DNA from: Candidatus Thorarchaeota archaeon
GTDB taxonomy: Archaea > Asgardarchaeota > Thorarchaeia > Thorarchaeales > Thorarchaeaceae
DNA length: 64,000 nt
Assembly: GCA_019057475.1 (NCBI GenBank)
Contig: DXJO01000010.1
Span: 320,001 to 384,000 of the forward strand
Reading direction: 5' to 3'
Both the position numbers and the translations under genes were made by a program. This document shows positions 1-64,000 of the stretch, in pieces; the stretch's first letter is position 1, and each line of letters starts with the position of its first letter. The notes under the pieces were generated by a model. It was not told where the DNA came from and did not search any database. It saw nothing but the letters and a program-made list of their open reading frames with translations.

Positions 1-92
1 AAAACGAGGGTCTTAACACCGTATCCTGACGCCCTGTTTGCTGTCATTAGGCCGGCAGGTCCAGTGCCTGCGATTATGAGATCGAACGTCAT
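1..92 (-). CDS. FAD/NAD(P)-dependent oxidoreductase (geranylgeranyl reductase-like), N-terminus only; runs off window
   Basis: Manual translation MTFDLIIAGTGPAGLMTANRASGYGVKTLVF has a GxGPAG Rossmann FAD motif; GCAGGAG SD upstream on the minus strand. Confidence 0.75.
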   Translation of the reverse strand, partial: MTFDLIIAGTGPAGLMTANRASGYGVKTLV

Positions 93-248
93 TGTATCAA
101 CTCCTGCTGAGTGAGCTCTAGCGATTGGGTGCTGACCGGTTGGATTACTCTATATCTGTTTCCCATATGACAATGATTTCTCCCCTTATGTCGCATGATT
201 TAATATGAGGTGCTGTATGGCCCTGAAGCACTCCAAGAAGTGTTCTTT

Positions 249-1088
249 ATGAAGGCCAGAATCCTCGCTTACGGCGCTTACATGATTCTATCGATTCTCA
301 TCAGTCTGATAGTTGCAGCTGTCCCGGCTATCTTCCTCTTCGCTTGGGCTTTCTGGAATATCGACTCGATACTCAACGGACTTGGCTGGCCTTTCATTAA
401 TATTCAGAGCGCCTTTCAAGGAACGTTCAACGCGAGCTTCCCAACAATCGTCTACACTCGGTTCTGGGGCATTATCTTCTTTATTCCCGTCGGTTTATTC
501 TGCTATGCATTATTCTTGGGCATTCTCATAGGCATGTTCAAGCTATCCCGCAGAGGCATTCCCCGTTTGGAAGACGGATATTACAAACAAGAAACCGAAG
601 ACTGGCTTCTGTATGAATTCGCTCAAGTCTATTACATCCTCATCCCCTACTTCGCTGGATTCTTCTCAATCTTCCTTGACACTTCGCCAAGGCATATGCT
701 GTTCGGAGCGAAGATAGGAAGAAACACTATCATTGGCAACGGTCGCATATTCAATCCCGAGAGGACTGTAATTGGAGAGAACTGCTTCTTTGGCTACGAT
801 GCCATTCTGAGCGGACACGTCTACGAGAGTGGCTGTCTGTACCTGAAGACAGTGAAGCTAGGCAACAATGTGACGGTCGGTTCGAACGCTGTCATTCTTG
901 CAGGTGCGGACATTGGGGACAATGTACTCATCGCGGCCACATCCGTGGTTCCCAAGGATAAAGTCGTTCCACCCAATACGATATGGGTCCGCGGAAAGGC
1001 GCTTCCAAGGAAGCCAGTTCCGTGTGAAGAAGCAGAAGCGTATGCAATCGGTAGCCCAACTGCGGGAGCCGTCACCGGCGAAGACTAG
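249..1088 (+). CDS. Membrane-bound hexapeptide-repeat (left-handed beta-helix) acyltransferase
   Basis: 2-3 hydrophobic segments, then GAKIGRNTIIG/VIGENCFFG/VKLGNNVTVG/ADIGDNVLIA hexapeptide repeats; ATG at 249 preferred. Confidence 0.8.
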   Translation: MKARILAYGAYMILSILISLIVAAVPAIFLFAWAFWNIDSILNGLGWPFINIQSAFQGTFNASFPTIVYTRFWGIIFFIPVGLFCYALFLGILIGMFKLSRRGIPRLEDGYYKQETEDWLLYEFAQVYYILIPYFAGFFSIFLDTSPRHMLFGAKIGRNTIIGNGRIFNPERTVIGENCFFGYDAILSGHVYESGCLYLKTVKLGNNVTVGSNAVILAGADIGDNVLIAATSVVPKDKVVPPNTIWVRGKALPRKPVPCEEAEAYAIGSPTAGAVTGED

Positions 1089-1179
1089 GCTCTTGGGATT
1101 GCTCTTAGACTGATGGTCCCGTTTTACGATTCCCTATTAAGGATGAGTTCTTAACGTCGACAGTGAATGAACTCTTGAG

Positions 1180-2619
1180 ATGTCGGGAGTCAAGCCAACA
1201 TACACTCCGCGTGGATATCAGACCTATATCCTCGACAGGATCAGCGACTTGCAGGGTACGAATCTTCTTCTCGAACTCGATTGCGGTCTTGGCAAGCGGT
1301 TCATAACCCACCAGCTTGTGGCAGAGCGATTTCCCGATACGAAATTCATCATCGTAGTTCATTCCTCTTCGTCACTGGCTGAAACGGTAGACTACCTCAG
1401 GAGCGAGTACGGCGGGCTCGAAGACGACCTAGGTGAGCTATCATCCAGAGTTCCGTCAGGCCAAAGGTCACTGGTGCTGAGAGAAAAGAGGGTAATTGTT
1501 GCAACCCCGCAGGTACTGGCAGGCATTGCACGAAAGAACCTGAGCCTTCTGGAGCCATTTGAAGCAATTCTAATTAACGAGGTCGACACTCTCATTAGAA
1601 GAACTAGCACGAGAACCGCACTCGTGTTTCCATGGAATGAGCTTCTAACGTTCCTCGGCGAGAAATGGCTGATTGGAATGAGCGGGACTCTCAGAGACGA
1701 CCATGCTGTCTTCACCGAGGAGCAGCTGGAGATCCGTGATGAGCTAGTAACGCTGAAGGAATACATTCCGAACTCAGAAGTCATAACAATGGAGGATCTG
1801 TACGATACTGACGTCAAAGAACATCTTGACCCCACATTCCTGTCTATTGCAGAGGTGAATGATCCCAAAATAAGATCAATCTCAATCGTGCTTGACGAGC
1901 TTGTACGCGATACGCGCATTGAGATTATGAACGAGCTCGCCGAGAGCGACAATCTTGACATCATTGCAGGCGACGCAAGGAGAGTGCATCTAATGTTGGA
2001 GCGTCTTCCAATTGATGATGAACTCAAGGGACGATACTCTGGGTTGCTCCTTTTACGCAAGTATGTCTATGCGATGCCTCCCAAGCAGTTCTTGCGAATG
2101 TTTCATGCGGACTATCTGAAACATTACTTCAATGTCACTCAACTCAGGCGTGCGCTTCCCACAGTTTCTGCAAAGGTCACGAGAGTACTTGAGGTCGCCG
2201 TGAAGCATCAAAAGACACTCGTCCTCACTTCCTACCTCAAGATGGTCATACAGTTGCGTGATGTACTGGAGAAGGCGGGATTGCCAGTGCTTACAATCAC
2301 TGGGGCCACTCGGAACAAGGGTGAAGTGTTGAAGGAGTTCAAGGAGAATGCTGACGTGCGCGCCTTAGTGATGTCCCCTGTTGGGGAGCGCGATCTTGAC
2401 ATCCCCCAAGCCGATGTGATGGTGGTCTGCGACACAATCAATACCAGCAAAACGATGTACCAGAAGTTCAAGAGAACAAGAGGTGGACTTGTCTTGCTTT
2501 TAGCTTACTCTGGCACATCTGAACTACGAAAGGTCAACCGGCTAATGCAGCGGATATTAAACCGATATCCATGGTCTACCGCGGTTATAGAGCCCGATGT
2601 GGGACAACTTGGAATATGA
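1180..2619 (+). CDS. SF2 helicase-like protein (Hef/FANCM/ERCC4-helicase-like), degenerate motifs, no nuclease domain
   Basis: PRGYQ Q-motif, LDCGLGKR (I), VATPQV (Ib), INEVD (II), MSGT (III), VGERDLDIPQAD (V), YQKFKRTRGG (VI). Confidence 0.7.
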   Translation: MSGVKPTYTPRGYQTYILDRISDLQGTNLLLELDCGLGKRFITHQLVAERFPDTKFIIVVHSSSSLAETVDYLRSEYGGLEDDLGELSSRVPSGQRSLVLREKRVIVATPQVLAGIARKNLSLLEPFEAILINEVDTLIRRTSTRTALVFPWNELLTFLGEKWLIGMSGTLRDDHAVFTEEQLEIRDELVTLKEYIPNSEVITMEDLYDTDVKEHLDPTFLSIAEVNDPKIRSISIVLDELVRDTRIEIMNELAESDNLDIIAGDARRVHLMLERLPIDDELKGRYSGLLLLRKYVYAMPPKQFLRMFHADYLKHYFNVTQLRRALPTVSAKVTRVLEVAVKHQKTLVLTSYLKMVIQLRDVLEKAGLPVLTITGATRNKGEVLKEFKENADVRALVMSPVGERDLDIPQADVMVVCDTINTSKTMYQKFKRTRGGLVLLLAYSGTSELRKVNRLMQRILNRYPWSTAVIEPDVGQLGI

Positions 2620-2712
2620 GCTCCCGCATAATACACTATCATTATAAGACTCGTTCAAAGAAAGGGCTCGTGAGCTACCTTGACAGATGAGGCCTCCAAT
2701 GGCATAAGGGAG

Positions 2713-3129
2713 ATGAACCTCAACGTTGGTGTCGACATCATCGACATAGACCGATTTAGAGGCGTCAAGCGTAAGGCGCCATTCATCGAGCGGACATATA
2801 CTCCAAGAGAGCTTGACTACTGCTATGGCTACAGCGACCCGGCCCCGCATCTAGCAACAACATTTGCAGGGAAGGAAGCTGTGGTCAAGTCGATTGGAAC
2901 GAAAACAGGCACCTCATTGAGATCCATTGAAATCCTCCGCAACGGTGATGGAGCTCCTTACGTTTGTGTGAACGGGGTTGAGAGCAACGAGATCAAGGTC
3001 AGCCTTTCGCATTCTAAGAACCATGCAGTTGCTGTTGCTGCAACAGTATCTTCACTATCCAAGTCTGGCAAAGAGTATATTCAGGATATTTTAAACAGCA
3101 ATGCACTAGAGCTGCTGCCAAACGAGTGA
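2713..3129 (+). CDS. acpS: Holo-[acyl-carrier-protein] synthase (4'-phosphopantetheinyl transferase)
   Basis: VGVDIIDIDRF, FAGKEAVVKS, GAP, VSLSHS motifs. Confidence 0.9.
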   Translation: MNLNVGVDIIDIDRFRGVKRKAPFIERTYTPRELDYCYGYSDPAPHLATTFAGKEAVVKSIGTKTGTSLRSIEILRNGDGAPYVCVNGVESNEIKVSLSHSKNHAVAVAATVSSLSKSGKEYIQDILNSNALELLPNE

Positions 3130-3135
3130 ACCGCG

Positions 3136-4968
3136 ATGAGTGGCACAGACGATCAAGTGGATGAGATTTTGAAGTCGGTGCGTGAGTCGCCAACATATCT
3201 TAGCTTCTGGAGCGCCTACAAGAGGATTCAACGCCTTTCACCTAAGCCATCGGAAAACGCAAGTCTGAGGGCTAGCATTGCGATAATTGGCTCATCCACA
3301 CTGGAACCGCTCGCCGCGTGTTTTGATGTCAAGATGCGACTGGAAGGATTCCACCCTCATACGTTCGTTGGCGGGTTCAACACCTACCACCAGGAAGCAA
3401 TGAATAAAACTTCAGAACTGTACAAAGCAGAGCCAAACATCATTGTACTTGCAGTGGATGCTTGGTCACTATTGGATCAGAAGTTCCTCTCCAATTATCC
3501 CCTGATGAGCAGCAAGAGTCGCAGTGCTGCAATAAAGGAGCTGGTGAACAGCATCACAGCAATAGCAGAGGTGCTGGAGAAGAACAGTGCAGCACTGATT
3601 CTTGTGAACAATTTCATTGTTCCCACGTTTTCTCCATTGGGCGTTGCCGACAACAAGCAGAAGCTTGGTTTCAAGAAGTTCTTCCGTCGAGCCAACCGGC
3701 TCTTGGAGGAAAAACTTGAGAGCGCTTCAAATGTCTTTGTTGTGGACCTAGATTCGGTTGCTTCCGACTTTGGCAAATCGCGTACTGTGAATTGGAACAC
3801 TTACTACAGAGGCTCTATTCCCTTCAGTGAGGAGTTCACGCCAATCGTTGCTGATGAGTACATGCGATACTTCCGTGCTCTCAAAGGTTTAACGAAGAAG
3901 TGCATCGTGCTCGATCTTGACAATACGCTCTGGGGCGGCATTATCGGTGAAGACGGCATTGAGGGAATCAAGCTTGGTCCAACTTCCCCCGGTTTAGAGT
4001 ATGTGGAGTTCCAGCGGGCATTGCTGAGCCTTTACAATAGGGGGGTCATCCTCGCCGTAAACAGCAAGAACAATTTCGACGATGCAATCAAGGTTCTACG
4101 AGAACATCCTCATCAGATTCTCAAAGAAGAGCACTTCGCGGCCCTGAGAATCAATTGGCAGAACAAAGTAGCGAACATTGCAGAACTGGCAAAGGAGATC
4201 AACATTGGTCTTGACAGTATCGTGTTCATCGATGATAATCCTGCAGAACGCGAGCAGATTAGACAGATCTATCCAGAGGTGATGGTCGTTGACCTTCCGA
4301 AGAACCCGCACCTCTACAGGGCCACACTAGAGAAGATAGACGTGTTTGATGTCCTATCACTCACCAAGGAGGACATGGCTCGTGGTGAGATGTACGTTGG
4401 TAAACGTAAGCGAGAAGAGCTGGAGCAGAGCTCCACATCCATCGAGGACTTCCTTAGAACGCTTGAACTCAAAGTGCAAGTGAAACTGACGGACGACTTT
4501 GATACACCCCGAGTAGTCCAGCTCCTCGGAAAGACAAACCAGTTTAACCTGACTACACGAAGGTACACCGATGCCGAAACCAAGAGCCTGAGGGATGCAG
4601 AGGAATCCGCAGTCTATAGCATGGCAGTTCAGGACAAGTTCGGCGATGAGGGAGTCGTTGGAGTCGCGATAGTCAGAAAGGAGAAAATGTCATGGATGGT
4701 GGATTCCTTCCTCATGAGTTGTCGAGTGATTGGGCGCTCTGTAGAAACCGCATTTCTAGCCAAGATCATTGCTGATGCCAAGACTGCCGGTGCCAAGCGC
4801 GTGATAGGAGAATACATACAAACCAAGAAGAACGCTCCCGCAGCTGATTTCTATGAACATCACGGATTCGCTAAACAGAAAGAGTCAGGTGACGGTGCAA
4901 TCTGGATGCTTGACCTCGCTCACGGTACAGTCGAAGTGCCGGACTGGATAGACCTCATTGAGGAGTGA
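3136..4968 (+). CDS. FkbH-like HAD-IIIC phosphatase/glyceryl-ACP transferase
   Basis: KCIVLDLDNTLWGG, SKNN, INWQNK, FIDDNPAE, KTNQFNLTTRRY, DKFGDEG, FLMSCRVIGR (acyl-accepting Cys). Confidence 0.9.
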   Translation: MSGTDDQVDEILKSVRESPTYLSFWSAYKRIQRLSPKPSENASLRASIAIIGSSTLEPLAACFDVKMRLEGFHPHTFVGGFNTYHQEAMNKTSELYKAEPNIIVLAVDAWSLLDQKFLSNYPLMSSKSRSAAIKELVNSITAIAEVLEKNSAALILVNNFIVPTFSPLGVADNKQKLGFKKFFRRANRLLEEKLESASNVFVVDLDSVASDFGKSRTVNWNTYYRGSIPFSEEFTPIVADEYMRYFRALKGLTKKCIVLDLDNTLWGGIIGEDGIEGIKLGPTSPGLEYVEFQRALLSLYNRGVILAVNSKNNFDDAIKVLREHPHQILKEEHFAALRINWQNKVANIAELAKEINIGLDSIVFIDDNPAEREQIRQIYPEVMVVDLPKNPHLYRATLEKIDVFDVLSLTKEDMARGEMYVGKRKREELEQSSTSIEDFLRTLELKVQVKLTDDFDTPRVVQLLGKTNQFNLTTRRYTDAETKSLRDAEESAVYSMAVQDKFGDEGVVGVAIVRKEKMSWMVDSFLMSCRVIGRSVETAFLAKIIADAKTAGAKRVIGEYIQTKKNAPAADFYEHHGFAKQKESGDGAIWMLDLAHGTVEVPDWIDLIEE

Positions 4969-4972
4969 CGCG

Positions 4973-5212
4973 ATGACAGACGCTGAAGATACCCTTACGG
5001 AGATAATCTCCAAGGCCCTCCTTCTAGACAAGAGTGAATTGACAGATGACCTGAAGCGAGGCGATTATGAGCCCTGGGACTCGATGGCACATCTTACTCT
5101 GATAAGCGAGATTGAAAACGAGTTTGGCATATTCTTTGAGGATGACGAAGTCGTTGACATCTGGACAGTTGCCGATATTCGAAGTCTGCTCTCAAAGAAA
5201 ATTTCCAGCTAG
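4973..5212 (+). CDS. Acyl carrier protein
   Basis: 79-aa acidic protein with WDSMAH phosphopantetheine Ser motif, EIENEFGI and TVAD; directly after FkbH. Confidence 0.88.
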   Translation: MTDAEDTLTEIISKALLLDKSELTDDLKRGDYEPWDSMAHLTLISEIENEFGIFFEDDEVVDIWTVADIRSLLSKKISS

Positions 5213-5655
5213 TCCTTCTTCGATTCCAACCTCTGAACTGCCCTTGCGGGATTGCCTGCAACTAATGTTAATGGTGGCACATCTCTATGCACAACAGCCC
5301 CCGCTGCAACGATTGCTCCCTCTCCAACAGTTACACCAGGCAAGATGATCGCGCCACTGGCCACCCAGGCTCCCTTCTTGATGGTGATTTTCTTTGGTCC
5401 TCCATGGTAGATCTTCGCTCTCTGAAGGTATGGGCTCGAGCCGGAATGAGCCATTAGCTTTGCCCCTGGACCAATTGCAGCCCAATCCTCAATCTCGATG
5501 TACTCTGGATACTCGCTGTCAATCATGACCATATAGCCGATGAAGACGCCTTTTCCCACCTTGACACCGCACTTCCTGAGCACTGATGCACGGAACTGGT
5601 AGACGGGTGCCAACCAAGCTATAATTCTCAGTAGCCTGCCGATTGTTTTGCCCAT
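5209..5655 (-). CDS. Hexapeptide-repeat O-acetyl/acyltransferase (maltose O-acetyltransferase-like)
   Basis: GVKVGKGVFIG; ILPGVTVGEGAIVAAGAVVHRDVPPLTLVAGNPA. Confidence 0.85.
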   Translation of the reverse strand: MGKTIGRLLRIIAWLAPVYQFRASVLRKCGVKVGKGVFIGYMVMIDSEYPEYIEIEDWAAIGPGAKLMAHSGSSPYLQRAKIYHGGPKKITIKKGAWVASGAIILPGVTVGEGAIVAAGAVVHRDVPPLTLVAGNPARAVQRLESKKD

Positions 5656-5656
5656 G

Positions 5657-6589
5657 TCAATCTACACTTCCTTTTCGGTTGGCTGAGTCCATCCTTCGCC
5701 ACAGATATCTCCTTAGGTAGTCTGCGAAAACCCAGTTATCAATGTCACCTGTAAGCAGTAAACAGAAGGTTGCATCCCCTTTCCACTTGCCATGCTTCTT
5801 CCAATACGTTACGGCATCTGCCGGGTTTGGACACCAACCTCCCAGTTCCGCAGTGTATCCCATCACAGTTCTCAGAGCACCTATGAACTTAGACTGCCCA
5901 ATCCTAATTGGATGCAGATCGAACATAACAACGCCTCCGCTGGTGGAAGCATTCTTGATCTCACGCTTGAGCTGAGTAGCTACAGCTTCAGGTCCCATTC
6001 CATGACCATCAATCATTTTGTCGTCGCTCCAGATATTGAGCGGGATGTATGTGGTGCTTGACATCTTACCGTTCAGTTCCACATTGAAGAAGTGGTCTTT
6101 CTCTCGGTGTTCTGGCCTGTATCCGAATCCGCCGTCCCAAATGAAATCGAGGCGTTCAATCAATTCAGGCATATCATCAGTGTAGTTGTCATAGGGTGCC
6201 CTAAATCCCCTGATTTCGATACCCATCTTCCTGTAGACTTGGAGGCTCAGCATCAGGTCCTTTTTCCGTTCACTTGACGTCAATGTCGGATAACGGAGAT
6301 GGTTGTAGCCATGACTTGCTACTTCGTGGCCTTCAGCGACTATCTGTCGTACCAACTCTGGGCGCATTTTGGCAACTGCAGCCACGGTTGGAAAGCAGAA
6401 GTGCCCGTTGTGGTCGTCAAGCGCATCGAAGATGTTGCTGAGAATGTCGTCGAAGGGCACACGATGAAGACCATACATGCGGAGGAACTGCCTTGGAGCT
6501 CGTGTTCCCCATCGCTTTCTAAGCTGGCTGATGTACCGCATGCTCAAGTCAGGGACCTCAGATGCATGGTTCAGCTGGTTCGCTTTCAT
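5657..6589 (-). CDS. Polysaccharide deacetylase family protein (NodB/CE4)
   Basis: GHEVASHGYNH metal motif, GFRAPY, DLHP; acidic TGDID motif is C-terminal (apparently permuted). Confidence 0.8.
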   Translation of the reverse strand: MKANQLNHASEVPDLSMRYISQLRKRWGTRAPRQFLRMYGLHRVPFDDILSNIFDALDDHNGHFCFPTVAAVAKMRPELVRQIVAEGHEVASHGYNHLRYPTLTSSERKKDLMLSLQVYRKMGIEIRGFRAPYDNYTDDMPELIERLDFIWDGGFGYRPEHREKDHFFNVELNGKMSSTTYIPLNIWSDDKMIDGHGMGPEAVATQLKREIKNASTSGGVVMFDLHPIRIGQSKFIGALRTVMGYTAELGGWCPNPADAVTYWKKHGKWKGDATFCLLLTGDIDNWVFADYLRRYLWRRMDSANRKGSVD

Positions 6590-6609
6590 AAGAGTTGTGC
6601 CGCACTAGC

Positions 6610-7530
6610 CTACGATCCCGTAACAAATGTTCTGCCAATCAAGTCAAAGAGCGGCTTTACGAACTGAGGTTCATACTTCGCTTGGACGTGTCTGCACAAC
6701 TTAACAAACTCCTCGAGTCGTGATTCAGCATCTTCTACGGTGCCCAGTATCTTTCTTGATCTCTTTACGATGTTTCGCACTCTGCCTTTGGCTTTCTTAT
6801 GCTCACCCAGGATACCCGCTGAGTCCTGTTCAATCCGTTGAATCTGACTCTTTAAGCGAATGTCTGCGATGTCATCACTGCCCAGCGATTTCACCATGTC
6901 CATCAGAACATCAAGAAGACCATTGTGAAGTCCTACCATTAGTGCCTCTATCTCATAGGCTGTGAATTTTACATCGTTTCCATCGTAGTTCAGCATCCAC
7001 TTCAGGTCACTGCTTCTTGTGACGCCCAGCTTTTTCTTCCCAATCACAATCGGTTCCAAGAAGAACCTGCTATCGACGCTATTCTGAATAGATGTCCTGA
7101 TTAATGCCGCTTCAGGCAAGGTTAGTGACAAAGATTTCCCGCCATTCTTAACAACCAAACAGACACCCGCCACAGGGGCTATTTTCTGAACATATTTCGA
7201 GGGCGGAGTAACCTCGACAGGAGGCAGGTTGTTTAGCATATCAGCAAGCTCACGCACCTCGCTCTCAGTGAGGAAGTAGGTCTGACCATCACCAGAAACT
7301 GTGATCGTGCCATCTTCGTCTCGCTCAAAGTCTATGCGATTTCCTCCTCCCACATCTGTAGTCTTCTTGTAGGTCTGCTTGTAATTTCGTGCAGTCTGTG
7401 CGAGCTTCTCAAGCGCAGCCGCAATCATATGAGCCTCTCCGTAACCGAGAGTGATCTCAGCACGTCCTTCTGTGCCTTTGCCTATTCCTACTGCTCCATC
7501 TTTGCGAATCTTTACATACAACGGGACCAA
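6610..7530 (-). CDS. Hypothetical protein with four beta-rich/helix repeats (PC4/PUR-like?) and a helical C-terminus
   Basis: 306-aa ORF; repeated hxL/FTxxEhxxL helix-start motif. Confidence 0.65.
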   Translation of the reverse strand: MVPLYVKIRKDGAVGIGKGTEGRAEITLGYGEAHMIAAALEKLAQTARNYKQTYKKTTDVGGGNRIDFERDEDGTITVSGDGQTYFLTESEVRELADMLNNLPPVEVTPPSKYVQKIAPVAGVCLVVKNGGKSLSLTLPEAALIRTSIQNSVDSRFFLEPIVIGKKKLGVTRSSDLKWMLNYDGNDVKFTAYEIEALMVGLHNGLLDVLMDMVKSLGSDDIADIRLKSQIQRIEQDSAGILGEHKKAKGRVRNIVKRSRKILGTVEDAESRLEEFVKLCRHVQAKYEPQFVKPLFDLIGRTFVTGS

Positions 7531-7631
7531 CCACCGCCCCTTACTGGTGGTGCAATGCTGAAAACTATTGTGGGGGTGGCCACCATGGCGCTTAAGTAGA
7601 GCGCTTCACATCAGGGCCTAGGTGGCATCAA

Positions 7632-9212
7632 TTGCGCAGGTCAATTAGTTTCTCCATCGCGTTTGTTCTCTTTCTGCTTCCCCTATTGCTGGGTCTTGTG
7701 GAAACGACAACTCCGAATCCGGCTGTATCTCTTGAGGGGTCATTCACTGAGGCAGCTCCCGCTCATTTCGTCAGGGGCCCCACTGTGAACTTGGTGACAA
7801 ACAGCTCGGCTCTGATCTTCTGGAGAACAGATGTACCCATGAACTCCACAGTAGACTACGGGTTGGAGGAATCGAACCCCAACCTAACTGTAAGTAACAG
7901 CACCGTTGTTGGGGACCACCGAATAACACTGACCGGTCTCGCTATGGGGTCCAAATACTACTATCAAGTGACATCTAATGGCACTGCCAGTGACGAGTAC
8001 CATTTCAGGACGGCTCCTGCGGATGGAGCTGAGTTCAAGATGATTGTGTTTGGCGATAACCGACCAGACACAGACACGGCACCAGTACAACCTCAGGAGT
8101 ATAGTGATCTTGTTGACTTGGTAATCGCAGAGGAACCACACATCGTGATAATGACCGGCGATTACGTGCTGATAGTCACTGAGAGCCACAGCTACAATCT
8201 TGACGCTTGGGAGCGTTTCACAAACATCACTGACCGACTTGGTCACTATGCACCAATCTACGGTGTGCTTGGCAATCATGATACAAGCGCCTACACCGGT
8301 ACTTTGCGTCTAGAGTACTTCTTTGATGCCTTTGAGATGTATAGCGAACCCTCACCCTACTCCTCCTTTGACTATGCTGGTGTCCATTTCACACTTCTCA
8401 ACTCCGAGGAGCAATACAACAATGGGCGCATAACTGGTACGCAGTACGACTGGCTGGTTGACGATTTGACCAATACATCGAGGAGCATGAAATTCGTATT
8501 TGCTCACCAGCCGCTCTATCCGTTGCAGCACATAAACAGTGCATTAGATAGGAATATGACCGAGATGATCCGACTTCAGCAGCTCTTTGAGGACATGAAT
8601 GTCACTCTCTTCGCCGCTGGACATGACCACCTCTTCAATAGATTGACGGTCAATGGTGTTGTTCACATAATTGCAGGCGGTGGCGGTGCACCGCTGTATC
8701 ACACTCCGTGGGGTGGTGCCTTCTTCCATTACCTCAAGGTTGACGTCAGTTCAGGCCAAGTGGACTTCACTGCCATTGATCTCTCGAGCGTTACAAGAGA
8801 ACAGTACCAGCTGCCCTACGATGGACCCATCGAGATTGAAGCTAGATTCCTCGCCAACAACACCTTGCAGAGGAACGGAACTCTGCCTATATTCTACTTC
8901 AGTGAGATTCCAGATGAGGTGCTCTACTCTTGGGATGGTGGCTCAAACTCTACAACTCTTACTGGGTTCCCAGACGAGCCTGATGCACACACTCTAGACG
9001 TGTATGCTAACGATTCTGAAGGTTCATGGAGCCATGAGCGATTCGTGTTCAACACGTACAATCCCGATTGGCCAACTCCTACAACGTCGACCAGCACTAC
9101 CGACACCGAAAGCCCTCCCCCTCCAATGGACGTCGTGTTAATCTTGGGCATCGTGGGCGTGGTTTCAGCCGTTGTAGTGGTTATTATCCTCATGCGGTTT
9201 AAACGGAAATAG
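7632..9212 (+). CDS. Secreted, membrane-anchored purple acid phosphatase-family metallophosphoesterase with FN3-like domain
   Basis: Signal peptide; FGDNR, TGDY, LGNHD, FAHQP, AGHDH motifs; Thr/Pro linker, C-terminal TM and RFKRK tail. Confidence 0.88.
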   Translation: MRRSISFSIAFVLFLLPLLLGLVETTTPNPAVSLEGSFTEAAPAHFVRGPTVNLVTNSSALIFWRTDVPMNSTVDYGLEESNPNLTVSNSTVVGDHRITLTGLAMGSKYYYQVTSNGTASDEYHFRTAPADGAEFKMIVFGDNRPDTDTAPVQPQEYSDLVDLVIAEEPHIVIMTGDYVLIVTESHSYNLDAWERFTNITDRLGHYAPIYGVLGNHDTSAYTGTLRLEYFFDAFEMYSEPSPYSSFDYAGVHFTLLNSEEQYNNGRITGTQYDWLVDDLTNTSRSMKFVFAHQPLYPLQHINSALDRNMTEMIRLQQLFEDMNVTLFAAGHDHLFNRLTVNGVVHIIAGGGGAPLYHTPWGGAFFHYLKVDVSSGQVDFTAIDLSSVTREQYQLPYDGPIEIEARFLANNTLQRNGTLPIFYFSEIPDEVLYSWDGGSNSTTLTGFPDEPDAHTLDVYANDSEGSWSHERFVFNTYNPDWPTPTTSTSTTDTESPPPPMDVVLILGIVGVVSAVVVVIILMRFKRK

Positions 9213-9266
9213 CTGGCCGTGTATCGCTCAATCTGGGACTAACAGTTTCGGATGAGAAAACGATAA

Positions 9267-9291
9267 TGCAGAAGGTCACAGACCCTCTGCA
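9267..9291. terminator. Hairpin between convergent genes
   Basis: TGCAGAagGTC-aca-GACccTCTGCA just past the stop of 9303..9662. Confidence 0.4.
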
Positions 9292-9302
9292 AATGCATGA
9301 AT

Positions 9303-9662
9303 CTAGATTGCGTCTTTGACATCGAAGGCTAGTCTACCTGCCTCTTTGGTCACAAGCGCGATATCGATTGTGTGCTCTCCTTCAGGAAGAGAATCGGCTT
9401 TGATGTGTAGTGCAATCTCTACACCGACTTTGAGGGGCATAGCACTATCTTCACTGACATCTGTTGCCTTGTACTCGGAGTCCTCTATTTTGACCGTTAG
9501 TGAGTCTAGCGGATATTCAGTACCGTTCACCTTGATAGGTTCCATTGCGGTCACAGTACCTGGCGACAACGTGTTCTTGATTTTGAACACAAAGCCGTCG
9601 TCAACGTTCTCGAGACTACCCTTAAGGTAGAGCTTTCTTAGAAGAAATGTGGGAATCTGCAT
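9303..9662 (-). CDS. Conserved-looking small beta-rich hypothetical protein
   Basis: 119 aa, IPTFLLRKLYLKGSLEN N-terminus; TATAAA box upstream on the minus strand. Confidence 0.7.
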   Translation of the reverse strand: MQIPTFLLRKLYLKGSLENVDDGFVFKIKNTLSPGTVTAMEPIKVNGTEYPLDSLTVKIEDSEYKATDVSEDSAMPLKVGVEIALHIKADSLPEGEHTIDIALVTKEAGRLAFDVKDAI

Positions 9663-9870
9663 GATTGTCTAACCCCGTTGAGGTTCTGATTCTGGTCGAA
9701 TTGGAACGAGCCATTTATAGCTTTTGAACTGCCTTGACGGACGGCAATGTTTCTCAAAGCTGGTGAAGAGCTACCTGAATAGGGTCACAATGAATCTATG
9801 ATTCCAGCAAAGGTAATAAGCGAAAAAGGAGTCGAACACACAACCACTAGACGCCTTAGGAGAGTTTCAC

Positions 9871-10239
9871 TTGCAGTTTCCAGATTTCCCGTTTGATATA
9901 TTCGATTTCTTCGGTACATTCATGATTCTGATGCTCATCGTGCCACTGATCTTTTTCGTGGTAGTTGTGATTATCATGGTGAAGGTATGTAGGTCCAGCT
10001 CAGTCATATCGAAGGCAGTTGATAGCTTCGTTGTCGAGGCACCACACTTTGCGATTCCCGAGTATCAGAGAGGGAAAACGAGAACTGATGGCGCACAGAT
10101 AAAGACCGTGCGACTACCGACCACATGCCCTACCTGCGATGCAGCCATCTCCCAAGAGAAGATTGACTGGGTTGGCCCATTGGAGGCACAATGCAACTAC
10201 TGTGGAGCCACCGTCAGGGCGAAACTAGAGAGCATGTAG
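9871..10239 (+). CDS. Membrane protein with C-terminal zinc ribbon
   Basis: One TM helix; CPTC...CNYC; AGGAGAG SD. Confidence 0.7.
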   Translation: MQFPDFPFDIFDFFGTFMILMLIVPLIFFVVVVIIMVKVCRSSSVISKAVDSFVVEAPHFAIPEYQRGKTRTDGAQIKTVRLPTTCPTCDAAISQEKIDWVGPLEAQCNYCGATVRAKLESM

Positions 10240-10334
10240 GGCTGAAGATAACCAGTATTCATTCCCTTGCAGTGCAATCTCTCTCCATAAGATTCTATAG
10301 CCAGTCGAGTATGACTCACGCGAGGTCTTGACGA

Positions 10335-11378
10335 TTGAGAGGACTCATGAAAACAGCACGAGGCGTTGGCAACATCAAGATTCGTGATGTTCCTGTTCCC
10401 AAACCTACTGACGACGAGGTTCTCGTTGAAGTGGCCGCTGCCGGTATCTGTGGAACTGACATCCACATCAAACATGACCAGTCGTTTTACACGCCCCCTG
10501 TGATCTTGGGGCACGAGTACTCAGGCAAGGTCGTGGAAGTGGGTGCCGATGTTAATCTAGTGCGGGTGGGTGACCTAGTTGTATCCCCAGCCACTGCGTA
10601 TTGCGGGCAATGCTACCAGTGCAAGACGGGGCACATGAACAGATGCACCTTCAAGGACAGGCGGATTCTTGGTGTTTCGAAGGCCGACGGGGCCTTCGCT
10701 CAGTACTTGACCGTGCCTGAGTACATTATTCATCACATTCCGAAGGGCGTATCGATGGAGGCGGCGGCACTCGCTGAGCCAACCGCATGCGTAGTCCATG
10801 CCCTAGTCGAAAAGACACCCATCTGTGCTGGTGACATTGTTGTGGTGCAAGGACCTGGAACCATGGGTCTTCTTTCGGTTCAAGTCGCAAAGGCGATGGG
10901 CGCAGGAAAGGTCATTGTGACTGGCGTATCTTCAGACCGGTGGAGGCTCGATATTGCAGAGCAGACCGGGGCCGATGTAACAATCGATGTCCAATCGGAG
11001 TCCGACCCAGTGAAGGCAATCTTAGACCACTCAAACGGTCGCGGCGCAGACGTCGTAGTTGAAGCTTCAGGCGCGTGCATTGCTTGCGAACAGGCACTAG
11101 ATTTCGTGAAGGTTGCAGGCCACATCTCTCTGGTTGGAGTACGTGGCAGACCCGCCGAGGTCAATTTAGATTATATGATTGAGAAAGAGCTGACAATGAC
11201 AGGCACTTGGGGGACTCTTCCATCCTCATGGGTGACGACGCTCAGACTCATGGAAACAGGCAAAATCGATGTTCTTCCTCTCATCACCCATAGATTGTCC
11301 CTGGATGAATGGGAACGCGGATTTGAGCTCATGGAAACGCAGCAAGCAATCAAGGTTCTCTTCACCGATCTGAAGTAA
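10335..11378 (+). CDS. Zinc-dependent MDR alcohol dehydrogenase (threonine/sorbitol dehydrogenase-like)
   Basis: GICGTDIH, LGHEYSG, CGQCYQC...C, GPGTMG. Confidence 0.9.
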   Translation: MRGLMKTARGVGNIKIRDVPVPKPTDDEVLVEVAAAGICGTDIHIKHDQSFYTPPVILGHEYSGKVVEVGADVNLVRVGDLVVSPATAYCGQCYQCKTGHMNRCTFKDRRILGVSKADGAFAQYLTVPEYIIHHIPKGVSMEAAALAEPTACVVHALVEKTPICAGDIVVVQGPGTMGLLSVQVAKAMGAGKVIVTGVSSDRWRLDIAEQTGADVTIDVQSESDPVKAILDHSNGRGADVVVEASGACIACEQALDFVKVAGHISLVGVRGRPAEVNLDYMIEKELTMTGTWGTLPSSWVTTLRLMETGKIDVLPLITHRLSLDEWERGFELMETQQAIKVLFTDLK

Positions 11379-11422
11379 ACTCCTAGTCCGATGTGATTGT
11401 CGATTCTGTGCAGGTAATTTCC

Positions 11423-11788
11423 CTAGCGCCTAGGCTTCCACCTATCAAGAGCATCTTGGACAACAGCAACATGTGATGCCGCAGGGCCTCCACCCATGAC
11501 AATGGCGACTGCACATGCCTCCATTATCTCTTCTCTCGTGACTCCGGCGGCAATGGCTTGCTTAGTATGATACACCATGCAGGACTTACAGGGCGCCAGC
11601 ACTGACGCAACAATGCAGATTATCTCCTTAAACTTGGCAGACAGGGCACCGTCAACATGAACTGTTTTTAGAAGGTCAGAAAACGCGTTCCTAGTATCAG
11701 GGATATCCCTGTTCAAAGCTCCAAAGTGCTTCATGAAATCCTTGAGTATCTTCTCGACATCCTCTGGCATTATTTGGGGTCTCCTCAC
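11423..11788 (-). CDS. Carboxymuconolactone decarboxylase/AhpD-family protein
   Basis: DGALSAKFKEII, CKSCMVYH, AGVTREEI, MGGGP. Confidence 0.85.
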   Translation of the reverse strand: MRRPQIMPEDVEKILKDFMKHFGALNRDIPDTRNAFSDLLKTVHVDGALSAKFKEIICIVASVLAPCKSCMVYHTKQAIAAGVTREEIMEACAVAIVMGGGPAASHVAVVQDALDRWKPRR

Positions 11789-11799
11789 CGATCAATTGT

Positions 11800-12597
11800 C
11801 TATCTTGGGGCGGGTATCCCCAAGTTCCACTCATCGAGGCTGTAGCGGCTCTGATATAAAACCTCTGCAGTGTTTACCTCCGTCTGGGTCAGGTTTCCGG
11901 ATTCCACGTTCTCACCTGAGAATGTGGCTACGCTCCTAACAATGGCTGCCCTAATTTCAACATCCGAAGGTCTTGAACTAACCTCCGCAGAGATGTTTGT
12001 CACTACGTCCCTCTTACTCAGCTTGCATCTGATTCTCGTTCGGTTTCTCAAGTATTTCGTTTGGCCAGTTGGTGCATCTAAGGACCTCTCGAGGGTGTTG
12101 ATGTTTGCGTCAATCAAGAGTGTGCCATGAAGAAAGGATACTCCCCGCTTTATCCATCCTGCGGTTCCTGTGACCTTTTTCTTTCCGATTCTAAGGCATG
12201 AACTTTCCGCATCGTATGCAACGGGTATTCCTATCTCACGGAGTCCGTTTGCGATGCTGCCAACAAAGCCTTGGTACAACTTCTTCAAACTCCTGGGAAC
12301 ATACGGCTTGCGCTGGTCCGCACAAATGGTGAAGTTCAGGTTACCACTGCCATGATATACTGCTCCTCCTCCGGTGAAACGCCTCGCAATTCGAATGCCC
12401 TCTTTCTGGCAGTACTCTAAATCCACTTCCTTGTGCACGCACTGAAATCTGCCAATAACTACGGATTTGTCTGATTGCCATAGGCGGAGCGTGTTGGTTT
12501 TCTCGACCGAATCCGCATTTACTCTGGCAAGCGACTCCTCTATCGATAGGTTGCGATAGATGTCCAGTTCTTCGTCTTCTATCACTCGCCAGACCAT
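11800..12597 (-). CDS. lplA: Lipoate-protein ligase A, catalytic domain
   Basis: LRLWQ, VVIGRFQ, RRFTGGGAVYH, KKVTG, HGTLL; near the E2 gene. Confidence 0.88.
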   Translation of the reverse strand: MVWRVIEDEELDIYRNLSIEESLARVNADSVEKTNTLRLWQSDKSVVIGRFQCVHKEVDLEYCQKEGIRIARRFTGGGAVYHGSGNLNFTICADQRKPYVPRSLKKLYQGFVGSIANGLREIGIPVAYDAESSCLRIGKKKVTGTAGWIKRGVSFLHGTLLIDANINTLERSLDAPTGQTKYLRNRTRIRCKLSKRDVVTNISAEVSSRPSDVEIRAAIVRSVATFSGENVESGNLTQTEVNTAEVLYQSRYSLDEWNLGIPAPR

Positions 12598-12685
12598 GAT
12601 ACGACCAACATCACTTCTTAGTCAGAGCAGAACGAAATCTGGAAGCCTGCATCGAACTTAACACTTTGGCACAACGAGAATGAAT

Positions 12686-12795
12686 GCCGGTGGTGGAGGT
12701 CACCACCGGCTGGTGAGCCTCGGAGGAGAGAAACCTATCGGAGGCTCGGAACAGATGTCGTTTTCGAGGCGTGACGCAGAGAGGTAGTCTGCGCC
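12686..12795 (-). ncRNA. Candidate small RNA with three GC-rich hairpins and CU-rich (anti-SD-like) loops
   Basis: Stems 12773-12795, 12715-12747 and 12686-12710; a G.U pair forms only on the minus strand; TTTAAA box 25 nt upstream. Confidence 0.45.
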
Positions 12796-12817
12796 GGAAG
12801 TTGAACCCTCGCTGAAT

Positions 12818-12826
12818 GATTTAAAG
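12818..12826 (-). promoter_or_regulatory. Putative TATA box for the candidate sRNA
   Basis: TTTAAA at 12825-12820, 25 nt from the first G of hairpin 1. Confidence 0.4.
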
Positions 12827-12883
12827 TCCGATAATTCCTTACACCTGCAGGTTTCCCAACTCGCGCCTGAAGGATAAGTTCAA

Positions 12884-13120
12884 GTGAAAACGCTTCAGCT
12901 TGAAATCGACACGAAACCACTTAGGCACGCAAAAACGGGGATTGAATGTGAGAACTGCGGGGGGACCGACTGGGTCCTCACAATCTATGAGATGCGAGTA
13001 ATGGGTAGAACAATCACGTATTCTGCCTTGAAGTGTAAGGGTTTCGGGATGACTTACCCTCTACAAGAATTGGGCAAGAACGTGAATAAAGAAACTGTTG
13101 TTTCAACGCTTCGTCAGTGA
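12884..13120 (+). CDS. Small zinc-ribbon-like protein
   Basis: CENC and CKGF (fourth Cys replaced). Confidence 0.5.
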   Translation: MKTLQLEIDTKPLRHAKTGIECENCGGTDWVLTIYEMRVMGRTITYSALKCKGFGMTYPLQELGKNVNKETVVSTLRQ

Positions 13121-13136
13121 CTGCCTGCTCGACGAA

Positions 13137-13460
13137 CTAACTGAACGGGGTCGCACACTCATGGCAGTAGCTTGACCCGGGCCGTGTCTTGGCACCACAG
13201 CTTGGACAACGTCTGGGCACTCGAGATGCTCCCCTTCGGGGGCTCAGAACGAATCTACCACTACTCCTGATGTTCCGCAAGCCGATTTTGTCAGCATAGA
13301 ACTCTGTGTAGCCACATTCCGAACATGTGAACGTCTCCAATGTGGCGGTGGATAATCCTGGAAGATCAACTCTGATGTGATGGCCATCTCCCCCATGCAC
13401 CCTATGTGGTCCCGCAATTCGTTTACCTCCGCACTTTGGGCATGTCCTTGACTTAATCAT
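13137..13460 (-). CDS. Double zinc-ribbon protein
   Basis: CPKC, CSECGYTEFY, CPSC, CHEC; GAGGTG SD. Confidence 0.8.
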   Translation of the reverse strand: MIKSRTCPKCGGKRIAGPHRVHGGDGHHIRVDLPGLSTATLETFTCSECGYTEFYADKIGLRNIRSSGRFVLSPRRGASRVPRRCPSCGAKTRPGSSYCHECATPFS

Positions 13461-13563
13461 CTTGACACCTCATATTCACTCCAAGCTCAGGAATTATCTA
13501 CTTTCCCTCGCCCTCCATGCTGTATGTGCGCATGAAAGGTCATAACCCTTTTGATTGCTTTGT

Positions 13564-14784
13564 CTAGATTTTCATGAAGAAGGGACTCTCAAGTACATCC
13601 TTAAGGGCGGCAAGGAACTGACCTGCAGGCACACCATCTAGCACTCTATGGTCCACGGCACAGCTGGCCATCATCATGCTCCTTACAGTAATTATATCAT
13701 CTATCACTACTGGCTTCTTCTTGACCTGTCCAAGCGCCAAGATTGCGCTCTCGGGTGGATTGATTACCGGGATAAATAGGTCAACTCCGAATGACCCCAG
13801 GTTCGAAACAGTGAATGTGCTTTCAGCCAGGTCTTCAGGCTCCAATGCACTCTCTTTTACCTTCTTTCCAAGAGCCCTTATTTCCTGAGCAATCTGTGTG
13901 AATGACTTCTTGTTGGCCGCTTTCACTGTTGGGACAATAAGTCCATCTTCAGTAGCCATAGCAACTCCGATGTTTATGTCAGAGAACATACGAAATTCAT
14001 TTCCAACAAGCGTGGCGTTGAATCTAGGGAACTTCTCAAGGGTGTCTGCAACTGCCTTTACAATGATATCGTTGAAAGAAACCCTGAATCCGAGCTTCTT
14101 CTGAACCTTCTTGTTTATCTCTTCTCTGAGAGCAACGGCCTCGCTCATGTCAATCTCAGTGATCATGGTGATGTGAGGGTGCTGCCAGCTCTGAGTCATT
14201 CTGCGAGCTATGGTTCTTCTCAGGGGCGTCAGTGTTTTTGTCCCGCGCACCTTTCTTGAATCTTTTATCGTCATTGCAGCTGGTTGTGCTACGATGTCAT
14301 TCTCTACGATTCTCCCTCCAGGTCCAGTTCCTATGATAGGGGACAAGTCTACTCCAAGTTCCTTGGCTTTTTTCTTTGCTCTGGGCGAAGCCTTGATTCT
14401 TCCGCTAGGCAATCTTGTTTCTGTAGCTTGAACTTCTTGTGGACCCGCCGTTTTAATCGGGGTTGCCTTTGCGGGCACTGGCCATGCGGGAGCAACTAGC
14501 GCGGGTTCATTGAGTTTCTTGGGTCTGGTGTCAGGTATCTTCTCGCCCTTCTTACCGATGAATGCGATGGGTTCGCTGATGGGGATCTCGTCATTCACGT
14601 CACAGAGTATCTTCAGTATGACGCCATCGGCGGGAGCCTCCAATTCAAACTCATTCTTCTCCCCAAATATCTCGACCACTAGGTCACCTTTCTTGACTGC
14701 ATCACCCTCTTTCTTGAGCCACTTCAGAATGACTCCATACTCCATGGCGACGCTCATGCGTTGCATGATCATAGTAGTGACCAT
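13564..14784 (-). CDS. 2-oxoacid dehydrogenase E2, dihydrolipoamide acyltransferase
   Basis: Lipoyl domain (EIFGEKNEFELEAP), E3-binding ASPRAKK...GTGPGGRI, catalytic DHRVLDG; start reassigned to ATG at 14784. Confidence 0.92.
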   Translation of the reverse strand: MVTTMIMQRMSVAMEYGVILKWLKKEGDAVKKGDLVVEIFGEKNEFELEAPADGVILKILCDVNDEIPISEPIAFIGKKGEKIPDTRPKKLNEPALVAPAWPVPAKATPIKTAGPQEVQATETRLPSGRIKASPRAKKKAKELGVDLSPIIGTGPGGRIVENDIVAQPAAMTIKDSRKVRGTKTLTPLRRTIARRMTQSWQHPHITMITEIDMSEAVALREEINKKVQKKLGFRVSFNDIIVKAVADTLEKFPRFNATLVGNEFRMFSDINIGVAMATEDGLIVPTVKAANKKSFTQIAQEIRALGKKVKESALEPEDLAESTFTVSNLGSFGVDLFIPVINPPESAILALGQVKKKPVVIDDIITVRSMMMASCAVDHRVLDGVPAGQFLAALKDVLESPFFMKI

Positions 14785-14794
14785 AGGTTTCACC

Positions 14795-15769
14795 TTACAC
14801 GATTTCGCGTACTGCGCTAATGATTCTATCCTTGTCTGGAATGAATGCCTGTTCAAGAGGGGGACTGAATGGAACCGGAGTATCAGGCGCGTTGACTCTC
14901 TTGATGGGCGCATCAAGCCAATCGAATGCTTCCTCTTGAACAATAGCAGCAATCTCAGCAGTTGTTGCTCCGGTTTTCGTTTCCTCTGTCACGAGAACAA
15001 GGCGTCCAGTCTTCTTCACTGAGTCAATGAGGGTCCTCTTGTCCAGAGGTACCAATGTGCGCGGATCAATAACTTCCGTACTGATTCCTTGCTTGGCTAG
15101 CTCGTCTGCGGCCTCAATGGCCTTGTGCACCATGAGGAATGTCCCCCATATCGTGACATCGTCGCCCTCTCTGTGAACTCTTGCCTTGCCGAACGGGATT
15201 AGATATTCTTCGTCAGGTACTTCCTCCTTTCGGTCATAGACAAGCTTATGCTCGAAGAACATTACTGGATCAGGGTCTCGGATGGCAGTCTTGATGAGGC
15301 CTTTAGCATCATAGGCAAAGGATGGTACAGCGATCTTGAGCCCAGGTGTGTGCATGAACCAAGCTTCAAGGCTCTGTGAATGATGAGAGGCGAGATTCTT
15401 TCCTCCTCCAAACACACTTCGCAGAACAAGCGGGACTGAAGTCTGTCCTCCGAACATATACCTCAGCTTCGCGGCCTGGTTGCAGACTTGGTCCATGGCC
15501 AGTGTGATGAGGTCTCCGAACATTATCTCCGCAACTGGAATCATCCCGGTGATGGCCGCTCCCAGCGCAGCTCCTGCAATTGCGTTCTCAGATATCGGAG
15601 TGTCTCGGACTCTGTCATCCCCAAATTCCTCCGCAAGGCCTTTCGTGACCTTGAAAGCCCCGCCCCAGTTGCGACCAATGTCCTCTCCCATAATGAAGAC
15701 TCTCTCATCGCGCAACATCTCCTCACGAAGGCCTTCCTTGAGGGCATCTCTGTAGGTCTTCTCAGGCAT
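14795..15769 (-). CDS. 2-oxoacid/acetoin dehydrogenase E1 beta subunit
   Basis: MGEDIG, RVRDTPISE, EIMFGD, HHSQSLE, PVPFSPPLE. Confidence 0.93.
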   Translation of the reverse strand: MPEKTYRDALKEGLREEMLRDERVFIMGEDIGRNWGGAFKVTKGLAEEFGDDRVRDTPISENAIAGAALGAAITGMIPVAEIMFGDLITLAMDQVCNQAAKLRYMFGGQTSVPLVLRSVFGGGKNLASHHSQSLEAWFMHTPGLKIAVPSFAYDAKGLIKTAIRDPDPVMFFEHKLVYDRKEEVPDEEYLIPFGKARVHREGDDVTIWGTFLMVHKAIEAADELAKQGISTEVIDPRTLVPLDKRTLIDSVKKTGRLVLVTEETKTGATTAEIAAIVQEEAFDWLDAPIKRVNAPDTPVPFSPPLEQAFIPDKDRIISAVREIV

Positions 15770-16738
15770 CTAGGCCACCCCCGCGAAGACATCATCCAGT
15801 ACTTCCTGTGGTTCTGGGTACTCGGATTTCACTGCGAAATCAGCAGCATTGTCGACTTCCTTCTGCAGCTTCCTTCGAATGTCCTTGGCTTCTTTCTTTG
15901 TCAGCGCCTTCTTCTCCAAGGCAATGTTCTGAATGGTTTCAACGGCATCCTTGCTGAGCCAGAAATCGACCTCTTCCTTGGGCCTGTACTTGGCCGGGTC
16001 GAATCTTGAATGTCCTCGCATTCGATAAGTTTGACATTCTATCAGGCTGGGTCCGCCGCCCTTTCTGGCTCTTTTCACAGCCTCTATGGTGGCTTCATAG
16101 ACCTCTACCGCGTTGTTTCCATCTACCACACAGCTTGGAATGCAGTATGCCTCAGCTCTCTGTGCAATGCTCTGACTGGGACAGGTTAACGCAATTGGCG
16201 TACCCATCGCATAGAAGTTGTTCTCGACAATCCAAATCACAGGCAGTTTCCAGATTGCTGACAAGTTGAGGGACTCACCGAAAGTTCCGTTGTTTGAAGC
16301 ACCATCGCCAAAGAAACAAGCGACAACCTCCTTGGTTGCTCTCATTTGGCATGAGAGCGCAGCACCTGCCGCGATGGGCAGACCAGATGCCACAACACCT
16401 GTGGCCCCGAGCACTCCAGCTTTAAACTCCGTGATGTGCATTGAGCCGCCCTTGCCCTTGCATGAGCCAGTTCGCTTGCCAAGTAGTTCAGCCAGTGCCG
16501 CGTTCATGTCTGCACCCTTAGCAACGACATGACCATGACCCCTGTGTGTGCTCTGAACCCAGTCGCTCTTCTTCAGTGCCGCTGTCACTCCAGCCGCCAC
16601 CGCTTCTTGTCCTAGGTATAGATGCAGCGTTCCTGGAACAAGATTCTCTCCGAAGAGGTCCCAGACCTTTTCTTCAAAGAGGCGAACCTTCAACGTTCGC
16701 GTGTACAAATCGACGAGCTTCTTCTTTGTGACTGCCAT
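15770..16738 (-). CDS. 2-oxoacid/acetoin dehydrogenase E1 alpha subunit (TPP-dependent)
   Basis: GQEA, STHRGHGH, GKGGSMH, FFGDGA...ENN, TYRMRGHS; start reassigned to ATG at 16738. Confidence 0.93.
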   Translation of the reverse strand: MAVTKKKLVDLYTRTLKVRLFEEKVWDLFGENLVPGTLHLYLGQEAVAAGVTAALKKSDWVQSTHRGHGHVVAKGADMNAALAELLGKRTGSCKGKGGSMHITEFKAGVLGATGVVASGLPIAAGAALSCQMRATKEVVACFFGDGASNNGTFGESLNLSAIWKLPVIWIVENNFYAMGTPIALTCPSQSIAQRAEAYCIPSCVVDGNNAVEVYEATIEAVKRARKGGGPSLIECQTYRMRGHSRFDPAKYRPKEEVDFWLSKDAVETIQNIALEKKALTKKEAKDIRRKLQKEVDNAADFAVKSEYPEPQEVLDDVFAGVA

Positions 16739-16952
16739 TATATAATTCGCCTGCCCGACAGAGAGCTTCTGGGCGCCTCCGAGAGTCACACCAGATAAAG
16801 GCTTCGAAGTAGATACCATGAAGGGCTTCCCGCGGAACCCATTGCAACCATGAAACTCATATCGCGGTGCGCGCGAACCAAACACAGACAGCAAGAACGC
16901 GTTGTGGTCGATAATGGATGCCATTGCAGCGTGAAATGAGGAATGGAACTCC

Positions 16953-17741
16953 ATGAATGATAGGCGTGACGCCCATTCGGAGCTGAGAGGGGGTTATGAA
17001 GCTGCAGCGGAATTCTACGATCTCTTCGCAAAGAATGACGACATCCCATTCTACCTTGACTATGCTCGCAGACAGGGGTCTCCGATTCTGGACCTCGCTG
17101 CGGGTGCGGGGCGTGTTTCTTTTGCTCTCGCACGTGAGGGCTTTGAGGTCGTGGCATTGGAGAGGTCTGAAGATATGCTTCGAGTGGCAAGGCAGCGTCA
17201 CAATGACCTGACAGAGGTCATCGCGAAGCAAGTGACCATTATTGAAGGGGATTTTACAGACTTCACGCTGAACCAGCAATTCTCTCTTATCATCATTCCT
17301 GCATCCTTTGGGCATGCGTTGACGAGGGATGAACAGCTCTCCACTCTATCGTGCGTGAGGTGCCATCTTCGGGATAACGGCTTATTCATACTTGATTTGT
17401 TTCCAGGTGGTGTACAGCCAGAGCGTGCGTTTTTCGAGGATGTTCCTGTAGAGCTACCCGATGGGCGTATCGTCAGGCGTGTTGGAGAGATGCGCGTCGA
17501 CCCAGCGCGTCAGATTCTAGAACTGAAACTTCACTTCATCATAAGCGACCCGCAAATCGAGCCCAAAAAGGAGGAATGCTTTGAGCTTCTATCTGGAGCA
17601 GCACTGATCCACAACCGAGAGGCTAACATGTTGATGAGAATGAGCGATTTAGAAATAGTGGAGGAGTTCGGTGACTTCGATAGGCGCCCCTTCAGCTCCG
17701 ATTGTGGAAGGAGAATCTTGGTTCTTAGGAAGAGTTCTTGA
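16953..17741 (+). CDS. Class I SAM-dependent methyltransferase
   Basis: AEFYDL, ILDLAAGAGR, GDF, HLRDNGLFILD. Confidence 0.85.
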   Translation: MNDRRDAHSELRGGYEAAAEFYDLFAKNDDIPFYLDYARRQGSPILDLAAGAGRVSFALAREGFEVVALERSEDMLRVARQRHNDLTEVIAKQVTIIEGDFTDFTLNQQFSLIIIPASFGHALTRDEQLSTLSCVRCHLRDNGLFILDLFPGGVQPERAFFEDVPVELPDGRIVRRVGEMRVDPARQILELKLHFIISDPQIEPKKEECFELLSGAALIHNREANMLMRMSDLEIVEEFGDFDRRPFSSDCGRRILVLRKSS

Positions 17742-17749
17742 TGAATCTA

Positions 17750-17782
17750 GAAAAACAAAGGAAGGGCCAATCAATGGCCCCT
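17750..17782 (-). terminator. Hairpin plus U-rich tract after the bactofilin-like gene
   Basis: GGGCCA-N5-TGGCCC followed on the minus strand by TCCTTTGTTTTTC. Confidence 0.4.
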
Positions 17783-19030
17783 TCACTTGCCTTTCACTTC
17801 GTCAGGAGAAGGCAACTGGTCGACTTTTCTGGGTTCTTGTCTAAACTCGACACCTTTCTCCGATTCCAGTGATTCAGTGTACAGTACCTCGCCTGTAACG
17901 ATGGCATCACGCTCGATGTATATCGTGCGGCCATAAACGCTCTTCACCCTAGCGCGCTCCTCGATTCGGATATCATCACCATAGAGTGAGTCCGTCCTTG
18001 CGCGTTCGCGGATTAGAATCTCCTTTGAGTGCACAAAGCCGCTGACTTCGGCCTTCTTGCCAATTCGGAATCCATCTTCGGCATAGGTTTCTTCGGCATC
18101 AAGTCTCCCGCCAACTATAATGCGAAATGTCTTGATCTTGCCGCCCACCTCAATTCTGCCGCCTACCTTTATCTTCCTTTCACAGGTCAGGTCGGCTCCG
18201 ACTTCAATTTTCCCTCCGACATCGATATCATCACTTAGGTGGAGTGAGCCATCCACGCGGACTTTCCCGCCCACGTCGATTGTTTGGCCAGTCGCGTCAC
18301 CATCGATGCCCACACTACCTCCGACGTCAATGCTACCGAAGGTTAGGTCACCTGATCCCTTGAAGGAGCCTCCCACATCAACAGAGTCCACCTTTGAACC
18401 AGAACCAACTCTTGCAGATCCACCCACATCAATCTCTTCAACCTCAACAGCTCCCTCGGCCTTGAAGCTTCCACCTATGTTCACCTTGCCAATGCGGCCA
18501 ACTGTGCACTTGCCGGATCCACCGACGTCCAGCTCATCGCAATCGATACGGCCTTCAACCTTGATCGATCCTCCGGCGTCCAATCTTAAGACCTCTGCAT
18601 CACCCGCAATCCTGATTGAGCCGCCTCCGTTCAGTCGCCTTGCCTTGGCGTTTCCGCCAACTCTGATTGATCCACCACCCTTGCCAGAGTCACATGTCAA
18701 GTCCTTCTCGACACGCAATGAACTGCCTGCCTCTATTACGCGGGCACTGGCACTTCCTGTTACCTCTAATGTACCATTTCTTACAACAGCGCTTTCTTCA
18801 ATAATCAGGTCGCCGTTCACAAGAATGCGGTTTCTGGTTTTAGCCTCTAAATTGCGAGCTCTTAATGAGCCATCAATCTCTAGCTCACCCTGCACGTACA
18901 GAGTCCCAGCGATCACAATCTCAGAACCTTGCTGTGGAACCAAGTGTCTGCATTTCTTGATTTCAACGTCGCCCTCAACTGTTCCGAGCTCGACGGTTTC
19001 TTTGTTTTCAAACTTCAATCGTTCAGCCAT
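17783..19030 (-). CDS. Bactofilin-like / polymer-forming cytoskeletal beta-helix protein
   Basis: Many ~17-aa repeats of the type [IV]DVGG[SK]hxhxGxh; ends with VYGRTIYIERDAIVTGEVLYTESL. Confidence 0.7.
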   Translation of the reverse strand: MAERLKFENKETVELGTVEGDVEIKKCRHLVPQQGSEIVIAGTLYVQGELEIDGSLRARNLEAKTRNRILVNGDLIIEESAVVRNGTLEVTGSASARVIEAGSSLRVEKDLTCDSGKGGGSIRVGGNAKARRLNGGGSIRIAGDAEVLRLDAGGSIKVEGRIDCDELDVGGSGKCTVGRIGKVNIGGSFKAEGAVEVEEIDVGGSARVGSGSKVDSVDVGGSFKGSGDLTFGSIDVGGSVGIDGDATGQTIDVGGKVRVDGSLHLSDDIDVGGKIEVGADLTCERKIKVGGRIEVGGKIKTFRIIVGGRLDAEETYAEDGFRIGKKAEVSGFVHSKEILIRERARTDSLYGDDIRIEERARVKSVYGRTIYIERDAIVTGEVLYTESLESEKGVEFRQEPRKVDQLPSPDEVKGK

Positions 19031-19135
19031 TTTTTATTTGTCCTTGGCTTTCTTCCTATGTATAGCACGGGATTTTTGGTATATAAAGCGGAACCACAAT
19101 GAGAGGTCACAAGATGTGACTATTCCCAAAGCCCC

Positions 19136-19450
19136 CTACATACCTATGATTGGGTCCGGGATAGGTATTCCTACAAGCCCTGCCATCCTCTTGTATAATT
19201 CTAGGTACTGATGTCCACGGACTGTGACTTTGTAGACCCTCCTACCGTCATCATCTTCATCTTCGAGAAGGCCTCTATCCAATAGCTCTGTGAGGCTAGT
19301 CTTTGCACGGTCTACTGGCATGTTTGTGGATCGGGCTGCGCGAGTCAGTGGACAGTGGCCATAGATATAGATCACACGGATGAGCTCTGCATAGATGTCA
19401 TATCTCGTCCGTTTCAGACGCTCTTTCTTCTTCTTGGCCATTGAATGCAA
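19136..19450 (-). CDS. Winged-helix transcriptional regulator (archaeal wHTH)
   Basis: KRTRYDIYAELI...LTRAARSTNM...LLDRGLL...YKVTVRGHQYLELY. Confidence 0.8.
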   Translation of the reverse strand: MHSMAKKKKERLKRTRYDIYAELIRVIYIYGHCPLTRAARSTNMPVDRAKTSLTELLDRGLLEDEDDDGRRVYKVTVRGHQYLELYKRMAGLVGIPIPDPIIGM

Positions 19451-19564
19451 CCGACTCCTAGCACACTTCTCAGCATAAAAAAGCAGTGAATGACTGCCTT
19501 CTGAGAGTATCGCCTAGCAATCTTTATGACCGGCGCCTTGGCTGAATTCATGCCGGGGAAGCCA

Positions 19565-20302
19565 GTGATACTGCGAGTCTTTTTGTTGCGACGAAACGTG
19601 GGCGAGCATCTCTGCGGCATGTCATTTGAGCACGATGTTTCGGAGCAAACCACCTCAATGCCCCCTCACATCAGAGCATGTGTCACACTTTTTGGCTCCA
19701 GAGAAAGCACCGCACATAGTCGTGCCTACACGCTCCAGCAGGATGGCTTGGTTTGGGTTTACATGTTCTTTGAGATGTTTGCAGTTGTGGTGTTAACAAC
19801 TGAAGACGAGGACATCCCACGCCTCCGGAAGCGAATGCTTTCTCTTGGCAAGGCCTTTTCCAATTCGTTCGGACACCTAATAGCATCCTGGAGCGGCGAC
19901 ATGGACGATATCGAAGGAGTCGGTGCGCTTGTAGAACGATATATGCGTCTCGATCTAGATCTTGGAAACGATATTCTGTCTAAGATTGAAAGTCTAGTCA
20001 ACACTATTCTTGAGAGCTACGATGTAGCCTACGCCGGAGTCTTTGATGCGGGAGGAGACCTGCTCTCGGGCGATATCCCGGAGAGTCATATCCCAAGCAT
20101 CCAAGATGAGATAGCCGTCGCAGGAATCAATTCCGGAGTGGAGCTAATGCCACATGCAGTTGATATTCAAGGTCATAGTGTGCAGATGCTCAGGGTCAGC
20201 TCCCTATCAATTGCTGTAGCCGCATATCGTGACGAAAGCCGGATGGCAGCTGCAAAAGCAGTGAGCGAGATTGCACAAGCACTTCACGAAGCGATGGACT
20301 AA
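19565..20302 (+). CDS. Putative longin-like plus roadblock/profilin-like two-domain protein
   Basis: N-half shows a beta-beta-alpha-beta3-alpha pattern ending F..SF...I.SW.GD; C-half VAYAGVFDAGGDLL...SIAVAA...AVSEIAQAL. Confidence 0.55.
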   Translation: MILRVFLLRRNVGEHLCGMSFEHDVSEQTTSMPPHIRACVTLFGSRESTAHSRAYTLQQDGLVWVYMFFEMFAVVVLTTEDEDIPRLRKRMLSLGKAFSNSFGHLIASWSGDMDDIEGVGALVERYMRLDLDLGNDILSKIESLVNTILESYDVAYAGVFDAGGDLLSGDIPESHIPSIQDEIAVAGINSGVELMPHAVDIQGHSVQMLRVSSLSIAVAAYRDESRMAAAKAVSEIAQALHEAMD

Positions 20303-20347
20303 ATTACGCAATCGCTAAATGGTGACTGACCTTTTACGGATGTGTGA

Positions 20348-21022
20348 TTGCTGATGGATTTGGCCACTGAAATCATTGCGACTGCCGAGAAGGACATAGA
20401 GCAAGCACTCTGGCAGAGTGTTCGAGATAATGATAACGACAAGGCATTGACTGTCTATCACAAATCACGAATCAAACTAGTGTCACTGACCAACCTATCT
20501 GATGTGGAAGAGAGGGACCGGAACCGCGTTCTTGCTTACTGCCTAATGCGCATCGACGACGCATTATTCTCCAAGGGTGATACTGCAGACGCCGTGAGTC
20601 GGACTCAAGAGGCAATGAGTATAGCGCAACGTTCCGAAGATGAGGTTCAAATTGCTAGATGTCAGTTGGCGCTAGGTGCTCGGCTCATGAATCAGGGAAA
20701 GATCGCAGAGGCGGAGGAGCATTATCGCGGGATACTCACGACTCACATGGACAGTGAAAATGAGGATTTAATCCAGGTGGTTGGGTGGACCCTAATAACG
20801 AGGGGCCATCTATTGAATGCTAAAAGCCTCCATGACCAAGCGCTCTTTGTACTTCTTGATGCCGAGAATCGACTGAAGTCCATCGATAATTACGCGGGCA
20901 TTGCCGCAGCGAACGAGCTCCTGGTGAAAGTGTACTCCAATCTTGGATGGTCAGAGGATGCCCAGAAATATCGTCGAATGGCGATTAAGTACAAGGAGAA
21001 GGCAAAACGCGAACAGAGGTGA
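20348..21022 (+). CDS. TPR-like alpha-helical repeat protein
   Basis: IARCQLALG...GKIAEAEEHY; LLVKVYSNLGWSEDAQKY. Confidence 0.7.
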   Translation: MLMDLATEIIATAEKDIEQALWQSVRDNDNDKALTVYHKSRIKLVSLTNLSDVEERDRNRVLAYCLMRIDDALFSKGDTADAVSRTQEAMSIAQRSEDEVQIARCQLALGARLMNQGKIAEAEEHYRGILTTHMDSENEDLIQVVGWTLITRGHLLNAKSLHDQALFVLLDAENRLKSIDNYAGIAAANELLVKVYSNLGWSEDAQKYRRMAIKYKEKAKREQR

Positions 21023-21121
21023 GCGTTCTAGCAGAGCGGGCATTTCGCATCACTGTGCGAAACAAAGAAGTACTACGCGGCACCGGTAGGTTTTGTTAAT
21101 GGACATGAGGTTCGTTATGCA

Positions 21122-21748
21122 ATGATTGTCGGCATCTGCGGTTCACCCAAGAAGGAACGTTCCAACACTCGATACCTGCTCGAGAAGGCGCTCGAAGCAG
21201 CTTCTGATATTCTTTCAGAGGGCAAGACTAAGCGCGCAACAACTGTTCTGCTTAACATAAGTGACTTCGAGATCCGACACTGTACAGGATGTGACACTTG
21301 TGTGAGAAAGAAGCCCTGCCCTGAGAGTGAACACGACGACATGCCCAAGATTGAGGAGAAGCTGCTCAAGGCGGATGGAATCATCATCGCTGCTCCGTCA
21401 TACTTCACTGCTGTCCCTGGCGTGCTGAAGGACTTCATAGACCGCTCGAGACCGATGAAGATGTTGGACCATCAGCTGAAAGACAAGCTCTTCGGTGCTA
21501 TCACCTATGCTGGTCTTCGGTATGGTGGACAAGAGCACGTGATTGACTACCTCAATAGATACGCTCTAGGACAGGGGATGATTGTCATTGGAGCAGTGGG
21601 GAGTCCGGTAAGAGATGGAACCTTCGGGTCGGGAAGTATGCAGACGGATGAGGGTGAATGGAGGTCCGCAAAGAAGGACCAGCTGGCAGTTGAGGGTAGC
21701 CAGCAGCTTGGTCGTCGAATGGCTGAGCTTGTCAAGAAATTGAAGTAA
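21122..21748 (+). CDS. Iron-sulfur flavoprotein / NADPH-dependent FMN reductase (flavodoxin family)
   Basis: GICGSPK, CTGCDTC...C, DDM, ADGIIIAAPSYF, LKDFIDR, GGQE. Confidence 0.88.
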   Translation: MIVGICGSPKKERSNTRYLLEKALEAASDILSEGKTKRATTVLLNISDFEIRHCTGCDTCVRKKPCPESEHDDMPKIEEKLLKADGIIIAAPSYFTAVPGVLKDFIDRSRPMKMLDHQLKDKLFGAITYAGLRYGGQEHVIDYLNRYALGQGMIVIGAVGSPVRDGTFGSGSMQTDEGEWRSAKKDQLAVEGSQQLGRRMAELVKKLK

Positions 21749-21762
21749 AGCGAGGGATTGTC

Positions 21763-22326
21763 ATGGTGAAACCAGACACAGGCGGTAAGGTTCAAGTATA
21801 CACCGGCAATGGCAAGGGCAAGACGACTTGCGCGTTAGGCCTTGGCATAAGAGCAGCGGGTCACGGACTTGAAGTGCTCATGATTAATTTCATGAAAGCG
21901 AAGGTCGCCGAAAGGAGCGGAACAAACGAGGTAAATTACGGAGAATTCAAAACTATCGAGCAGATTCCGAACTTCACAATCATCCCTGTCGGTCGCGAAA
22001 CCTTTGTCGACAAGGATAATCCTGACCCTGTAGATATAGAGATGGCCCAAAATGGCTTGAAGATGGCGCAGGACGCGCTTGCAGAACACAAGTGTGATGT
22101 CTTGATTCTCGATGAGATCAACGTGGCAGTGGAGTGGAACTTGATTTCCTTGGATGAACAGTTGGGCTTAATTAAGATAAAACCCGCGGATGTCGAGGTC
22201 ATCATGACTGGTCGTTATGCCAGCGAAGAAATTATTGAGGCTGCAGATTTGGTCACCGAGATGAAAGAAGTCAAACACTACTTTGAAACGGAGAAAATTT
22301 ACGCTCGGAGAGGATTCGAGTTCTAG
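21763..22326 (+). CDS. cobO: Cob(I)yrinic acid a,c-diamide / cob(I)alamin adenosyltransferase (CobA/BtuR type)
   Basis: VYTGNGKGKTTCALG, LILDEIN, EVIMTGR, ADLVTEM..VKH, RRGFEF. Confidence 0.92.
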   Translation: MVKPDTGGKVQVYTGNGKGKTTCALGLGIRAAGHGLEVLMINFMKAKVAERSGTNEVNYGEFKTIEQIPNFTIIPVGRETFVDKDNPDPVDIEMAQNGLKMAQDALAEHKCDVLILDEINVAVEWNLISLDEQLGLIKIKPADVEVIMTGRYASEEIIEAADLVTEMKEVKHYFETEKIYARRGFEF

Positions 22327-22422
22327 TCCAAGAAGGGCACTGGAGTCGCCTGCATCCCTTGCAGAATCGAACAGTTAATATTGTGTTTGAAAGAGCTGGT
22401 GTTTGTTAAGGAGGATAACCTA

Positions 22423-24084
22423 GTGGGTGACCAGGGTTCCATTAAGAAAGCGAAGAAAAGCTGGGAATCAAGTAAGCTCTCCAACCAGAAGCAGTGGCGA
22501 GATGAGTTTGTCACGACCTCAAGCAAGCCTGTTAAGGTGATTTACACTCCACTAGACATTCCTGACCTCGATTACATGCGGGACCTAGGATTTCCCAGTC
22601 AGTATCCGTACACCCGCGGCGTGCAGCCTTCGATGTATCGGGGTCGCATTTGGACAATGCGGCAGTTTGCTGGGATGGGCAGCGCAGAGGAAACGAACCA
22701 ACGTTTCAAATTCTTGCTCGATCATGGTCAGACAGGACTGAGTGTAGCTTTTCATCTGCCAACAATCTATGGACGGGACTCTGACCACCCATATGCGCTT
22801 GGTGAGGTTGGAAAGCTTGGTGTTGCCATTGACACGCTACGGGATATGGAGATACTACTTGATGGACTTCCTCTTGATAAGGTCACAACTTCAATGACGA
22901 TCAACGCTCCTGCTTCGATACTTCTCGCCATGTACATGATTACCGCTCAGAAACAGGGAGTTGCTCCGACTCAGATTGGAGGGACTATTCAAAACGATAT
23001 TCTAAAGGAGTACATGGCCCAAAAATCATACATCTACAGCCCTGAGCCATCAATGAGAATCATCACAGACATCATGGGCTATTGCGCGAAAAACATCCCC
23101 CGTTGGAACACCATCTCCATCTCCGGCTATCACATTCGGGAGGCTGGTTCGACCGCGACTCAGGAGCTTGCATTCACATTAGCCAACGGATTGACGTACG
23201 TACAAGCAGGCATTGATGCGGGACTGGATGTGGACGTCTTCGCTCCCCGTTTATCATTCTTCTTCAATTCACATAATGACATATTCGAGGAGGTCGCGAA
23301 GTTCCGAGCCGCACGCCGCATCTGGGCGCGCGAGATGAAGGAACGGTTCAAGGCGAAGAAGTCAAGGTCTCTTTGGATGCGATTCCACACTCAAACTGCT
23401 GGCTGTTCACTAACTGCTCAGCAGCCAATTGTCAATGTTGTGCGTACAGCGTATCAGGCCCTCGCGGCAGTTCTTGGAGGTACTCAGTCTCTTCACACAA
23501 ACAGCATGGACGAAGCTTTCTGTTTGCCAACAGAAGATGCAGTCCGTGTGGCGCTCAGGACTCAGCAGGTCATCGCGCATGAAAGTGGAGCGGCCAACAC
23601 GATAGACCCACTTGCGGGCTCGTACTATATCGAATCGTTGACCAACGAAATGGAGGAGGAGGCCTACAAGTACTTCGATCGGTTCGATGCCATGGGCGGT
23701 GTTATCCCCGCCATCGAGAAGGGATTCCCGCAGAGGGAGATAGCCAACGCATCGTATAAGTACCAACGCGAGATCGAAGCCAACAAAAGGATAATAGTAG
23801 GTGTCAATGACTTCGTTCTTGAGGGTGAAGAGATCACAATCCCGGTGCTCAAGATAGACCCTGAGATTGAGAGAAAGCAGGTGGAACGTACTCAGAGAAT
23901 CCGGAGAGAGCGTGACAAGAAGAAGTTCGAGGAAGCTCTCAATGCACTTAGAAAGGCCTCCGAGGGAGCAGACAATGTTATGCCCCATATCGTCAATGCG
24001 GTGAAGGCCTATGCCACTGTGGGTGAGATATGTGATGTATGGCGGGACATCTGGGGCGAATGGGAAGAACCGAAGATCTACTAG
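22423..24084 (+). CDS. Acyl-CoA mutase large subunit with isobutyryl-CoA mutase-type residues
   Basis: YTRGV...[42 protein letters not shown]; no B12-binding domain. Confidence 0.88.
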
Positions 24085-24114
24085 GTGCGAGAGAACATCA
24101 GAGCACAGCTCTCA

Positions 24115-25479
24115 TCATTCTGCCTTGTTGAGTTCATCATGTGCTTGGGATATCATGGTTTCCTCATCTTCGGAGTTGAGCACTAACCCCTCGACGGGCT
24201 CCTCGGGAGATTCCGCAGCTGCAGTTTCCATAACATCGTCAAGTGCTCTGACTGATGGAGTCAGCAAAGCGGCAGTTCCTAGCACGATTGTCGCCACTCC
24301 TGAGGCAATAAACCAAATCGGAACGCCGTAAGCATCTGCCACGGGCCCAGCAATAACTAATCCAATGGGCATCATCGCAGTGGATCCACTAACAACAAGC
24401 GCAAACACTCTTCCTTGCTTATCAGCTGGGATCGTTGATTGCAGCAATGCAAGGATGGATCCATTCACAATAGTACCAAGACTCGCCACGAGGAAGAACA
24501 GAGCTGTTGCCTGGAAAAATGCATCTGGCGGCATCAGACCAATCAGCAGATCCAAGATTCCAATCACGATTAGTGCGATAAGTGCTGTAAAAGTCCGCCT
24601 TCTACCACCTCCCCAAATGCCAAGGAGTATTCCCGAGAGCACCATTCCTATAGCACTTGCTGACTGGATTATTGCCAGATATGTTGCATCGCCGTGGAAA
24701 TGGTTGGTGACAAGAATGGGGATCAGGGTGGATGCGGGCCCTCCCACCAAGTTTAGGAACATCGCCATCACGACAATTAGTAGTATTCCCCGTGTTTTCC
24801 TCAGGAAGCGGAAACCATCCATCATGTCACCGAGAACAGATTTTTCCTCTAATAGGCTCGTTCGCTCAGGCTGAGGGACATGAACGGCTGCAAGAGCGCC
24901 TATCGCAATGATAGCAGTTGCCACATCTATCATCAGGATTGTACTCATCGGAAGCAGAATCAGAACAAGCGCTCCAAGCGGCGGCGCGAGTATGCCCGCT
25001 GCTCCTTGGAGTGTGTGGTTCATGCCCCCAATGCGCAATAGGTGCTCTTTGGGGACCATCAGACTGGTTGACGCCAGCATCGCCGGCCAGTGGAATGCAC
25101 CTGCGGCTGAACCAATGAGCATGGCCAGATAGATATGCCAGATCTCTATAGTCCCAAAGTGGAACGTGGCCACCAGGAAGAGAATGCTTAGGGCGATAAT
25201 CATGTCTGCAGCAATCATAGTTCTGCGTCTATTCCATCGGTCCACATACGACCCTGCAAAGGGTGCGATCAAGACCTGTGGCAACAATGCCATTATCGTG
25301 GCGATGGCGAGCACAGTAGCGGAGCCGGTTTGAAGTGTCAAATACCAGACAATAGTGAATCGTACGAGTCGACTCCCGAACAAAGATACGGCCTGACCGC
25401 TCCACAAGATGGCAAAAGGACGCAATGACTTGGTGGTTTCATCCTTTGGCGGCTCAGACAACATCGTACTGAATTTCAT
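24115..25479 (-). CDS. MFS transporter (DHA3/MefA macrolide-efflux-like)
   Basis: ~12 TMs; LWSGQAVSLFGS, AGSYVDRWNRRRTMIAAD, QGRVFAL. Confidence 0.88.
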   Translation of the reverse strand: MKFSTMLSEPPKDETTKSLRPFAILWSGQAVSLFGSRLVRFTIVWYLTLQTGSATVLAIATIMALLPQVLIAPFAGSYVDRWNRRRTMIAADMIIALSILFLVATFHFGTIEIWHIYLAMLIGSAAGAFHWPAMLASTSLMVPKEHLLRIGGMNHTLQGAAGILAPPLGALVLILLPMSTILMIDVATAIIAIGALAAVHVPQPERTSLLEEKSVLGDMMDGFRFLRKTRGILLIVVMAMFLNLVGGPASTLIPILVTNHFHGDATYLAIIQSASAIGMVLSGILLGIWGGGRRRTFTALIALIVIGILDLLIGLMPPDAFFQATALFFLVASLGTIVNGSILALLQSTIPADKQGRVFALVVSGSTAMMPIGLVIAGPVADAYGVPIWFIASGVATIVLGTAALLTPSVRALDDVMETAAAESPEEPVEGLVLNSEDEETMISQAHDELNKAE

Positions 25480-26148
25480 GTCAATGGTGAGATATATTGC
25501 AGCTGGTTTGGGAATAAACTAGCAATTGGACTTACTCTCGCCGGAATCCTTCACCACACTGACCTTCAACTGCCAGCAGTCGATGCAAGGTCTGCGGCCA
25601 ACATACACCGTTGCCCGAAACTTGTACAATCATGGACATCAATGTCCTTGACTGATGTTCGGTTCCTGATTCATTGAGGTCTGCTCTGCAGGTCCTACTG
25701 GATCTGCGACAAGTCTCACGTCCTCTCCACAGGCGTTTTCTATCTCCGTCCAACTGGCGGCGACCAAATTGCATGCACGCCCTAGCAATCTGCATTGAAC
25801 GTCCACACTACTTAATCCTGAGCAGTACGTTATAAGCATCTACAAAATGCCCAAGATCGTACAAGTTCTTGGCAGCTGTTGCATATCCTCCTTCCATAGC
25901 AGTCAATTGTAGAACACGTTTCGCAGGACATTTTCTTATCCTTCAGCAATAGACAAGATTAGTTCTATGCTGTATACTCCTTGTGCGGCGAATCATCCAC
26001 AAGAGCTGCTACATCTCAAACCCTCTGCATTCCTAGGTGGAACTGACAATGATCGTAGGACAAGAGGGGAGAACCCGGCTCAGACACGCCGGGCTCTCTT
26101 CAAGATTACGTTCTTCTTGATTAGATACGACAGGTTTGCATTAACAGG

Positions 26149-27435
26149 CTAAGTTCTCCTCTTCCGCATGTATACAACAATCACAATAAGAATAACGGCT
26201 CCTCCAATTCCTATTGCTATTAGCAGAGTGTAATCTGGGACTTCAGAAGGTGGCGCCGAGTCCTCAAATGCGACCAGTATCCCGTTGACTGGACCCGTGT
26301 CAGCACTTCGCATGAAACCAGCCACCGCAAATCCACCGGCAGCAAGCTCGACCAAAGCGTGTCCTTTGTCCAGGTATTCGCCACCAAAGGCCTTTTGCCA
26401 TTGCAGCACTCCATCGCTGTCTGTACGCCCCAGCCAGACATCGGAGCCCCCTGCACCGAACGCATAAGTGCCGCTTGTGAGCGCAAAGCCACCATCACTA
26501 CATTCCACTACGTCAAGGCCGCCAGGGGCGCTCATCATCCCTGCGAATCCGGTCGTGTGATTGTATAGCTGGTTCCAGAGTTCATTTCCATCTCCATCTA
26601 CCCGCACAAGCCACCCGCCTGCAGAGTCTTCGAAGGAAGACGTGCCGGCTGCGATTGCAAAGCCTCCTGTACTCACCTCGATTACGGAGTAGCCCATGTC
26701 GTAATCGGTACCGCCAAATGTACGGTTCCATAATTCGTTCCCATCTGCGTCCGCCCTAATCAACCAGACGTCACTATCTCCCGCTCCGAGACCTTCTGTA
26801 TATCCGGCTAAAATGAAGTGTCCACCACTAACTTCTGCAACTGAGAGGATTCCCGAAGTTTCATATTCATCTGCTGAGGCCGTAATGAAGGTCTTGTTCC
26901 AGAGCTGGTTCCCGCTGCTATCCAGCTTCAGCAGAAAACTACCATCGCCATGTCCTACAACTACAAACTCCCCGTTGCTGCATTCAATTACACAAAATGC
27001 ATCTGTACTAGCGCCCCCCATCGTGAATGTACTGTTCCAGACCATAACCCCCGAGGCATCTGTGCGAATCATCCATGCATCATGCGTAGCAGTCCGTCCA
27101 GCGATGAGGTATCCTCCTGTACTCACTTCAACTAAGCTGTAGCCTAGGTCGGAACCTAGACCCGGTGAATCGTAAGTCTTATTCCAGATCATCTCGCCAT
27201 CCGAGTTCGTCCGTGTCAACCATGCAGAGCATTCTCCTGAGCTTGTATTCCCGAGCCGCCCGAGCAGAGCAAAGCCGCCATCGCTTAGCTGAACTACATC
27301 ATATAACTCGTCGGTCCCGTCTCCTCCATATTCCTGATACCATAGCTCATCGGCTGCGTAGACCGGCAATGCAGAAGCCAACATAATCGCAAATGACACC
27401 ACTAAAGCTTGAAGGATTCTTCTTCTTCTCAACAT
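26149..27435 (-). CDS. Secreted beta-propeller-repeat cell-surface protein with C-terminal membrane anchor
   Basis: Signal peptide; ~7 repeats WNxT(F/Y)GG..D.G.SV.E...GGF.hAG....WL.R.D..G; TM and RKRRT tail. Confidence 0.8.
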   Translation of the reverse strand: MLRRRRILQALVVSFAIMLASALPVYAADELWYQEYGGDGTDELYDVVQLSDGGFALLGRLGNTSSGECSAWLTRTNSDGEMIWNKTYDSPGLGSDLGYSLVEVSTGGYLIAGRTATHDAWMIRTDASGVMVWNSTFTMGGASTDAFCVIECSNGEFVVVGHGDGSFLLKLDSSGNQLWNKTFITASADEYETSGILSVAEVSGGHFILAGYTEGLGAGDSDVWLIRADADGNELWNRTFGGTDYDMGYSVIEVSTGGFAIAAGTSSFEDSAGGWLVRVDGDGNELWNQLYNHTTGFAGMMSAPGGLDVVECSDGGFALTSGTYAFGAGGSDVWLGRTDSDGVLQWQKAFGGEYLDKGHALVELAAGGFAVAGFMRSADTGPVNGILVAFEDSAPPSEVPDYTLLIAIGIGGAVILIVIVVYMRKRRT

Positions 27436-27818
27436 TCAACACATCCTGAGTTCGATTCGGGCCTTGCGAATGCTCCAGTGATGATCTGGGATGTTGTTGA
27501 ATTCAATGCAATTGATGGGTGCTTGGCTTTTCTTTGAAGTCATGGTACTCCTGGCATTTGACGATTCCAATCAGTCTGATTCCCATGGCCGCGAATACGT
27601 GTTCTTATCAATTCACGCAATCCCAGAAAAGGCTTTCGAGAAGTTGCTCATCTTGGAAACTGTCCCCTGCAGCAGACGCTTTTGCATCGATGCATACTTG
27701 CTCAATTGTTCACCAATCTGCCCCATAGTCGATGCCTATTTATTAGGGAGATTTCCTGCGAGTATCGCTTTCGACAATCCACTCCTCGGCCCTGCCGCTG
27801 AGAACGGAGGACTAACGA

Positions 27819-29339
27819 TTGGCAGAGTACAATAAGGTCACGGATGAAGTTGTGAAGAAACTGGTCGCAATCTGTGGTGAGAAATACGTCACGGACAGCG
27901 AACCACTACGTTACAGCTATATGGCAAGAGGCATCATGGGACTGGAGGCCGTTCTTCCTGAGGTCGTAATCAGACCTGCAAATACTGAGGAAGTCCGGAA
28001 GATCCTCATGATTGCCAACGATAGCCTGAGCCCTGTCACTCCCGCTGCAGGCGGTCTAAGTGGGGGCTTTGCGTTGCCGGCAATTGAGCCGGGCGGCATT
28101 TTGATGGACATGACACGGATGGACAAGATGGAGGTTGACACAGAGAACCGAGTCATGATAGTTGAGCCTGGCGTGAGATGTGGTGACGCTTGGCGTATCT
28201 TCAAGAAGCGATGGCCCGATTGGGCACCACCAATTCCTGACGGAGCACCACCCGGGGCTACCATTCTGGGCGATGCCATAGAGCGTGGCTTTTCTCTGGT
28301 GACCGGAAGGTACGGACCGCAGGCTGATATGATCATGGGTCTTGAGATAGTCTTGCCAAGTGGTGAGATATTCAGGACCGGTTCATGGGCGCTTGATGGC
28401 GCGAAGGCGTTCTACAGGTGGGGTGTAGGTCCGAACCCAGACGGCCTGTTCCTTGGTTCTCAGGGTTCGATGGGCATCATCACCAAAGCTGCAGTGAAGA
28501 TTGTACCTCATCCTCATTTCAAAACGATCGTAGCTTATGGTGGCGACAGCTGGGAACACATTATTGAGCCAGCATGGGAGATTGGCAAATACGAGATGGG
28601 GATATCCGATAATACAGTCATGGTCCAAGGAGGCAACTGGCCCCTTGTAATGACCCGCTGGCCCAAGAGCAACGTACCGCTCGATTACAAATTCTACGAG
28701 AAGATTGGCATTGACGAGTACTGGATGAACTCAGAGGTGTGGGCGCATTCCCAGGAAGAGCTTGATTTCACGCTGAAGCGGATTGACGAGATATACAAGG
28801 ACTATGAGGTCAAGAAGAAGACAATATGCAAACAGCAGCAATTGCATCCGAAGCAGATCGCGTCAAGGCTCAAGAAACCGAATCTGATTGCAGTTCCATA
28901 CGGCCTGTACGAGGCTGGATTCTTGTTTGTGACTGTGTATACACCTTGGCTGGAGTCCAGCAGGTGTGCCGAGATGTACTGCCAAAAGATGGAGGAACAT
29001 GGCTTTCCGCCTGTCATGTGGGTTGCATCAATAGACCATGCAAGGCAAGCCATAGTCATGCCAATACTTTGCTTTGATAGCACAGAGAAGGGAGTACTCG
29101 ATAGGATTAGGAAATGGAATATTGAAACAACGGAACTTGTGCTCGATAATGGCTGGTTGAACTACCGACCAGACCCGTTCGTGCATGCTCCCATGACATT
29201 CAGCAAGTCGAAGGACTACTACCGGATGCTCGTGAAGTTCAGAAAAGTACTCGACCCGAATCTCATCTTACATCCCGGGCGATTGGCCATTCCTTGGGCG
29301 TCTGTTACAGATAGTCCAAGTCCACTGGAGGATGAGTAG
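27819..29339 (+). CDS. FAD-binding oxidoreductase (GlcD/D-lactate dehydrogenase-like)
   Basis: PEVVIRP, VEPGV, GLEIVLPSGE, FLGSQGSMGIITK, LDPNLILHPG. Confidence 0.85.
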   Translation: MAEYNKVTDEVVKKLVAICGEKYVTDSEPLRYSYMARGIMGLEAVLPEVVIRPANTEEVRKILMIANDSLSPVTPAAGGLSGGFALPAIEPGGILMDMTRMDKMEVDTENRVMIVEPGVRCGDAWRIFKKRWPDWAPPIPDGAPPGATILGDAIERGFSLVTGRYGPQADMIMGLEIVLPSGEIFRTGSWALDGAKAFYRWGVGPNPDGLFLGSQGSMGIITKAAVKIVPHPHFKTIVAYGGDSWEHIIEPAWEIGKYEMGISDNTVMVQGGNWPLVMTRWPKSNVPLDYKFYEKIGIDEYWMNSEVWAHSQEELDFTLKRIDEIYKDYEVKKKTICKQQQLHPKQIASRLKKPNLIAVPYGLYEAGFLFVTVYTPWLESSRCAEMYCQKMEEHGFPPVMWVASIDHARQAIVMPILCFDSTEKGVLDRIRKWNIETTELVLDNGWLNYRPDPFVHAPMTFSKSKDYYRMLVKFRKVLDPNLILHPGRLAIPWASVTDSPSPLEDE

Positions 29340-29403
29340 GAAATGAAAGCACATCCACAACAAAAGTTTCAAAACATAACCTACACAAGGAGGCAAGATT
29401 CCA

Positions 29404-30714
29404 ATGACTAGTCTTGAAGAGCTTCGCAAGATCAACGCGCGTTGCATACACTGTCGCGCTTGCCAATATGCCTATTCCAACGAGCCGGATAGGGAGGGGG
29501 CGGACGAGGAGTATACTGGCATGATGCTGTCATGTCCAGGCGGCAACTTCTACGGTTGGGAAGGCTACTTCAACAGTGGCAGGATGTGGATGGCCCGAGC
29601 GTTCCTTGAGGGCGATCTCAAACCCAGTCAAGAGATGCTTGAGATTATTGAGGCATGCACGACCTGCGGTCTTTGTGCTGAGCAATGCACAAACTACATT
29701 GATACAGTCGATGTCATTGAGGAACTGAGAGCTGCCATTATCGAGTCAGGCGTTGAACCTCTGAAACGGCACAAGATGATTGGAGATCGGGTTCTTGAAG
29801 AGGACAAGAGGAACCCCTATAACGACCCGCGGAGCGACCGCACAGCTTGGCATGATGGGTCTGTTGATGACAAAGATATGAAGGTCGCATACTACGTCGG
29901 CTGTACTGGAGCATACAGACAGCAGGGCGTTGCCAAGCACACTGCAAGTATTCTGAAGAAGCTAGGTGTTGACTTTACAGTCCTGACCGACGAAGTGTGT
30001 TGTGGGTCTCCAATACTACGCACTGGTCAGAAGGACATCCTCAAGAAAGTCATGAATGAAAATCTCGAGATGTTCAAGGACTTCGACTTGCTAGTGTTTT
30101 CATGTGCGGGATGCTATAGGACTTTCAAAGTGGACTATCCAAAGCAGAGTGGCAAGCCTTTGCCCTTCAAAGTCGCGCACACACTGGACATCGCCTATGA
30201 CCTCATCACTGAAGGCAAGCTCAAGATTGAGAAGCCCTACAACAAGAAGGTCACGTGGCACGACCCCTGTCACACTATACGACACATCGGACTCTCAATT
30301 GAGAAGGAGATTCTTGAGAAATCGGATAACTGGCTGCTTGACAGCAGGAAAGCGGCCAAGGCGAAGGAAGCCTGGTACGAGCGGCCCAGAGAAGTGATTC
30401 GCGCGATTCCAGGCATGGACTTCCGTGAGATGTACAGAATCAAGGGCAACAGTTTCTGCTGCGGAGCAGGAGGCGGTGTCAAGACACAATTTCCAGATAT
30501 GGCCAACGACACTGCGAGAGAGCGTGTCAAGGAAGCCGCGTCAACCGGTGCAGAAGTCCTGTTGACCAGCTGTCCCTTCTGCATAACTAACTTCAACGAT
30601 GCTGTCAAGGCGTTAAAGAAGGAAGAAGAAGAAACTGGTAAGGACTTGTCCGCTGTGGGTTCAAAGATTGAAGTGGTAGAGCTTCTGGAGCTAATGGATC
30701 AACTGCTTGACTAG
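29404..30714 (+). CDS. Fe-S oxidoreductase with two CCG domains (GlcF/HdrD-like)
   Basis: CIHCRAC, CTTCGLCAEQC, YYVGC, EVCCG, CAGC, HDPCH, CCGAGGG, TSCPFC. Confidence 0.88.
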   Translation: MTSLEELRKINARCIHCRACQYAYSNEPDREGADEEYTGMMLSCPGGNFYGWEGYFNSGRMWMARAFLEGDLKPSQEMLEIIEACTTCGLCAEQCTNYIDTVDVIEELRAAIIESGVEPLKRHKMIGDRVLEEDKRNPYNDPRSDRTAWHDGSVDDKDMKVAYYVGCTGAYRQQGVAKHTASILKKLGVDFTVLTDEVCCGSPILRTGQKDILKKVMNENLEMFKDFDLLVFSCAGCYRTFKVDYPKQSGKPLPFKVAHTLDIAYDLITEGKLKIEKPYNKKVTWHDPCHTIRHIGLSIEKEILEKSDNWLLDSRKAAKAKEAWYERPREVIRAIPGMDFREMYRIKGNSFCCGAGGGVKTQFPDMANDTARERVKEAASTGAEVLLTSCPFCITNFNDAVKALKKEEEETGKDLSAVGSKIEVVELLELMDQLLD

Positions 30715-30722
30715 TTGAACTT

Positions 30723-30757
30723 CTGGACTGGGTAGGACTACTCCTGCCCAGGTCCAG
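30723..30757. terminator. Hairpin between convergent genes
   Basis: CTGGAC-TGGGTAGGA-ctac-TCCTGCCCA-g-GTCCAG, 8 nt after the stop codon. Confidence 0.5.
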
Positions 30758-30866
30758 TCTATTCATGGCTCACTGACAATGCTGGACAATCTTCCAGTTT
30801 GGTGTAAATAGTTTACAATCCAAATCCATCATCAGCTAGCTTCTCACGGAATGACACAGGTCCACC

Positions 30867-31526
30867 TCATTTGATGATGTTCGCGAGTTTGCCAGTGCGG
30901 TGTAAGTAGACAATTCCCCAAATCCACATGATGGCAGTTAGAGAAGTCAGAATCTCAGGCAAGGCTACACCTGTCCAAGGCATTACTCCGACAATCGTTC
31001 CCCACCACAAGTAGATTGAGATGAAGGGCAGCGCGAGTGATATCAGGGCAAACCACCAGAGCTCTCGAAACCGCAGCCAGCTAAGACCAATGAACCACAT
31101 GGCCCACGGGAATGAGAAGAAAAATCCCACGGATACAATGTAGTGAGTGGGACTGAAGTTCTCCGAGAAGACACCAATGGTTGTCAGAAACACGGACGCT
31201 ATGACATATGGGATAATGCCAATCTTTGTTGGTAAATCAGTGAGTTGGCGAAGGAGCCAAATGATGTAGTACACCATCACCGTCCCAGTGATAGCCAGTC
31301 CTGCATTGAAGATAATCGCGCGTACAACTGGATTTGGACCGATGTCGGTGCGTATGTAATGCCCCAGGTCGCTCAGTGCGTTACCAGTCCAAGAGAAGTC
31401 TGGTGAAATGAGAATTGCAACTGCAATGCAAGTCAATGCAAAAAGTGGGGCTATTGTAGCCATGAGGATTGGCTTCGGTACTTCCCGAATCTTCTCAGAT
31501 AGCGACATGAAACCTCCAGCAGACAA
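30867..31526 (-). CDS. DUF998-family membrane protein
   Basis: FSWTGNALSDLG, IFNAGL, IGVFSE, HYIVS; ~6 TMs. Confidence 0.75.
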   Translation of the reverse strand: MSAGGFMSLSEKIREVPKPILMATIAPLFALTCIAVAILISPDFSWTGNALSDLGHYIRTDIGPNPVVRAIIFNAGLAITGTVMVYYIIWLLRQLTDLPTKIGIIPYVIASVFLTTIGVFSENFSPTHYIVSVGFFFSFPWAMWFIGLSWLRFRELWWFALISLALPFISIYLWWGTIVGVMPWTGVALPEILTSLTAIMWIWGIVYLHRTGKLANIIK

Positions 31527-31651
31527 TCCTGTATTTGAGTACTCCTACACGTGGCGATATGTCTGCATGTTTCCCAAGCAGTTCAAGCCAAGAATTCATT
31601 AGACGGATTATTCATGTCCACGCCACACAAGCCCTCCAGCTTATAGAGGAG

Positions 31652-32695
31652 ATGAATAAGATACCAGTGCCATTCAAAGTCCTGCAATTTGGCCTTGGAA
31701 CGATGGGCAGGATAATCACGCAGACACTCATGGACCGAGGAAACCTTGACCTGGTTGGAGTCGTTGATATTAACCCCAAATACGCAGGCAAGAGTGTCGA
31801 GGAAGTTCTGGTTTCGGGTCGCAAGACATCCACATCGATCTTTAACAGCTTAGAGAACGCACTCCAAGCATTAGGAGATCAACCCGCCGACATAGCCCTG
31901 ATTGCAACGTTGTCCTCTCTCGATGACATTGCTTCGTCAATCTCGGATTGCTTTGAAGCCGGAATGGACGTGGTATCCCTCTGTGAAGAGCTATCATATC
32001 CCTACATTCGCCATCCCGAGCTCTCACGAAACCTTGACAGATTGGCTAAGAAACACGGGAAGACCGTTCTGGGCACCGGCATCAATCCTGGTTTCCTGAT
32101 GGATTTTCTTCCCATATGCCTTTCAGCTCCCTGTCAGAGAGTAGATACGATACGCGTGACGCGCCGCATCGATTCCAGTCGTCGGCGCACATCATTCCAG
32201 AAGAAAATCGGTACGGGCATGAGTCCAGCGGACTTCAAGAAGGCCATATCTGAGGGCTCGATTACAGGTCACGTGGGTTTAGTGGAATCCATTCGAATGA
32301 TTAACGATGCCCTGAATCTAGAGCTCGACTCTGTAGTAGAGTTACCCCCTGAACCAGTGATTGCATCTACTGACATTGAAACCCCCGTTGCAGATGTAAA
32401 GAAAGGGGATGTCATCGGATTGAAGAGCAATGGAGTGGGTAGGAAACAGGGAACGGATGTGGTAACCTTGAGCTTCATCGCACATGCGGGAGCGGAGCCG
32501 GAGTTCGACGAGGTTTGCATTGAAGGCTATCCCAAGATAGTCCAGCGCATTGAAGGAGGCATTCAGGGCGATCACGGTACTGTTGGAATGATCCTGAATA
32601 TGATTCCCTTGGTTATTGAGGCCCCACCTGGTCTCTTCACGATGAAAGATCTACCGTGTCCAAGAAATACGCAGTCGTTCTGGAGAGGCGACTGA
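31652..32695 (+). CDS. 2,4-diaminopentanoate dehydrogenase-like / DapB-related NAD(P)-dependent amine dehydrogenase
   Basis: QFGLGTMG, CEELSYP, LGTGINPGFLMD, KKIGTG, GHVGLVES, GGIQGDHGT. Confidence 0.8.
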   Translation: MNKIPVPFKVLQFGLGTMGRIITQTLMDRGNLDLVGVVDINPKYAGKSVEEVLVSGRKTSTSIFNSLENALQALGDQPADIALIATLSSLDDIASSISDCFEAGMDVVSLCEELSYPYIRHPELSRNLDRLAKKHGKTVLGTGINPGFLMDFLPICLSAPCQRVDTIRVTRRIDSSRRRTSFQKKIGTGMSPADFKKAISEGSITGHVGLVESIRMINDALNLELDSVVELPPEPVIASTDIETPVADVKKGDVIGLKSNGVGRKQGTDVVTLSFIAHAGAEPEFDEVCIEGYPKIVQRIEGGIQGDHGTVGMILNMIPLVIEAPPGLFTMKDLPCPRNTQSFWRGD

Positions 32696-32739
32696 CAAGC
32701 CCTCAAGACAATACATTGCTAAGTCAGGTGAATAAGATT

Positions 32740-34047
32740 ATGCTTGAGAAGTATAAGCAAGCAACTCCGAAATCACGCGATCTTTGGAGCAGAGCTCTAC
32801 AGGTGTTCGCGGGAGGTGTTAACCACAACATACGGACCTTCGGCATGGTGTCCCCCGGTGCATATCCTCCCTACATCAAGCGTGGAAAGGGTAGCAAAAT
32901 CTGGGACGTGGATGGCAACGAGTATGTCGATTGGTGGATGACGCACTACTCGCATATCTTGGGTCATAATCATCCGCGAGTGAAAGAGTCAATTCAGAAG
33001 CAGATGGAAGACTGTATTCACCTTGGCACTTTGAATGAGCATCAAATTATCTTTGCTGAGAAGATTCAGGAGGCCATCCCATACCTAAAGAGAATGCGAT
33101 TCTGCGCTACTGGAAGTGAAGCCGCCATGTATGCAGTCAGGCTCGCTCGCTTGTTTACCGGAAAGCGTCTAGTAGCTAAGGCACGTGGGGGTTGGCACGG
33201 CGGCAGTGATGCCCTTGGCTATCACATTCACTTCCCCTTCTCCGATGATCCATTCTACGACGGCGTTTCATTTGAGTTCAATGACCGCGACAGCGTGGAT
33301 TTGCTAATGAAGACACACGGAAAGGAGCTTGCCGCCGTGGTAGTTGAGCCCGTGCTTGGAGCGGGAGGAGGGATTCCACCGGGGCCCGACTTCCTTCCCT
33401 ATCTTCGCGAAGAAACAGAAACACGGGACATCTTGCTGATATTCGACGAGATAATCACAGGCTTTCGGCTTCGCTATGGTGCAGCGGGGAAAGACATCTT
33501 CGGGGCGGAACCCGATCTTCTCACACTGGGCAAGATTGCAGCTGGTGGAATGCCCCTCGGAGTTTACGGCGGACGCAAAGATGTCATGGCATTGGCCGCA
33601 CCCGGGGCAAAAGGCGGGCGCTGGGTGGGCGGTGGGACTTTTTCAAGTCATCCACTCTCTATGGTTTCAGGGATAGCAACTTTGGATCAACTGCATTCAT
33701 TATCAGATGACTACGCTTCGCTGAACAAGCGGGGAGATGACTTCCGAGAGAAGCTGAACCAAATAATGGTGAACAAGAACGTCAACTCCTTGGCTACAGG
33801 CTATGGTTCAATGCTGTTCATCAACTGCCTCAAGCGTGATTTCAGAGGCTCGACGCTGACTGGAGGCAGCATTGGAGAGGCGTTGGATACGCGCGGTCAG
33901 GATATATTCCAGGCAAGGCTGATGGAACAGGGTGTGTTTGGCTACCATGGATTGGGTGCCATGTCGTTTGAGCATTCAGAGCAAGACTTGGAGCGAACTC
34001 TCGAAGCCGTTTCTATAGCAGCTGAGAAGCTAAAGCAAACGATGTAG
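32740..34047 (+). CDS. Class III PLP aminotransferase (glutamate-1-semialdehyde aminomutase-like)
   Basis: WDVDGNEYVD, ILGH, TGSEA, WHGGSD, IFDEIITGFR, TLGKIAAGG, GGTF. Confidence 0.85.
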   Translation: MLEKYKQATPKSRDLWSRALQVFAGGVNHNIRTFGMVSPGAYPPYIKRGKGSKIWDVDGNEYVDWWMTHYSHILGHNHPRVKESIQKQMEDCIHLGTLNEHQIIFAEKIQEAIPYLKRMRFCATGSEAAMYAVRLARLFTGKRLVAKARGGWHGGSDALGYHIHFPFSDDPFYDGVSFEFNDRDSVDLLMKTHGKELAAVVVEPVLGAGGGIPPGPDFLPYLREETETRDILLIFDEIITGFRLRYGAAGKDIFGAEPDLLTLGKIAAGGMPLGVYGGRKDVMALAAPGAKGGRWVGGGTFSSHPLSMVSGIATLDQLHSLSDDYASLNKRGDDFREKLNQIMVNKNVNSLATGYGSMLFINCLKRDFRGSTLTGGSIGEALDTRGQDIFQARLMEQGVFGYHGLGAMSFEHSEQDLERTLEAVSIAAEKLKQTM

Positions 34048-34136
34048 AGAGAGCAGCATCTGTTAGTCAAAGATAAAAGGATGGCATGAGATTGACGGCT
34101 CCCCAATCATGGGCCAATCTTTCGCGGTGAATCAAG

Positions 34137-35051
34137 TTGGCAGAACCTGAAATAGAAGATAAACGAATAACTCTCGCTGAGGCGGCCAAGATGGTCCCAG
34201 ATGGGTCTGGGCTCTTCTGGGGTGGCTTTGGATTCCAGAGGCCTCCGATAGCTTTTGCGTCAGAGTTGATTAGGCAGAAGAAGCGCAATCTCACAATCTA
34301 TACATGTGGTTCAGAGGTTGATCTCGAGATATTGGTTGGCGCGGGAGTTGTTCCACGCCTTGAGATCGCTTTCGTGGCGATTGAAGCACTAGGGCTTGCT
34401 AACAACATGCGTCGCAGAGTTGCTGAGGGCAAGGTTGAGATAGAGGACTATAGCAACCTGGCAATGGCGATGAGGTTCTTGGGTGGCGCACTGAATGTTC
34501 CGTTCATGCCCCTGCGCAGCTTGATGGGGACCGACATGGTCGCCAAATCGCGGTACAGAGGCGACAAAAAGCTCAAGGTGATTGATTGCCCATTTACAGG
34601 AGAGAAGATCTGCCTTGTTCCGTCGATTCAACCAGACTTCAGCATAATCCACGCACAGCGTGTAGATATGTCTGGGAACGCACAAATCGATGGGATTGTG
34701 GGCGAGGACCTTGAAGGCAGCCGCTGTGGAAAGAAGCTCATTGTCTTAGCAGAGGAGCTCGTTGACGAAGAGGAAATTCGCATCGCGCCTGAACAGACCA
34801 AGATTCCGGCCATGTACGTTGATCATGTTGTACTTGTTCCATTCGCAGCTCACCCCATGATGTGTCACGGCTACTATGATTATGACTTGGAGTTCTTGCA
34901 GATGTTCCATAAGATTACCCGGAAAGAAGAAACTTGGCAGGAGTATCTGGACACATACATCCTTGGGGTTGAAAACCATGACGCCTATCTGGACAAGATT
35001 GGATGGAGTCGCTTGAACAAGCTGAAGGCTATCAAGCCACGGGGGTACTAA
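34137..35051 (+). CDS. CoA transferase subunit A (glutaconate CoA-transferase-like)
   Basis: WGGFGFQRPP, VPFMPLRSLMGTD, IIHAQRVD.GNAQ, YYDYD. Confidence 0.88.
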   Translation: MAEPEIEDKRITLAEAAKMVPDGSGLFWGGFGFQRPPIAFASELIRQKKRNLTIYTCGSEVDLEILVGAGVVPRLEIAFVAIEALGLANNMRRRVAEGKVEIEDYSNLAMAMRFLGGALNVPFMPLRSLMGTDMVAKSRYRGDKKLKVIDCPFTGEKICLVPSIQPDFSIIHAQRVDMSGNAQIDGIVGEDLEGSRCGKKLIVLAEELVDEEEIRIAPEQTKIPAMYVDHVVLVPFAAHPMMCHGYYDYDLEFLQMFHKITRKEETWQEYLDTYILGVENHDAYLDKIGWSRLNKLKAIKPRGY

Positions 35052-35063
35052 GGAGGTCACCCA

Positions 35064-35837
35064 ATGGTCGAGTATAGCAAGATCGAGTTCTTAGCAGCCT
35101 GTGCCTCTAGCCATGTCAGAGACGGTGAGAATGTCTTCGGCGGTACTGGTCTGCCTCTATTGGCCGCACTGTTGGCCAAAGAAACACACGCACGCAACAT
35201 CAATTTGATTTCTGAGGCTGGGTTCATCGACGCAAGGCCCAGAGAGGTTCCACTGTCAGTGGCGGACACGAGGTATTACCTCGGCTGCTCTGCGTCGATT
35301 GGTCTTATTGAGACCCTTGGGTTCATCCTTCAAGCCGGACATGTTGATGTTGGTTTTCTAGGCGCCGCTCAGATTGATGAGTATGGTAATCTCAACACCA
35401 CATACATCGGACCTTACGAATCACCGAAGGTTAGACTTCCTGGAAGTGGCGGAGGAAATGACATTGCCTCCTCAGCTAAGCGCCTGATAATAATAATGAC
35501 CCACGATAAGCGTAAGTTTGTCAAACAATTGGACCATTTCACCAGTCCTGGCCATCTTGAAGGCCCAGGGTCTCGTGAGAAATGGTCGATGGTGGGAGGC
35601 GGCCCTGAAGTGGTCATAACTGACATGTGTCAGATGGACTTCGACCCAAAGACCCTGAAGATCAGACTGATGTCGGTGCATCCGGGGTACACTGTACAGG
35701 ATGTGCTCGATAACGTGATGTTTGACTTGATAATACCGGACGATGTTCCAACGACCGACGAACCCACTCAGGAACAGATTGACGTTATGCATCGCCTGGA
35801 TTCACACGGCGTATACTTGGGCAAGGGCGGGAGCTAA
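35064..35837 (+). CDS. CoA transferase subunit B (glutaconate CoA-transferase-like)
   Basis: GTGLP, ISEAG (catalytic Glu), FLGAAQIDEYGNLN, RLPGSGGGND. Confidence 0.88.
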   Translation: MVEYSKIEFLAACASSHVRDGENVFGGTGLPLLAALLAKETHARNINLISEAGFIDARPREVPLSVADTRYYLGCSASIGLIETLGFILQAGHVDVGFLGAAQIDEYGNLNTTYIGPYESPKVRLPGSGGGNDIASSAKRLIIIMTHDKRKFVKQLDHFTSPGHLEGPGSREKWSMVGGGPEVVITDMCQMDFDPKTLKIRLMSVHPGYTVQDVLDNVMFDLIIPDDVPTTDEPTQEQIDVMHRLDSHGVYLGKGGS

Positions 35838-35856
35838 TTCGGAGACTGCACCTATC

Positions 35857-36600
35857 GTGACTTCGCTTGAACTGAGTCAATTTGAGGCGATACTCTTCGA
35901 TCTTGACTCGACGCTGACACACACAGGCGAATACGCTTTCAAGGCCTGTGAGTGGCTTCTGTCCAAGACCGTAGAGGACACGTCAGATATTCGTGAACCT
36001 TACTTCAGATCGCTCTTCTCGAACTACCGGGTTGAGATTGAGCGCATTGTCAACGGAGCACCATATATCACTCCGACGAAATGCGTGAGGAATGCTCTGA
36101 GGAAAAGCCTTGAGGACATTGGGCTTGAGGTCATTAACTCCCTGCTGGACGAAGTCACTGACATGTTCAGGAGGCTTCATGTGGAACTCTCGAAGCCCAT
36201 GCCTGACACAGAAGGTCTGCTGCAACGTCTTTCTGCGAACGGAATCAAGATGGGTGTGATAACCAATAGCTTTGTGGGGGATGTCAAAACAATTCTAGGG
36301 GGTTTCGATTTGGCGAAGTTCTTCACAGTCTTGGCCGACCCTGGAGACATGAAGGCCTTCAAGCCAATGCCCGAGATATTCGAGTATACCATGGGCGAAC
36401 TAGAGGTTTCCAAGAACGAAGTGCTGTTTGTTGGTGATGAGTACTATGCAGATATTGTTGGTGCCGCTCGGGCGGGAATTCCATCTGTCTGGGTAAATAT
36501 CAGAGGGTCCTCATACGAGAAGAGCTTGACCAAGTATGGCGATGATACCGCACCGCTTCTTGTGCTTGATGCCCTAGCAGAGCTTGGGAATTGCTTTTGA
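35857..36600 (+). CDS. HAD-superfamily hydrolase
   Basis: LFDLDSTL, GVITNS, KPMPEIF, FVGDEYYADIVGA. Confidence 0.85.
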   Translation: MTSLELSQFEAILFDLDSTLTHTGEYAFKACEWLLSKTVEDTSDIREPYFRSLFSNYRVEIERIVNGAPYITPTKCVRNALRKSLEDIGLEVINSLLDEVTDMFRRLHVELSKPMPDTEGLLQRLSANGIKMGVITNSFVGDVKTILGGFDLAKFFTVLADPGDMKAFKPMPEIFEYTMGELEVSKNEVLFVGDEYYADIVGAARAGIPSVWVNIRGSSYEKSLTKYGDDTAPLLVLDALAELGNCF

Positions 36601-36720
36601 CTCTCCCGTTACGCGGTAGCGCGCCTCGTTTAGCTCAATTTGAGTCGCGTTAGACGAACAATACATATTAGCAACTCACGAGAACGGAGTCCTGTAAGCA
36701 CGAAAGGAGCTGCATGCAAC

Positions 36721-37167
36721 TTGAGCGGCGAAAATGACGAAACGGGCCCACTCCGAGCGCGTTCGGACCTCATTGACATACTAAGTAGTGATCCTAAGAA
36801 CACCGACGCCCTAGTCACAATCATTGAAAACGAGCTGAAGGACATCAAGGACGGTGATGTTGTTGACAAGATTTCAGCTGCAGTAGCTAGCGCCGCTGAT
36901 CGGACTGATATAGGCTCGAAAGCACGTGATAATCTCCTGTTCTGGCTGACGGAAACAAGCCCAGATGTTAGACAAATGATCATGGTGCAAACGATTGAGC
37001 ATCTCTTGCAGAACCCCGAATGTCGCAAGCCAACTCTTTCAGCCCTTGCCAAAGTGTCATCCAAAGAAAATGTCAAACTAGTGCTTGATTGGCATGACCG
37101 TGGAATTTTGACACTCAATCAGGCAGTCTTTGTTTTACTCTATCCTGATTCATCCAAGTTGGGTTAG
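36721..37167 (+). CDS. Hypothetical alpha-helical protein
   Basis: 148-aa ORF from TTG with AAGGAG upstream; amphipathic helices. Confidence 0.6.
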   Translation: MSGENDETGPLRARSDLIDILSSDPKNTDALVTIIENELKDIKDGDVVDKISAAVASAADRTDIGSKARDNLLFWLTETSPDVRQMIMVQTIEHLLQNPECRKPTLSALAKVSSKENVKLVLDWHDRGILTLNQAVFVLLYPDSSKLG

Positions 37168-37188
37168 GTGCGTTAAGAGGCCCTACTC

Positions 37189-37461
37189 CTACACTGTGAT
37201 ATCGGGTAGGAACTTTCGGACATGCTTCTCCCAGGCCGGTTTCAGTTCGAGAGTTTTCTTGGCGCAGGCAATTGCCTCATCCTTCTGCCCCAGTCGATGA
37301 TGTAACTGCGCCTTGTAGAACCATGCTTTCTCGAAGCTTGGATTGAGTTTTATGGCCTCTTCATACGCCTTTAGAGCACCTTCCGAGTCGCCAGCTTTTT
37401 CTCGAATCTTTGCTTCTCCGAACCAATCGTACTCTGTATAATCTCCGGGTTCGATGGACAT
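37189..37461 (-). CDS. Small TPR protein
   Basis: ALKAYEEAIKLNP...AWFYKA...AIACAKKTLELKP. Confidence 0.8.
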   Translation of the reverse strand: MSIEPGDYTEYDWFGEAKIREKAGDSEGALKAYEEAIKLNPSFEKAWFYKAQLHHRLGQKDEAIACAKKTLELKPAWEKHVRKFLPDITV

Positions 37462-37573
37462 TGCTTAGAACACCTACTTTGTGTTTCCTATGCCATTCAC
37501 CCTAATAAATCAAGAGCCAAGCATCGGGAGTCAGTTGAGAAAACCAAATAGGGAGTTGCCATACATTTCTTGA

Positions 37574-38107
37574 GTGGTATGGATAGTACGGATTGCGAAG
37601 GAGTACCCGGTGTCAATAGCCATAGCATCTGTAACTCTTCCATTGCCAATAGGCCTTGTTGAATGGCATCATCTCCTTATTGACACAATCAGCGATACCA
37701 GCTACTACTTCGTTTAGGGTGGATATAGTGTTCGATACAATCGGTTTGGCTTCTATTATTCCACTGGCTTCGGTCCAATCAACTATAAGGCGTCGGTTGC
37801 CCTTGCCATCATTTGGGTGGCCATCGCAGCTGTTCTGATTGCTAGCAACCTTGCGCTTTCCAGACAGATGCTATCTGTTCGGACAAATTTCATCATTGCG
37901 TTCCTATGTCTGCTGGCTCAAATCGTTGTCCCGATTGTCGTCATGATGGCTCTCTCTCCAAACTTCGCGATGACCTTTGCTGCACCGCTACCAGTTCCCA
38001 GTATTCTGCAAATGGTCTGCTACTCGGCTATGCGTTTTTTCTCGAAAGGTCAAAGCTCCAGCCCTCAACCACTCCCTGACGTCGGCATAACAATCGAAAG
38101 GCTTTAA
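37574..38107 (+). pseudogene. Membrane-protein gene interrupted by a single in-frame TAG (37715-37717)
   Basis: Frame of 37817..38107 stays open upstream to GTG at 37574 apart from one TAG (SYYFV*GGYS). Confidence 0.45.
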
Positions 38108-38156
38108 ATCGTCACTAGGGACTCATCGCTATCTGACTACCAACAGAGGGAGTCCA

Positions 38157-38558
38157 TTGAGTTCATCAAAGAAAATACGTGTACTGGTTGCCAAACCCGG
38201 TCTTGATGGGCACGATCGCGGCGCGAAGATTGTTGCCAGGGCATTGCGGGACGCCGGGATGGAAGTCATCTATACCGGCCTTCGGCAGACACCGGAGATG
38301 ATTGTCGAAGCGGCAATTTCTGAAGATGTCAATGTAATAGGAATGAGTATTCTGTCCGGCGCACACAATGCTCTCTTCCCGAAGGTCATAGATCTTTTGA
38401 AGGCCGAAGGCGTTGATAACATCCTTGTAATCGGCGGAGGAATCATACCCCAAGACGATGTTCCCGCGCTCAAAGCCGCCGGCATCGCAGAGGTATTCGG
38501 TCCAGGTACTCCTCTGGCAGAAATAGTGGGATACATCGAGTCTAACGTCAAGTTGTAA
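38157..38558 (+). CDS. Acyl-CoA mutase small (cobalamin-binding) subunit
   Basis: [13 protein letters not shown] (DxHxxG), [21 protein letters not shown]. Confidence 0.93.
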
Positions 38559-38583
38559 TCGACCTTCCGAGAGGACAAATGCC

Positions 38584-39543
38584 TTGCCGGCGACAAAACT
38601 TGTGAAAGGGGTTCTCAAGGGGAACAGGCGAGACCTGGCTCGACTAATCACACTGATAGAAAATGAGCACTCCTCAGCGGCAACCGCGCTCAGCATGCTC
38701 TACAAGCATACTGGCAATGCTCACATTGTGGGAGTGACAGGACCTCCAGGCTCAGGCAAGAGCACATTGGTGACCAGGATTACTGCTAAGTATCGAAAGA
38801 GAAGCAAAACTATCGGAATTGTGTGTGTTGACCCTTCGAGTCCATTCACCGGCGGTGCACTGCTCGGGGATAGGATTCGGATGCAGGAACACAGCCTCGA
38901 TAAGGACGTCTATGTGCGGAGCATGAGTACTAGAGGTCACCTCGGTGGTCTAGCTCGGGCTACATCGGACGCAGTGCGTGTCATGGACGCCTTTGGCAAG
39001 GACATAGTCATTGTGGAAACAGTGGGCGCTGGTCAGTCTGAGGTCCAAGTTGTTGAGGTTGCACATACAGTTATTGTGGTAGATGTCCCAGGGGCAGGGG
39101 ACGACATTCAGGCCATCAAAGCGGGCATCATGGAAATTGCAGACATCTTTGTCGTCAACAAGGCTGACTATCCGGGGGCTGATAAGAAGGTCACTGAGAT
39201 CAACGCAATGCTCGATCTCGATTCTCGAGAGCGGAGTTGGCGACCCCCGGTATTGGTTACCAATGCGCTCACTGGGGATGGCATTCCGGAACTTGTAGAT
39301 ATGATAGGCAAGCACATGTCCTATCTGCAAGAGACCGGTCTCTTGAAGCAGAAGGGGCTTCAACGCAGCCGTGATGAGCTTGAACAGATAATGGAATACA
39401 AGCTGACCAAAGAGCTCTTCACAAGGCTCCGGGGTACTCCAGAGTACGAACAGGCAATCAAGAAGATAGCTGGAAGAAATGATGACCCGTACTCGGTTGC
39501 AGAGCGACTAATTGCTGAGTTTTTGACCAGTGTTAGGGGGTAG
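38584..39543 (+). CDS. meaB: Methylmalonyl-CoA mutase-associated GTPase
   Basis: GVTGPPGSGKST, VDPSSPFTGGALLGDRIRM, ETVGAGQSE, GDDIQAIKAG, VNKAD. Confidence 0.93.
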   Translation: MPATKLVKGVLKGNRRDLARLITLIENEHSSAATALSMLYKHTGNAHIVGVTGPPGSGKSTLVTRITAKYRKRSKTIGIVCVDPSSPFTGGALLGDRIRMQEHSLDKDVYVRSMSTRGHLGGLARATSDAVRVMDAFGKDIVIVETVGAGQSEVQVVEVAHTVIVVDVPGAGDDIQAIKAGIMEIADIFVVNKADYPGADKKVTEINAMLDLDSRERSWRPPVLVTNALTGDGIPELVDMIGKHMSYLQETGLLKQKGLQRSRDELEQIMEYKLTKELFTRLRGTPEYEQAIKKIAGRNDDPYSVAERLIAEFLTSVRG

Positions 39544-39553
39544 GTGAAAAATA

Positions 39554-41227
39554 ATGGGATCTGAAAAGGGTCTCCGCAAGATAATCAAGGAATGGGAAGA
39601 GGGTCCTGTCGCAAAGACACTGGCCAAGTTTCCCGAGAGGAAAGAGCAATTTGAGACCCTCTCAGGAATACCGGTGGACCGCCTGTATAGCCCCTCTGAG
39701 AAGGCGCTGAAGGATTATGGACCGGAGCTGGGTTTTCCCGGCATGTTTCCTTTTACGCGCGGTGTTCAGCCTACGATGTATCGTGGACGCTTTTGGACGA
39801 TGCGCCAATACAGTGGCTTTGCCACCGCGAAGGAAACGAACGAGCGCTTCAAGTTCCTGCTTGATCAGGGGCAAACTGGTCTCTCTATCGCCTTCGACCT
39901 TCCAACTCAGATAGGCTATGACTCTGACAATCCTCTCGCCCAAGGTGAGGTTGGTAAGGTCGGAGTGGCAATCGACTCTCTGGCAGACATGGAGTTGTTA
40001 TTCGATGGAATCCCCCTAGACAAGGTCAGCACATCTATGACGATCAACGCTCCTGCAGCTATTCTCCTAGCAATGTATATCGCCGTAGGTGAGAAGCAAG
40101 GAGTGCCCATGAACAAGCTTCGCGGGACAATTCAGAACGATATTCTAAAGGAATACGTTGCCCGCGGGACATGGGTGTTTGGCCCGAATCCCTCCATGAG
40201 GATAACCACAGACATAATGGAATACTGTGCGAAGAATCTCCCTCTATGGAACCCCCTCTCCATATCAGGATACCACATTAGAGAGGCAGGCTCGACAGCA
40301 ATCCAAGAGATAGCATTCACCCTACTCAACGGGATGGCATATGTTCAGGCAGGAGTCGATAGTGGTCTGGATGTAGACAGTTTTGCACCTCGACTCTCAT
40401 TCTTCTTTAGCGCCCACAATGACATTCTTGAGGAGGTGGCAAAGTTCAGGGCGGCACGAAGGATGTGGGCACGTTTAATGAGAGAAAGAATAGGGGCAAA
40501 GGATCCGCGTTCATGGAAATTGCGTTTTCATACTCAGACTGCTGGTTGTTCGCTGACCGCTCAACAACCCGTGAATAATGTTGTTCGTGTGGCCTATCAA
40601 GCACTTGCTGCAATCCTAGGAGGTACGCAATCACTACATACAAACAGCATGGATGAAGCACTTTGCTTGCCAACAGAAGATGCAGTTCGAGTTGCATTGC
40701 GTACTCAACAGATTCTTGCTCATGAGAGTGGCATTGTAAACACGATTGACCCGTTGGGAGGGTCGTATTATGTCGAATCTCTCACCAACCAGCTAGAAGA
40801 GAAGGCGTACAAGTACTTCGACCAAGTCGAGTCAATGGGTGGAGTGATTCGAGCCATCGAGAAGGGGTTCTTCCAGCGTGAGATTGCGGAATCTGCATAC
40901 AAGTATCAGCTTGAGATTGACGCTGAGCAAAGAACGGTTGTTGGCGTCAATGATTTCATCATTGAAGGCGAGGAGCTGAAATTACCCGTATTGCAGGTCG
41001 ATAAGGAAATAGAGTGTCATCAGGTTGAGAGAGTCAAACTTGGTCGAAGAAAACGTGACAATAAGAAAGTCCTCGAATACTTGGATGATTTGAGAAAGGT
41101 TTCAAAAGGCACCGAGAATGTAATGCCATCTGTCTTGAAGGCAGTAAGGGCACATGCCACTGTTGGCGAGATAATGCATGTGTGGCGTGAAGTCTATGGT
41201 GAATGGAACCAGCCCAAGGTCCTCTAG
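39554..41227 (+). CDS. Methylmalonyl-CoA mutase large subunit
   Basis: FTRGV...[30 protein letters not shown]; in operon with the small subunit and meaB. Confidence 0.9.
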
Positions 41228-41459
41228 CTTCGAAGATGGCAGAACAACAGCAGTCTGCAGCCTATCATCCGAGTCCAAAGCAAAGACCTCCGGCTCGATT
41301 CCCAGTTCGAAGGCTATGTCAGCGAGCTTATCCGTTCCACACTGCGCTCCTGAGGATGTGTTAGGCGGTCTCGCAGAAGAAACACTTCTTCCATTCTGCA
41401 ATAAAGAACAGCCACACCTCCGGTACGGTGTCAACGCCCGAAAGCACTGATGGGCGAGA

Positions 41460-41629
41460 TTCGCCACACTGTTTACAACTCCAAGGTTGTACCATGCTGA
41501 AGCATTGTCAGGCTCAATCTCTGCTGTCATGCGGTATGCTTGCTCTGCCTTTGGGTGTCTTCCCTGCTTGTGGAGTTCGAATCCAAGATTACACCATTCG
41601 TCGGCGTCGTTAGGCTGAATACCTATCAC
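41460..41629 (-). pseudogene. TPR gene remnant
   Basis: PNDADEWCNLG...AEQAYR...EPDNASAWYNLG, then TPR character is lost and the frame runs into the mutase gene. Confidence 0.45.
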
Positions 41630-41745
41630 CGATGATTGACTCCATTATGAAATTGATAAGTTTGATTGGCATGAAGAACGCAAACGATTGTAAGCAGGCA
41701 TGCAGGCGTAGTTGTCTTAAGGAAGAAACGATGATGTGGGTTTAG

Positions 41746-42441
41746 GTGGTTCCAGTGTCCGAAAAGGATGAAGTGAACTCGAAAGCTGAAGATTCACCCC
41801 TTGGGAGCGTGTTCGAAACTCTAGGTGTTGAGTTCACTGTCATTGACCTAAACTGGTCCCCCGAAGAGGAATCAGACTGGGTCCCAGAGGATGAAGAGGA
41901 AACTGAAGACGCAGAAGCTGAGGACGAAGAGGAGAGCGAAGACGCAGAAGTCGAAGAAGAAAGCGAGTTGGATGATGAACGGGAACAAATGGACCCTAAT
42001 CAACTCCTCCTGCACACACTCGCAACTATGTCCATGAGTGCAATCGAGGACTTGGACCACGACGAGCCGTACGAAAAGGTTCAGTGGATTGAAGACCTTG
42101 CGGAGCGATACCTGTGCCTTATTCCGACACAGATCCACCCTGTTGGCACTGGCTCCGGGATGTACTTGCGCTTCTGGGGATACCTCTGTGAGTTCGACCC
42201 TGAGACAGAGTCAGTCAGCGGCAGGAGGGTGACAATGTCAATCCCCTCAAAGTTAAGGAAGCAGATGGGAGCAGACCCTGAGAGCTTCTCGATGAAGGCG
42301 GACCCTGTCGATGACGCGGTCGTGTTCATGATAATCACGCAATACTACGGTCGAGAAGAGTTCGAGGTAGATGGGCAGAAGAGGAGTGCCCACAAGTTCG
42401 GAGCAATAAACCTCGTGGAGGGTCATTGGTCTGAAGACTAG
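41746..42441 (+). CDS. Acidic hypothetical protein
   Basis: 231 aa; Glu/Asp-rich repeated tract (EEETEDAEAEDEEESEDAEVEEESE), beta-rich C-half. Confidence 0.6.
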   Translation: MVPVSEKDEVNSKAEDSPLGSVFETLGVEFTVIDLNWSPEEESDWVPEDEEETEDAEAEDEEESEDAEVEEESELDDEREQMDPNQLLLHTLATMSMSAIEDLDHDEPYEKVQWIEDLAERYLCLIPTQIHPVGTGSGMYLRFWGYLCEFDPETESVSGRRVTMSIPSKLRKQMGADPESFSMKADPVDDAVVFMIITQYYGREEFEVDGQKRSAHKFGAINLVEGHWSED

Positions 42442-42649
42442 TTCAATGATTTGCAGTATCTTCGTTATCCTTCTACCCTTTGGATGATGTCAAAGGTCTT
42501 CCGTTCCACAACAGACCATTGAACTTCTCGAAGATGTCAACAGCGTGCAGACAGAGTGCGAGGGTGGCGGGCATAGTAAATAGGGCTATTCTAACGAAAC
42601 AGGTACGTCAGTATTGCTCCACCACCACAACGCATAGGTCTTTCCGATG

Positions 42650-42997
42650 TCACTGAATAATCTTTCGGAGGTCCCCTGCAGACTGGGAACAACGACTGCA
42701 CTTCAGGGCGTGTGCCCAGCACCACATGAAGGCAGCATCCTCAGACCTGCCTGTCTTGTCATAGATCAACGCAAGATGAACAAGCGCGTCTGGATTGAGG
42801 GCTTCCAACTCCAGTGACTTCACAAGAGCCTCCTCCGCCTTCTCCAGCTTGCCGTGCGACCTCAGGAACGTTCCAAGGTAGTACCATGCCTGTGCATCCT
42901 CAGGTGCGTATTCAATGCGTTCTCTTATCATCCTCTCGAACTCGCTCATAGGCTGAAGTTCGAGAGAGTGAGTTCCAGTCCTATCAGAGATTGCCAT
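42650..42997 (-). CDS. TPR protein
   Basis: PEDAQAWYYLG...AEEALVKSLEL...ALVHLALIY; C-terminal CSRC. Confidence 0.75.
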   Translation of the reverse strand: MAISDRTGTHSLELQPMSEFERMIRERIEYAPEDAQAWYYLGTFLRSHGKLEKAEEALVKSLELEALNPDALVHLALIYDKTGRSEDAAFMWCWAHALKCSRCSQSAGDLRKIIQ

Positions 42998-43007
42998 GTT
43001 GCTCCTC

Positions 43008-43919
43008 TCACTGATTCTCCTTTGACAGTACCCCCACCGCTCTCCTGACCAACCAACGCTTCTTGGGGCCGGTCACACTCATCCTTGTGCCCAACAGGTC
43101 GATGTGAAGAGTGGTCGGCACCACAGGGATGCTCCCCTTGTCGAAGAGATATCCATAGACTGCCGTGCTTACTAAGGCAGCATTGAGCCTGCAGGCTGCT
43201 GCTACTGATGGGGGTGTGCCCTGTTTTGCCCGCCTTTTGCCCAACTGGATGTCTATTCCGGTTGGTCGGGCAGACAGGAAGTTCACAGCGTAGCGTTCAA
43301 TGAATCTCTGCCACTCCTCTGAATCGGGGTCCTCAGGTATCTCTCCAAAGAACTCTCTGAAGGATGGACTCCTTTCAGGGTCGAAGATGGCAATGCCAGC
43401 GCCCCACCCAATGACGGGACAGGTGAACACCGGAATGCCTTTCTCCCGTGCAAGGTCGAACATCCTCTCTCTCAGGTGCATCACAGAGACATCGAGCCCG
43501 TCAATGACGATGTCTGCGCCATCTACGAACTCCTCCACGTTGTCCCATGTGACACCGTCAACGTAGGCTCTAACATCCGCATCCGGATTGATCTCAAGAA
43601 TCTCCTGAGCAATCACATCTGCCTTGTTACGGAACATAGTGGACATCCTAGCACCGAGCTGACGGTTGAAGTTAGAGACCTCGAACACATCGGGGTCTGC
43701 AATCCTGAAGTGTTGAAAGCCCATTTGGGCAAGGGTGATGGTGACATCCGAGTTACCACCGACCCCAGCCTGAGCAATCACAACCCTGGATATCATCTGC
43801 TGCTCCACAGACGTGACTATCCCTGTGTTCCGGTCTGTCATCCTTAGGTAGTGGTCGTCAACTGCATGGAACTCGGGGAGGACACCATCCCACCACTTTG
43901 GCTCTGCATCTGACGACAT
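43008..43919 (-). CDS. ThiF/E1-like adenylyltransferase family protein
   Basis: AGVGGN, ADPDVFEVSNFNRQ, K...EINP, DIVIDGLD; lacks the MoeB CxxC zinc motifs. Confidence 0.85.
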   Translation of the reverse strand: MSSDAEPKWWDGVLPEFHAVDDHYLRMTDRNTGIVTSVEQQMISRVVIAQAGVGGNSDVTITLAQMGFQHFRIADPDVFEVSNFNRQLGARMSTMFRNKADVIAQEILEINPDADVRAYVDGVTWDNVEEFVDGADIVIDGLDVSVMHLRERMFDLAREKGIPVFTCPVIGWGAGIAIFDPERSPSFREFFGEIPEDPDSEEWQRFIERYAVNFLSARPTGIDIQLGKRRAKQGTPPSVAAACRLNAALVSTAVYGYLFDKGSIPVVPTTLHIDLLGTRMSVTGPKKRWLVRRAVGVLSKENQ

Positions 43920-43920
43920 C

Positions 43921-45462
43921 TCACGCCGCCTCGCATACTGCCAACACCGACATGTCTGTTGTCAGCGGTACAGGCTTTGCTTGAAGGTGAGTTGCTTTCA
44001 CAAGCTCTTCATGTTGTGACGTTCTCATCTTTGCAAGTGTGGTTGGACCAAGGCCTCCCATTGCGCGAGAGTTGAGGAATTCCCAGTTGGCCTCTCCTAG
44101 AGCGTCCTCAAAGGCATTGACGAAATCTACCGAATCCACGTCACCACGAAACATGCCCGCGATTGTGTAGTGAGGTATCGGACCATCAATAACACCGACC
44201 ACTGAATAGTCCATGAGGTGCGCACCCGTTACCAAACAAGCCTTTGCCATAGCATCAATCACATGAACATCACTGAGCTTTTCACCTGCAAGACTCACAA
44301 CGTTACCCTTGCGACTGATGTGGCGAACAGTGTACGGGTCGATGTTGGAGATTGTGACCATGTCTCCAACTCTATATCTGTACCAACCGTTGCTATTTGT
44401 AAGCAGCATTTCATACCTGCTGCCCTTCTTCACGTCTGAGAGGGGAATCACTGTAGGCTCCTCACAATCAATCTCGGCCTCTGGGATAAATTCGAAGTAG
44501 TTTAGGTCGGGCATGAGTTGTATGCCCGGTTCTGGGAGAATCTGGGACGCCATGTAAGCTTCAGATGACGCATAACCTTCCCACACTGTGACTTGAGGTA
44601 GAATCTTGGCAATCCATTCTCTGTAAGGCTCAACATCAATCCCTCCACTAGCGAACAGCCGCAGGTTAGGCCACAGCTCAGCCACGTCAACCTTGCCATC
44701 GGAGTCCATCGCCCTGCGCAGTCGCTTTTCGTGCTTCGTGCCCTTGAGCTGCTCAAGAAGCCACGGACCGTACTGGTTCTCCATGCGACGGACAAAGGCT
44801 AGACTCAATGTGGCGATACCTTGGAGTGCAGTCACATCACGGGTTGCACAGCACATCGCATATGCCCGCATTTTCTCCTCCATGTCCTGAATCCTGAATA
44901 CATCTGGACCCGGCGAGATTAGACGCGCGAAAACCTTGTTGGCCTTTCGCACATAGAGGCCTGAACCGTATCCCAGGGGCACTCCGTTGATATCTCCAAA
45001 GACCGCTGGGGCACCAAACATAATCATCGATCCATCCAGAATCTTCGTGTTGTCAGGGTGCTGGTTCATGAATCCCATCCACATGCGTGCACCGCCAACT
45101 GAAGCGGTCTTCAACCCCGATGGCGTGATGGGCATATCCTTTGGCTTGCCTGTGGAACCAGAAGTTCTCAGGTACCAGATTACAGGCTCTGCTGTCATTA
45201 TCTTTCCTGTTGGATTCCGATAGACCTCTTCCAAAATGGGCCTCATCTTATTGTAATCCGTTAGGGGAACTCTTTCCGCGTATTCCTCGGGAGAAGCAAT
45301 AGACTCAAAGTCATAATCGCGACCTAGGACAGTGTCCTGATTACGGTTAAGTATCGAAGTCAGTAAGTCTTCAGTCACCTCTACGGGGTGATTGAGAACA
45401 TGCTCAATCTCCCGAGCTTTTCGTTTCGCTACAACCGAAACGATTCGTCTCATGATTGACAT
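43921..45462 (-). CDS. GH3-family acyl-acid amido synthetase
   Basis: RVPLTDY, RTSGSTG.PK, YASSE, FEFIP, GWYRYRVGD, AGEKL. Confidence 0.88.
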   Translation of the reverse strand: MSIMRRIVSVVAKRKAREIEHVLNHPVEVTEDLLTSILNRNQDTVLGRDYDFESIASPEEYAERVPLTDYNKMRPILEEVYRNPTGKIMTAEPVIWYLRTSGSTGKPKDMPITPSGLKTASVGGARMWMGFMNQHPDNTKILDGSMIMFGAPAVFGDINGVPLGYGSGLYVRKANKVFARLISPGPDVFRIQDMEEKMRAYAMCCATRDVTALQGIATLSLAFVRRMENQYGPWLLEQLKGTKHEKRLRRAMDSDGKVDVAELWPNLRLFASGGIDVEPYREWIAKILPQVTVWEGYASSEAYMASQILPEPGIQLMPDLNYFEFIPEAEIDCEEPTVIPLSDVKKGSRYEMLLTNSNGWYRYRVGDMVTISNIDPYTVRHISRKGNVVSLAGEKLSDVHVIDAMAKACLVTGAHLMDYSVVGVIDGPIPHYTIAGMFRGDVDSVDFVNAFEDALGEANWEFLNSRAMGGLGPTTLAKMRTSQHEELVKATHLQAKPVPLTTDMSVLAVCEAA

Positions 45463-46221
45463 CTGCTCGAATCCTCCTTGCAGCCCGGGACACAAGTCCA
45501 AGATTGCCTTGTAAGATTACGAGTTCTAGAATATCTTAAGTGGTGGCTCCGGAGCGTCAGGGCATTTTGGGCCGTATACGTGGGCCTTGCTCGTTGAAGG
45601 CCCGTTTAGAATACCTAACCTCATATAAGACGGCCTCAAATCATCAACAGGGCGTTATGAGCAGAGATAGACTGGTGCGACCGTGATAGTCTGTACCCTA
45701 TTGAGAAAAAACCCTGCTTCTTCAAAGATTGTCCAATAAGGAGAAGGATTGGCGGCTAATGCTCGAGAGCTCCGACCACCGTATGGTGACATAGGGGGGA
45801 CCGAACCGTGCACTGAAACTCGGTCCTTTCTGAAGCAATGAATCTCTCTTTCTATCTGATCCAGCCGGCGCGTGTCAGTGTTCGCTCAGACACGGCGGCA
45901 AATTGCTAGAAGCCCGCGATATCCGTTGGTCTTCCCCGGCACAATGGCGCTCCTCTTGCAGAGTCCAACATGCACCCAAACTTGCCGATAGGTTCGCAAC
46001 AGGGTACAGATTATCACGGTTGAGGACTCCAATAATGCCACATAATGCCCACATCAGCACAGGGGGGCCTATGGGCTCCTTTGTTAACTTCTAAAGAAAG
46101 AATAGGGCCCCATCAGGCGGGCAGGGTGAGAATAGGTCTACTTGCACGTTCTCGGTAGTTTGAATATAGTTTGTTCTCACTGATTGCATCATACAGTGAG
46201 AGCACTGGGAGCGTATGTTCA

Positions 46222-46953
46222 GTGTCGAGGCTTGAACGAATACTAAAAGCTTCAATTGGTCAAGAGGGTCCGGAGACGGACTTGACCATGTTCTTCCAAA
46301 TGGAGTACAACACCCCTGACAGAAGCGTCATACGAGCGCGGATGGTCACCGACCAAAGCATCGCAGTGACTATCGGGCTGAGGAGCGCGATACTTGAACC
46401 CTTTAAGAGATTCCACATACCCTCAGATGGCGAATTCCTTGCGTGCGACATTCTAGGACTGATACCCGCTGTTGCAGTGATGCTGCGGAATCAGAGTCGA
46501 GGGGTGGCTGCGGGAACCATCGAGCGGGACTCGACAACGCGAATCATACTTGCATTCGAGTCTGAGATACCCATGAAAGACAATGGACTGAGAGATCTAG
46601 CATCCACCATCACCTGTACGATGCGGCAGTGGGGTGAGTGGACCAATGTGTTGCTCGGGACTCTTGATCGCGATCCTGTAGTGGGTGACTGGGAAATTGA
46701 CTGGCGTGAGTTTCTTGCTGGAGAGGCTGGATTCGTTACGATGCCGTGGTTCAGATCACTTGGCTTTCAGGACCGCAAGATCGCGCTCTCTAGGACAATA
46801 CTGGCGGCTGAGGCTTTGCTAATCTCAGTTCTCAATAGAAAGCAGCTCATAGACCCCGTCGCAATGCAGGTTCGGGACTGGATGAAATCGCTCAGCCCAC
46901 AGCCACACGTCACTGGATCTCATTACATCACTTTGGAAGAGGAGGTATTCTGA
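46222..46953 (+). CDS. Hypothetical protein, first gene of the 15-gene operon
   Basis: Long ORF, GTG start; stop overlaps the next ATG (TGATG). Confidence 0.7.
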   Translation: MSRLERILKASIGQEGPETDLTMFFQMEYNTPDRSVIRARMVTDQSIAVTIGLRSAILEPFKRFHIPSDGEFLACDILGLIPAVAVMLRNQSRGVAAGTIERDSTTRIILAFESEIPMKDNGLRDLASTITCTMRQWGEWTNVLLGTLDRDPVVGDWEIDWREFLAGEAGFVTMPWFRSLGFQDRKIALSRTILAAEALLISVLNRKQLIDPVAMQVRDWMKSLSPQPHVTGSHYITLEEEVF

Positions 46954-47420
46954 TGGTATTGGTTAATGACTTTCACAACTCCGCGCGAACAATCTACAGT
47001 CCGATAGTAGATACCGCTTGGCTCGCTGGAGCACTGGCTGGGACTGACCATGCAGGTTCACGGAATGGGGACTGGTACTGGGCTCGATTCTTGGATGAGG
47101 TGAAAGAGATGGCATCGCTAGCAGGGAGTGTTCGACCCACTGAACCCGGAGCAGAGCCGGATGACAATGGATCAGTCTACGATGTTATTGGAGGATACAT
47201 CAGCACTGCAGGACGATTCACACAGGAGGGCTTGAGGTTCAAGGTGCCTGTGAGCAGGCAGCAAAAGATGGTTGGCCTGTTCGGGGGAATCCTCCTGAGA
47301 GAGCATGAAGATATGATTGTGAGAGGTTATGACCTCTCAAAATTCACCAGGCTGGTTCCTATCAGGGGGCCACTGGCTGATAGGATTAGCAAGACGAAGA
47401 GTACGGAGGTAATGAAATGA
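46953..47420 (+). CDS. Hypothetical protein
   Basis: 155 aa, translationally coupled at both ends; GAGGAGG SD. Confidence 0.7.
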   Translation: MVLVNDFHNSARTIYSPIVDTAWLAGALAGTDHAGSRNGDWYWARFLDEVKEMASLAGSVRPTEPGAEPDDNGSVYDVIGGYISTAGRFTQEGLRFKVPVSRQQKMVGLFGGILLREHEDMIVRGYDLSKFTRLVPIRGPLADRISKTKSTEVMK

Positions 47421-48565
47421 CAGAGCTTACAGAGGTTCCAGGAGTCGGTTCCGTTGCAGCAAAGCAACTGAAGAACGCCTACATCACGACTGCGGAGCTG
47501 TTGGCCGTACAGAATGCCGACGAGCTGAATAATAAGGTAACACTTGGCGAGGGCACATGCACGAATATAATCCTGGCGGCCAGAGAGCTGCTTGGGATGT
47601 TCGCCTTCAAGTCTGCCCTTGAGGTCGAGAAGGAGAATGAGTCCAAGCCCCGGCTGAAGATAGGGCTTGAAAACGTTGACAGGCAACTGCTTGGAGGTCT
47701 TGAAATTGGCTCCCTTGTGGAGTTCTATGGCAAAGCCTCAGGCGGCAAGACACAAATGTGCGCCCACCTTGCGATAAGATGTCAGCTTCCCTTCGATGAG
47801 GGCGGCATTGAGGGTCGCGTAATATGGCTTGACAGTGAGTCATCATTCAAGACATCAATACTACGTGCGAACGCGAAGAGGTGGGGGCTTGACCCCGAAG
47901 TGGCTTTGGGCAACATTCAGACGATGCCTATAGTCACCTCGTACCATCTGGAACAACTCTTCGCCCGGATTCCACAGATGTGCATTGAACAGGGCATCAA
48001 GATGGTGGTCGTTGACTCACTGACCGGATTCTTTCGGGCAGAGCATGGGGGATTGGGTTCACTCGCTGTGCGACAACAGAGGATCAACAGGCTCCTGAAC
48101 CTCATGCGCCGAGTGGCAATGGCGACTGACGTGATGTTCGTCTACAGCAATCAAGCCATCTCAAGGATCGGTCCATTCCCCGTGCTGAACGCCCCGGTGG
48201 GAGGGCATATAGTATCGCACGCGTCTGATTATCGCTTCATGTCAACAGAGGGAAAGAGCGGAAAGCGCAAGCTGTACCTCAAGGACCATGCTGGGCTAGC
48301 TAACTTCAATGTTGAATTCAGCATAGGGTGGGGTGGATTCTACAACGACGAGAACGAGAGGAAAAAGATCGAACCCAAAATAGTGGAATACCTCAAGAGC
48401 AAGGACATATCCGCCGAGATACAGGAGAAGGACAAGAAGAAGGAGACAAAGAAGGTCAAGAAAGCCGAGAAGACCAAGAAGACAAAGAAATCAAAGAAGG
48501 CAGAAGCCAAGGCTGAAACCGAGGTAAAGCTGGAGGCGGAGGTAGTGCTGAAAGCAGAGGGTTAA
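47417..48565 (+). CDS. RadA/Rad51-like recombinase paralog with N-terminal HhH domain and Lys-rich tail
   Basis: LTEVPGVG (HhH), EFYGKASGGKTQ Walker A, QLP...GG, WLDSESSF, VVVDSLTGFFRAE, SNQ, PVGGHIVSHAS. Confidence 0.88.
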   Translation: MTELTEVPGVGSVAAKQLKNAYITTAELLAVQNADELNNKVTLGEGTCTNIILAARELLGMFAFKSALEVEKENESKPRLKIGLENVDRQLLGGLEIGSLVEFYGKASGGKTQMCAHLAIRCQLPFDEGGIEGRVIWLDSESSFKTSILRANAKRWGLDPEVALGNIQTMPIVTSYHLEQLFARIPQMCIEQGIKMVVVDSLTGFFRAEHGGLGSLAVRQQRINRLLNLMRRVAMATDVMFVYSNQAISRIGPFPVLNAPVGGHIVSHASDYRFMSTEGKSGKRKLYLKDHAGLANFNVEFSIGWGGFYNDENERKKIEPKIVEYLKSKDISAEIQEKDKKKETKKVKKAEKTKKTKKSKKAEAKAETEVKLEAEVVLKAEG

Positions 48566-48569
48566 GGCG

Positions 48570-49010
48570 ATGAGCGGCATGTTTAGAATATACAAATGCC
48601 CCTCCTGTGGCGCGATTGCCTACACGAGCGTGGAGAACGAGCAGGAAACCAGCATGTGTGGCTTGTGTAGAGGCCTAATCCTTGACGAGCCTGGCATACT
48701 CTACTCTGCAACAATCAACCAAGCTGAAGACCTTGTCGCAGAGATGGTCCTCCATAACATGTCGGAAAATAAAGTATCAACACCAACGAGCGGGCTCGGT
48801 GTGAGGCGCAGAGTGCTCAACATTATCGAGTGCCTTGTGGAGCTAAACAAGGGAAGGCCAGTGAACATTGACAGTGTGCTTAAGGAATGTGTGGGTGCCA
48901 AAATCAAGACCGAGAGGAGCCTCCATTTCCTAGATGTGCTTGAGGGCCAGGGACTGGTCATAGTTGATAGTGGTCATGTCAGTCTGGGCGAGGAGGGCAC
49001 AGACCCTTGA
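48570..49010 (+). CDS. Zinc-ribbon plus winged-helix protein
   Basis: CPSC...CGLC; C-terminal VLNIIECL...FLDVLEGQGLVI wHTH pattern. Confidence 0.65.
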   Translation: MSGMFRIYKCPSCGAIAYTSVENEQETSMCGLCRGLILDEPGILYSATINQAEDLVAEMVLHNMSENKVSTPTSGLGVRRRVLNIIECLVELNKGRPVNIDSVLKECVGAKIKTERSLHFLDVLEGQGLVIVDSGHVSLGEEGTDP

Positions 49011-49618
49011 CCCACCTGTATGTCCCCCCCTCATCAAACAATGTGACGCCCAGCTCCACAATCAATCTTGTCAATCTACTGATGAGAAACACTAGCAGAC
49101 GAGTGACGGTACTCCAAGTAGGAGGAAAAGTGGATCCTGACCCAGAGGTATATGTTGTCACCCGGGTGGACTGGCGGGATAAGGATCTCAACAGGCCGAT
49201 TTTGCCCCAATTGCCAAAGGTGCTTTCGATGCTGGAAACTCTTCGAGGCTCTAGGGGTGTGCCCAAGGAGATTTACCTTGACAGTACGGATGGTGTTGTA
49301 TGCTACATACCAACCGGCATCAGAATGTCTCAGCTACCAAGCAGCGCCAAAGCATCAGTTCAATTCATCATGTCTGTAGCAAACCAAACGGTTAGCCACT
49401 TCGATTCGACACGGTCTGAGGTCGAGGACTGGTTCTGGAGGACAGCTCGCAAGAGTGGCTTCAATCCCGAGATTGTCGAGAGGATTGCCCGAAGGGAGAA
49501 GCACTACGACTCGCCATCTCACGAGCACAGGTTTAGCAAGGTCATAGAGAACTACTTCTCTCTGAGGTTCAAAGTCTATCGAGCAGAATCATGCCTGAAG
49601 CTGGAGGGAGCGTATTGA
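49007..49618 (+). CDS. Hypothetical protein
   Basis: 203 aa, overlapping start and stop with both neighbours. Confidence 0.7.
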   Translation: MTHLYVPPSSNNVTPSSTINLVNLLMRNTSRRVTVLQVGGKVDPDPEVYVVTRVDWRDKDLNRPILPQLPKVLSMLETLRGSRGVPKEIYLDSTDGVVCYIPTGIRMSQLPSSAKASVQFIMSVANQTVSHFDSTRSEVEDWFWRTARKSGFNPEIVERIARREKHYDSPSHEHRFSKVIENYFSLRFKVYRAESCLKLEGAY

Positions 49619-51594
49619 TGGATGTGATGCGATGGTTCCCGTACACTCCAAGACCTCAGCAGGATCGGGCCGTGACGCATGCTGCCCATGTGTTCCAAGA
49701 TAAGACAGTGGGCCTGCTATCTGCAGATTGTGGAGTAGGAAAGACAATTGCTGTACTCTCAGCGTATCTTGCAGTACGGGCGAAAGATGCATCATCGCGG
49801 TTGATTGTCCTTGCCAGGACGCACTCGCAGTCAAAAGTCTTTGAGGATGAGCTTAGAGTTCTCAGGGAGGAACCGGCCGCAATATCAGATGGACTCCAAT
49901 TGACGGCCACGAGTATGGTTTCACGGGGGCATGTCTGTCCATTGACCGACAAGATGAACTCGGTGTCGTCAGTCGGGTTCCTACGTGCATGCGCACAGAT
50001 GATAGGCTCAGGAAAGTGCAGCATGTACTGGAGTTTCTACAAACGGGGCGCCGAGGGTCGGCCTCAAATCCGCGACGCTGCCCGGCAAACTGTTGATGCC
50101 CTGCTGAATGAGGGCGTGGTCACTCGGGATGAAGCGGAGGACATGGGGCTCTCGGAAGGAGTATGCCCGTATGAGGTCTTGAGGTGGTGTGCGCGCAATA
50201 GTAGAGTAGTAATTGGTCCATACGGCTACCTATTCAGGGAGAGAGTGCGGAATGCGCTCCTCTCGTCGCTTGGAATGAGCTTACATGAAGTCGACTTGAT
50301 TGTCGATGAAGCACACAACCTAGCATCCCATGTACTGGGCTCGGAAACCGCGTGTGTCAGTCTATCAGACCTTGAATGGCTGAGAAAGCATGACACCGAG
50401 ATAGAGCGTGAAACGCAGGTCGAATGGCTCCCTGAGGCGGTTGACTTTCTCTGGGAAACCGTGATGACCAACCTTGATAATATCCACTCCGAAAAGAACC
50501 TTGAGAAGTGGGATGTACTGCCAAGGTTTGTAGATGAGTCACAGATACAAAATCTACTGCTTGGGACGAAGATTGGTCTGGATGAGTCTGATGGCACAGT
50601 ACCCACGGAGACCCCGCTGGATCGATTAGTAGAGTTCCTCTACACGGGGCACCGAGCAGTTCTGAGTGAGGACTGGCATGTCACGCTAGAGGTCAGAAAG
50701 CCTTGGAGGCAAGAGTCGAATAGCCGTGATGCCGATCTGAAGATCAGACCACTGAACGCCGCTGGATTATCAGCTCCCGTACTCAGAGGTGCAAGGTCTG
50801 CGTTGCTTATGTCCGGTACTTTGAGGCCACTGCAGCACTATGCGGATCTGTTGGGAGTGTCAGGTGCCCTGATGGAGAGCCTGATGAGTCCGTACCCCCA
50901 TGGGAGTCGCCTTGTGCTCATTGACAAGGACATCACAACCAAGTATACAGCGCGGGGCGAACGGCTGTGGAGGACCATAGCAAGAAGAATCTCGACAACC
51001 TTGACAGCGATGCCCTCCGAGAAGAGCGCTCTAATTGCCTTCCCTAGCTACAGGATGATGGAGGATGTTCTGAGCTACGGCATAGATTGTGGATTCAGAG
51101 CAAGGCTAGAGGAAGCTCCAGGAGATCGCATTGAGATTGTTAAGGACGCACTTGAGGAAGGGCCCCATACGGTGTTTTGTGTATATGGAGGCAAGTTCTC
51201 TGAGGGCGTTGACCTCGTGGAGGGCGGGTCGAGCATGGTTGACCTGATTATCGGGGTTGGGATTCCATTCAGTCCCCCAACCAGCTACCAAAAAGCCCTT
51301 CAAGAATGGTACGAGAGAAGATTCGGGAAGGGTGCAGGCTACTACTACTCGTCAATTGTACCGTCTTTTCGCATGGTTGCACAGCTTGTAGGTAGACTTC
51401 GACGGAGTCCTGAGGATCGGGGGGTGGTCGTGCTTCTCGACAAAAGGTTCCAGCAACACATCAGAGTCTTTGGAGATGACATGGTTTCGGACCACTGGCC
51501 CTACTCAGGAGAGGACGAGATGAGGGGTGCCATTGATCTATTTGTAAGCCAGAGGAACAGAACGGAGGAGGCGAAGGGAGCGGTTGGCGTCTAG
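49618..51594 (+). CDS. XPD/DinG/Rad3-family Fe-S DNA helicase
   Basis: FPY.PRPQQ, DCGVGKT, ARTHSQ, four Fe-S Cys (VCPL, AC, KC, CPYE), VDEAHNL, MSGTL, FPSY, SEGVD, GIPF, QLVGRLRRS. Confidence 0.88.
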   Translation: MDVMRWFPYTPRPQQDRAVTHAAHVFQDKTVGLLSADCGVGKTIAVLSAYLAVRAKDASSRLIVLARTHSQSKVFEDELRVLREEPAAISDGLQLTATSMVSRGHVCPLTDKMNSVSSVGFLRACAQMIGSGKCSMYWSFYKRGAEGRPQIRDAARQTVDALLNEGVVTRDEAEDMGLSEGVCPYEVLRWCARNSRVVIGPYGYLFRERVRNALLSSLGMSLHEVDLIVDEAHNLASHVLGSETACVSLSDLEWLRKHDTEIERETQVEWLPEAVDFLWETVMTNLDNIHSEKNLEKWDVLPRFVDESQIQNLLLGTKIGLDESDGTVPTETPLDRLVEFLYTGHRAVLSEDWHVTLEVRKPWRQESNSRDADLKIRPLNAAGLSAPVLRGARSALLMSGTLRPLQHYADLLGVSGALMESLMSPYPHGSRLVLIDKDITTKYTARGERLWRTIARRISTTLTAMPSEKSALIAFPSYRMMEDVLSYGIDCGFRARLEEAPGDRIEIVKDALEEGPHTVFCVYGGKFSEGVDLVEGGSSMVDLIIGVGIPFSPPTSYQKALQEWYERRFGKGAGYYYSSIVPSFRMVAQLVGRLRRSPEDRGVVVLLDKRFQQHIRVFGDDMVSDHWPYSGEDEMRGAIDLFVSQRNRTEEAKGAVGV

Positions 51595-52183
51595 TCTTGC
51601 TAGTAGTCAGTTGAGGTATACCGTGCCCGGGGCTGTAGGTGCAGCTTGGTCACTCAGGATGGCCCTTGACCAGTCATATCGGGTTGTTCTTGAGTCCACA
51701 GTAGGTCTGTTCCTACTACTAGTCGCCCTCGTAATCTACCTGAAGGGACGCGAGAAGAACCTTCTGCTTTGGAATAACGATACTGGAATTCTCGCCACTG
51801 TAAAGCCTCTCACAGTAGAAGTGTGTGCAGCTCGACTCATGACCAGTGTCCCGCTTGGGATTGACCTAAGCCATTCTGCGGGCAGAGTCCTTGAAGCCAT
51901 GACAATCAGGTTCAATGAGGAAAAGAATGCGGAACTGCGGTTCTTTGTCTGTCGCCCTTTGGGGCGTGGGGTCACACGCGTAGGCATGATGGTGGTTCGT
52001 CAAGCACCGAACATGCGCAGGTTGGTTTCTGTTGTTGAGAAGCTGTCAGAGAAGGTGCTGGAGGATGTAATGGTCTTGGAGAGTGCTCTGCGCGCAGCCT
52101 ATGCCCATATGCCCATTGCCCGAGCGGAGCTAGAAGATATCACTCTCATAAACTCTGGAGGTGTGGATTTCATTGTCAACTGA
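51584..52183 (+). CDS. Membrane-anchored hypothetical protein
   Basis: 1-2 N-terminal hydrophobic helices, then an alpha/beta domain. Confidence 0.65.
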   Translation: MASSLASSQLRYTVPGAVGAAWSLRMALDQSYRVVLESTVGLFLLLVALVIYLKGREKNLLLWNNDTGILATVKPLTVEVCAARLMTSVPLGIDLSHSAGRVLEAMTIRFNEEKNAELRFFVCRPLGRGVTRVGMMVVRQAPNMRRLVSVVEKLSEKVLEDVMVLESALRAAYAHMPIARAELEDITLINSGGVDFIVN

Positions 52184-52460
52184 GGTGCAAGCCCAGATTA
52201 CAATCCCCACATCGCTACGCCCTCGGGCTGTTATGGACTCATTATCAGTCGGCCATGGTTACAGTTGGATTGTTCTTGTTTCCACGCCTCTGAGGATAGC
52301 TCATGGAAGCACATCAGATGGGGACCTGCCAGAGCTACTGATTGTAGGTAAGACCCTCCTGATGAGCGGGGGAAATGAAGTCTACATCAACCGCTTGAGG
52401 AGGATGCTTGAGGTGTTGTCGGGCACTTCCGTAAGAGTACGGAGGGATGGCGATGTCTAA
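52161..52460 (+). CDS. Small hypothetical protein (start uncertain, possibly GTG at 52185)
   Basis: Fills the operon gap and overlaps both neighbours. Confidence 0.5.
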   Translation: MWISLSTEVQAQITIPTSLRPRAVMDSLSVGHGYSWIVLVSTPLRIAHGSTSDGDLPELLIVGKTLLMSGGNEVYINRLRRMLEVLSGTSVRVRRDGDV

Positions 52461-54804
52461 GGGCGGCCACATCATGGGCTCGAAGCCTGAGCGAGACCCT
52501 CTGGAAGAGATAAAGCAAGCCCAGCTTTGGGTCACACAGAGCACCGAGCTTAGATGGATCGATAGAAGTGTTCGTCCTTCATGGACGAGAGTCTTTCTAG
52601 CAACAGCAGCGATTATCATAGGAACATTCTGGATGCCTTGGCTTACAATCACGATGACGGCCCTAGCGCTAGTCATTCTTTCGATTCTTCTCAACTTATT
52701 CTCGGTGAACAGGACCCTGAAGGAATGGACACGTGTTCCCGAACCTGACCTAGCGGTCGAGGAAGATGAGAAGAAGAAGTACGTCTGCAGCAGGGGAACA
52801 GGAGGCGAGCAGCATATCGTGGGCCTGCACCTCAAGTCAGTTTCCTCCGACCTAGGCGGAGATCTTGGAAAACTCATTCGAGGCGTAGATACTGGGTACG
52901 GTCTGTGCCTCACTGTGGCAATGAGCCCTCAGAATCCCAAGAATATCCTTGAGGGTGATATCCTGCCGGAAGCACTTCAGGTCTACTTGGAGAGCATGTC
53001 ATCAAACGGGCTCAGGGGCTACATGCTTCGTAGAGGCGGCCTGTGGAAGGCAAGCACGTCGGTATATGGACATTCAAGAGACCGATTTGCGCTTCCCCGA
53101 TTTGAAGCATCCGTCAAGGGAGCAATTCCGGAACCCGGCTGGAAGAGAGAAAAGGCCAAAGATATCTTGGAACGAATTGCGACTCTTCAACTCACTAGGA
53201 ATGGCGCATTCCATGCGAGCGGGAGCGAGTTGACGGAGTGGCTCGTCCAGCTCAAGAGCGAACTTGGACCAGAGGTTGGCAGTAACGTACCAGGCGAGTT
53301 CATAGCACCGATACGTGACAGGCTGGGTGATTACCGCCTTGGCGTGACAATCAATCCTGAGACCCTCCAGACTGGACCGATGGCAGGCATGAGTCATAAT
53401 GATCTAACTGGAGGGATGTTGCTCTGTGGAGGTGATTGGCTGGAACGACGCAGAGTAATGATGCTCTTGACCAAGCAGCTTCTGGATGCTGGCAAGCGAG
53501 TAATGATTGTGAGTTCCAAGCCCGAAGCGATGGAGTTCGCAGCTCTTACAGACTCAGGGATCGGGTTGACTCTTGGAACGGACCTCGTTCTCAATCCAGT
53601 CGATGCTGAGGACATTCCGAGAAGTCTGTACGTACCTCAATTGAAGAGGGCACTTGAAACCATTGCAGACACAGACCTGAGTTCTGCGGCAGATTTTGAA
53701 CTGGCATTAGGGAGAGCGGTTGCCTTGTCGAATGCAACGCTCGCAGATGTCACACTCCCAAGCGTGAATGCGGATATGATGGATGGCACAGAGGCGCCTG
53801 TGACGGATAAGCCCTCTCGGAAGACAGAAGCAGGGATGGAAGCAGTCAAGGTGCTTTACCAGGGGTCAGGCTCAAGAGCCTTCTACGGACACCAGACTGT
53901 CAAGCTATCTAGGCTAGCAGAACAGCAGCTGAGCGTCACGGTCATATCATTGGGGTCAATCATTCTTGATACATTCGGGTGGGACCTCTTCAGCATGAAG
54001 CTGGCCGGCCTGCGCAGTGATTCCGATCTAGTTGTGATCTTTGACGGTCCTTTCAATCTCAAGCTCTATGGACCGTACGATTCCAGGTACAAGAGGCGCG
54101 TCCCGTTGACTGATCAGCTCACACGCGATTTGACGAGAAGAGGCCCTTTGATTGTGAGCATTGAGAGACCATCAGGTCTTGCCAAGGAAGTCGTGGCCAG
54201 GTTGTCATCGTGCATATCCCTCCGTCTTCGCGACAACTGGGATATCGGTGTTGCTACAGACATTCTCGGGTTAACGGTCATTGGTCATGGGTTGCACAGT
54301 AAGGCGCGCCAGTCTTCTAGAGAGTCATCATATCTGAGAGTGATGGAGAAGGGAATTGCGTTAATGGTACATGATGGTGCCGAAACCTGCCAGCCAATAC
54401 AACTTGACGATGCCCCTGCTTTACCGCCACCATCGACCGATGAGTTGTCGAACAGGACATCAGGGATTTTCAATGGCGCAACCAGCGATGATGGACACGC
54501 GAGCCACAAGACGCTGATAGGTCACGTAGCTGGAAGTAAGGCTGACTTGGCGGTGAGCGTGCTCAGATTGCTTCAGAGATACGAGCCCCTCACAGAGGAG
54601 GCACTTCGCAGATTCATCATCTCAAGCAGCGGACAGGAGGATATGGATGTCGAAGCGGTGCTTGTCAGGCTGGAACACGCCAGCGTGATCTTGCGGGGGC
54701 ACGAGTCACATGGGGGAGTGTCCTACGCGAATTATCGACTAACCATGAAAGGCACGATGGCACTACACCAGATGGCGGGAGAACAGGCCACGGCTACAGG
54801 ATGA
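52447..54804 (+). CDS. Membrane-anchored, degenerate HerA/VirB4/FtsK-like ATPase with C-terminal winged helix
   Basis: 2 TMs; MLLCGGDWLERR at the Walker A position; LVLNP; VVIFDGP; SIERPSGLAKEVVARLSSCISLRL resembles TQ.PS.L...V......I..RL; LVRLEHASVI...YRLTMKG wHTH. Confidence 0.6.
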   Translation: MAMSKGGHIMGSKPERDPLEEIKQAQLWVTQSTELRWIDRSVRPSWTRVFLATAAIIIGTFWMPWLTITMTALALVILSILLNLFSVNRTLKEWTRVPEPDLAVEEDEKKKYVCSRGTGGEQHIVGLHLKSVSSDLGGDLGKLIRGVDTGYGLCLTVAMSPQNPKNILEGDILPEALQVYLESMSSNGLRGYMLRRGGLWKASTSVYGHSRDRFALPRFEASVKGAIPEPGWKREKAKDILERIATLQLTRNGAFHASGSELTEWLVQLKSELGPEVGSNVPGEFIAPIRDRLGDYRLGVTINPETLQTGPMAGMSHNDLTGGMLLCGGDWLERRRVMMLLTKQLLDAGKRVMIVSSKPEAMEFAALTDSGIGLTLGTDLVLNPVDAEDIPRSLYVPQLKRALETIADTDLSSAADFELALGRAVALSNATLADVTLPSVNADMMDGTEAPVTDKPSRKTEAGMEAVKVLYQGSGSRAFYGHQTVKLSRLAEQQLSVTVISLGSIILDTFGWDLFSMKLAGLRSDSDLVVIFDGPFNLKLYGPYDSRYKRRVPLTDQLTRDLTRRGPLIVSIERPSGLAKEVVARLSSCISLRLRDNWDIGVATDILGLTVIGHGLHSKARQSSRESSYLRVMEKGIALMVHDGAETCQPIQLDDAPALPPPSTDELSNRTSGIFNGATSDDGHASHKTLIGHVAGSKADLAVSVLRLLQRYEPLTEEALRRFIISSSGQEDMDVEAVLVRLEHASVILRGHESHGGVSYANYRLTMKGTMALHQMAGEQATATG

Positions 54805-54854
54805 TGTGATATGACGAGTCTGAAGATGAGAACGCAACCGCAGGAGGAACAACC

Positions 54855-57059
54855 GTGACATCCGCCATGGATACCCCTACCTACGTTAAGGGCGTTCTTG
54901 CAGGTGTGGGACTCACTCCTAGGGGTATCCAGAGCAAGGCAATAGAGGCTGGACTACTTGAGGGCAAGAGTATCATGGTATGTTCCCCTACAGGCTCGGG
55001 TAAGACGCTTGTCGGAGAGATGGCTCTCCTCAGAGGGGTCAGCGATATTCGCAAAGGCATCTACCTCGTTCCCCTGCGGGCACTGGCCACGCAGGTTGTT
55101 AGTGTACTCAGGGAGCGCTATGCTGACCAGGGAATCAGGATTGAGATCTCCACAGGGGACTTTCAGACCGATGGCTCAGACCTTGCTGAGGCTCAGATAC
55201 TTGTAACGACCTATGAAAGAGCAGACTCCCTCGTGAGGCACAAGGTTGACTGGCTTAACAAAATCGGAGTGCTGGTCATTGACGAAGTACAGAATATCGG
55301 GCACACATCAAGAGGCGCGCGTTTAGAGAGCGTCATCATGAGGATGCGGAAACTGACTGAGGACCTCCAGATAGTTGCCCTATCTGCTACTGTCGGAGAA
55401 CCATACATGCTGGCTGACTGGCTAGGGTGTCATCTGGTGGAGTCTGATGTCCGTCCCGTGCCGTTGACATGCAAGCTGGTTCCAACAACAGACCGTGAGA
55501 AGACCGTGCAGCAACTCGTGATGGCCACTGTGCAGGCTGACGGTCAGGTCATTGTATTCCACAGGACCAGACGCGAAACTGAGGCTGAGGCTAACCGTCT
55601 GAAGGATAGTGTGGGGCGACAACTGCGCACTAAGGAACGTACGACCCTTGATAGGGAGATGGACTCCTTGGAGAACTGGAATGTCACAATACCCACGGAA
55701 ATGCGGCCACTTCTACATGATGGTGTTGCATACCACCATGCTGGTCTTGGAGCCCGCACGAGAAGGCTTGTCGAAACCATGTTCGGTCGTGGGTTGCTGA
55801 GGGTGGTCTGTGCAACCACAACACTGGCAGCCGGGATGGATCTACCTGCACGAACAGTGGTACTCACATCCGCAAGGTCTCCCCAACATCACAGACGGTT
55901 CCTTCCCGCTAATCAGGTCCATCAGATGCTGGGCAGGGCGGGTAGACCGGGAAAGGATGTTAGAGGTTTCGGAGTGATTCTCACTGGTAGTCAAGGCGAG
56001 GCTAGGATGCTGACAAAGGAGTACTTTGCGAGTGAAGTCAACCCTGATACTGGAACGCCAGTACTGACGCCAAACTACGAGCCGGTGACTAGCGAGCTTG
56101 GGACATCGACCAATCTCACGGAACAACTGCTAGTAGCACTCGACTTTCTAGGAGCGGCATCCCTTGAAGAAGTCGAGCAGGAGTACCTTGGAGAGTCATA
56201 TCTGTTCCATTGTGGTAGATGGCTAACGAATACTCCCATGAGGATTGTGCAACTCGGTGAGGTGACTGCGCTAGCCGCAATTGAGCGCCACGCCAATCCG
56301 AATATGGTCCGTTCTGCAAGAGAGAACATACTGGGTACGGTCAAGATTAGAGAGCGGGGTGATACAGTCATCGGGGGTATTGTTTCTGTGCTGAGGAGTG
56401 GCCAACAGACATGCAGGTTTTCAGCAAGGATGACATCCGATGGTACGCTGGAGGGGCCGATGTGCTCATGCGGCAGCCCCATGACCAAGCATGGCTTTCT
56501 GTGCAACCATCTTGTTGCGCTTGGCATGGCAGCATCATCGGAGCTGACTCAACTGGCCAATTTCGTCATCCCCCTCGCGTTGAGCGAAACGAGTCCGAGT
56601 GGCCTTCTGATACGTCTTGGACTCTTGGAGGGTGGTGAGGGCGACAAGTTGAGACCCACAACCCTCGGCAGAACTGTGAACAGACTCTACCTCAAGATTT
56701 CAACCTTCAAAGAGATGATGGCTCTTATTCCGACCATTGAAAGTAACATAGTCCTAATGTCGGTGCTGAGACATCTGGTATCACTTGAAACAGGTCAGAA
56801 ACAGGGTGAAACCTTTGACACCCTCATCGCTTCTGTCGCATCAACCAATCTCTCGATGAGAGAAATGGCTCGATTGGCCAACCTTGCTGTTGGCGACGTA
56901 AAAGCACTACTTGACAAGTCGCGCTCGCTTCTATACTCGATAGTGGCAGTGGCAGACAGGGGCAACATGGAGCGGGTGTCAGAGATGGTACACGACCTTC
57001 TTTCGATCATAGATTCAAGATTACATCACATGGAGAGCGAAAACAATGACAGTGACTGA
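54855..57059 (+). CDS. Ski2/Hel308-like SF2 helicase with inserted SWIM zinc finger
   Basis: SPTGSGKT, VPLRALA, TTYE, IDEVQ, RGARLE, LSAT, HHAGL, TTTLAAGMDLPA, QMLGRAGRPG; CSC-x10-CNH SWIM motif. Confidence 0.88.
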   Translation: MTSAMDTPTYVKGVLAGVGLTPRGIQSKAIEAGLLEGKSIMVCSPTGSGKTLVGEMALLRGVSDIRKGIYLVPLRALATQVVSVLRERYADQGIRIEISTGDFQTDGSDLAEAQILVTTYERADSLVRHKVDWLNKIGVLVIDEVQNIGHTSRGARLESVIMRMRKLTEDLQIVALSATVGEPYMLADWLGCHLVESDVRPVPLTCKLVPTTDREKTVQQLVMATVQADGQVIVFHRTRRETEAEANRLKDSVGRQLRTKERTTLDREMDSLENWNVTIPTEMRPLLHDGVAYHHAGLGARTRRLVETMFGRGLLRVVCATTTLAAGMDLPARTVVLTSARSPQHHRRFLPANQVHQMLGRAGRPGKDVRGFGVILTGSQGEARMLTKEYFASEVNPDTGTPVLTPNYEPVTSELGTSTNLTEQLLVALDFLGAASLEEVEQEYLGESYLFHCGRWLTNTPMRIVQLGEVTALAAIERHANPNMVRSARENILGTVKIRERGDTVIGGIVSVLRSGQQTCRFSARMTSDGTLEGPMCSCGSPMTKHGFLCNHLVALGMAASSELTQLANFVIPLALSETSPSGLLIRLGLLEGGEGDKLRPTTLGRTVNRLYLKISTFKEMMALIPTIESNIVLMSVLRHLVSLETGQKQGETFDTLIASVASTNLSMREMARLANLAVGDVKALLDKSRSLLYSIVAVADRGNMERVSEMVHDLLSIIDSRLHHMESENNDSD

Positions 57060-58860
57060 AGACGAACGGCCGACACATGAGGCTGAGGGGTCCAAGGCCC
57101 CCAAAGGAGAATTGAAGGCCTACGATATAGTGAAAGTCCTAGAGGCTACTGACCATCTAACTCATGTTTCCCCAAATGGGCTGGTGTTGGGGGTAAGGAT
57201 ATCGGGGATTTCAGGGGCAAGAGGGGTTCACATCGAGATAGTTCATATCCTGGACCTCAGGGAAGCAGTATTTGGCAAGGGTGGTTTTGCCTTACAGGCA
57301 TCAGTTCTTGAGAGTGTTAACAGGGAACTCCCTAGCCTCTTGAAGGACGTTGGGCTTCGAGAACGGTTGGAGGAAACATCACCGTTGACACCATGGGGAC
57401 GAGTGCCCATGCATACTCTGCGTTCTGCGTCTGGTAAGCGAAAGTCCTTGGTCTATGAAACCAGACTTGTTTACGTTGTAACTCAGGATGTCCGATCCTC
57501 TGCGGACCTGAGCTGGTTGACTGCAAATGGAAGGGTGGTCAGTGTGCATGACTTTTCCCTTGCTAGAAAGAGCGACGCAAGAATCATTTTGCCCGACCTC
57601 GAGAAGAGCCTAATCATGGACAAGTGGGATGATTTCTCAAGGGCTGTCCGGAATGGATGGTACGGAGTGCTAGCGGCTGGGGCTAGTGTGCTCGGCGGTG
57701 TGACATCCCTCATGGTCCTGTTATCGAACTCAGGCAACCTCATCGCACCATTGGCCTTCATGGGCGTGTGTGGGGCGGTGGCAGGGCGGCTACTCAAGCA
57801 GTCCCACAAAGGGCTAAACGAATTCCGCGAAGTAATTGAGAGTGAGCAGGCAGGAATTGCATCTCTTGGCGATAGGAAACGTGTGGCGGACTCGATAAAG
57901 AGCAATGAGAATAAGATTAGGCTCATTGGCGACCTGAGCTTTGTGATATCCCCCTTAATGGCGTCTGCATCGAAGAACCTTGAGGATGGCGACGTCAACG
58001 GTGCCGTGGTGCTTGCAGAAAGGGTCTTGGATGAGCTCGTGAGGCTCTCGCCATCTGATGAGGACAAGAAGGGTATTATGACTGGGGACGTTGGGATTGA
58101 GAGATTCATTGGCGTCTTCCGCAATGTAGGCGCAGACCTGACAGAAGCCGAGGAGGTCTCTCTGGCCCTTGCCTACACGGCAATAACAGGACATATCACC
58201 ACGCCACTAGGGGTGGAAGAAGCCCTGACGCATATGGCTGTCTTGAATACAAGTCTATTCAACGCAGGTGTGTTGAGTCCAACAGTGAGGGGCTCCATTG
58301 ATGATATGTTCATCTCTAGAGCATTTCATGTAATCGTCGACGAGTTCGATGAAGATCTTGCCAAGCCAGAAGAGGAGATTGTGCAGACCGTTGACGAGCA
58401 TGGCTCTGGCATGGAGGAGTTGCTTGGGGACATTGCAAAGTCCGGTCCGGTTGCAGAGGAGCACGAGGAGGAGGCTAACCCCAAGGTGGACGAAACCCCT
58501 AAGGATGAACCGCCAGAAGGAGAGTCTGCTGAGATAGAGTCTACAGAGGATGAGGCTAAAGCCGATCGTGTTAAGGCTGTTGAGGTCGAAATCGCGCCCC
58601 CTAGCGAAGCGGAACCTGAAGGGGATCAGGATGATGCTGATGGCAAGGAAGAGCCAATTCCTGAGGCCCCAGATGATGTGGATGTCACAGAGGCAGAGCA
58701 ACCAAAGGCGCCTGTGGTGATGCAGTCTTCACTTGATGAGGTTGAGAAGGAGAAGGATCCCTCTACGGGACCTGAGGTCCTCAGCAGGAGGAATAAAAAA
58801 CAAGCCAAACAGAACGCCATGATTCGAAAGAAGCGGGAGAGTGGAAAGGTCGCAGCTTAA
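57046..58860 (+). CDS. Membrane protein with long acidic disordered tail
   Basis: Two central TMs; helical domain; Glu/Pro-rich C-terminal ~150 aa ending in a basic patch. Confidence 0.7.
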   Translation: MTVTEDERPTHEAEGSKAPKGELKAYDIVKVLEATDHLTHVSPNGLVLGVRISGISGARGVHIEIVHILDLREAVFGKGGFALQASVLESVNRELPSLLKDVGLRERLEETSPLTPWGRVPMHTLRSASGKRKSLVYETRLVYVVTQDVRSSADLSWLTANGRVVSVHDFSLARKSDARIILPDLEKSLIMDKWDDFSRAVRNGWYGVLAAGASVLGGVTSLMVLLSNSGNLIAPLAFMGVCGAVAGRLLKQSHKGLNEFREVIESEQAGIASLGDRKRVADSIKSNENKIRLIGDLSFVISPLMASASKNLEDGDVNGAVVLAERVLDELVRLSPSDEDKKGIMTGDVGIERFIGVFRNVGADLTEAEEVSLALAYTAITGHITTPLGVEEALTHMAVLNTSLFNAGVLSPTVRGSIDDMFISRAFHVIVDEFDEDLAKPEEEIVQTVDEHGSGMEELLGDIAKSGPVAEEHEEEANPKVDETPKDEPPEGESAEIESTEDEAKADRVKAVEVEIAPPSEAEPEGDQDDADGKEEPIPEAPDDVDVTEAEQPKAPVVMQSSLDEVEKEKDPSTGPEVLSRRNKKQAKQNAMIRKKRESGKVAA

Positions 58861-59539
58861 GGATGATTCCATGTTCGGGCTTGACGGTCTGATACATCTC
58901 TCGGGAGTGGCTGGTTCTGGCAAGACCCTCTTTGCAGTCGCCTTGGCTTCCAAGGCTACGCGGAATGGAAAAGTGCTATGGATCAACACCGATGCGAAGA
59001 CCGCATTTGTCAATCATCTGAAGGTCAACATTGATTCGGTAGGTGGCGACAGGACAGCAAGCTCTATTCTCCCAATCGTGGGTCACAAGCGTGTTCGAGA
59101 AGCCATTCTCGATCTTCCAAACAGTCTTGACAATAACACGGTGCTTTTGGTAGTCGACCCCGTAACGCGAGCTTTGGATATGTCCCACAGAGAGGATGTG
59201 ATGTGGGGCAGAGAAATGTTCGAGGAAGTGATGCCCACCCTTGCAGGTCTGGTGATTGCCAGAGGAATGAATGTGGTAATAGTGTCTGAGAGCAGGAGCT
59301 TTGACCGCGAGCCTGCTGCTGTGTTTCATAGGTCGATAGAGAGGTGGGCTGATCACGACTTGGTACTGTCTAGGCGGTATGGCGCATTAACCACGGATGT
59401 GGCACGGTATCAGACTGAAGGTGCCGTTCCTTTTGTGCAATTCACATTAACAGAGGAGGGGGTCGTTAAGGTGACAGAATTCAATGATGGAAACAACTCG
59501 GAGGTGTCGGATTGTTCGGGAAGTCGATGCTCCGCGTAG
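58841..59539 (+). CDS. RadB-like RecA-family ATPase
   Basis: HLSGVAGSGKT, VLWINTD, LLVVDPV, VIVSE; no N-terminal HhH domain. Confidence 0.75.
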   Translation: MERSQLKDDSMFGLDGLIHLSGVAGSGKTLFAVALASKATRNGKVLWINTDAKTAFVNHLKVNIDSVGGDRTASSILPIVGHKRVREAILDLPNSLDNNTVLLVVDPVTRALDMSHREDVMWGREMFEEVMPTLAGLVIARGMNVVIVSESRSFDREPAAVFHRSIERWADHDLVLSRRYGALTTDVARYQTEGAVPFVQFTLTEEGVVKVTEFNDGNNSEVSDCSGSRCSA

Positions 59540-60483
59540 TAGGACTGGTAGTTGCTGGTGCCGTGGCACTTGCCATGGGTGCTAGTCTGCTGAGTTCAGT
59601 TGTGGGAGTTGTAACTGCTCTAAGAGCTGGCGATATAGTTCCGTTCATTGTTGTGACAGTGACCACAGTCATCTTCCTTAGACTATCGGCAAACTCTCCT
59701 GAGAAACGAACACCTATCCACGTATTGCTGGGAGTGCTCGGATGGGCATCTGCAATCTACTTATTCGTGGTTGTTCTGATGTGGGTGCTTCCATTCGGAG
59801 TGGCGCCGGCAATCCTTGCAGCAGGTATCACAGCTGTGCTGTGCGGGTTCGTGAGAGATCCAACCGGACTCAATGAGAAGATGAGTCGAATAGCCGATGT
59901 TTCATCATCGCTAGGTCTGAGTCCTAATGGGCTGAGCATCACCTCGCAATTAGACGGCACTCAGTCGATATGGACGAGAATGGAGCGTTTCCGGTACAAG
60001 GTCATAATCATTCCCCACAAGCATTTCGACACAGTGATTGACCTCCTCAAGGATCGCCCCAAACTTCCAGTATCCTTCACACGACTGGAGGATACAGATG
60101 TTCTGATAGTGAGAGATGAGGAGTGGGCCGACAATGTTCTTGCAGTGTTGAGAGAGAGTGGTGTCCATGACGCATATATTGCCTCCCCTCTTCTTGAAAA
60201 AGCGATACTTGCATTCCCCCTGTTAGAGCATGAACACGGGGTGAAGGTCATTGACTATCAATTCACCTATGACGCCGATACTGTACAAAAGCTACTGGCG
60301 ATTCAACCACTGCGAATGACCGTGTATCCCGATCCTAAGGGGCTCGTTGTGATGGTTTTCAGTGACAGTGTGCTCGGGCTCAACCTTGAACCCCTTCCGA
60401 TGGGAAGAGAAGCATCAGCAGTTATGGCCCGTGTTATATCACACCTACACAGAGGTGAACCTACTATTGGCAGTTCCACTTGA
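59512..60483 (+). CDS. Polytopic membrane protein (3-4 TMs plus soluble domain)
   Basis: Hydrophobic N-terminal ~115 aa; GGAGGTG SD. Confidence 0.7.
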   Translation: MFGKSMLRVVGLVVAGAVALAMGASLLSSVVGVVTALRAGDIVPFIVVTVTTVIFLRLSANSPEKRTPIHVLLGVLGWASAIYLFVVVLMWVLPFGVAPAILAAGITAVLCGFVRDPTGLNEKMSRIADVSSSLGLSPNGLSITSQLDGTQSIWTRMERFRYKVIIIPHKHFDTVIDLLKDRPKLPVSFTRLEDTDVLIVRDEEWADNVLAVLRESGVHDAYIASPLLEKAILAFPLLEHEHGVKVIDYQFTYDADTVQKLLAIQPLRMTVYPDPKGLVVMVFSDSVLGLNLEPLPMGREASAVMARVISHLHRGEPTIGSST

Positions 60484-61180
60484 CTCAATTGACATAGCAA
60501 CAGAGCCTGTGACAAGGCTGGTGCCACGACAACTTGACAGGGTGCTAGGACAACTACTGGTCCCCGGTCAGGTCAGTCTTATTCATGGCCCTGACAGGTC
60601 TCCGCTAACGACCATTGCGCATGCTGTTGCGGTGGGTGCTGTCAAGTCCGGTGGTCGATCCGCATACTTGGATTCCGGTACCAACTACAGCTCCGCCCTC
60701 GCAAGGGTGCTGTGCAACAGAAGTGGCTCTCCGGAGGATTTACTGAAGGAAATTGCAGTGGGGCCGGTGATGAGTCTTGCAGATCTTGAGGGCATGGTCC
60801 TTCAGGTGTCCTCCATGGAAGGTATCACCGTGGTGGTAGTGGATAGTCTGACGGGAGTGCTGAATCTAACTGGGGCTCCGAGGAGCAAGGGCAGACAGAG
60901 GAAACTCTTTGCCACCCTTGAGGTTCTGAGGGGTGTCGTGAATGACAACAATATCCATCTGTTCATCACGGACCACTCGGCAAGGAAATGGAACAATGGA
61001 ACACCAAGCCCGATTGGAGGCAACGTCATCGCGCACGGCGTTGACTCTCTCATCAGAGTGGACCGCCTTGCTGTTAAGGAGGGTTTGTTCAGGCTTGAGG
61101 TGGAAAGAAGTCCGGTCAATCCGGCTGACAAGGGAGTGGTCGTACGGATCGGACTGAATGGAATCAGGTCGATCAAATAG
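60467..61180 (+). CDS. RecA/RadA-family paralog with inactivated Walker A
   Basis: LDRVLG...PGQVSLIHGPDRSPLT, YLDSG, VVVVDSL, FITDH, PIGGNVIAHGVD; TTG start after GAGGTG. Confidence 0.75.
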   Translation: MAVPLDSIDIATEPVTRLVPRQLDRVLGQLLVPGQVSLIHGPDRSPLTTIAHAVAVGAVKSGGRSAYLDSGTNYSSALARVLCNRSGSPEDLLKEIAVGPVMSLADLEGMVLQVSSMEGITVVVVDSLTGVLNLTGAPRSKGRQRKLFATLEVLRGVVNDNNIHLFITDHSARKWNNGTPSPIGGNVIAHGVDSLIRVDRLAVKEGLFRLEVERSPVNPADKGVVVRIGLNGIRSIK

Positions 61181-61192
61181 GGGGAACTGGGA

Positions 61193-62179
61193 GTGGGCGT
61201 AAAGAAATGGAGCTTCGTGCCTTGGGAGTGGGCAAGCATTGACGAGCTCTCTCCAAGGACAATCGCCATAGACGCTCCGAACTACCTGATGCGCAGACTA
61301 TCAACTATTCGAAGGAATGGCAAGTTCAATCGAGTCCCTCTAAGTCATATTCATGTCGCTCTCGGAACAATCCGCGCAGCACTTCGTATTCATGTCCTTC
61401 CCGTATTGGTGTTCGATGGTCCTCCTGAAACCCTGAAACGTGCTCCCAATCCCGAGCTCATTATCGCAGCTCACGACCTATACCGCACCTTCTGTTCTGA
61501 GAGAGACCCCTACAGCCACAAGCTGGTCAATGACCTGCAGGACAGCCCTGCGCTGAGGATGTACTTTGCAGCGTTTCACGTCAAGGACCTTTGCAAAAGT
61601 TTGGGTATCCCATGTATCAACTCGCCCTCTGAAGCTGAGATGGCGGCTGCAGTCTTGTGTCGTGATGGGTTGGTTGGCACGGTTGTGTCGAATGATGCTG
61701 ATGCACTATTATTCGGAAGTCCACATGTCACAAAACAACTCCATCTTACAAAGAGAGCGATTTTCAGAGCCACGCGAAGTGAGCTTGAAGCCAAGATGGG
61801 CCTAGACCTAGAGCATCTGAGGGACCTTGCTATTGTTTGTGGGTGTGACTTCCACAAGCAGGGCGTGAAGGGAGTGGGGCCTCGAAAGGGAGTAGTTCTC
61901 CTTCAGAGGCACGGAGGACTTGTAGGGCTTCTAAAGGCGCGAGGCTATACCGCATTTCAGAGAGAAGAGTACATCCTCGCACGTGAGGTATTCGACGAGC
62001 CTACTCACATGTCCAGCAATGGGTTTGACATCACTCTCAGGCCTCCAATGGTTCCAATGGCAGTCAGGCTACTCAGCGCTGTCATGGGAACGGAGAAGGC
62101 AGAAGAAACCGTGGCGAAGATAGTACGACTGTGGAAAGGGTTCGGCGAACAACAGACAACACTGGAGCAATTTGCATGA
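61193..62179 (+). CDS. FEN1/XPG-family 5' nuclease (divergent paralog)
   Basis: MGV, IAIDAPN, VFDG.PP, PSEAE, SNDADALLFG, GCDF..GVKGVGP; C-terminal QTTLEQF PIP-like motif. Confidence 0.85.
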   Translation: MGVKKWSFVPWEWASIDELSPRTIAIDAPNYLMRRLSTIRRNGKFNRVPLSHIHVALGTIRAALRIHVLPVLVFDGPPETLKRAPNPELIIAAHDLYRTFCSERDPYSHKLVNDLQDSPALRMYFAAFHVKDLCKSLGIPCINSPSEAEMAAAVLCRDGLVGTVVSNDADALLFGSPHVTKQLHLTKRAIFRATRSELEAKMGLDLEHLRDLAIVCGCDFHKQGVKGVGPRKGVVLLQRHGGLVGLLKARGYTAFQREEYILAREVFDEPTHMSSNGFDITLRPPMVPMAVRLLSAVMGTEKAEETVAKIVRLWKGFGEQQTTLEQFA

Positions 62180-62216
62180 CGAGAAGCGATGGTCATATCC
62201 CGAGAATAGGAGGGCG

Positions 62217-62975
62217 ATGAGAATGAACAGTCTACTGGATGAGAACACACAAGGTCCAATCCTTACAAGTCGTGAAGTTAGAGAGCGGTACATCGAAGTG
62301 GAGCGAGCCATGAAGGAGCTTAAGGAGGAGTACAGGTCTTTCATCCACACAATGGCTCATGACATCAGGGGGTGTTTCAATGCTGTCCTTGGCTATGCAC
62401 AGCTTCTCAAGGAGGTGCATAATCCAGAGTACGCCAATACGATTGTTGAGAGTGTCCATAGGATGACGCGGTTGTTGGACCGGTCAGTACGGCTGGTGGA
62501 CATGGGTGTGCCCGTGGGCTGGCTCTCAGAGGTTGACCTGAATAAGGTGATTCCAACAGTTGCAGGTTCGGTGTTGCCCGCGGAGGTCGAATTCCTACAT
62601 GATAGACTTCCGATTGTGCTTGGAGATCCAGACAAGTTAGCACAAGCTTTTCAGAACCTGCTCGTGAATGCTATCGAGCATGGACGGGCCAACAGGGTTG
62701 AAGTCCGCAAGAGGAGTGCAGAGGGTGGGATTGCGGTTATATTCCGCAATGATGGGCAGCCAATTCCCGATGAACTCCGCTCACTATTATTCATTCAACG
62801 GGCAAGTTCCAAACTTGGGGGCGGAATGGGACTCGGGATTGTGAGGAAGATTATCGAATCTCATGGTTGGAGTATTAAGCTGGACCCTGTTGAGATGCCA
62901 ACCTTTCGGGTTTTCATACCTCAGTCGAGTCTCGTGAAGATTAGCTATATCAGACATGACAACTCTAGTCAATAG
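62217..62975 (+). CDS. Histidine kinase (HisKA + HATPase_c), no obvious sensor domain
   Basis: MAHDIRG H-box, QNLLVNAIEHG N-box, NDGQPIP, GGMGLGIVRKIIESHG. Confidence 0.85.
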   Translation: MRMNSLLDENTQGPILTSREVRERYIEVERAMKELKEEYRSFIHTMAHDIRGCFNAVLGYAQLLKEVHNPEYANTIVESVHRMTRLLDRSVRLVDMGVPVGWLSEVDLNKVIPTVAGSVLPAEVEFLHDRLPIVLGDPDKLAQAFQNLLVNAIEHGRANRVEVRKRSAEGGIAVIFRNDGQPIPDELRSLLFIQRASSKLGGGMGLGIVRKIIESHGWSIKLDPVEMPTFRVFIPQSSLVKISYIRHDNSSQ

Positions 62976-63171
62976 CTCCGGAACAGGATGCTCCAAGCAA
63001 GGGTAGCAAGGAAACCTGCTTCTGTGGGACATGGGTATAGGCCGCGAGATATTCGGACCTGATTTCTAGCCATATCGACAAGAGAAAGGAGGTTGATAAC
63101 CTCTAGTCGACACTCTATGAAACGCACATGAGAAATGTCATGAAACGATCAGATTGTGATGAATGAGGTCC

Positions 63172-64000
63172 TTACCCCGAATCAAGGAATCGCGATTCAC
63201 GTGTCCATGGATCTCGCCATCCCTTTTCACTGTGCAGCCTGTGAAGGAGGGTCATGCGATAGGTCTTCTGCTTCTCAATCAACCCTGTGACATAATTCAC
63301 ACCTATGTCATTCATGTACTCTCTCGCTGGGCCCAGAAAGATGGTGCTTTGAAGGTCTGGAACACGAACAACAGCAAATAGACCCCTCCCGCCCTCCATC
63401 CTCAGAGCGCGGACATAGGGGGCGCCTTTCAGCAGATAGGACCAGACGGCCCCCACCTTCTTTGGACTGGAATCATAGATTATGACGTATACACCCTCAG
63501 GAATTGCACTGTACTCCAACGATGGGTGGTATAGGACTGTCAGAAGGGATCTAGCAAGGAGCGTCTCCACTCTTTCCTTAGCGCTCTGATTGGGAATTCC
63601 CATAGCACGGACTAGCCTCAGTCTGTCCTGAAAACAGCCGTGGTGTGCACATAGTATCCCAAGCAGGTCCCTGTCTCTCTGTGAAACTGGCCACGGTGCA
63701 CCATCAACTTGGGGCGATTCGCAGTATAGCCATCCCGGAATGTCTTTGGGTATCATATCTTCCGCTTGCCACGGTCTTACGCTCCACTTGGGCTCACCGG
63801 TTTCATTACTGAAGAGGTCCGTTCTCATGGAGATTACCTCGGAGTCAGCAGTGACTTGCACTGAGCCAGGAATCAAGTCCTCCTCATGCGGCCCGACCGA
63901 GCTGACTGGTTCAGCATAGACGACAATCTCAAGGAATTCACTACTACTGAAGATCGTGTCTTTGCATACGTACTTTTCAGAAGCTCCCCCGGTCGGGACC
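63172..64000 (-). CDS. Hypothetical protein, C-terminal part (HTH plus ferredoxin-like end); starts outside the window
   Basis: Frame is open without a stop from 63172 to the window edge (manual translation). Confidence 0.6.
   Translation of the reverse strand, partial: VPTGGASEKYVCKDTIFSSSEFLEIVVYAEPVSSVGPHEEDLIPGSVQVTADSEVISMRTDLFSNETGEPKWSVRPWQAEDMIPKDIPGWLYCESPQVDGAPWPVSQRDRDLLGILCAHHGCFQDRLRLVRAMGIPNQSAKERVETLLARSLLTVLYHPSLEYSAIPEGVYVIIYDSSPKKVGAVWSYLLKGAPYVRALRMEGGRGLFAVVRVPDLQSTIFLGPAREYMNDIGVNYVTGLIEKQKTYRMTLLHRLHSEKGWRDPWTRESRFLDSG

Follow-up and report, generated by a model that had tools for sequence, protein, structure and literature searches.

A conserved Asgard operon joining a second set of recombination enzymes to membrane proteins: a candidate locus for DNA exchange and recombination

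Fifteen successive genes on the + strand of a Thorarchaeota chromosome (positions 46222-62179 of the window, that is, of the whole 64,000-nt stretch analysed) join a duplicate set of homologous-recombination enzymes to membrane proteins, among them a pseudo-ATPase of VirB4/HerA fold. The composition of this operon, the conserved linkage of its genes, their paralogy, the purifying selection on them, and the folds and motif states of the products are direct observations. As to function, we give a probability of roughly 40% to the reading that this chromosomal, vertically inherited locus encodes an Asgard machine for contact-dependent DNA exchange and homologous recombination, built on the remnant of a T4SS/HerA-clan ATPase. 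A literature search found no paper describing the operon, in agreement with the first-pass annotation, which had not recognised it as a described system.

Architecture, conservation and inheritance of the locus

The genes overlap or nearly abut, as had been noted from the open reading frames, and with the chosen start codons the gaps at the 14 junctions measure -1, -4, +4, -4, -1, -11, -23, -8, +50, -14, -20, -28, -17 and +12 bp, the largest thus being the ∼50 bp given before. The three RecA-family proteins counted at that stage are g03 (Rad51, E 3e-48) and the RadB-like g12 and g14, the four ORFs without a family are g01, g02, g05 and g08, and TM prediction places the three further membrane proteins beside g09 at g07, g11 and g13 (Table 1). 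The Fe-S XPD, SWIM Hel308, FEN1/XPG and Zn-ribbon assignments were likewise borne out by family and motif matches. Pfam, PDB-profile and PHROG searches matched g01, g02, g05, g07, g08 and g13 to no family. A histidine kinase gene at 62172-62975 was rejected as part of the operon, since, apart from this genome, only its closest relative has it. No conserved promoter or upstream motif rose above shuffled sequences, so that the suggested damage inducibility is not supported, and a scan of the locus for bacterial promoters and terminators was uninformative.

Table 1. Genes of the operon and of its downstream flank (L119 coordinates lie past the window end)
Gene	Position	Strand	Description
g01	46222..46953	+	soluble, 243 aa, no family; first gene of the operon
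g02	46953..47420	+	155 aa, no family
g03	47417..48565	+	second full-length RadA recombinase (predicted)
g04	48570..49010	+	Zn-ribbon (4 invariant Cys) and probable winged helix
g05	49007..49618	+	soluble, 203 aa, well conserved, no family; dN/dS 0.05
g06	49618..51594	+	Fe-S XPD/Rad3-family helicase
g07	51584..52183	+	membrane-anchored; cytoplasmic domain related to g09 N-terminal domain
g08	52161..52460	+	99 aa, no TM segment, no family
g09	52453..54804	+	TM hairpin, alpha/beta N-domain, VirB4/HerA-fold pseudo-ATPase, C-terminal winged helix
g10	54855..57059	+	Hel308-type SF2 helicase with inserted SWIM zinc finger
g11	57046..58860	+	alpha/beta N-domain, TM hairpin, HEPN-like helical domain, acidic disordered tail
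g12	58841..59539	+	RadB-like RecA-fold protein; Walker A GSGKT intact
g13	59512..60483	+	3-4 N-terminal TM helices and cytoplasmic domain, no family
g14	60467..61180	+	RadA/Rad51-paralog core without HhH domain or Walker A lysine
g15	61193..62179	+	FEN1/XPG-family nuclease
R1 (3' part)	63172..64000	-	582 aa, extends past window, convergent to operon
TM5	L119:3156-3755	+	199-aa 5-TM protein
Ig-repeat surface protein	L119:3892-11718	+	2608 aa

Gene order was identical in all 23 Thorarchaeota (family-level) loci examined, with variable outer flanks, and dN/dS lay between 0.05 and 0.30 in every gene tested (0.06-0.12 for g01 among relatives), which indicates purifying selection; because of this fixed order and constraint, the operon is not a chance arrangement. 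The operon is carried by about 70-75% of 76 family genomes, which are incomplete, and the set was not found in some fairly complete ones (e.g. G008, 92%). g01 was seen in family-level loci only; at the position of g02, two genomes have an extremely divergent RadA-like gene, and g02 is absent in two. Beyond the family, the neighbourhood check proposed earlier returned rearranged forms: Freyar-, Baldr- and Loki-type Asgard genomes hold such versions, repeatedly with an adjoining SWIM-Hel308, and in other Asgard families g09 is again accompanied by SWIM-Hel308, RadA/RadB paralogs, FEN1-like or XPD-like genes and large surface proteins. Among 20 loci, mostly of Loki type, 13 have SWIM-Hel308 next to g09, and g04 is also present in Freyar-type and f12 clusters.

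Asgard families differ in which DNA genes they have and in how these are arranged, and the most widespread unit consists of M50-like, g07-like and g09 genes accompanied by large surface proteins, in some cases in the absence of any DNA gene; at L108, L112, L116, L177 and L178, g09 homologs stand with membrane and surface genes only. Both points favour a regulon with two functions, in which an envelope module (TM5/M50-like, g07, g09 and the giant protein) would export or anchor the adhesin and a spare recombination kit would merely be co-expressed with it, for example during stress or aggregation. We regard this as quite unlikely, since membrane genes alternate with DNA genes and are translationally coupled to them (g06-g07 and g09-g10-g11-g12-g13-g14), SWIM-Hel308 remains next to g09 through several rearrangements, and a winged helix is present in g09 and an HhH domain in its Loki-type neighbour.

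The locus continues past the operon. R1, conserved directly after g15 in 16 loci, had no Pfam match and is probably a multi-HTH regulator, to judge from its sequence. The TM5 and 2608-aa surface-protein genes belong to the locus: of 19 loci, 17 have them adjoining the operon, and in the sister-family genome G037 they lie inside it. No thioester motif was found in the giant surface protein. The repeated genes R2 and X230 lie directly downstream of its gene.

The locus is chromosomal and vertically inherited. There is no tRNA gene in the window or the following 18 kb, no relaxase or integrase among the locus ORFs and no PHROG match for ten proteins; GC is ∼52% versus ∼50%, the operon RadA tree places genomes of the same genus together, and neither the operon nor the housekeeping RadA subtree puts G037 within the family. 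This agrees with the earlier view that the locus is not a typical mobile element. An integrated element or provirus with its own recombination genes, which would fit the failure to find the set in genomes such as G008 and the presence of R2 and X230, is thereby largely refuted and highly improbable.

The second set of recombination enzymes

RadA, XPD, Hel308 and FEN1 all have housekeeping copies encoded separately in the same genome, that of XPD on contig C54 (operon paralog g06) and that of FEN1 on contig C21 (operon paralog g15). The repair genes of the operon are thus extra copies, which supports the dedicated module that had been proposed. g03 keeps the HhH domain, polymerisation motif, Walker A GKT, Walker B, catalytic Glu and DNA-binding loop regions (motif table), and by these motifs is predicted to be an active, filament-forming RadA recombinase; it falls short of the RadA equivalog cut-off, as a paralog would be expected to. 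In a quick tree with long-branch warnings and no outgroup, operon RadA forms an old clade of its own, distinct from housekeeping RadA. The motifs of g06 are intact (GxGKT, DEAH and four Cys), and the four Fe-S cysteines of XPD are found in 23 of 25 aligned rows. The helicase motifs of g10 are also intact, and its SWIM finger (CxC..CxH) is missing from the two other Ski2/Hel308-like helicases of the genome. g15 retains its acidic catalytic residues and has a conserved, PIP-box-like C-terminus, and g14, from its motifs, is probably a mediator pseudo-ATPase.

The SWIM finger of g10 and the RadA/Rad51 paralogs g12 and g14 are encoded together, as in a Shu-type complex, a likeness of composition only; a complex prediction with the SWIM-containing C-terminal half of g10, g12 and g14 scored 0.00, which neither supports nor opposes association. 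SWIM-domain Shu proteins are part of the eukaryotic RAD51-paralog recombination network. This network, in which HELQ interacts with BCDX2 (PMC13623763), resembles the Asgard locus in bringing together a full recombinase, truncated paralogs, a SWIM finger and a Hel308/HELQ-type helicase, but the eukaryotic side has no VirB4-like membrane scaffold, and the likeness is an analogy only. Published trees have RAD51 and DMC1 branching outside every Asgard RadA paralog sampled (PMC12722695).

The g09 pseudo-ATPase and the other membrane proteins

The fold search on the g09 model returned VirB4 as best match (4ag5, Z 28.5, rmsd 2.6, 321 aligned) and HerA at Z 24.9. Only with TrwK/VirB4 chains does the alignment reach into the N-terminal alpha/beta domain, which aligns to TrwK from about residue 190-220 onward. 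The P-loop reads GG....R instead of holding the Walker A lysine, and GK[S/T] is absent from this position in all aligned family members, from Thorarchaeota to Loki-type; g09 had no CedB or CedD NCBIfam match. It is therefore predicted that g09 cannot bind ATP canonically, and the family-wide loss of the lysine points to a scaffold rather than a motor. Hence, of the TM-anchored HerA/VirB4-like protein in the first-pass annotation, the fold and TM hairpin stand, whereas a CedB-type motor does not, the protein being a pseudo-ATPase in all sampled Asgard lineages. A 1250-aa paralog of g09, predicted to be an active ATPase, lies on contig C54, unlinked to the operon, and also occurs in genomes without a detected operon (G008). 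Loki-type proteins of 1270 aa carry two TM-plus-domain units before the ATPase fold, equivalent to a fusion of g07 and g09. Iterative searches, together with intermediates of Loki type, link the g07 and g09 domains (E 1.7e-3 to 3.5e-9), while a direct Thor-only profile comparison gave no link; the HH value of 99.5% comes from profiles with members in common and is not independent.

In g11 the TM hairpin sits within a long helical hairpin. Its C-domain aligns to AbiV (Z 8.8), AF_0298 (Z 8.2) and Csm6 (Z 7.4), scores that are middling for a helical bundle, and of the HEPN catalytic R-x4-6-H the orthologs displayed keep the His with no Arg at the expected place. A PD-(D/E)xK nuclease fold considered for the N-domain was unconfirmed, whole-model searches being dominated by helical parts, and the ESM Atlas had no usable match for g11 or g13. 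Only weak homology (HH probability <=69%) connects g11 with Freyar-type c18 and Loki-type c4/c6, and by sequence these appear as positional and architectural counterparts only; profile comparisons of g13 with c19 and with the g07 domain were not significant. HEPN folds, HerA-fold proteins, and Ski2-like and DinG-like helicases all occur in defence systems, and the locus might accordingly sense foreign DNA at the membrane and destroy it or abort infection. This is very unlikely, because PADLOC gave generic helicase matches only and no match to the eight other proteins, the HEPN-like domain of g11 has no catalytic Arg, and the frequency of the operon among incomplete family genomes, its fixed order and vertical descent are unlike those of defence islands.

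The membrane proteins of the locus have 1-5 predicted TM helices each and none has six or more, compared with 6-7 in CedA (PMC9905601). TrbL/VirB6 and ComEC (PF03772) profiles had no match in the 96% complete genome and DprA (PF02481) stayed below cut-off; CedA homology needs profile-profile or structure comparison. No pilin-like gene is present in the operon, whose sole small protein, g08, has no TM segment where VirB2/CedA1-like proteins have two. With neither a channel nor a pilin identified, the earlier suggestion of DNA import across the membrane is not supported. The channel searches suit instead a membrane-tethered factory for recombination and repair of the cell's own chromosomes (recombination between copies, fork restart or segregation at the envelope), with no DNA crossing the membrane. 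Moreover, all recognisable domains of g07, g09, g11 and g13 lie next to short TM hairpins and are most readily interpreted as cytoplasmic, g09 pairs a DNA-binding-type winged helix with a predicted loss of motor activity, and Loki-type clusters contain an additional HhH-bearing membrane protein. Such a factory is nevertheless unlikely, since it leaves the conserved extracellular Ig protein and TM5, both embedded in the G037 operon, without explanation, and the g09 fold is closer to secretion-type VirB4.

Known systems and a proposed mechanism

Ced (Sulfolobales, Desulfurococcales) and Ted (Thermoproteales) are DNA-import systems (PMC9905601, PMC11823120), domesticated from T4SS, with loci that co-locate with recombination genes (PMC9905601). 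The Asgard locus is likewise chromosomal and non-mobile, combines a membrane-anchored VirB4/HerA-clan protein with small membrane proteins, and is linked to homologous-recombination genes (Rad50/HerA in Ted). In contrast, CedB and CedD are described as ATPases that power import and g09 is predicted to be catalytically dead; neither the CedA/VirB6 channel nor the CedA1/VirB2 pilin was identified in the Asgard locus, which has a full duplicate kit (RadA, two RadB-like, XPD, SWIM-Hel308, FEN1) and a giant Ig-repeat surface protein. With VirB4/TrwK, g09 shares the ATPase-domain fold and the N-terminal domain, but it has its own TM anchor and an added winged helix and has lost Walker A, and the locus holds no other T4SS core gene. 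The HerA-NurA-Mre11-Rad50 resection operon also places a HerA-clan fold in a DNA-repair setting, whereas g09 has neither Walker A nor a NurA partner; a separate operon of that type, with HerA Walker A intact, lies on contig C26 (partner genes read from sequence). Bacterial natural competence employs ComEC, ComFA, ComFC, DprA and RecA, with the SF2 protein ComFA providing force. The logic proposed here would be similar (a membrane apparatus with an SF2 helicase-like motor, zinc-finger partner, recombinase loaders and branch-migration helpers), but no operon protein matches a Com family.

In the exchange machine that we favour, cell contact would be mediated by the 2608-aa Ig-repeat protein, and g07, g09, g11, g13 and TM5 would assemble into a membrane platform oriented towards the cytoplasm. 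In it g09, with its dead VirB4 fold, may act as scaffold or gate, its winged helix holding DNA, and force could come from the intact XPD-type and Hel308-type helicases, as with ComFA, or from the active g09 paralog on C54. Loading of g03 onto single-stranded DNA would fall to the SWIM finger and the RadB-like pair g12/g14. Hel308 and XPD would process the D-loop, and g15 would trim the flaps, probably on PCNA. This reading is supported by the order kept in 23 loci, the linkage of the surface gene and TM5, the VirB4-like fold of g09, the duplicate recombination genes, the separate clade of intact RadA, the recurrent pairing of g09 with SWIM-Hel308, and the Ced/Ted precedent. It is weakened by the failure to identify a channel, the lack of a pilin-like gene in the operon, the few TM helices, the dead VirB4-like subunit, the g09 homologs without DNA enzymes and the unlinked active paralog. 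A bolder version, which we hold to be doubtful, is that the Asgard ancestor had a parasexual apparatus, with a giant adhesin and an inactivated-VirB4 scaffold coupled to a second recombinase, mediators, a SWIM-helicase, an Fe-S helicase and a flap nuclease. This would have kept cell-to-cell chromosomal exchange apart from housekeeping repair, as a membrane-tethered parallel, not an ortholog, of the RAD51/DMC1 division.

The means by which Asgard archaea exchange and recombine DNA are relevant to how eukaryotic sex arose. A second RadA clade has been noted in some Asgards, with no genomic context given in the accessible part of the report (PMC12722695). The present locus provides a concrete, conserved envelope context for a second RadA, together with a list of proteins for experiments. 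Since Loki-type forms are found in a group of which some members are in culture, expression, localisation and structure are directly testable. Under the rival readings too, the locus defines several uncharacterised protein families and a family of membrane-anchored pseudo-ATPases found across Asgard archaea. In the archaea closest to eukaryotes, the locus may represent an undescribed machine for intercellular DNA exchange and recombination.

Composition and conservation of the operon

The operon consists of 15 + strand ORFs (g01-g15) spanning 46222-62179, with its 14 junction gaps lying between -28 and +50 bp. Matches to Pfam and NCBIfam identified g03 as RadA-like, g04 as a Zn-ribbon protein, g06 as an XPD-type helicase, g10 as a Hel308-type helicase, g12 and g14 as RadB-like and g15 as a FEN1-like nuclease, and transmembrane (TM) segments were predicted in g07, g09, g11 and g13; the description of ORFs, identities and membrane proteins in the first-pass annotation was accurate. 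The nearest named locus belongs to a Thorarchaeota MAG, with 92% identity across g09. Within the family, a single-sequence search detected g09 in 24 of 36 genomes and a profile search in 52 of 76; g11 was detected in 53/76 and the C-terminal half of g10 in 57/76. The first-pass annotation had proposed examining neighbourhood conservation across relatives: the genes present keep an identical order in 23/23 family-level loci extracted, and rearranged versions occur in other Asgards. Deviations among the 23 comprise the lack of g01-g03 in G030 and of g02 in G007, one locus where g05 was not called, some split ORFs, and contig ends. In two genomes g02 is replaced by a divergent RadA-like gene; the gene at this position in genus g6 retains Walker A and has lost the catalytic Glu. 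Gaps in the assemblies seem to account for many apparent absences of the operon, as the giant gene that neighbours it is there, frequently where a contig ends. Real loss may also occur, since neither the operon genes tested nor the giant gene were found in G008 (92% complete). Purifying selection acts on every gene tested, dead enzymes included (dN/dS 0.05-0.30). The operon is real and conserved. We found no published description of it, in agreement with the earlier remark that it was not recognised as a described system; the operon is undescribed within the literature searched, subscription journals lay mostly outside that search, and such absence is not proof.

When the repair genes were compared with same-genome copies, as had also been proposed, separate RadA (contig C39), XPD (C54), Hel308-like (C54, C19) and FEN1 (C21) genes were found elsewhere at 26-36% identity, and the recombination genes of the operon are extra copies, not the housekeeping ones. 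In a quick maximum-likelihood RadA tree, unrooted and with long-branch warnings, operon RadAs and eight cluster RadAs from other Asgard families split from all 30 housekeeping RadAs (SH-aLRT 98), with the exception of one long-branched cluster copy (G045) on the housekeeping side. Moreover, most congeneric genomes cluster, and the sister-family genome G037 falls outside the family in the operon and housekeeping subtrees alike. This split, the congeneric grouping and the placement of G037 indicate an old duplication and vertical inheritance of the operon RadA. A mobile element is a highly improbable reading of the locus, which is not an ICE. The accessible part of a published Asgard RadA phylogeny (PMC12722695) argues against equating any sampled Asgard paralog with DMC1 and makes no mention of such a cluster, nor does the accessible part of a Ski2/Hel308 survey. 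As for motifs, g03 retains the HhH domain, polymerisation motif, Walker A/B, catalytic Glu and loop regions; g06 retains four Fe-S cysteines and the helicase motifs; the motor motifs of g10 are intact, and it has a SWIM finger that is not in the genome's other two Ski2/Hel308-like helicases; in g15 the acidic residues for catalysis remain, as does a conserved PIP-like tail; Walker A is present in g12 and lost in g14. In L122 and L131 (G030, G016) the distance from the giant surface gene to the housekeeping radA beyond it is ~8-10 kb.

Flanking genes and extent of the locus

The locus is larger than g01-g15, and the membrane protein TM5 and the 2608-aa surface gene belong to it. TM5 and then the giant gene follow the operon in 17/19 loci, the other two genomes having the giant gene on a separate contig, and in G037 both are found between g11 and g12, within the operon. 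The giant protein has a signal-like segment at its N-terminus and an anchor at its C-terminus, and contains an alpha/alpha toroid and Ig/macroglobulin-like repeats. TM5 is weakly related (E 6e-4, 0.014) to HExxH M50-like membrane proteins adjoining g09 in other Asgards, and has lost the HExxH motif. Four further copies of the gene next to R2 (X230), complete or partial and 75-78% identical, occur in the genome, which suggests a repeated or mobile unit. On the other side, the GH3-family gene is possibly linked to the operon in function; 8 further loci of Thorarchaeota also have it directly upstream, and in two genomes from other families, G037 and G041, it is found close to the cluster. No ThiF/E1-like gene was seen at the equivalent position in the relatives' loci examined. 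The histidine kinase, which this genome shares with its closest relative, G005, alone (dN/dS 0.23), is a recent insertion under purifying selection.

Features flanking or related to the operon (L, extracted loci; G000, source genome; C, its contigs)
Feature	Location	Strand	Remarks
ThiF/E1-like gene	window 43008-43919	-	coupled to GH3 gene; ThiF E 1.5e-30
GH3-family acyl-ligase gene	window 43921-45501	-	directly upstream of operon
Stand-alone histidine kinase	window 62172-62975	+	overlaps g15 stop
R1, 582 aa	3' part at window 63172-64000, rest past window end	convergent
TM5, 199 aa, 5 TM	L119:3156-3755	+	degenerate M50-like
Giant Ig-repeat surface protein, 2608 aa	L119:3892-11718	+	together with TM5 G000:C42:385155-393717, just past window end
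R2, 663 aa	L119:11744-14457 (G000:C42:393740-396456)	-	follows giant gene in 7 loci
Fourth RadA-like gene at g02 position, genus g6	L039:2905-3900; L042:15960-17069		extremely divergent, branch length 5.6
Small GTPase + roadblock gene pair	L081:12905-14084; also L083, L091, L092
PD-(D/E)xK-like (NERD, weak) nuclease domain + helical domain, f16 genome	L100:6801-7709	-	next gene after g09
Active membrane HerA/VirB4-clan ATPase, 1250 aa	L180 = G000:C54:41310-45062	+	g09 paralog
Second active VirB4-like ATPase, 852 aa	G000:C21:65188-70455	-	coupled to 902-aa charged protein

The membrane proteins and their relatives in other Asgards

The predicted structure of g09 (pLDDT 76) has TrwK/VirB4 as top Foldseek match (E 3e-12); structural alignment gave Z 28.5 for VirB4 4ag5 (rmsd 2.6, 321 residues) and a lower Z of 24.9 for HerA, and TrwK chains alone extend the alignment into the g09 N-domain. 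The C-terminus is modelled as a winged helix. The P-loop reads GG....R, and its lysine is missing in every locus aligned and in every longer family representative among the best 150 matches of a 1.8-billion-protein search; to judge from these sequences g09 is dead as an ATPase, and the role of a Ced-type motor, suggested for it by the parallel drawn in the first-pass annotation, is not supported. Three components define Ced and Ted: an ATPase of VirB4 type, a channel resembling VirB6 with 6-7 TM helices, and a pilin like VirB2; Rad50/HerA genes are found alongside Ted loci (PMC9905601; PMC11823120). Because g09 appears to lack the active ATPase of those systems, the locus is not counted as a Ced/Ted member; by analogy it may work like one. 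It is not of the bacterial-type competence kind either. The model of g11 is confident (pLDDT 88) and comprises an N-terminal alpha/beta domain, a long hairpin that includes two TM helices, and a bundle of helices that resembles HEPN domains with middling Z (8.8 vs AbiV) and is without the HEPN catalytic Arg; a defence system is an improbable reading of the locus.

Rearranged versions of the locus are spread across the Asgards. The g09 profile matches 140/301 phylum genomes, with no match in four small (1.3-1.4 Mb) family f3 genomes, and named members from Baldrarchaeia, Freyarchaeota, Lokiarchaeota/Promethearchaeota and Helarchaeales are annotated as hypothetical or winged-helix. Freyar-type loci carry on one side a RadA paralog, a large surface protein and a split g09, and on the other a g11-like gene, SWIM-Hel308, g04, g12, a 4-TM gene and a FEN1-like gene; families f7, f8, f12, f15, f28 and f10 carry other subsets. 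Iterative profiles link the g07 cytoplasmic domain to the g09 N-domain, and Loki-type proteins of ~1270 aa, in which two TM+domain units precede the ATPase fold, appear to be g07+g09 fusions (moderate E-values in both cases). In 13/20 mostly Loki-type loci SWIM-Hel308 is divergent from a gene run that encodes three membrane proteins, one of them containing HhH, and this fusion. Some second g09 copies have no neighbours other than giant ORFs and membrane genes (L108, L112, L116). That the locus is an envelope module, merely co-regulated with its repair genes, is unlikely. In metagenomic locus L177 an active HerA-clan ATPase directly follows g09. In genomes of the Freyar type and of f7 and f6, the GTPase-roadblock (MglA/MglB-like) pair comes immediately after the FEN1-like gene or sits beside the cluster, and the nuclease-like domain in L100 has apparent catalytic residues.

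A candidate motor and the proposed mechanism

The 1250-aa ATPase on C54, unlinked to the operon, is similar to g09 in layout, has an intact Walker A, is homologous to g09 across ATPase and winged helix (HH 95.8%, E 7e-9) and is present in 70/76 family genomes; its top NCBIfam match is CedD, far below cut-off. It is a candidate motor in trans and a putative partner of g09. Its gene and an Ig-like surface gene diverge, and a gene for a P-loop ATPase lies close by (C54:33000-41100). The 852-aa ATPase on C21 is unrelated to the locus.

TM prediction of the locus proteins, TM5 included, and genome profile searches identified no channel, and no pilin was identified in the locus; together these are the main weakness of an exchange function. 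A membrane-tethered recombination factory that transports nothing is a doubtful alternative. The best-supported reading, to which we give a probability of about 40%, is a domesticated machine for DNA exchange on cell contact, coupled to a recombination kit of its own. The composition, linkage, folds and motif states of the locus are observed, and it is from these that we infer the function of the operon, with cell contact, complex formation, DNA transport and its direction. In this exchange machine the giant protein would act as adhesin, the membrane proteins and the dead VirB4-fold g09 would form a platform, and helicases or an active ATPase encoded in trans would serve as motor; g12/g14 and the SWIM finger would load g03, and g15 would be the flap nuclease.
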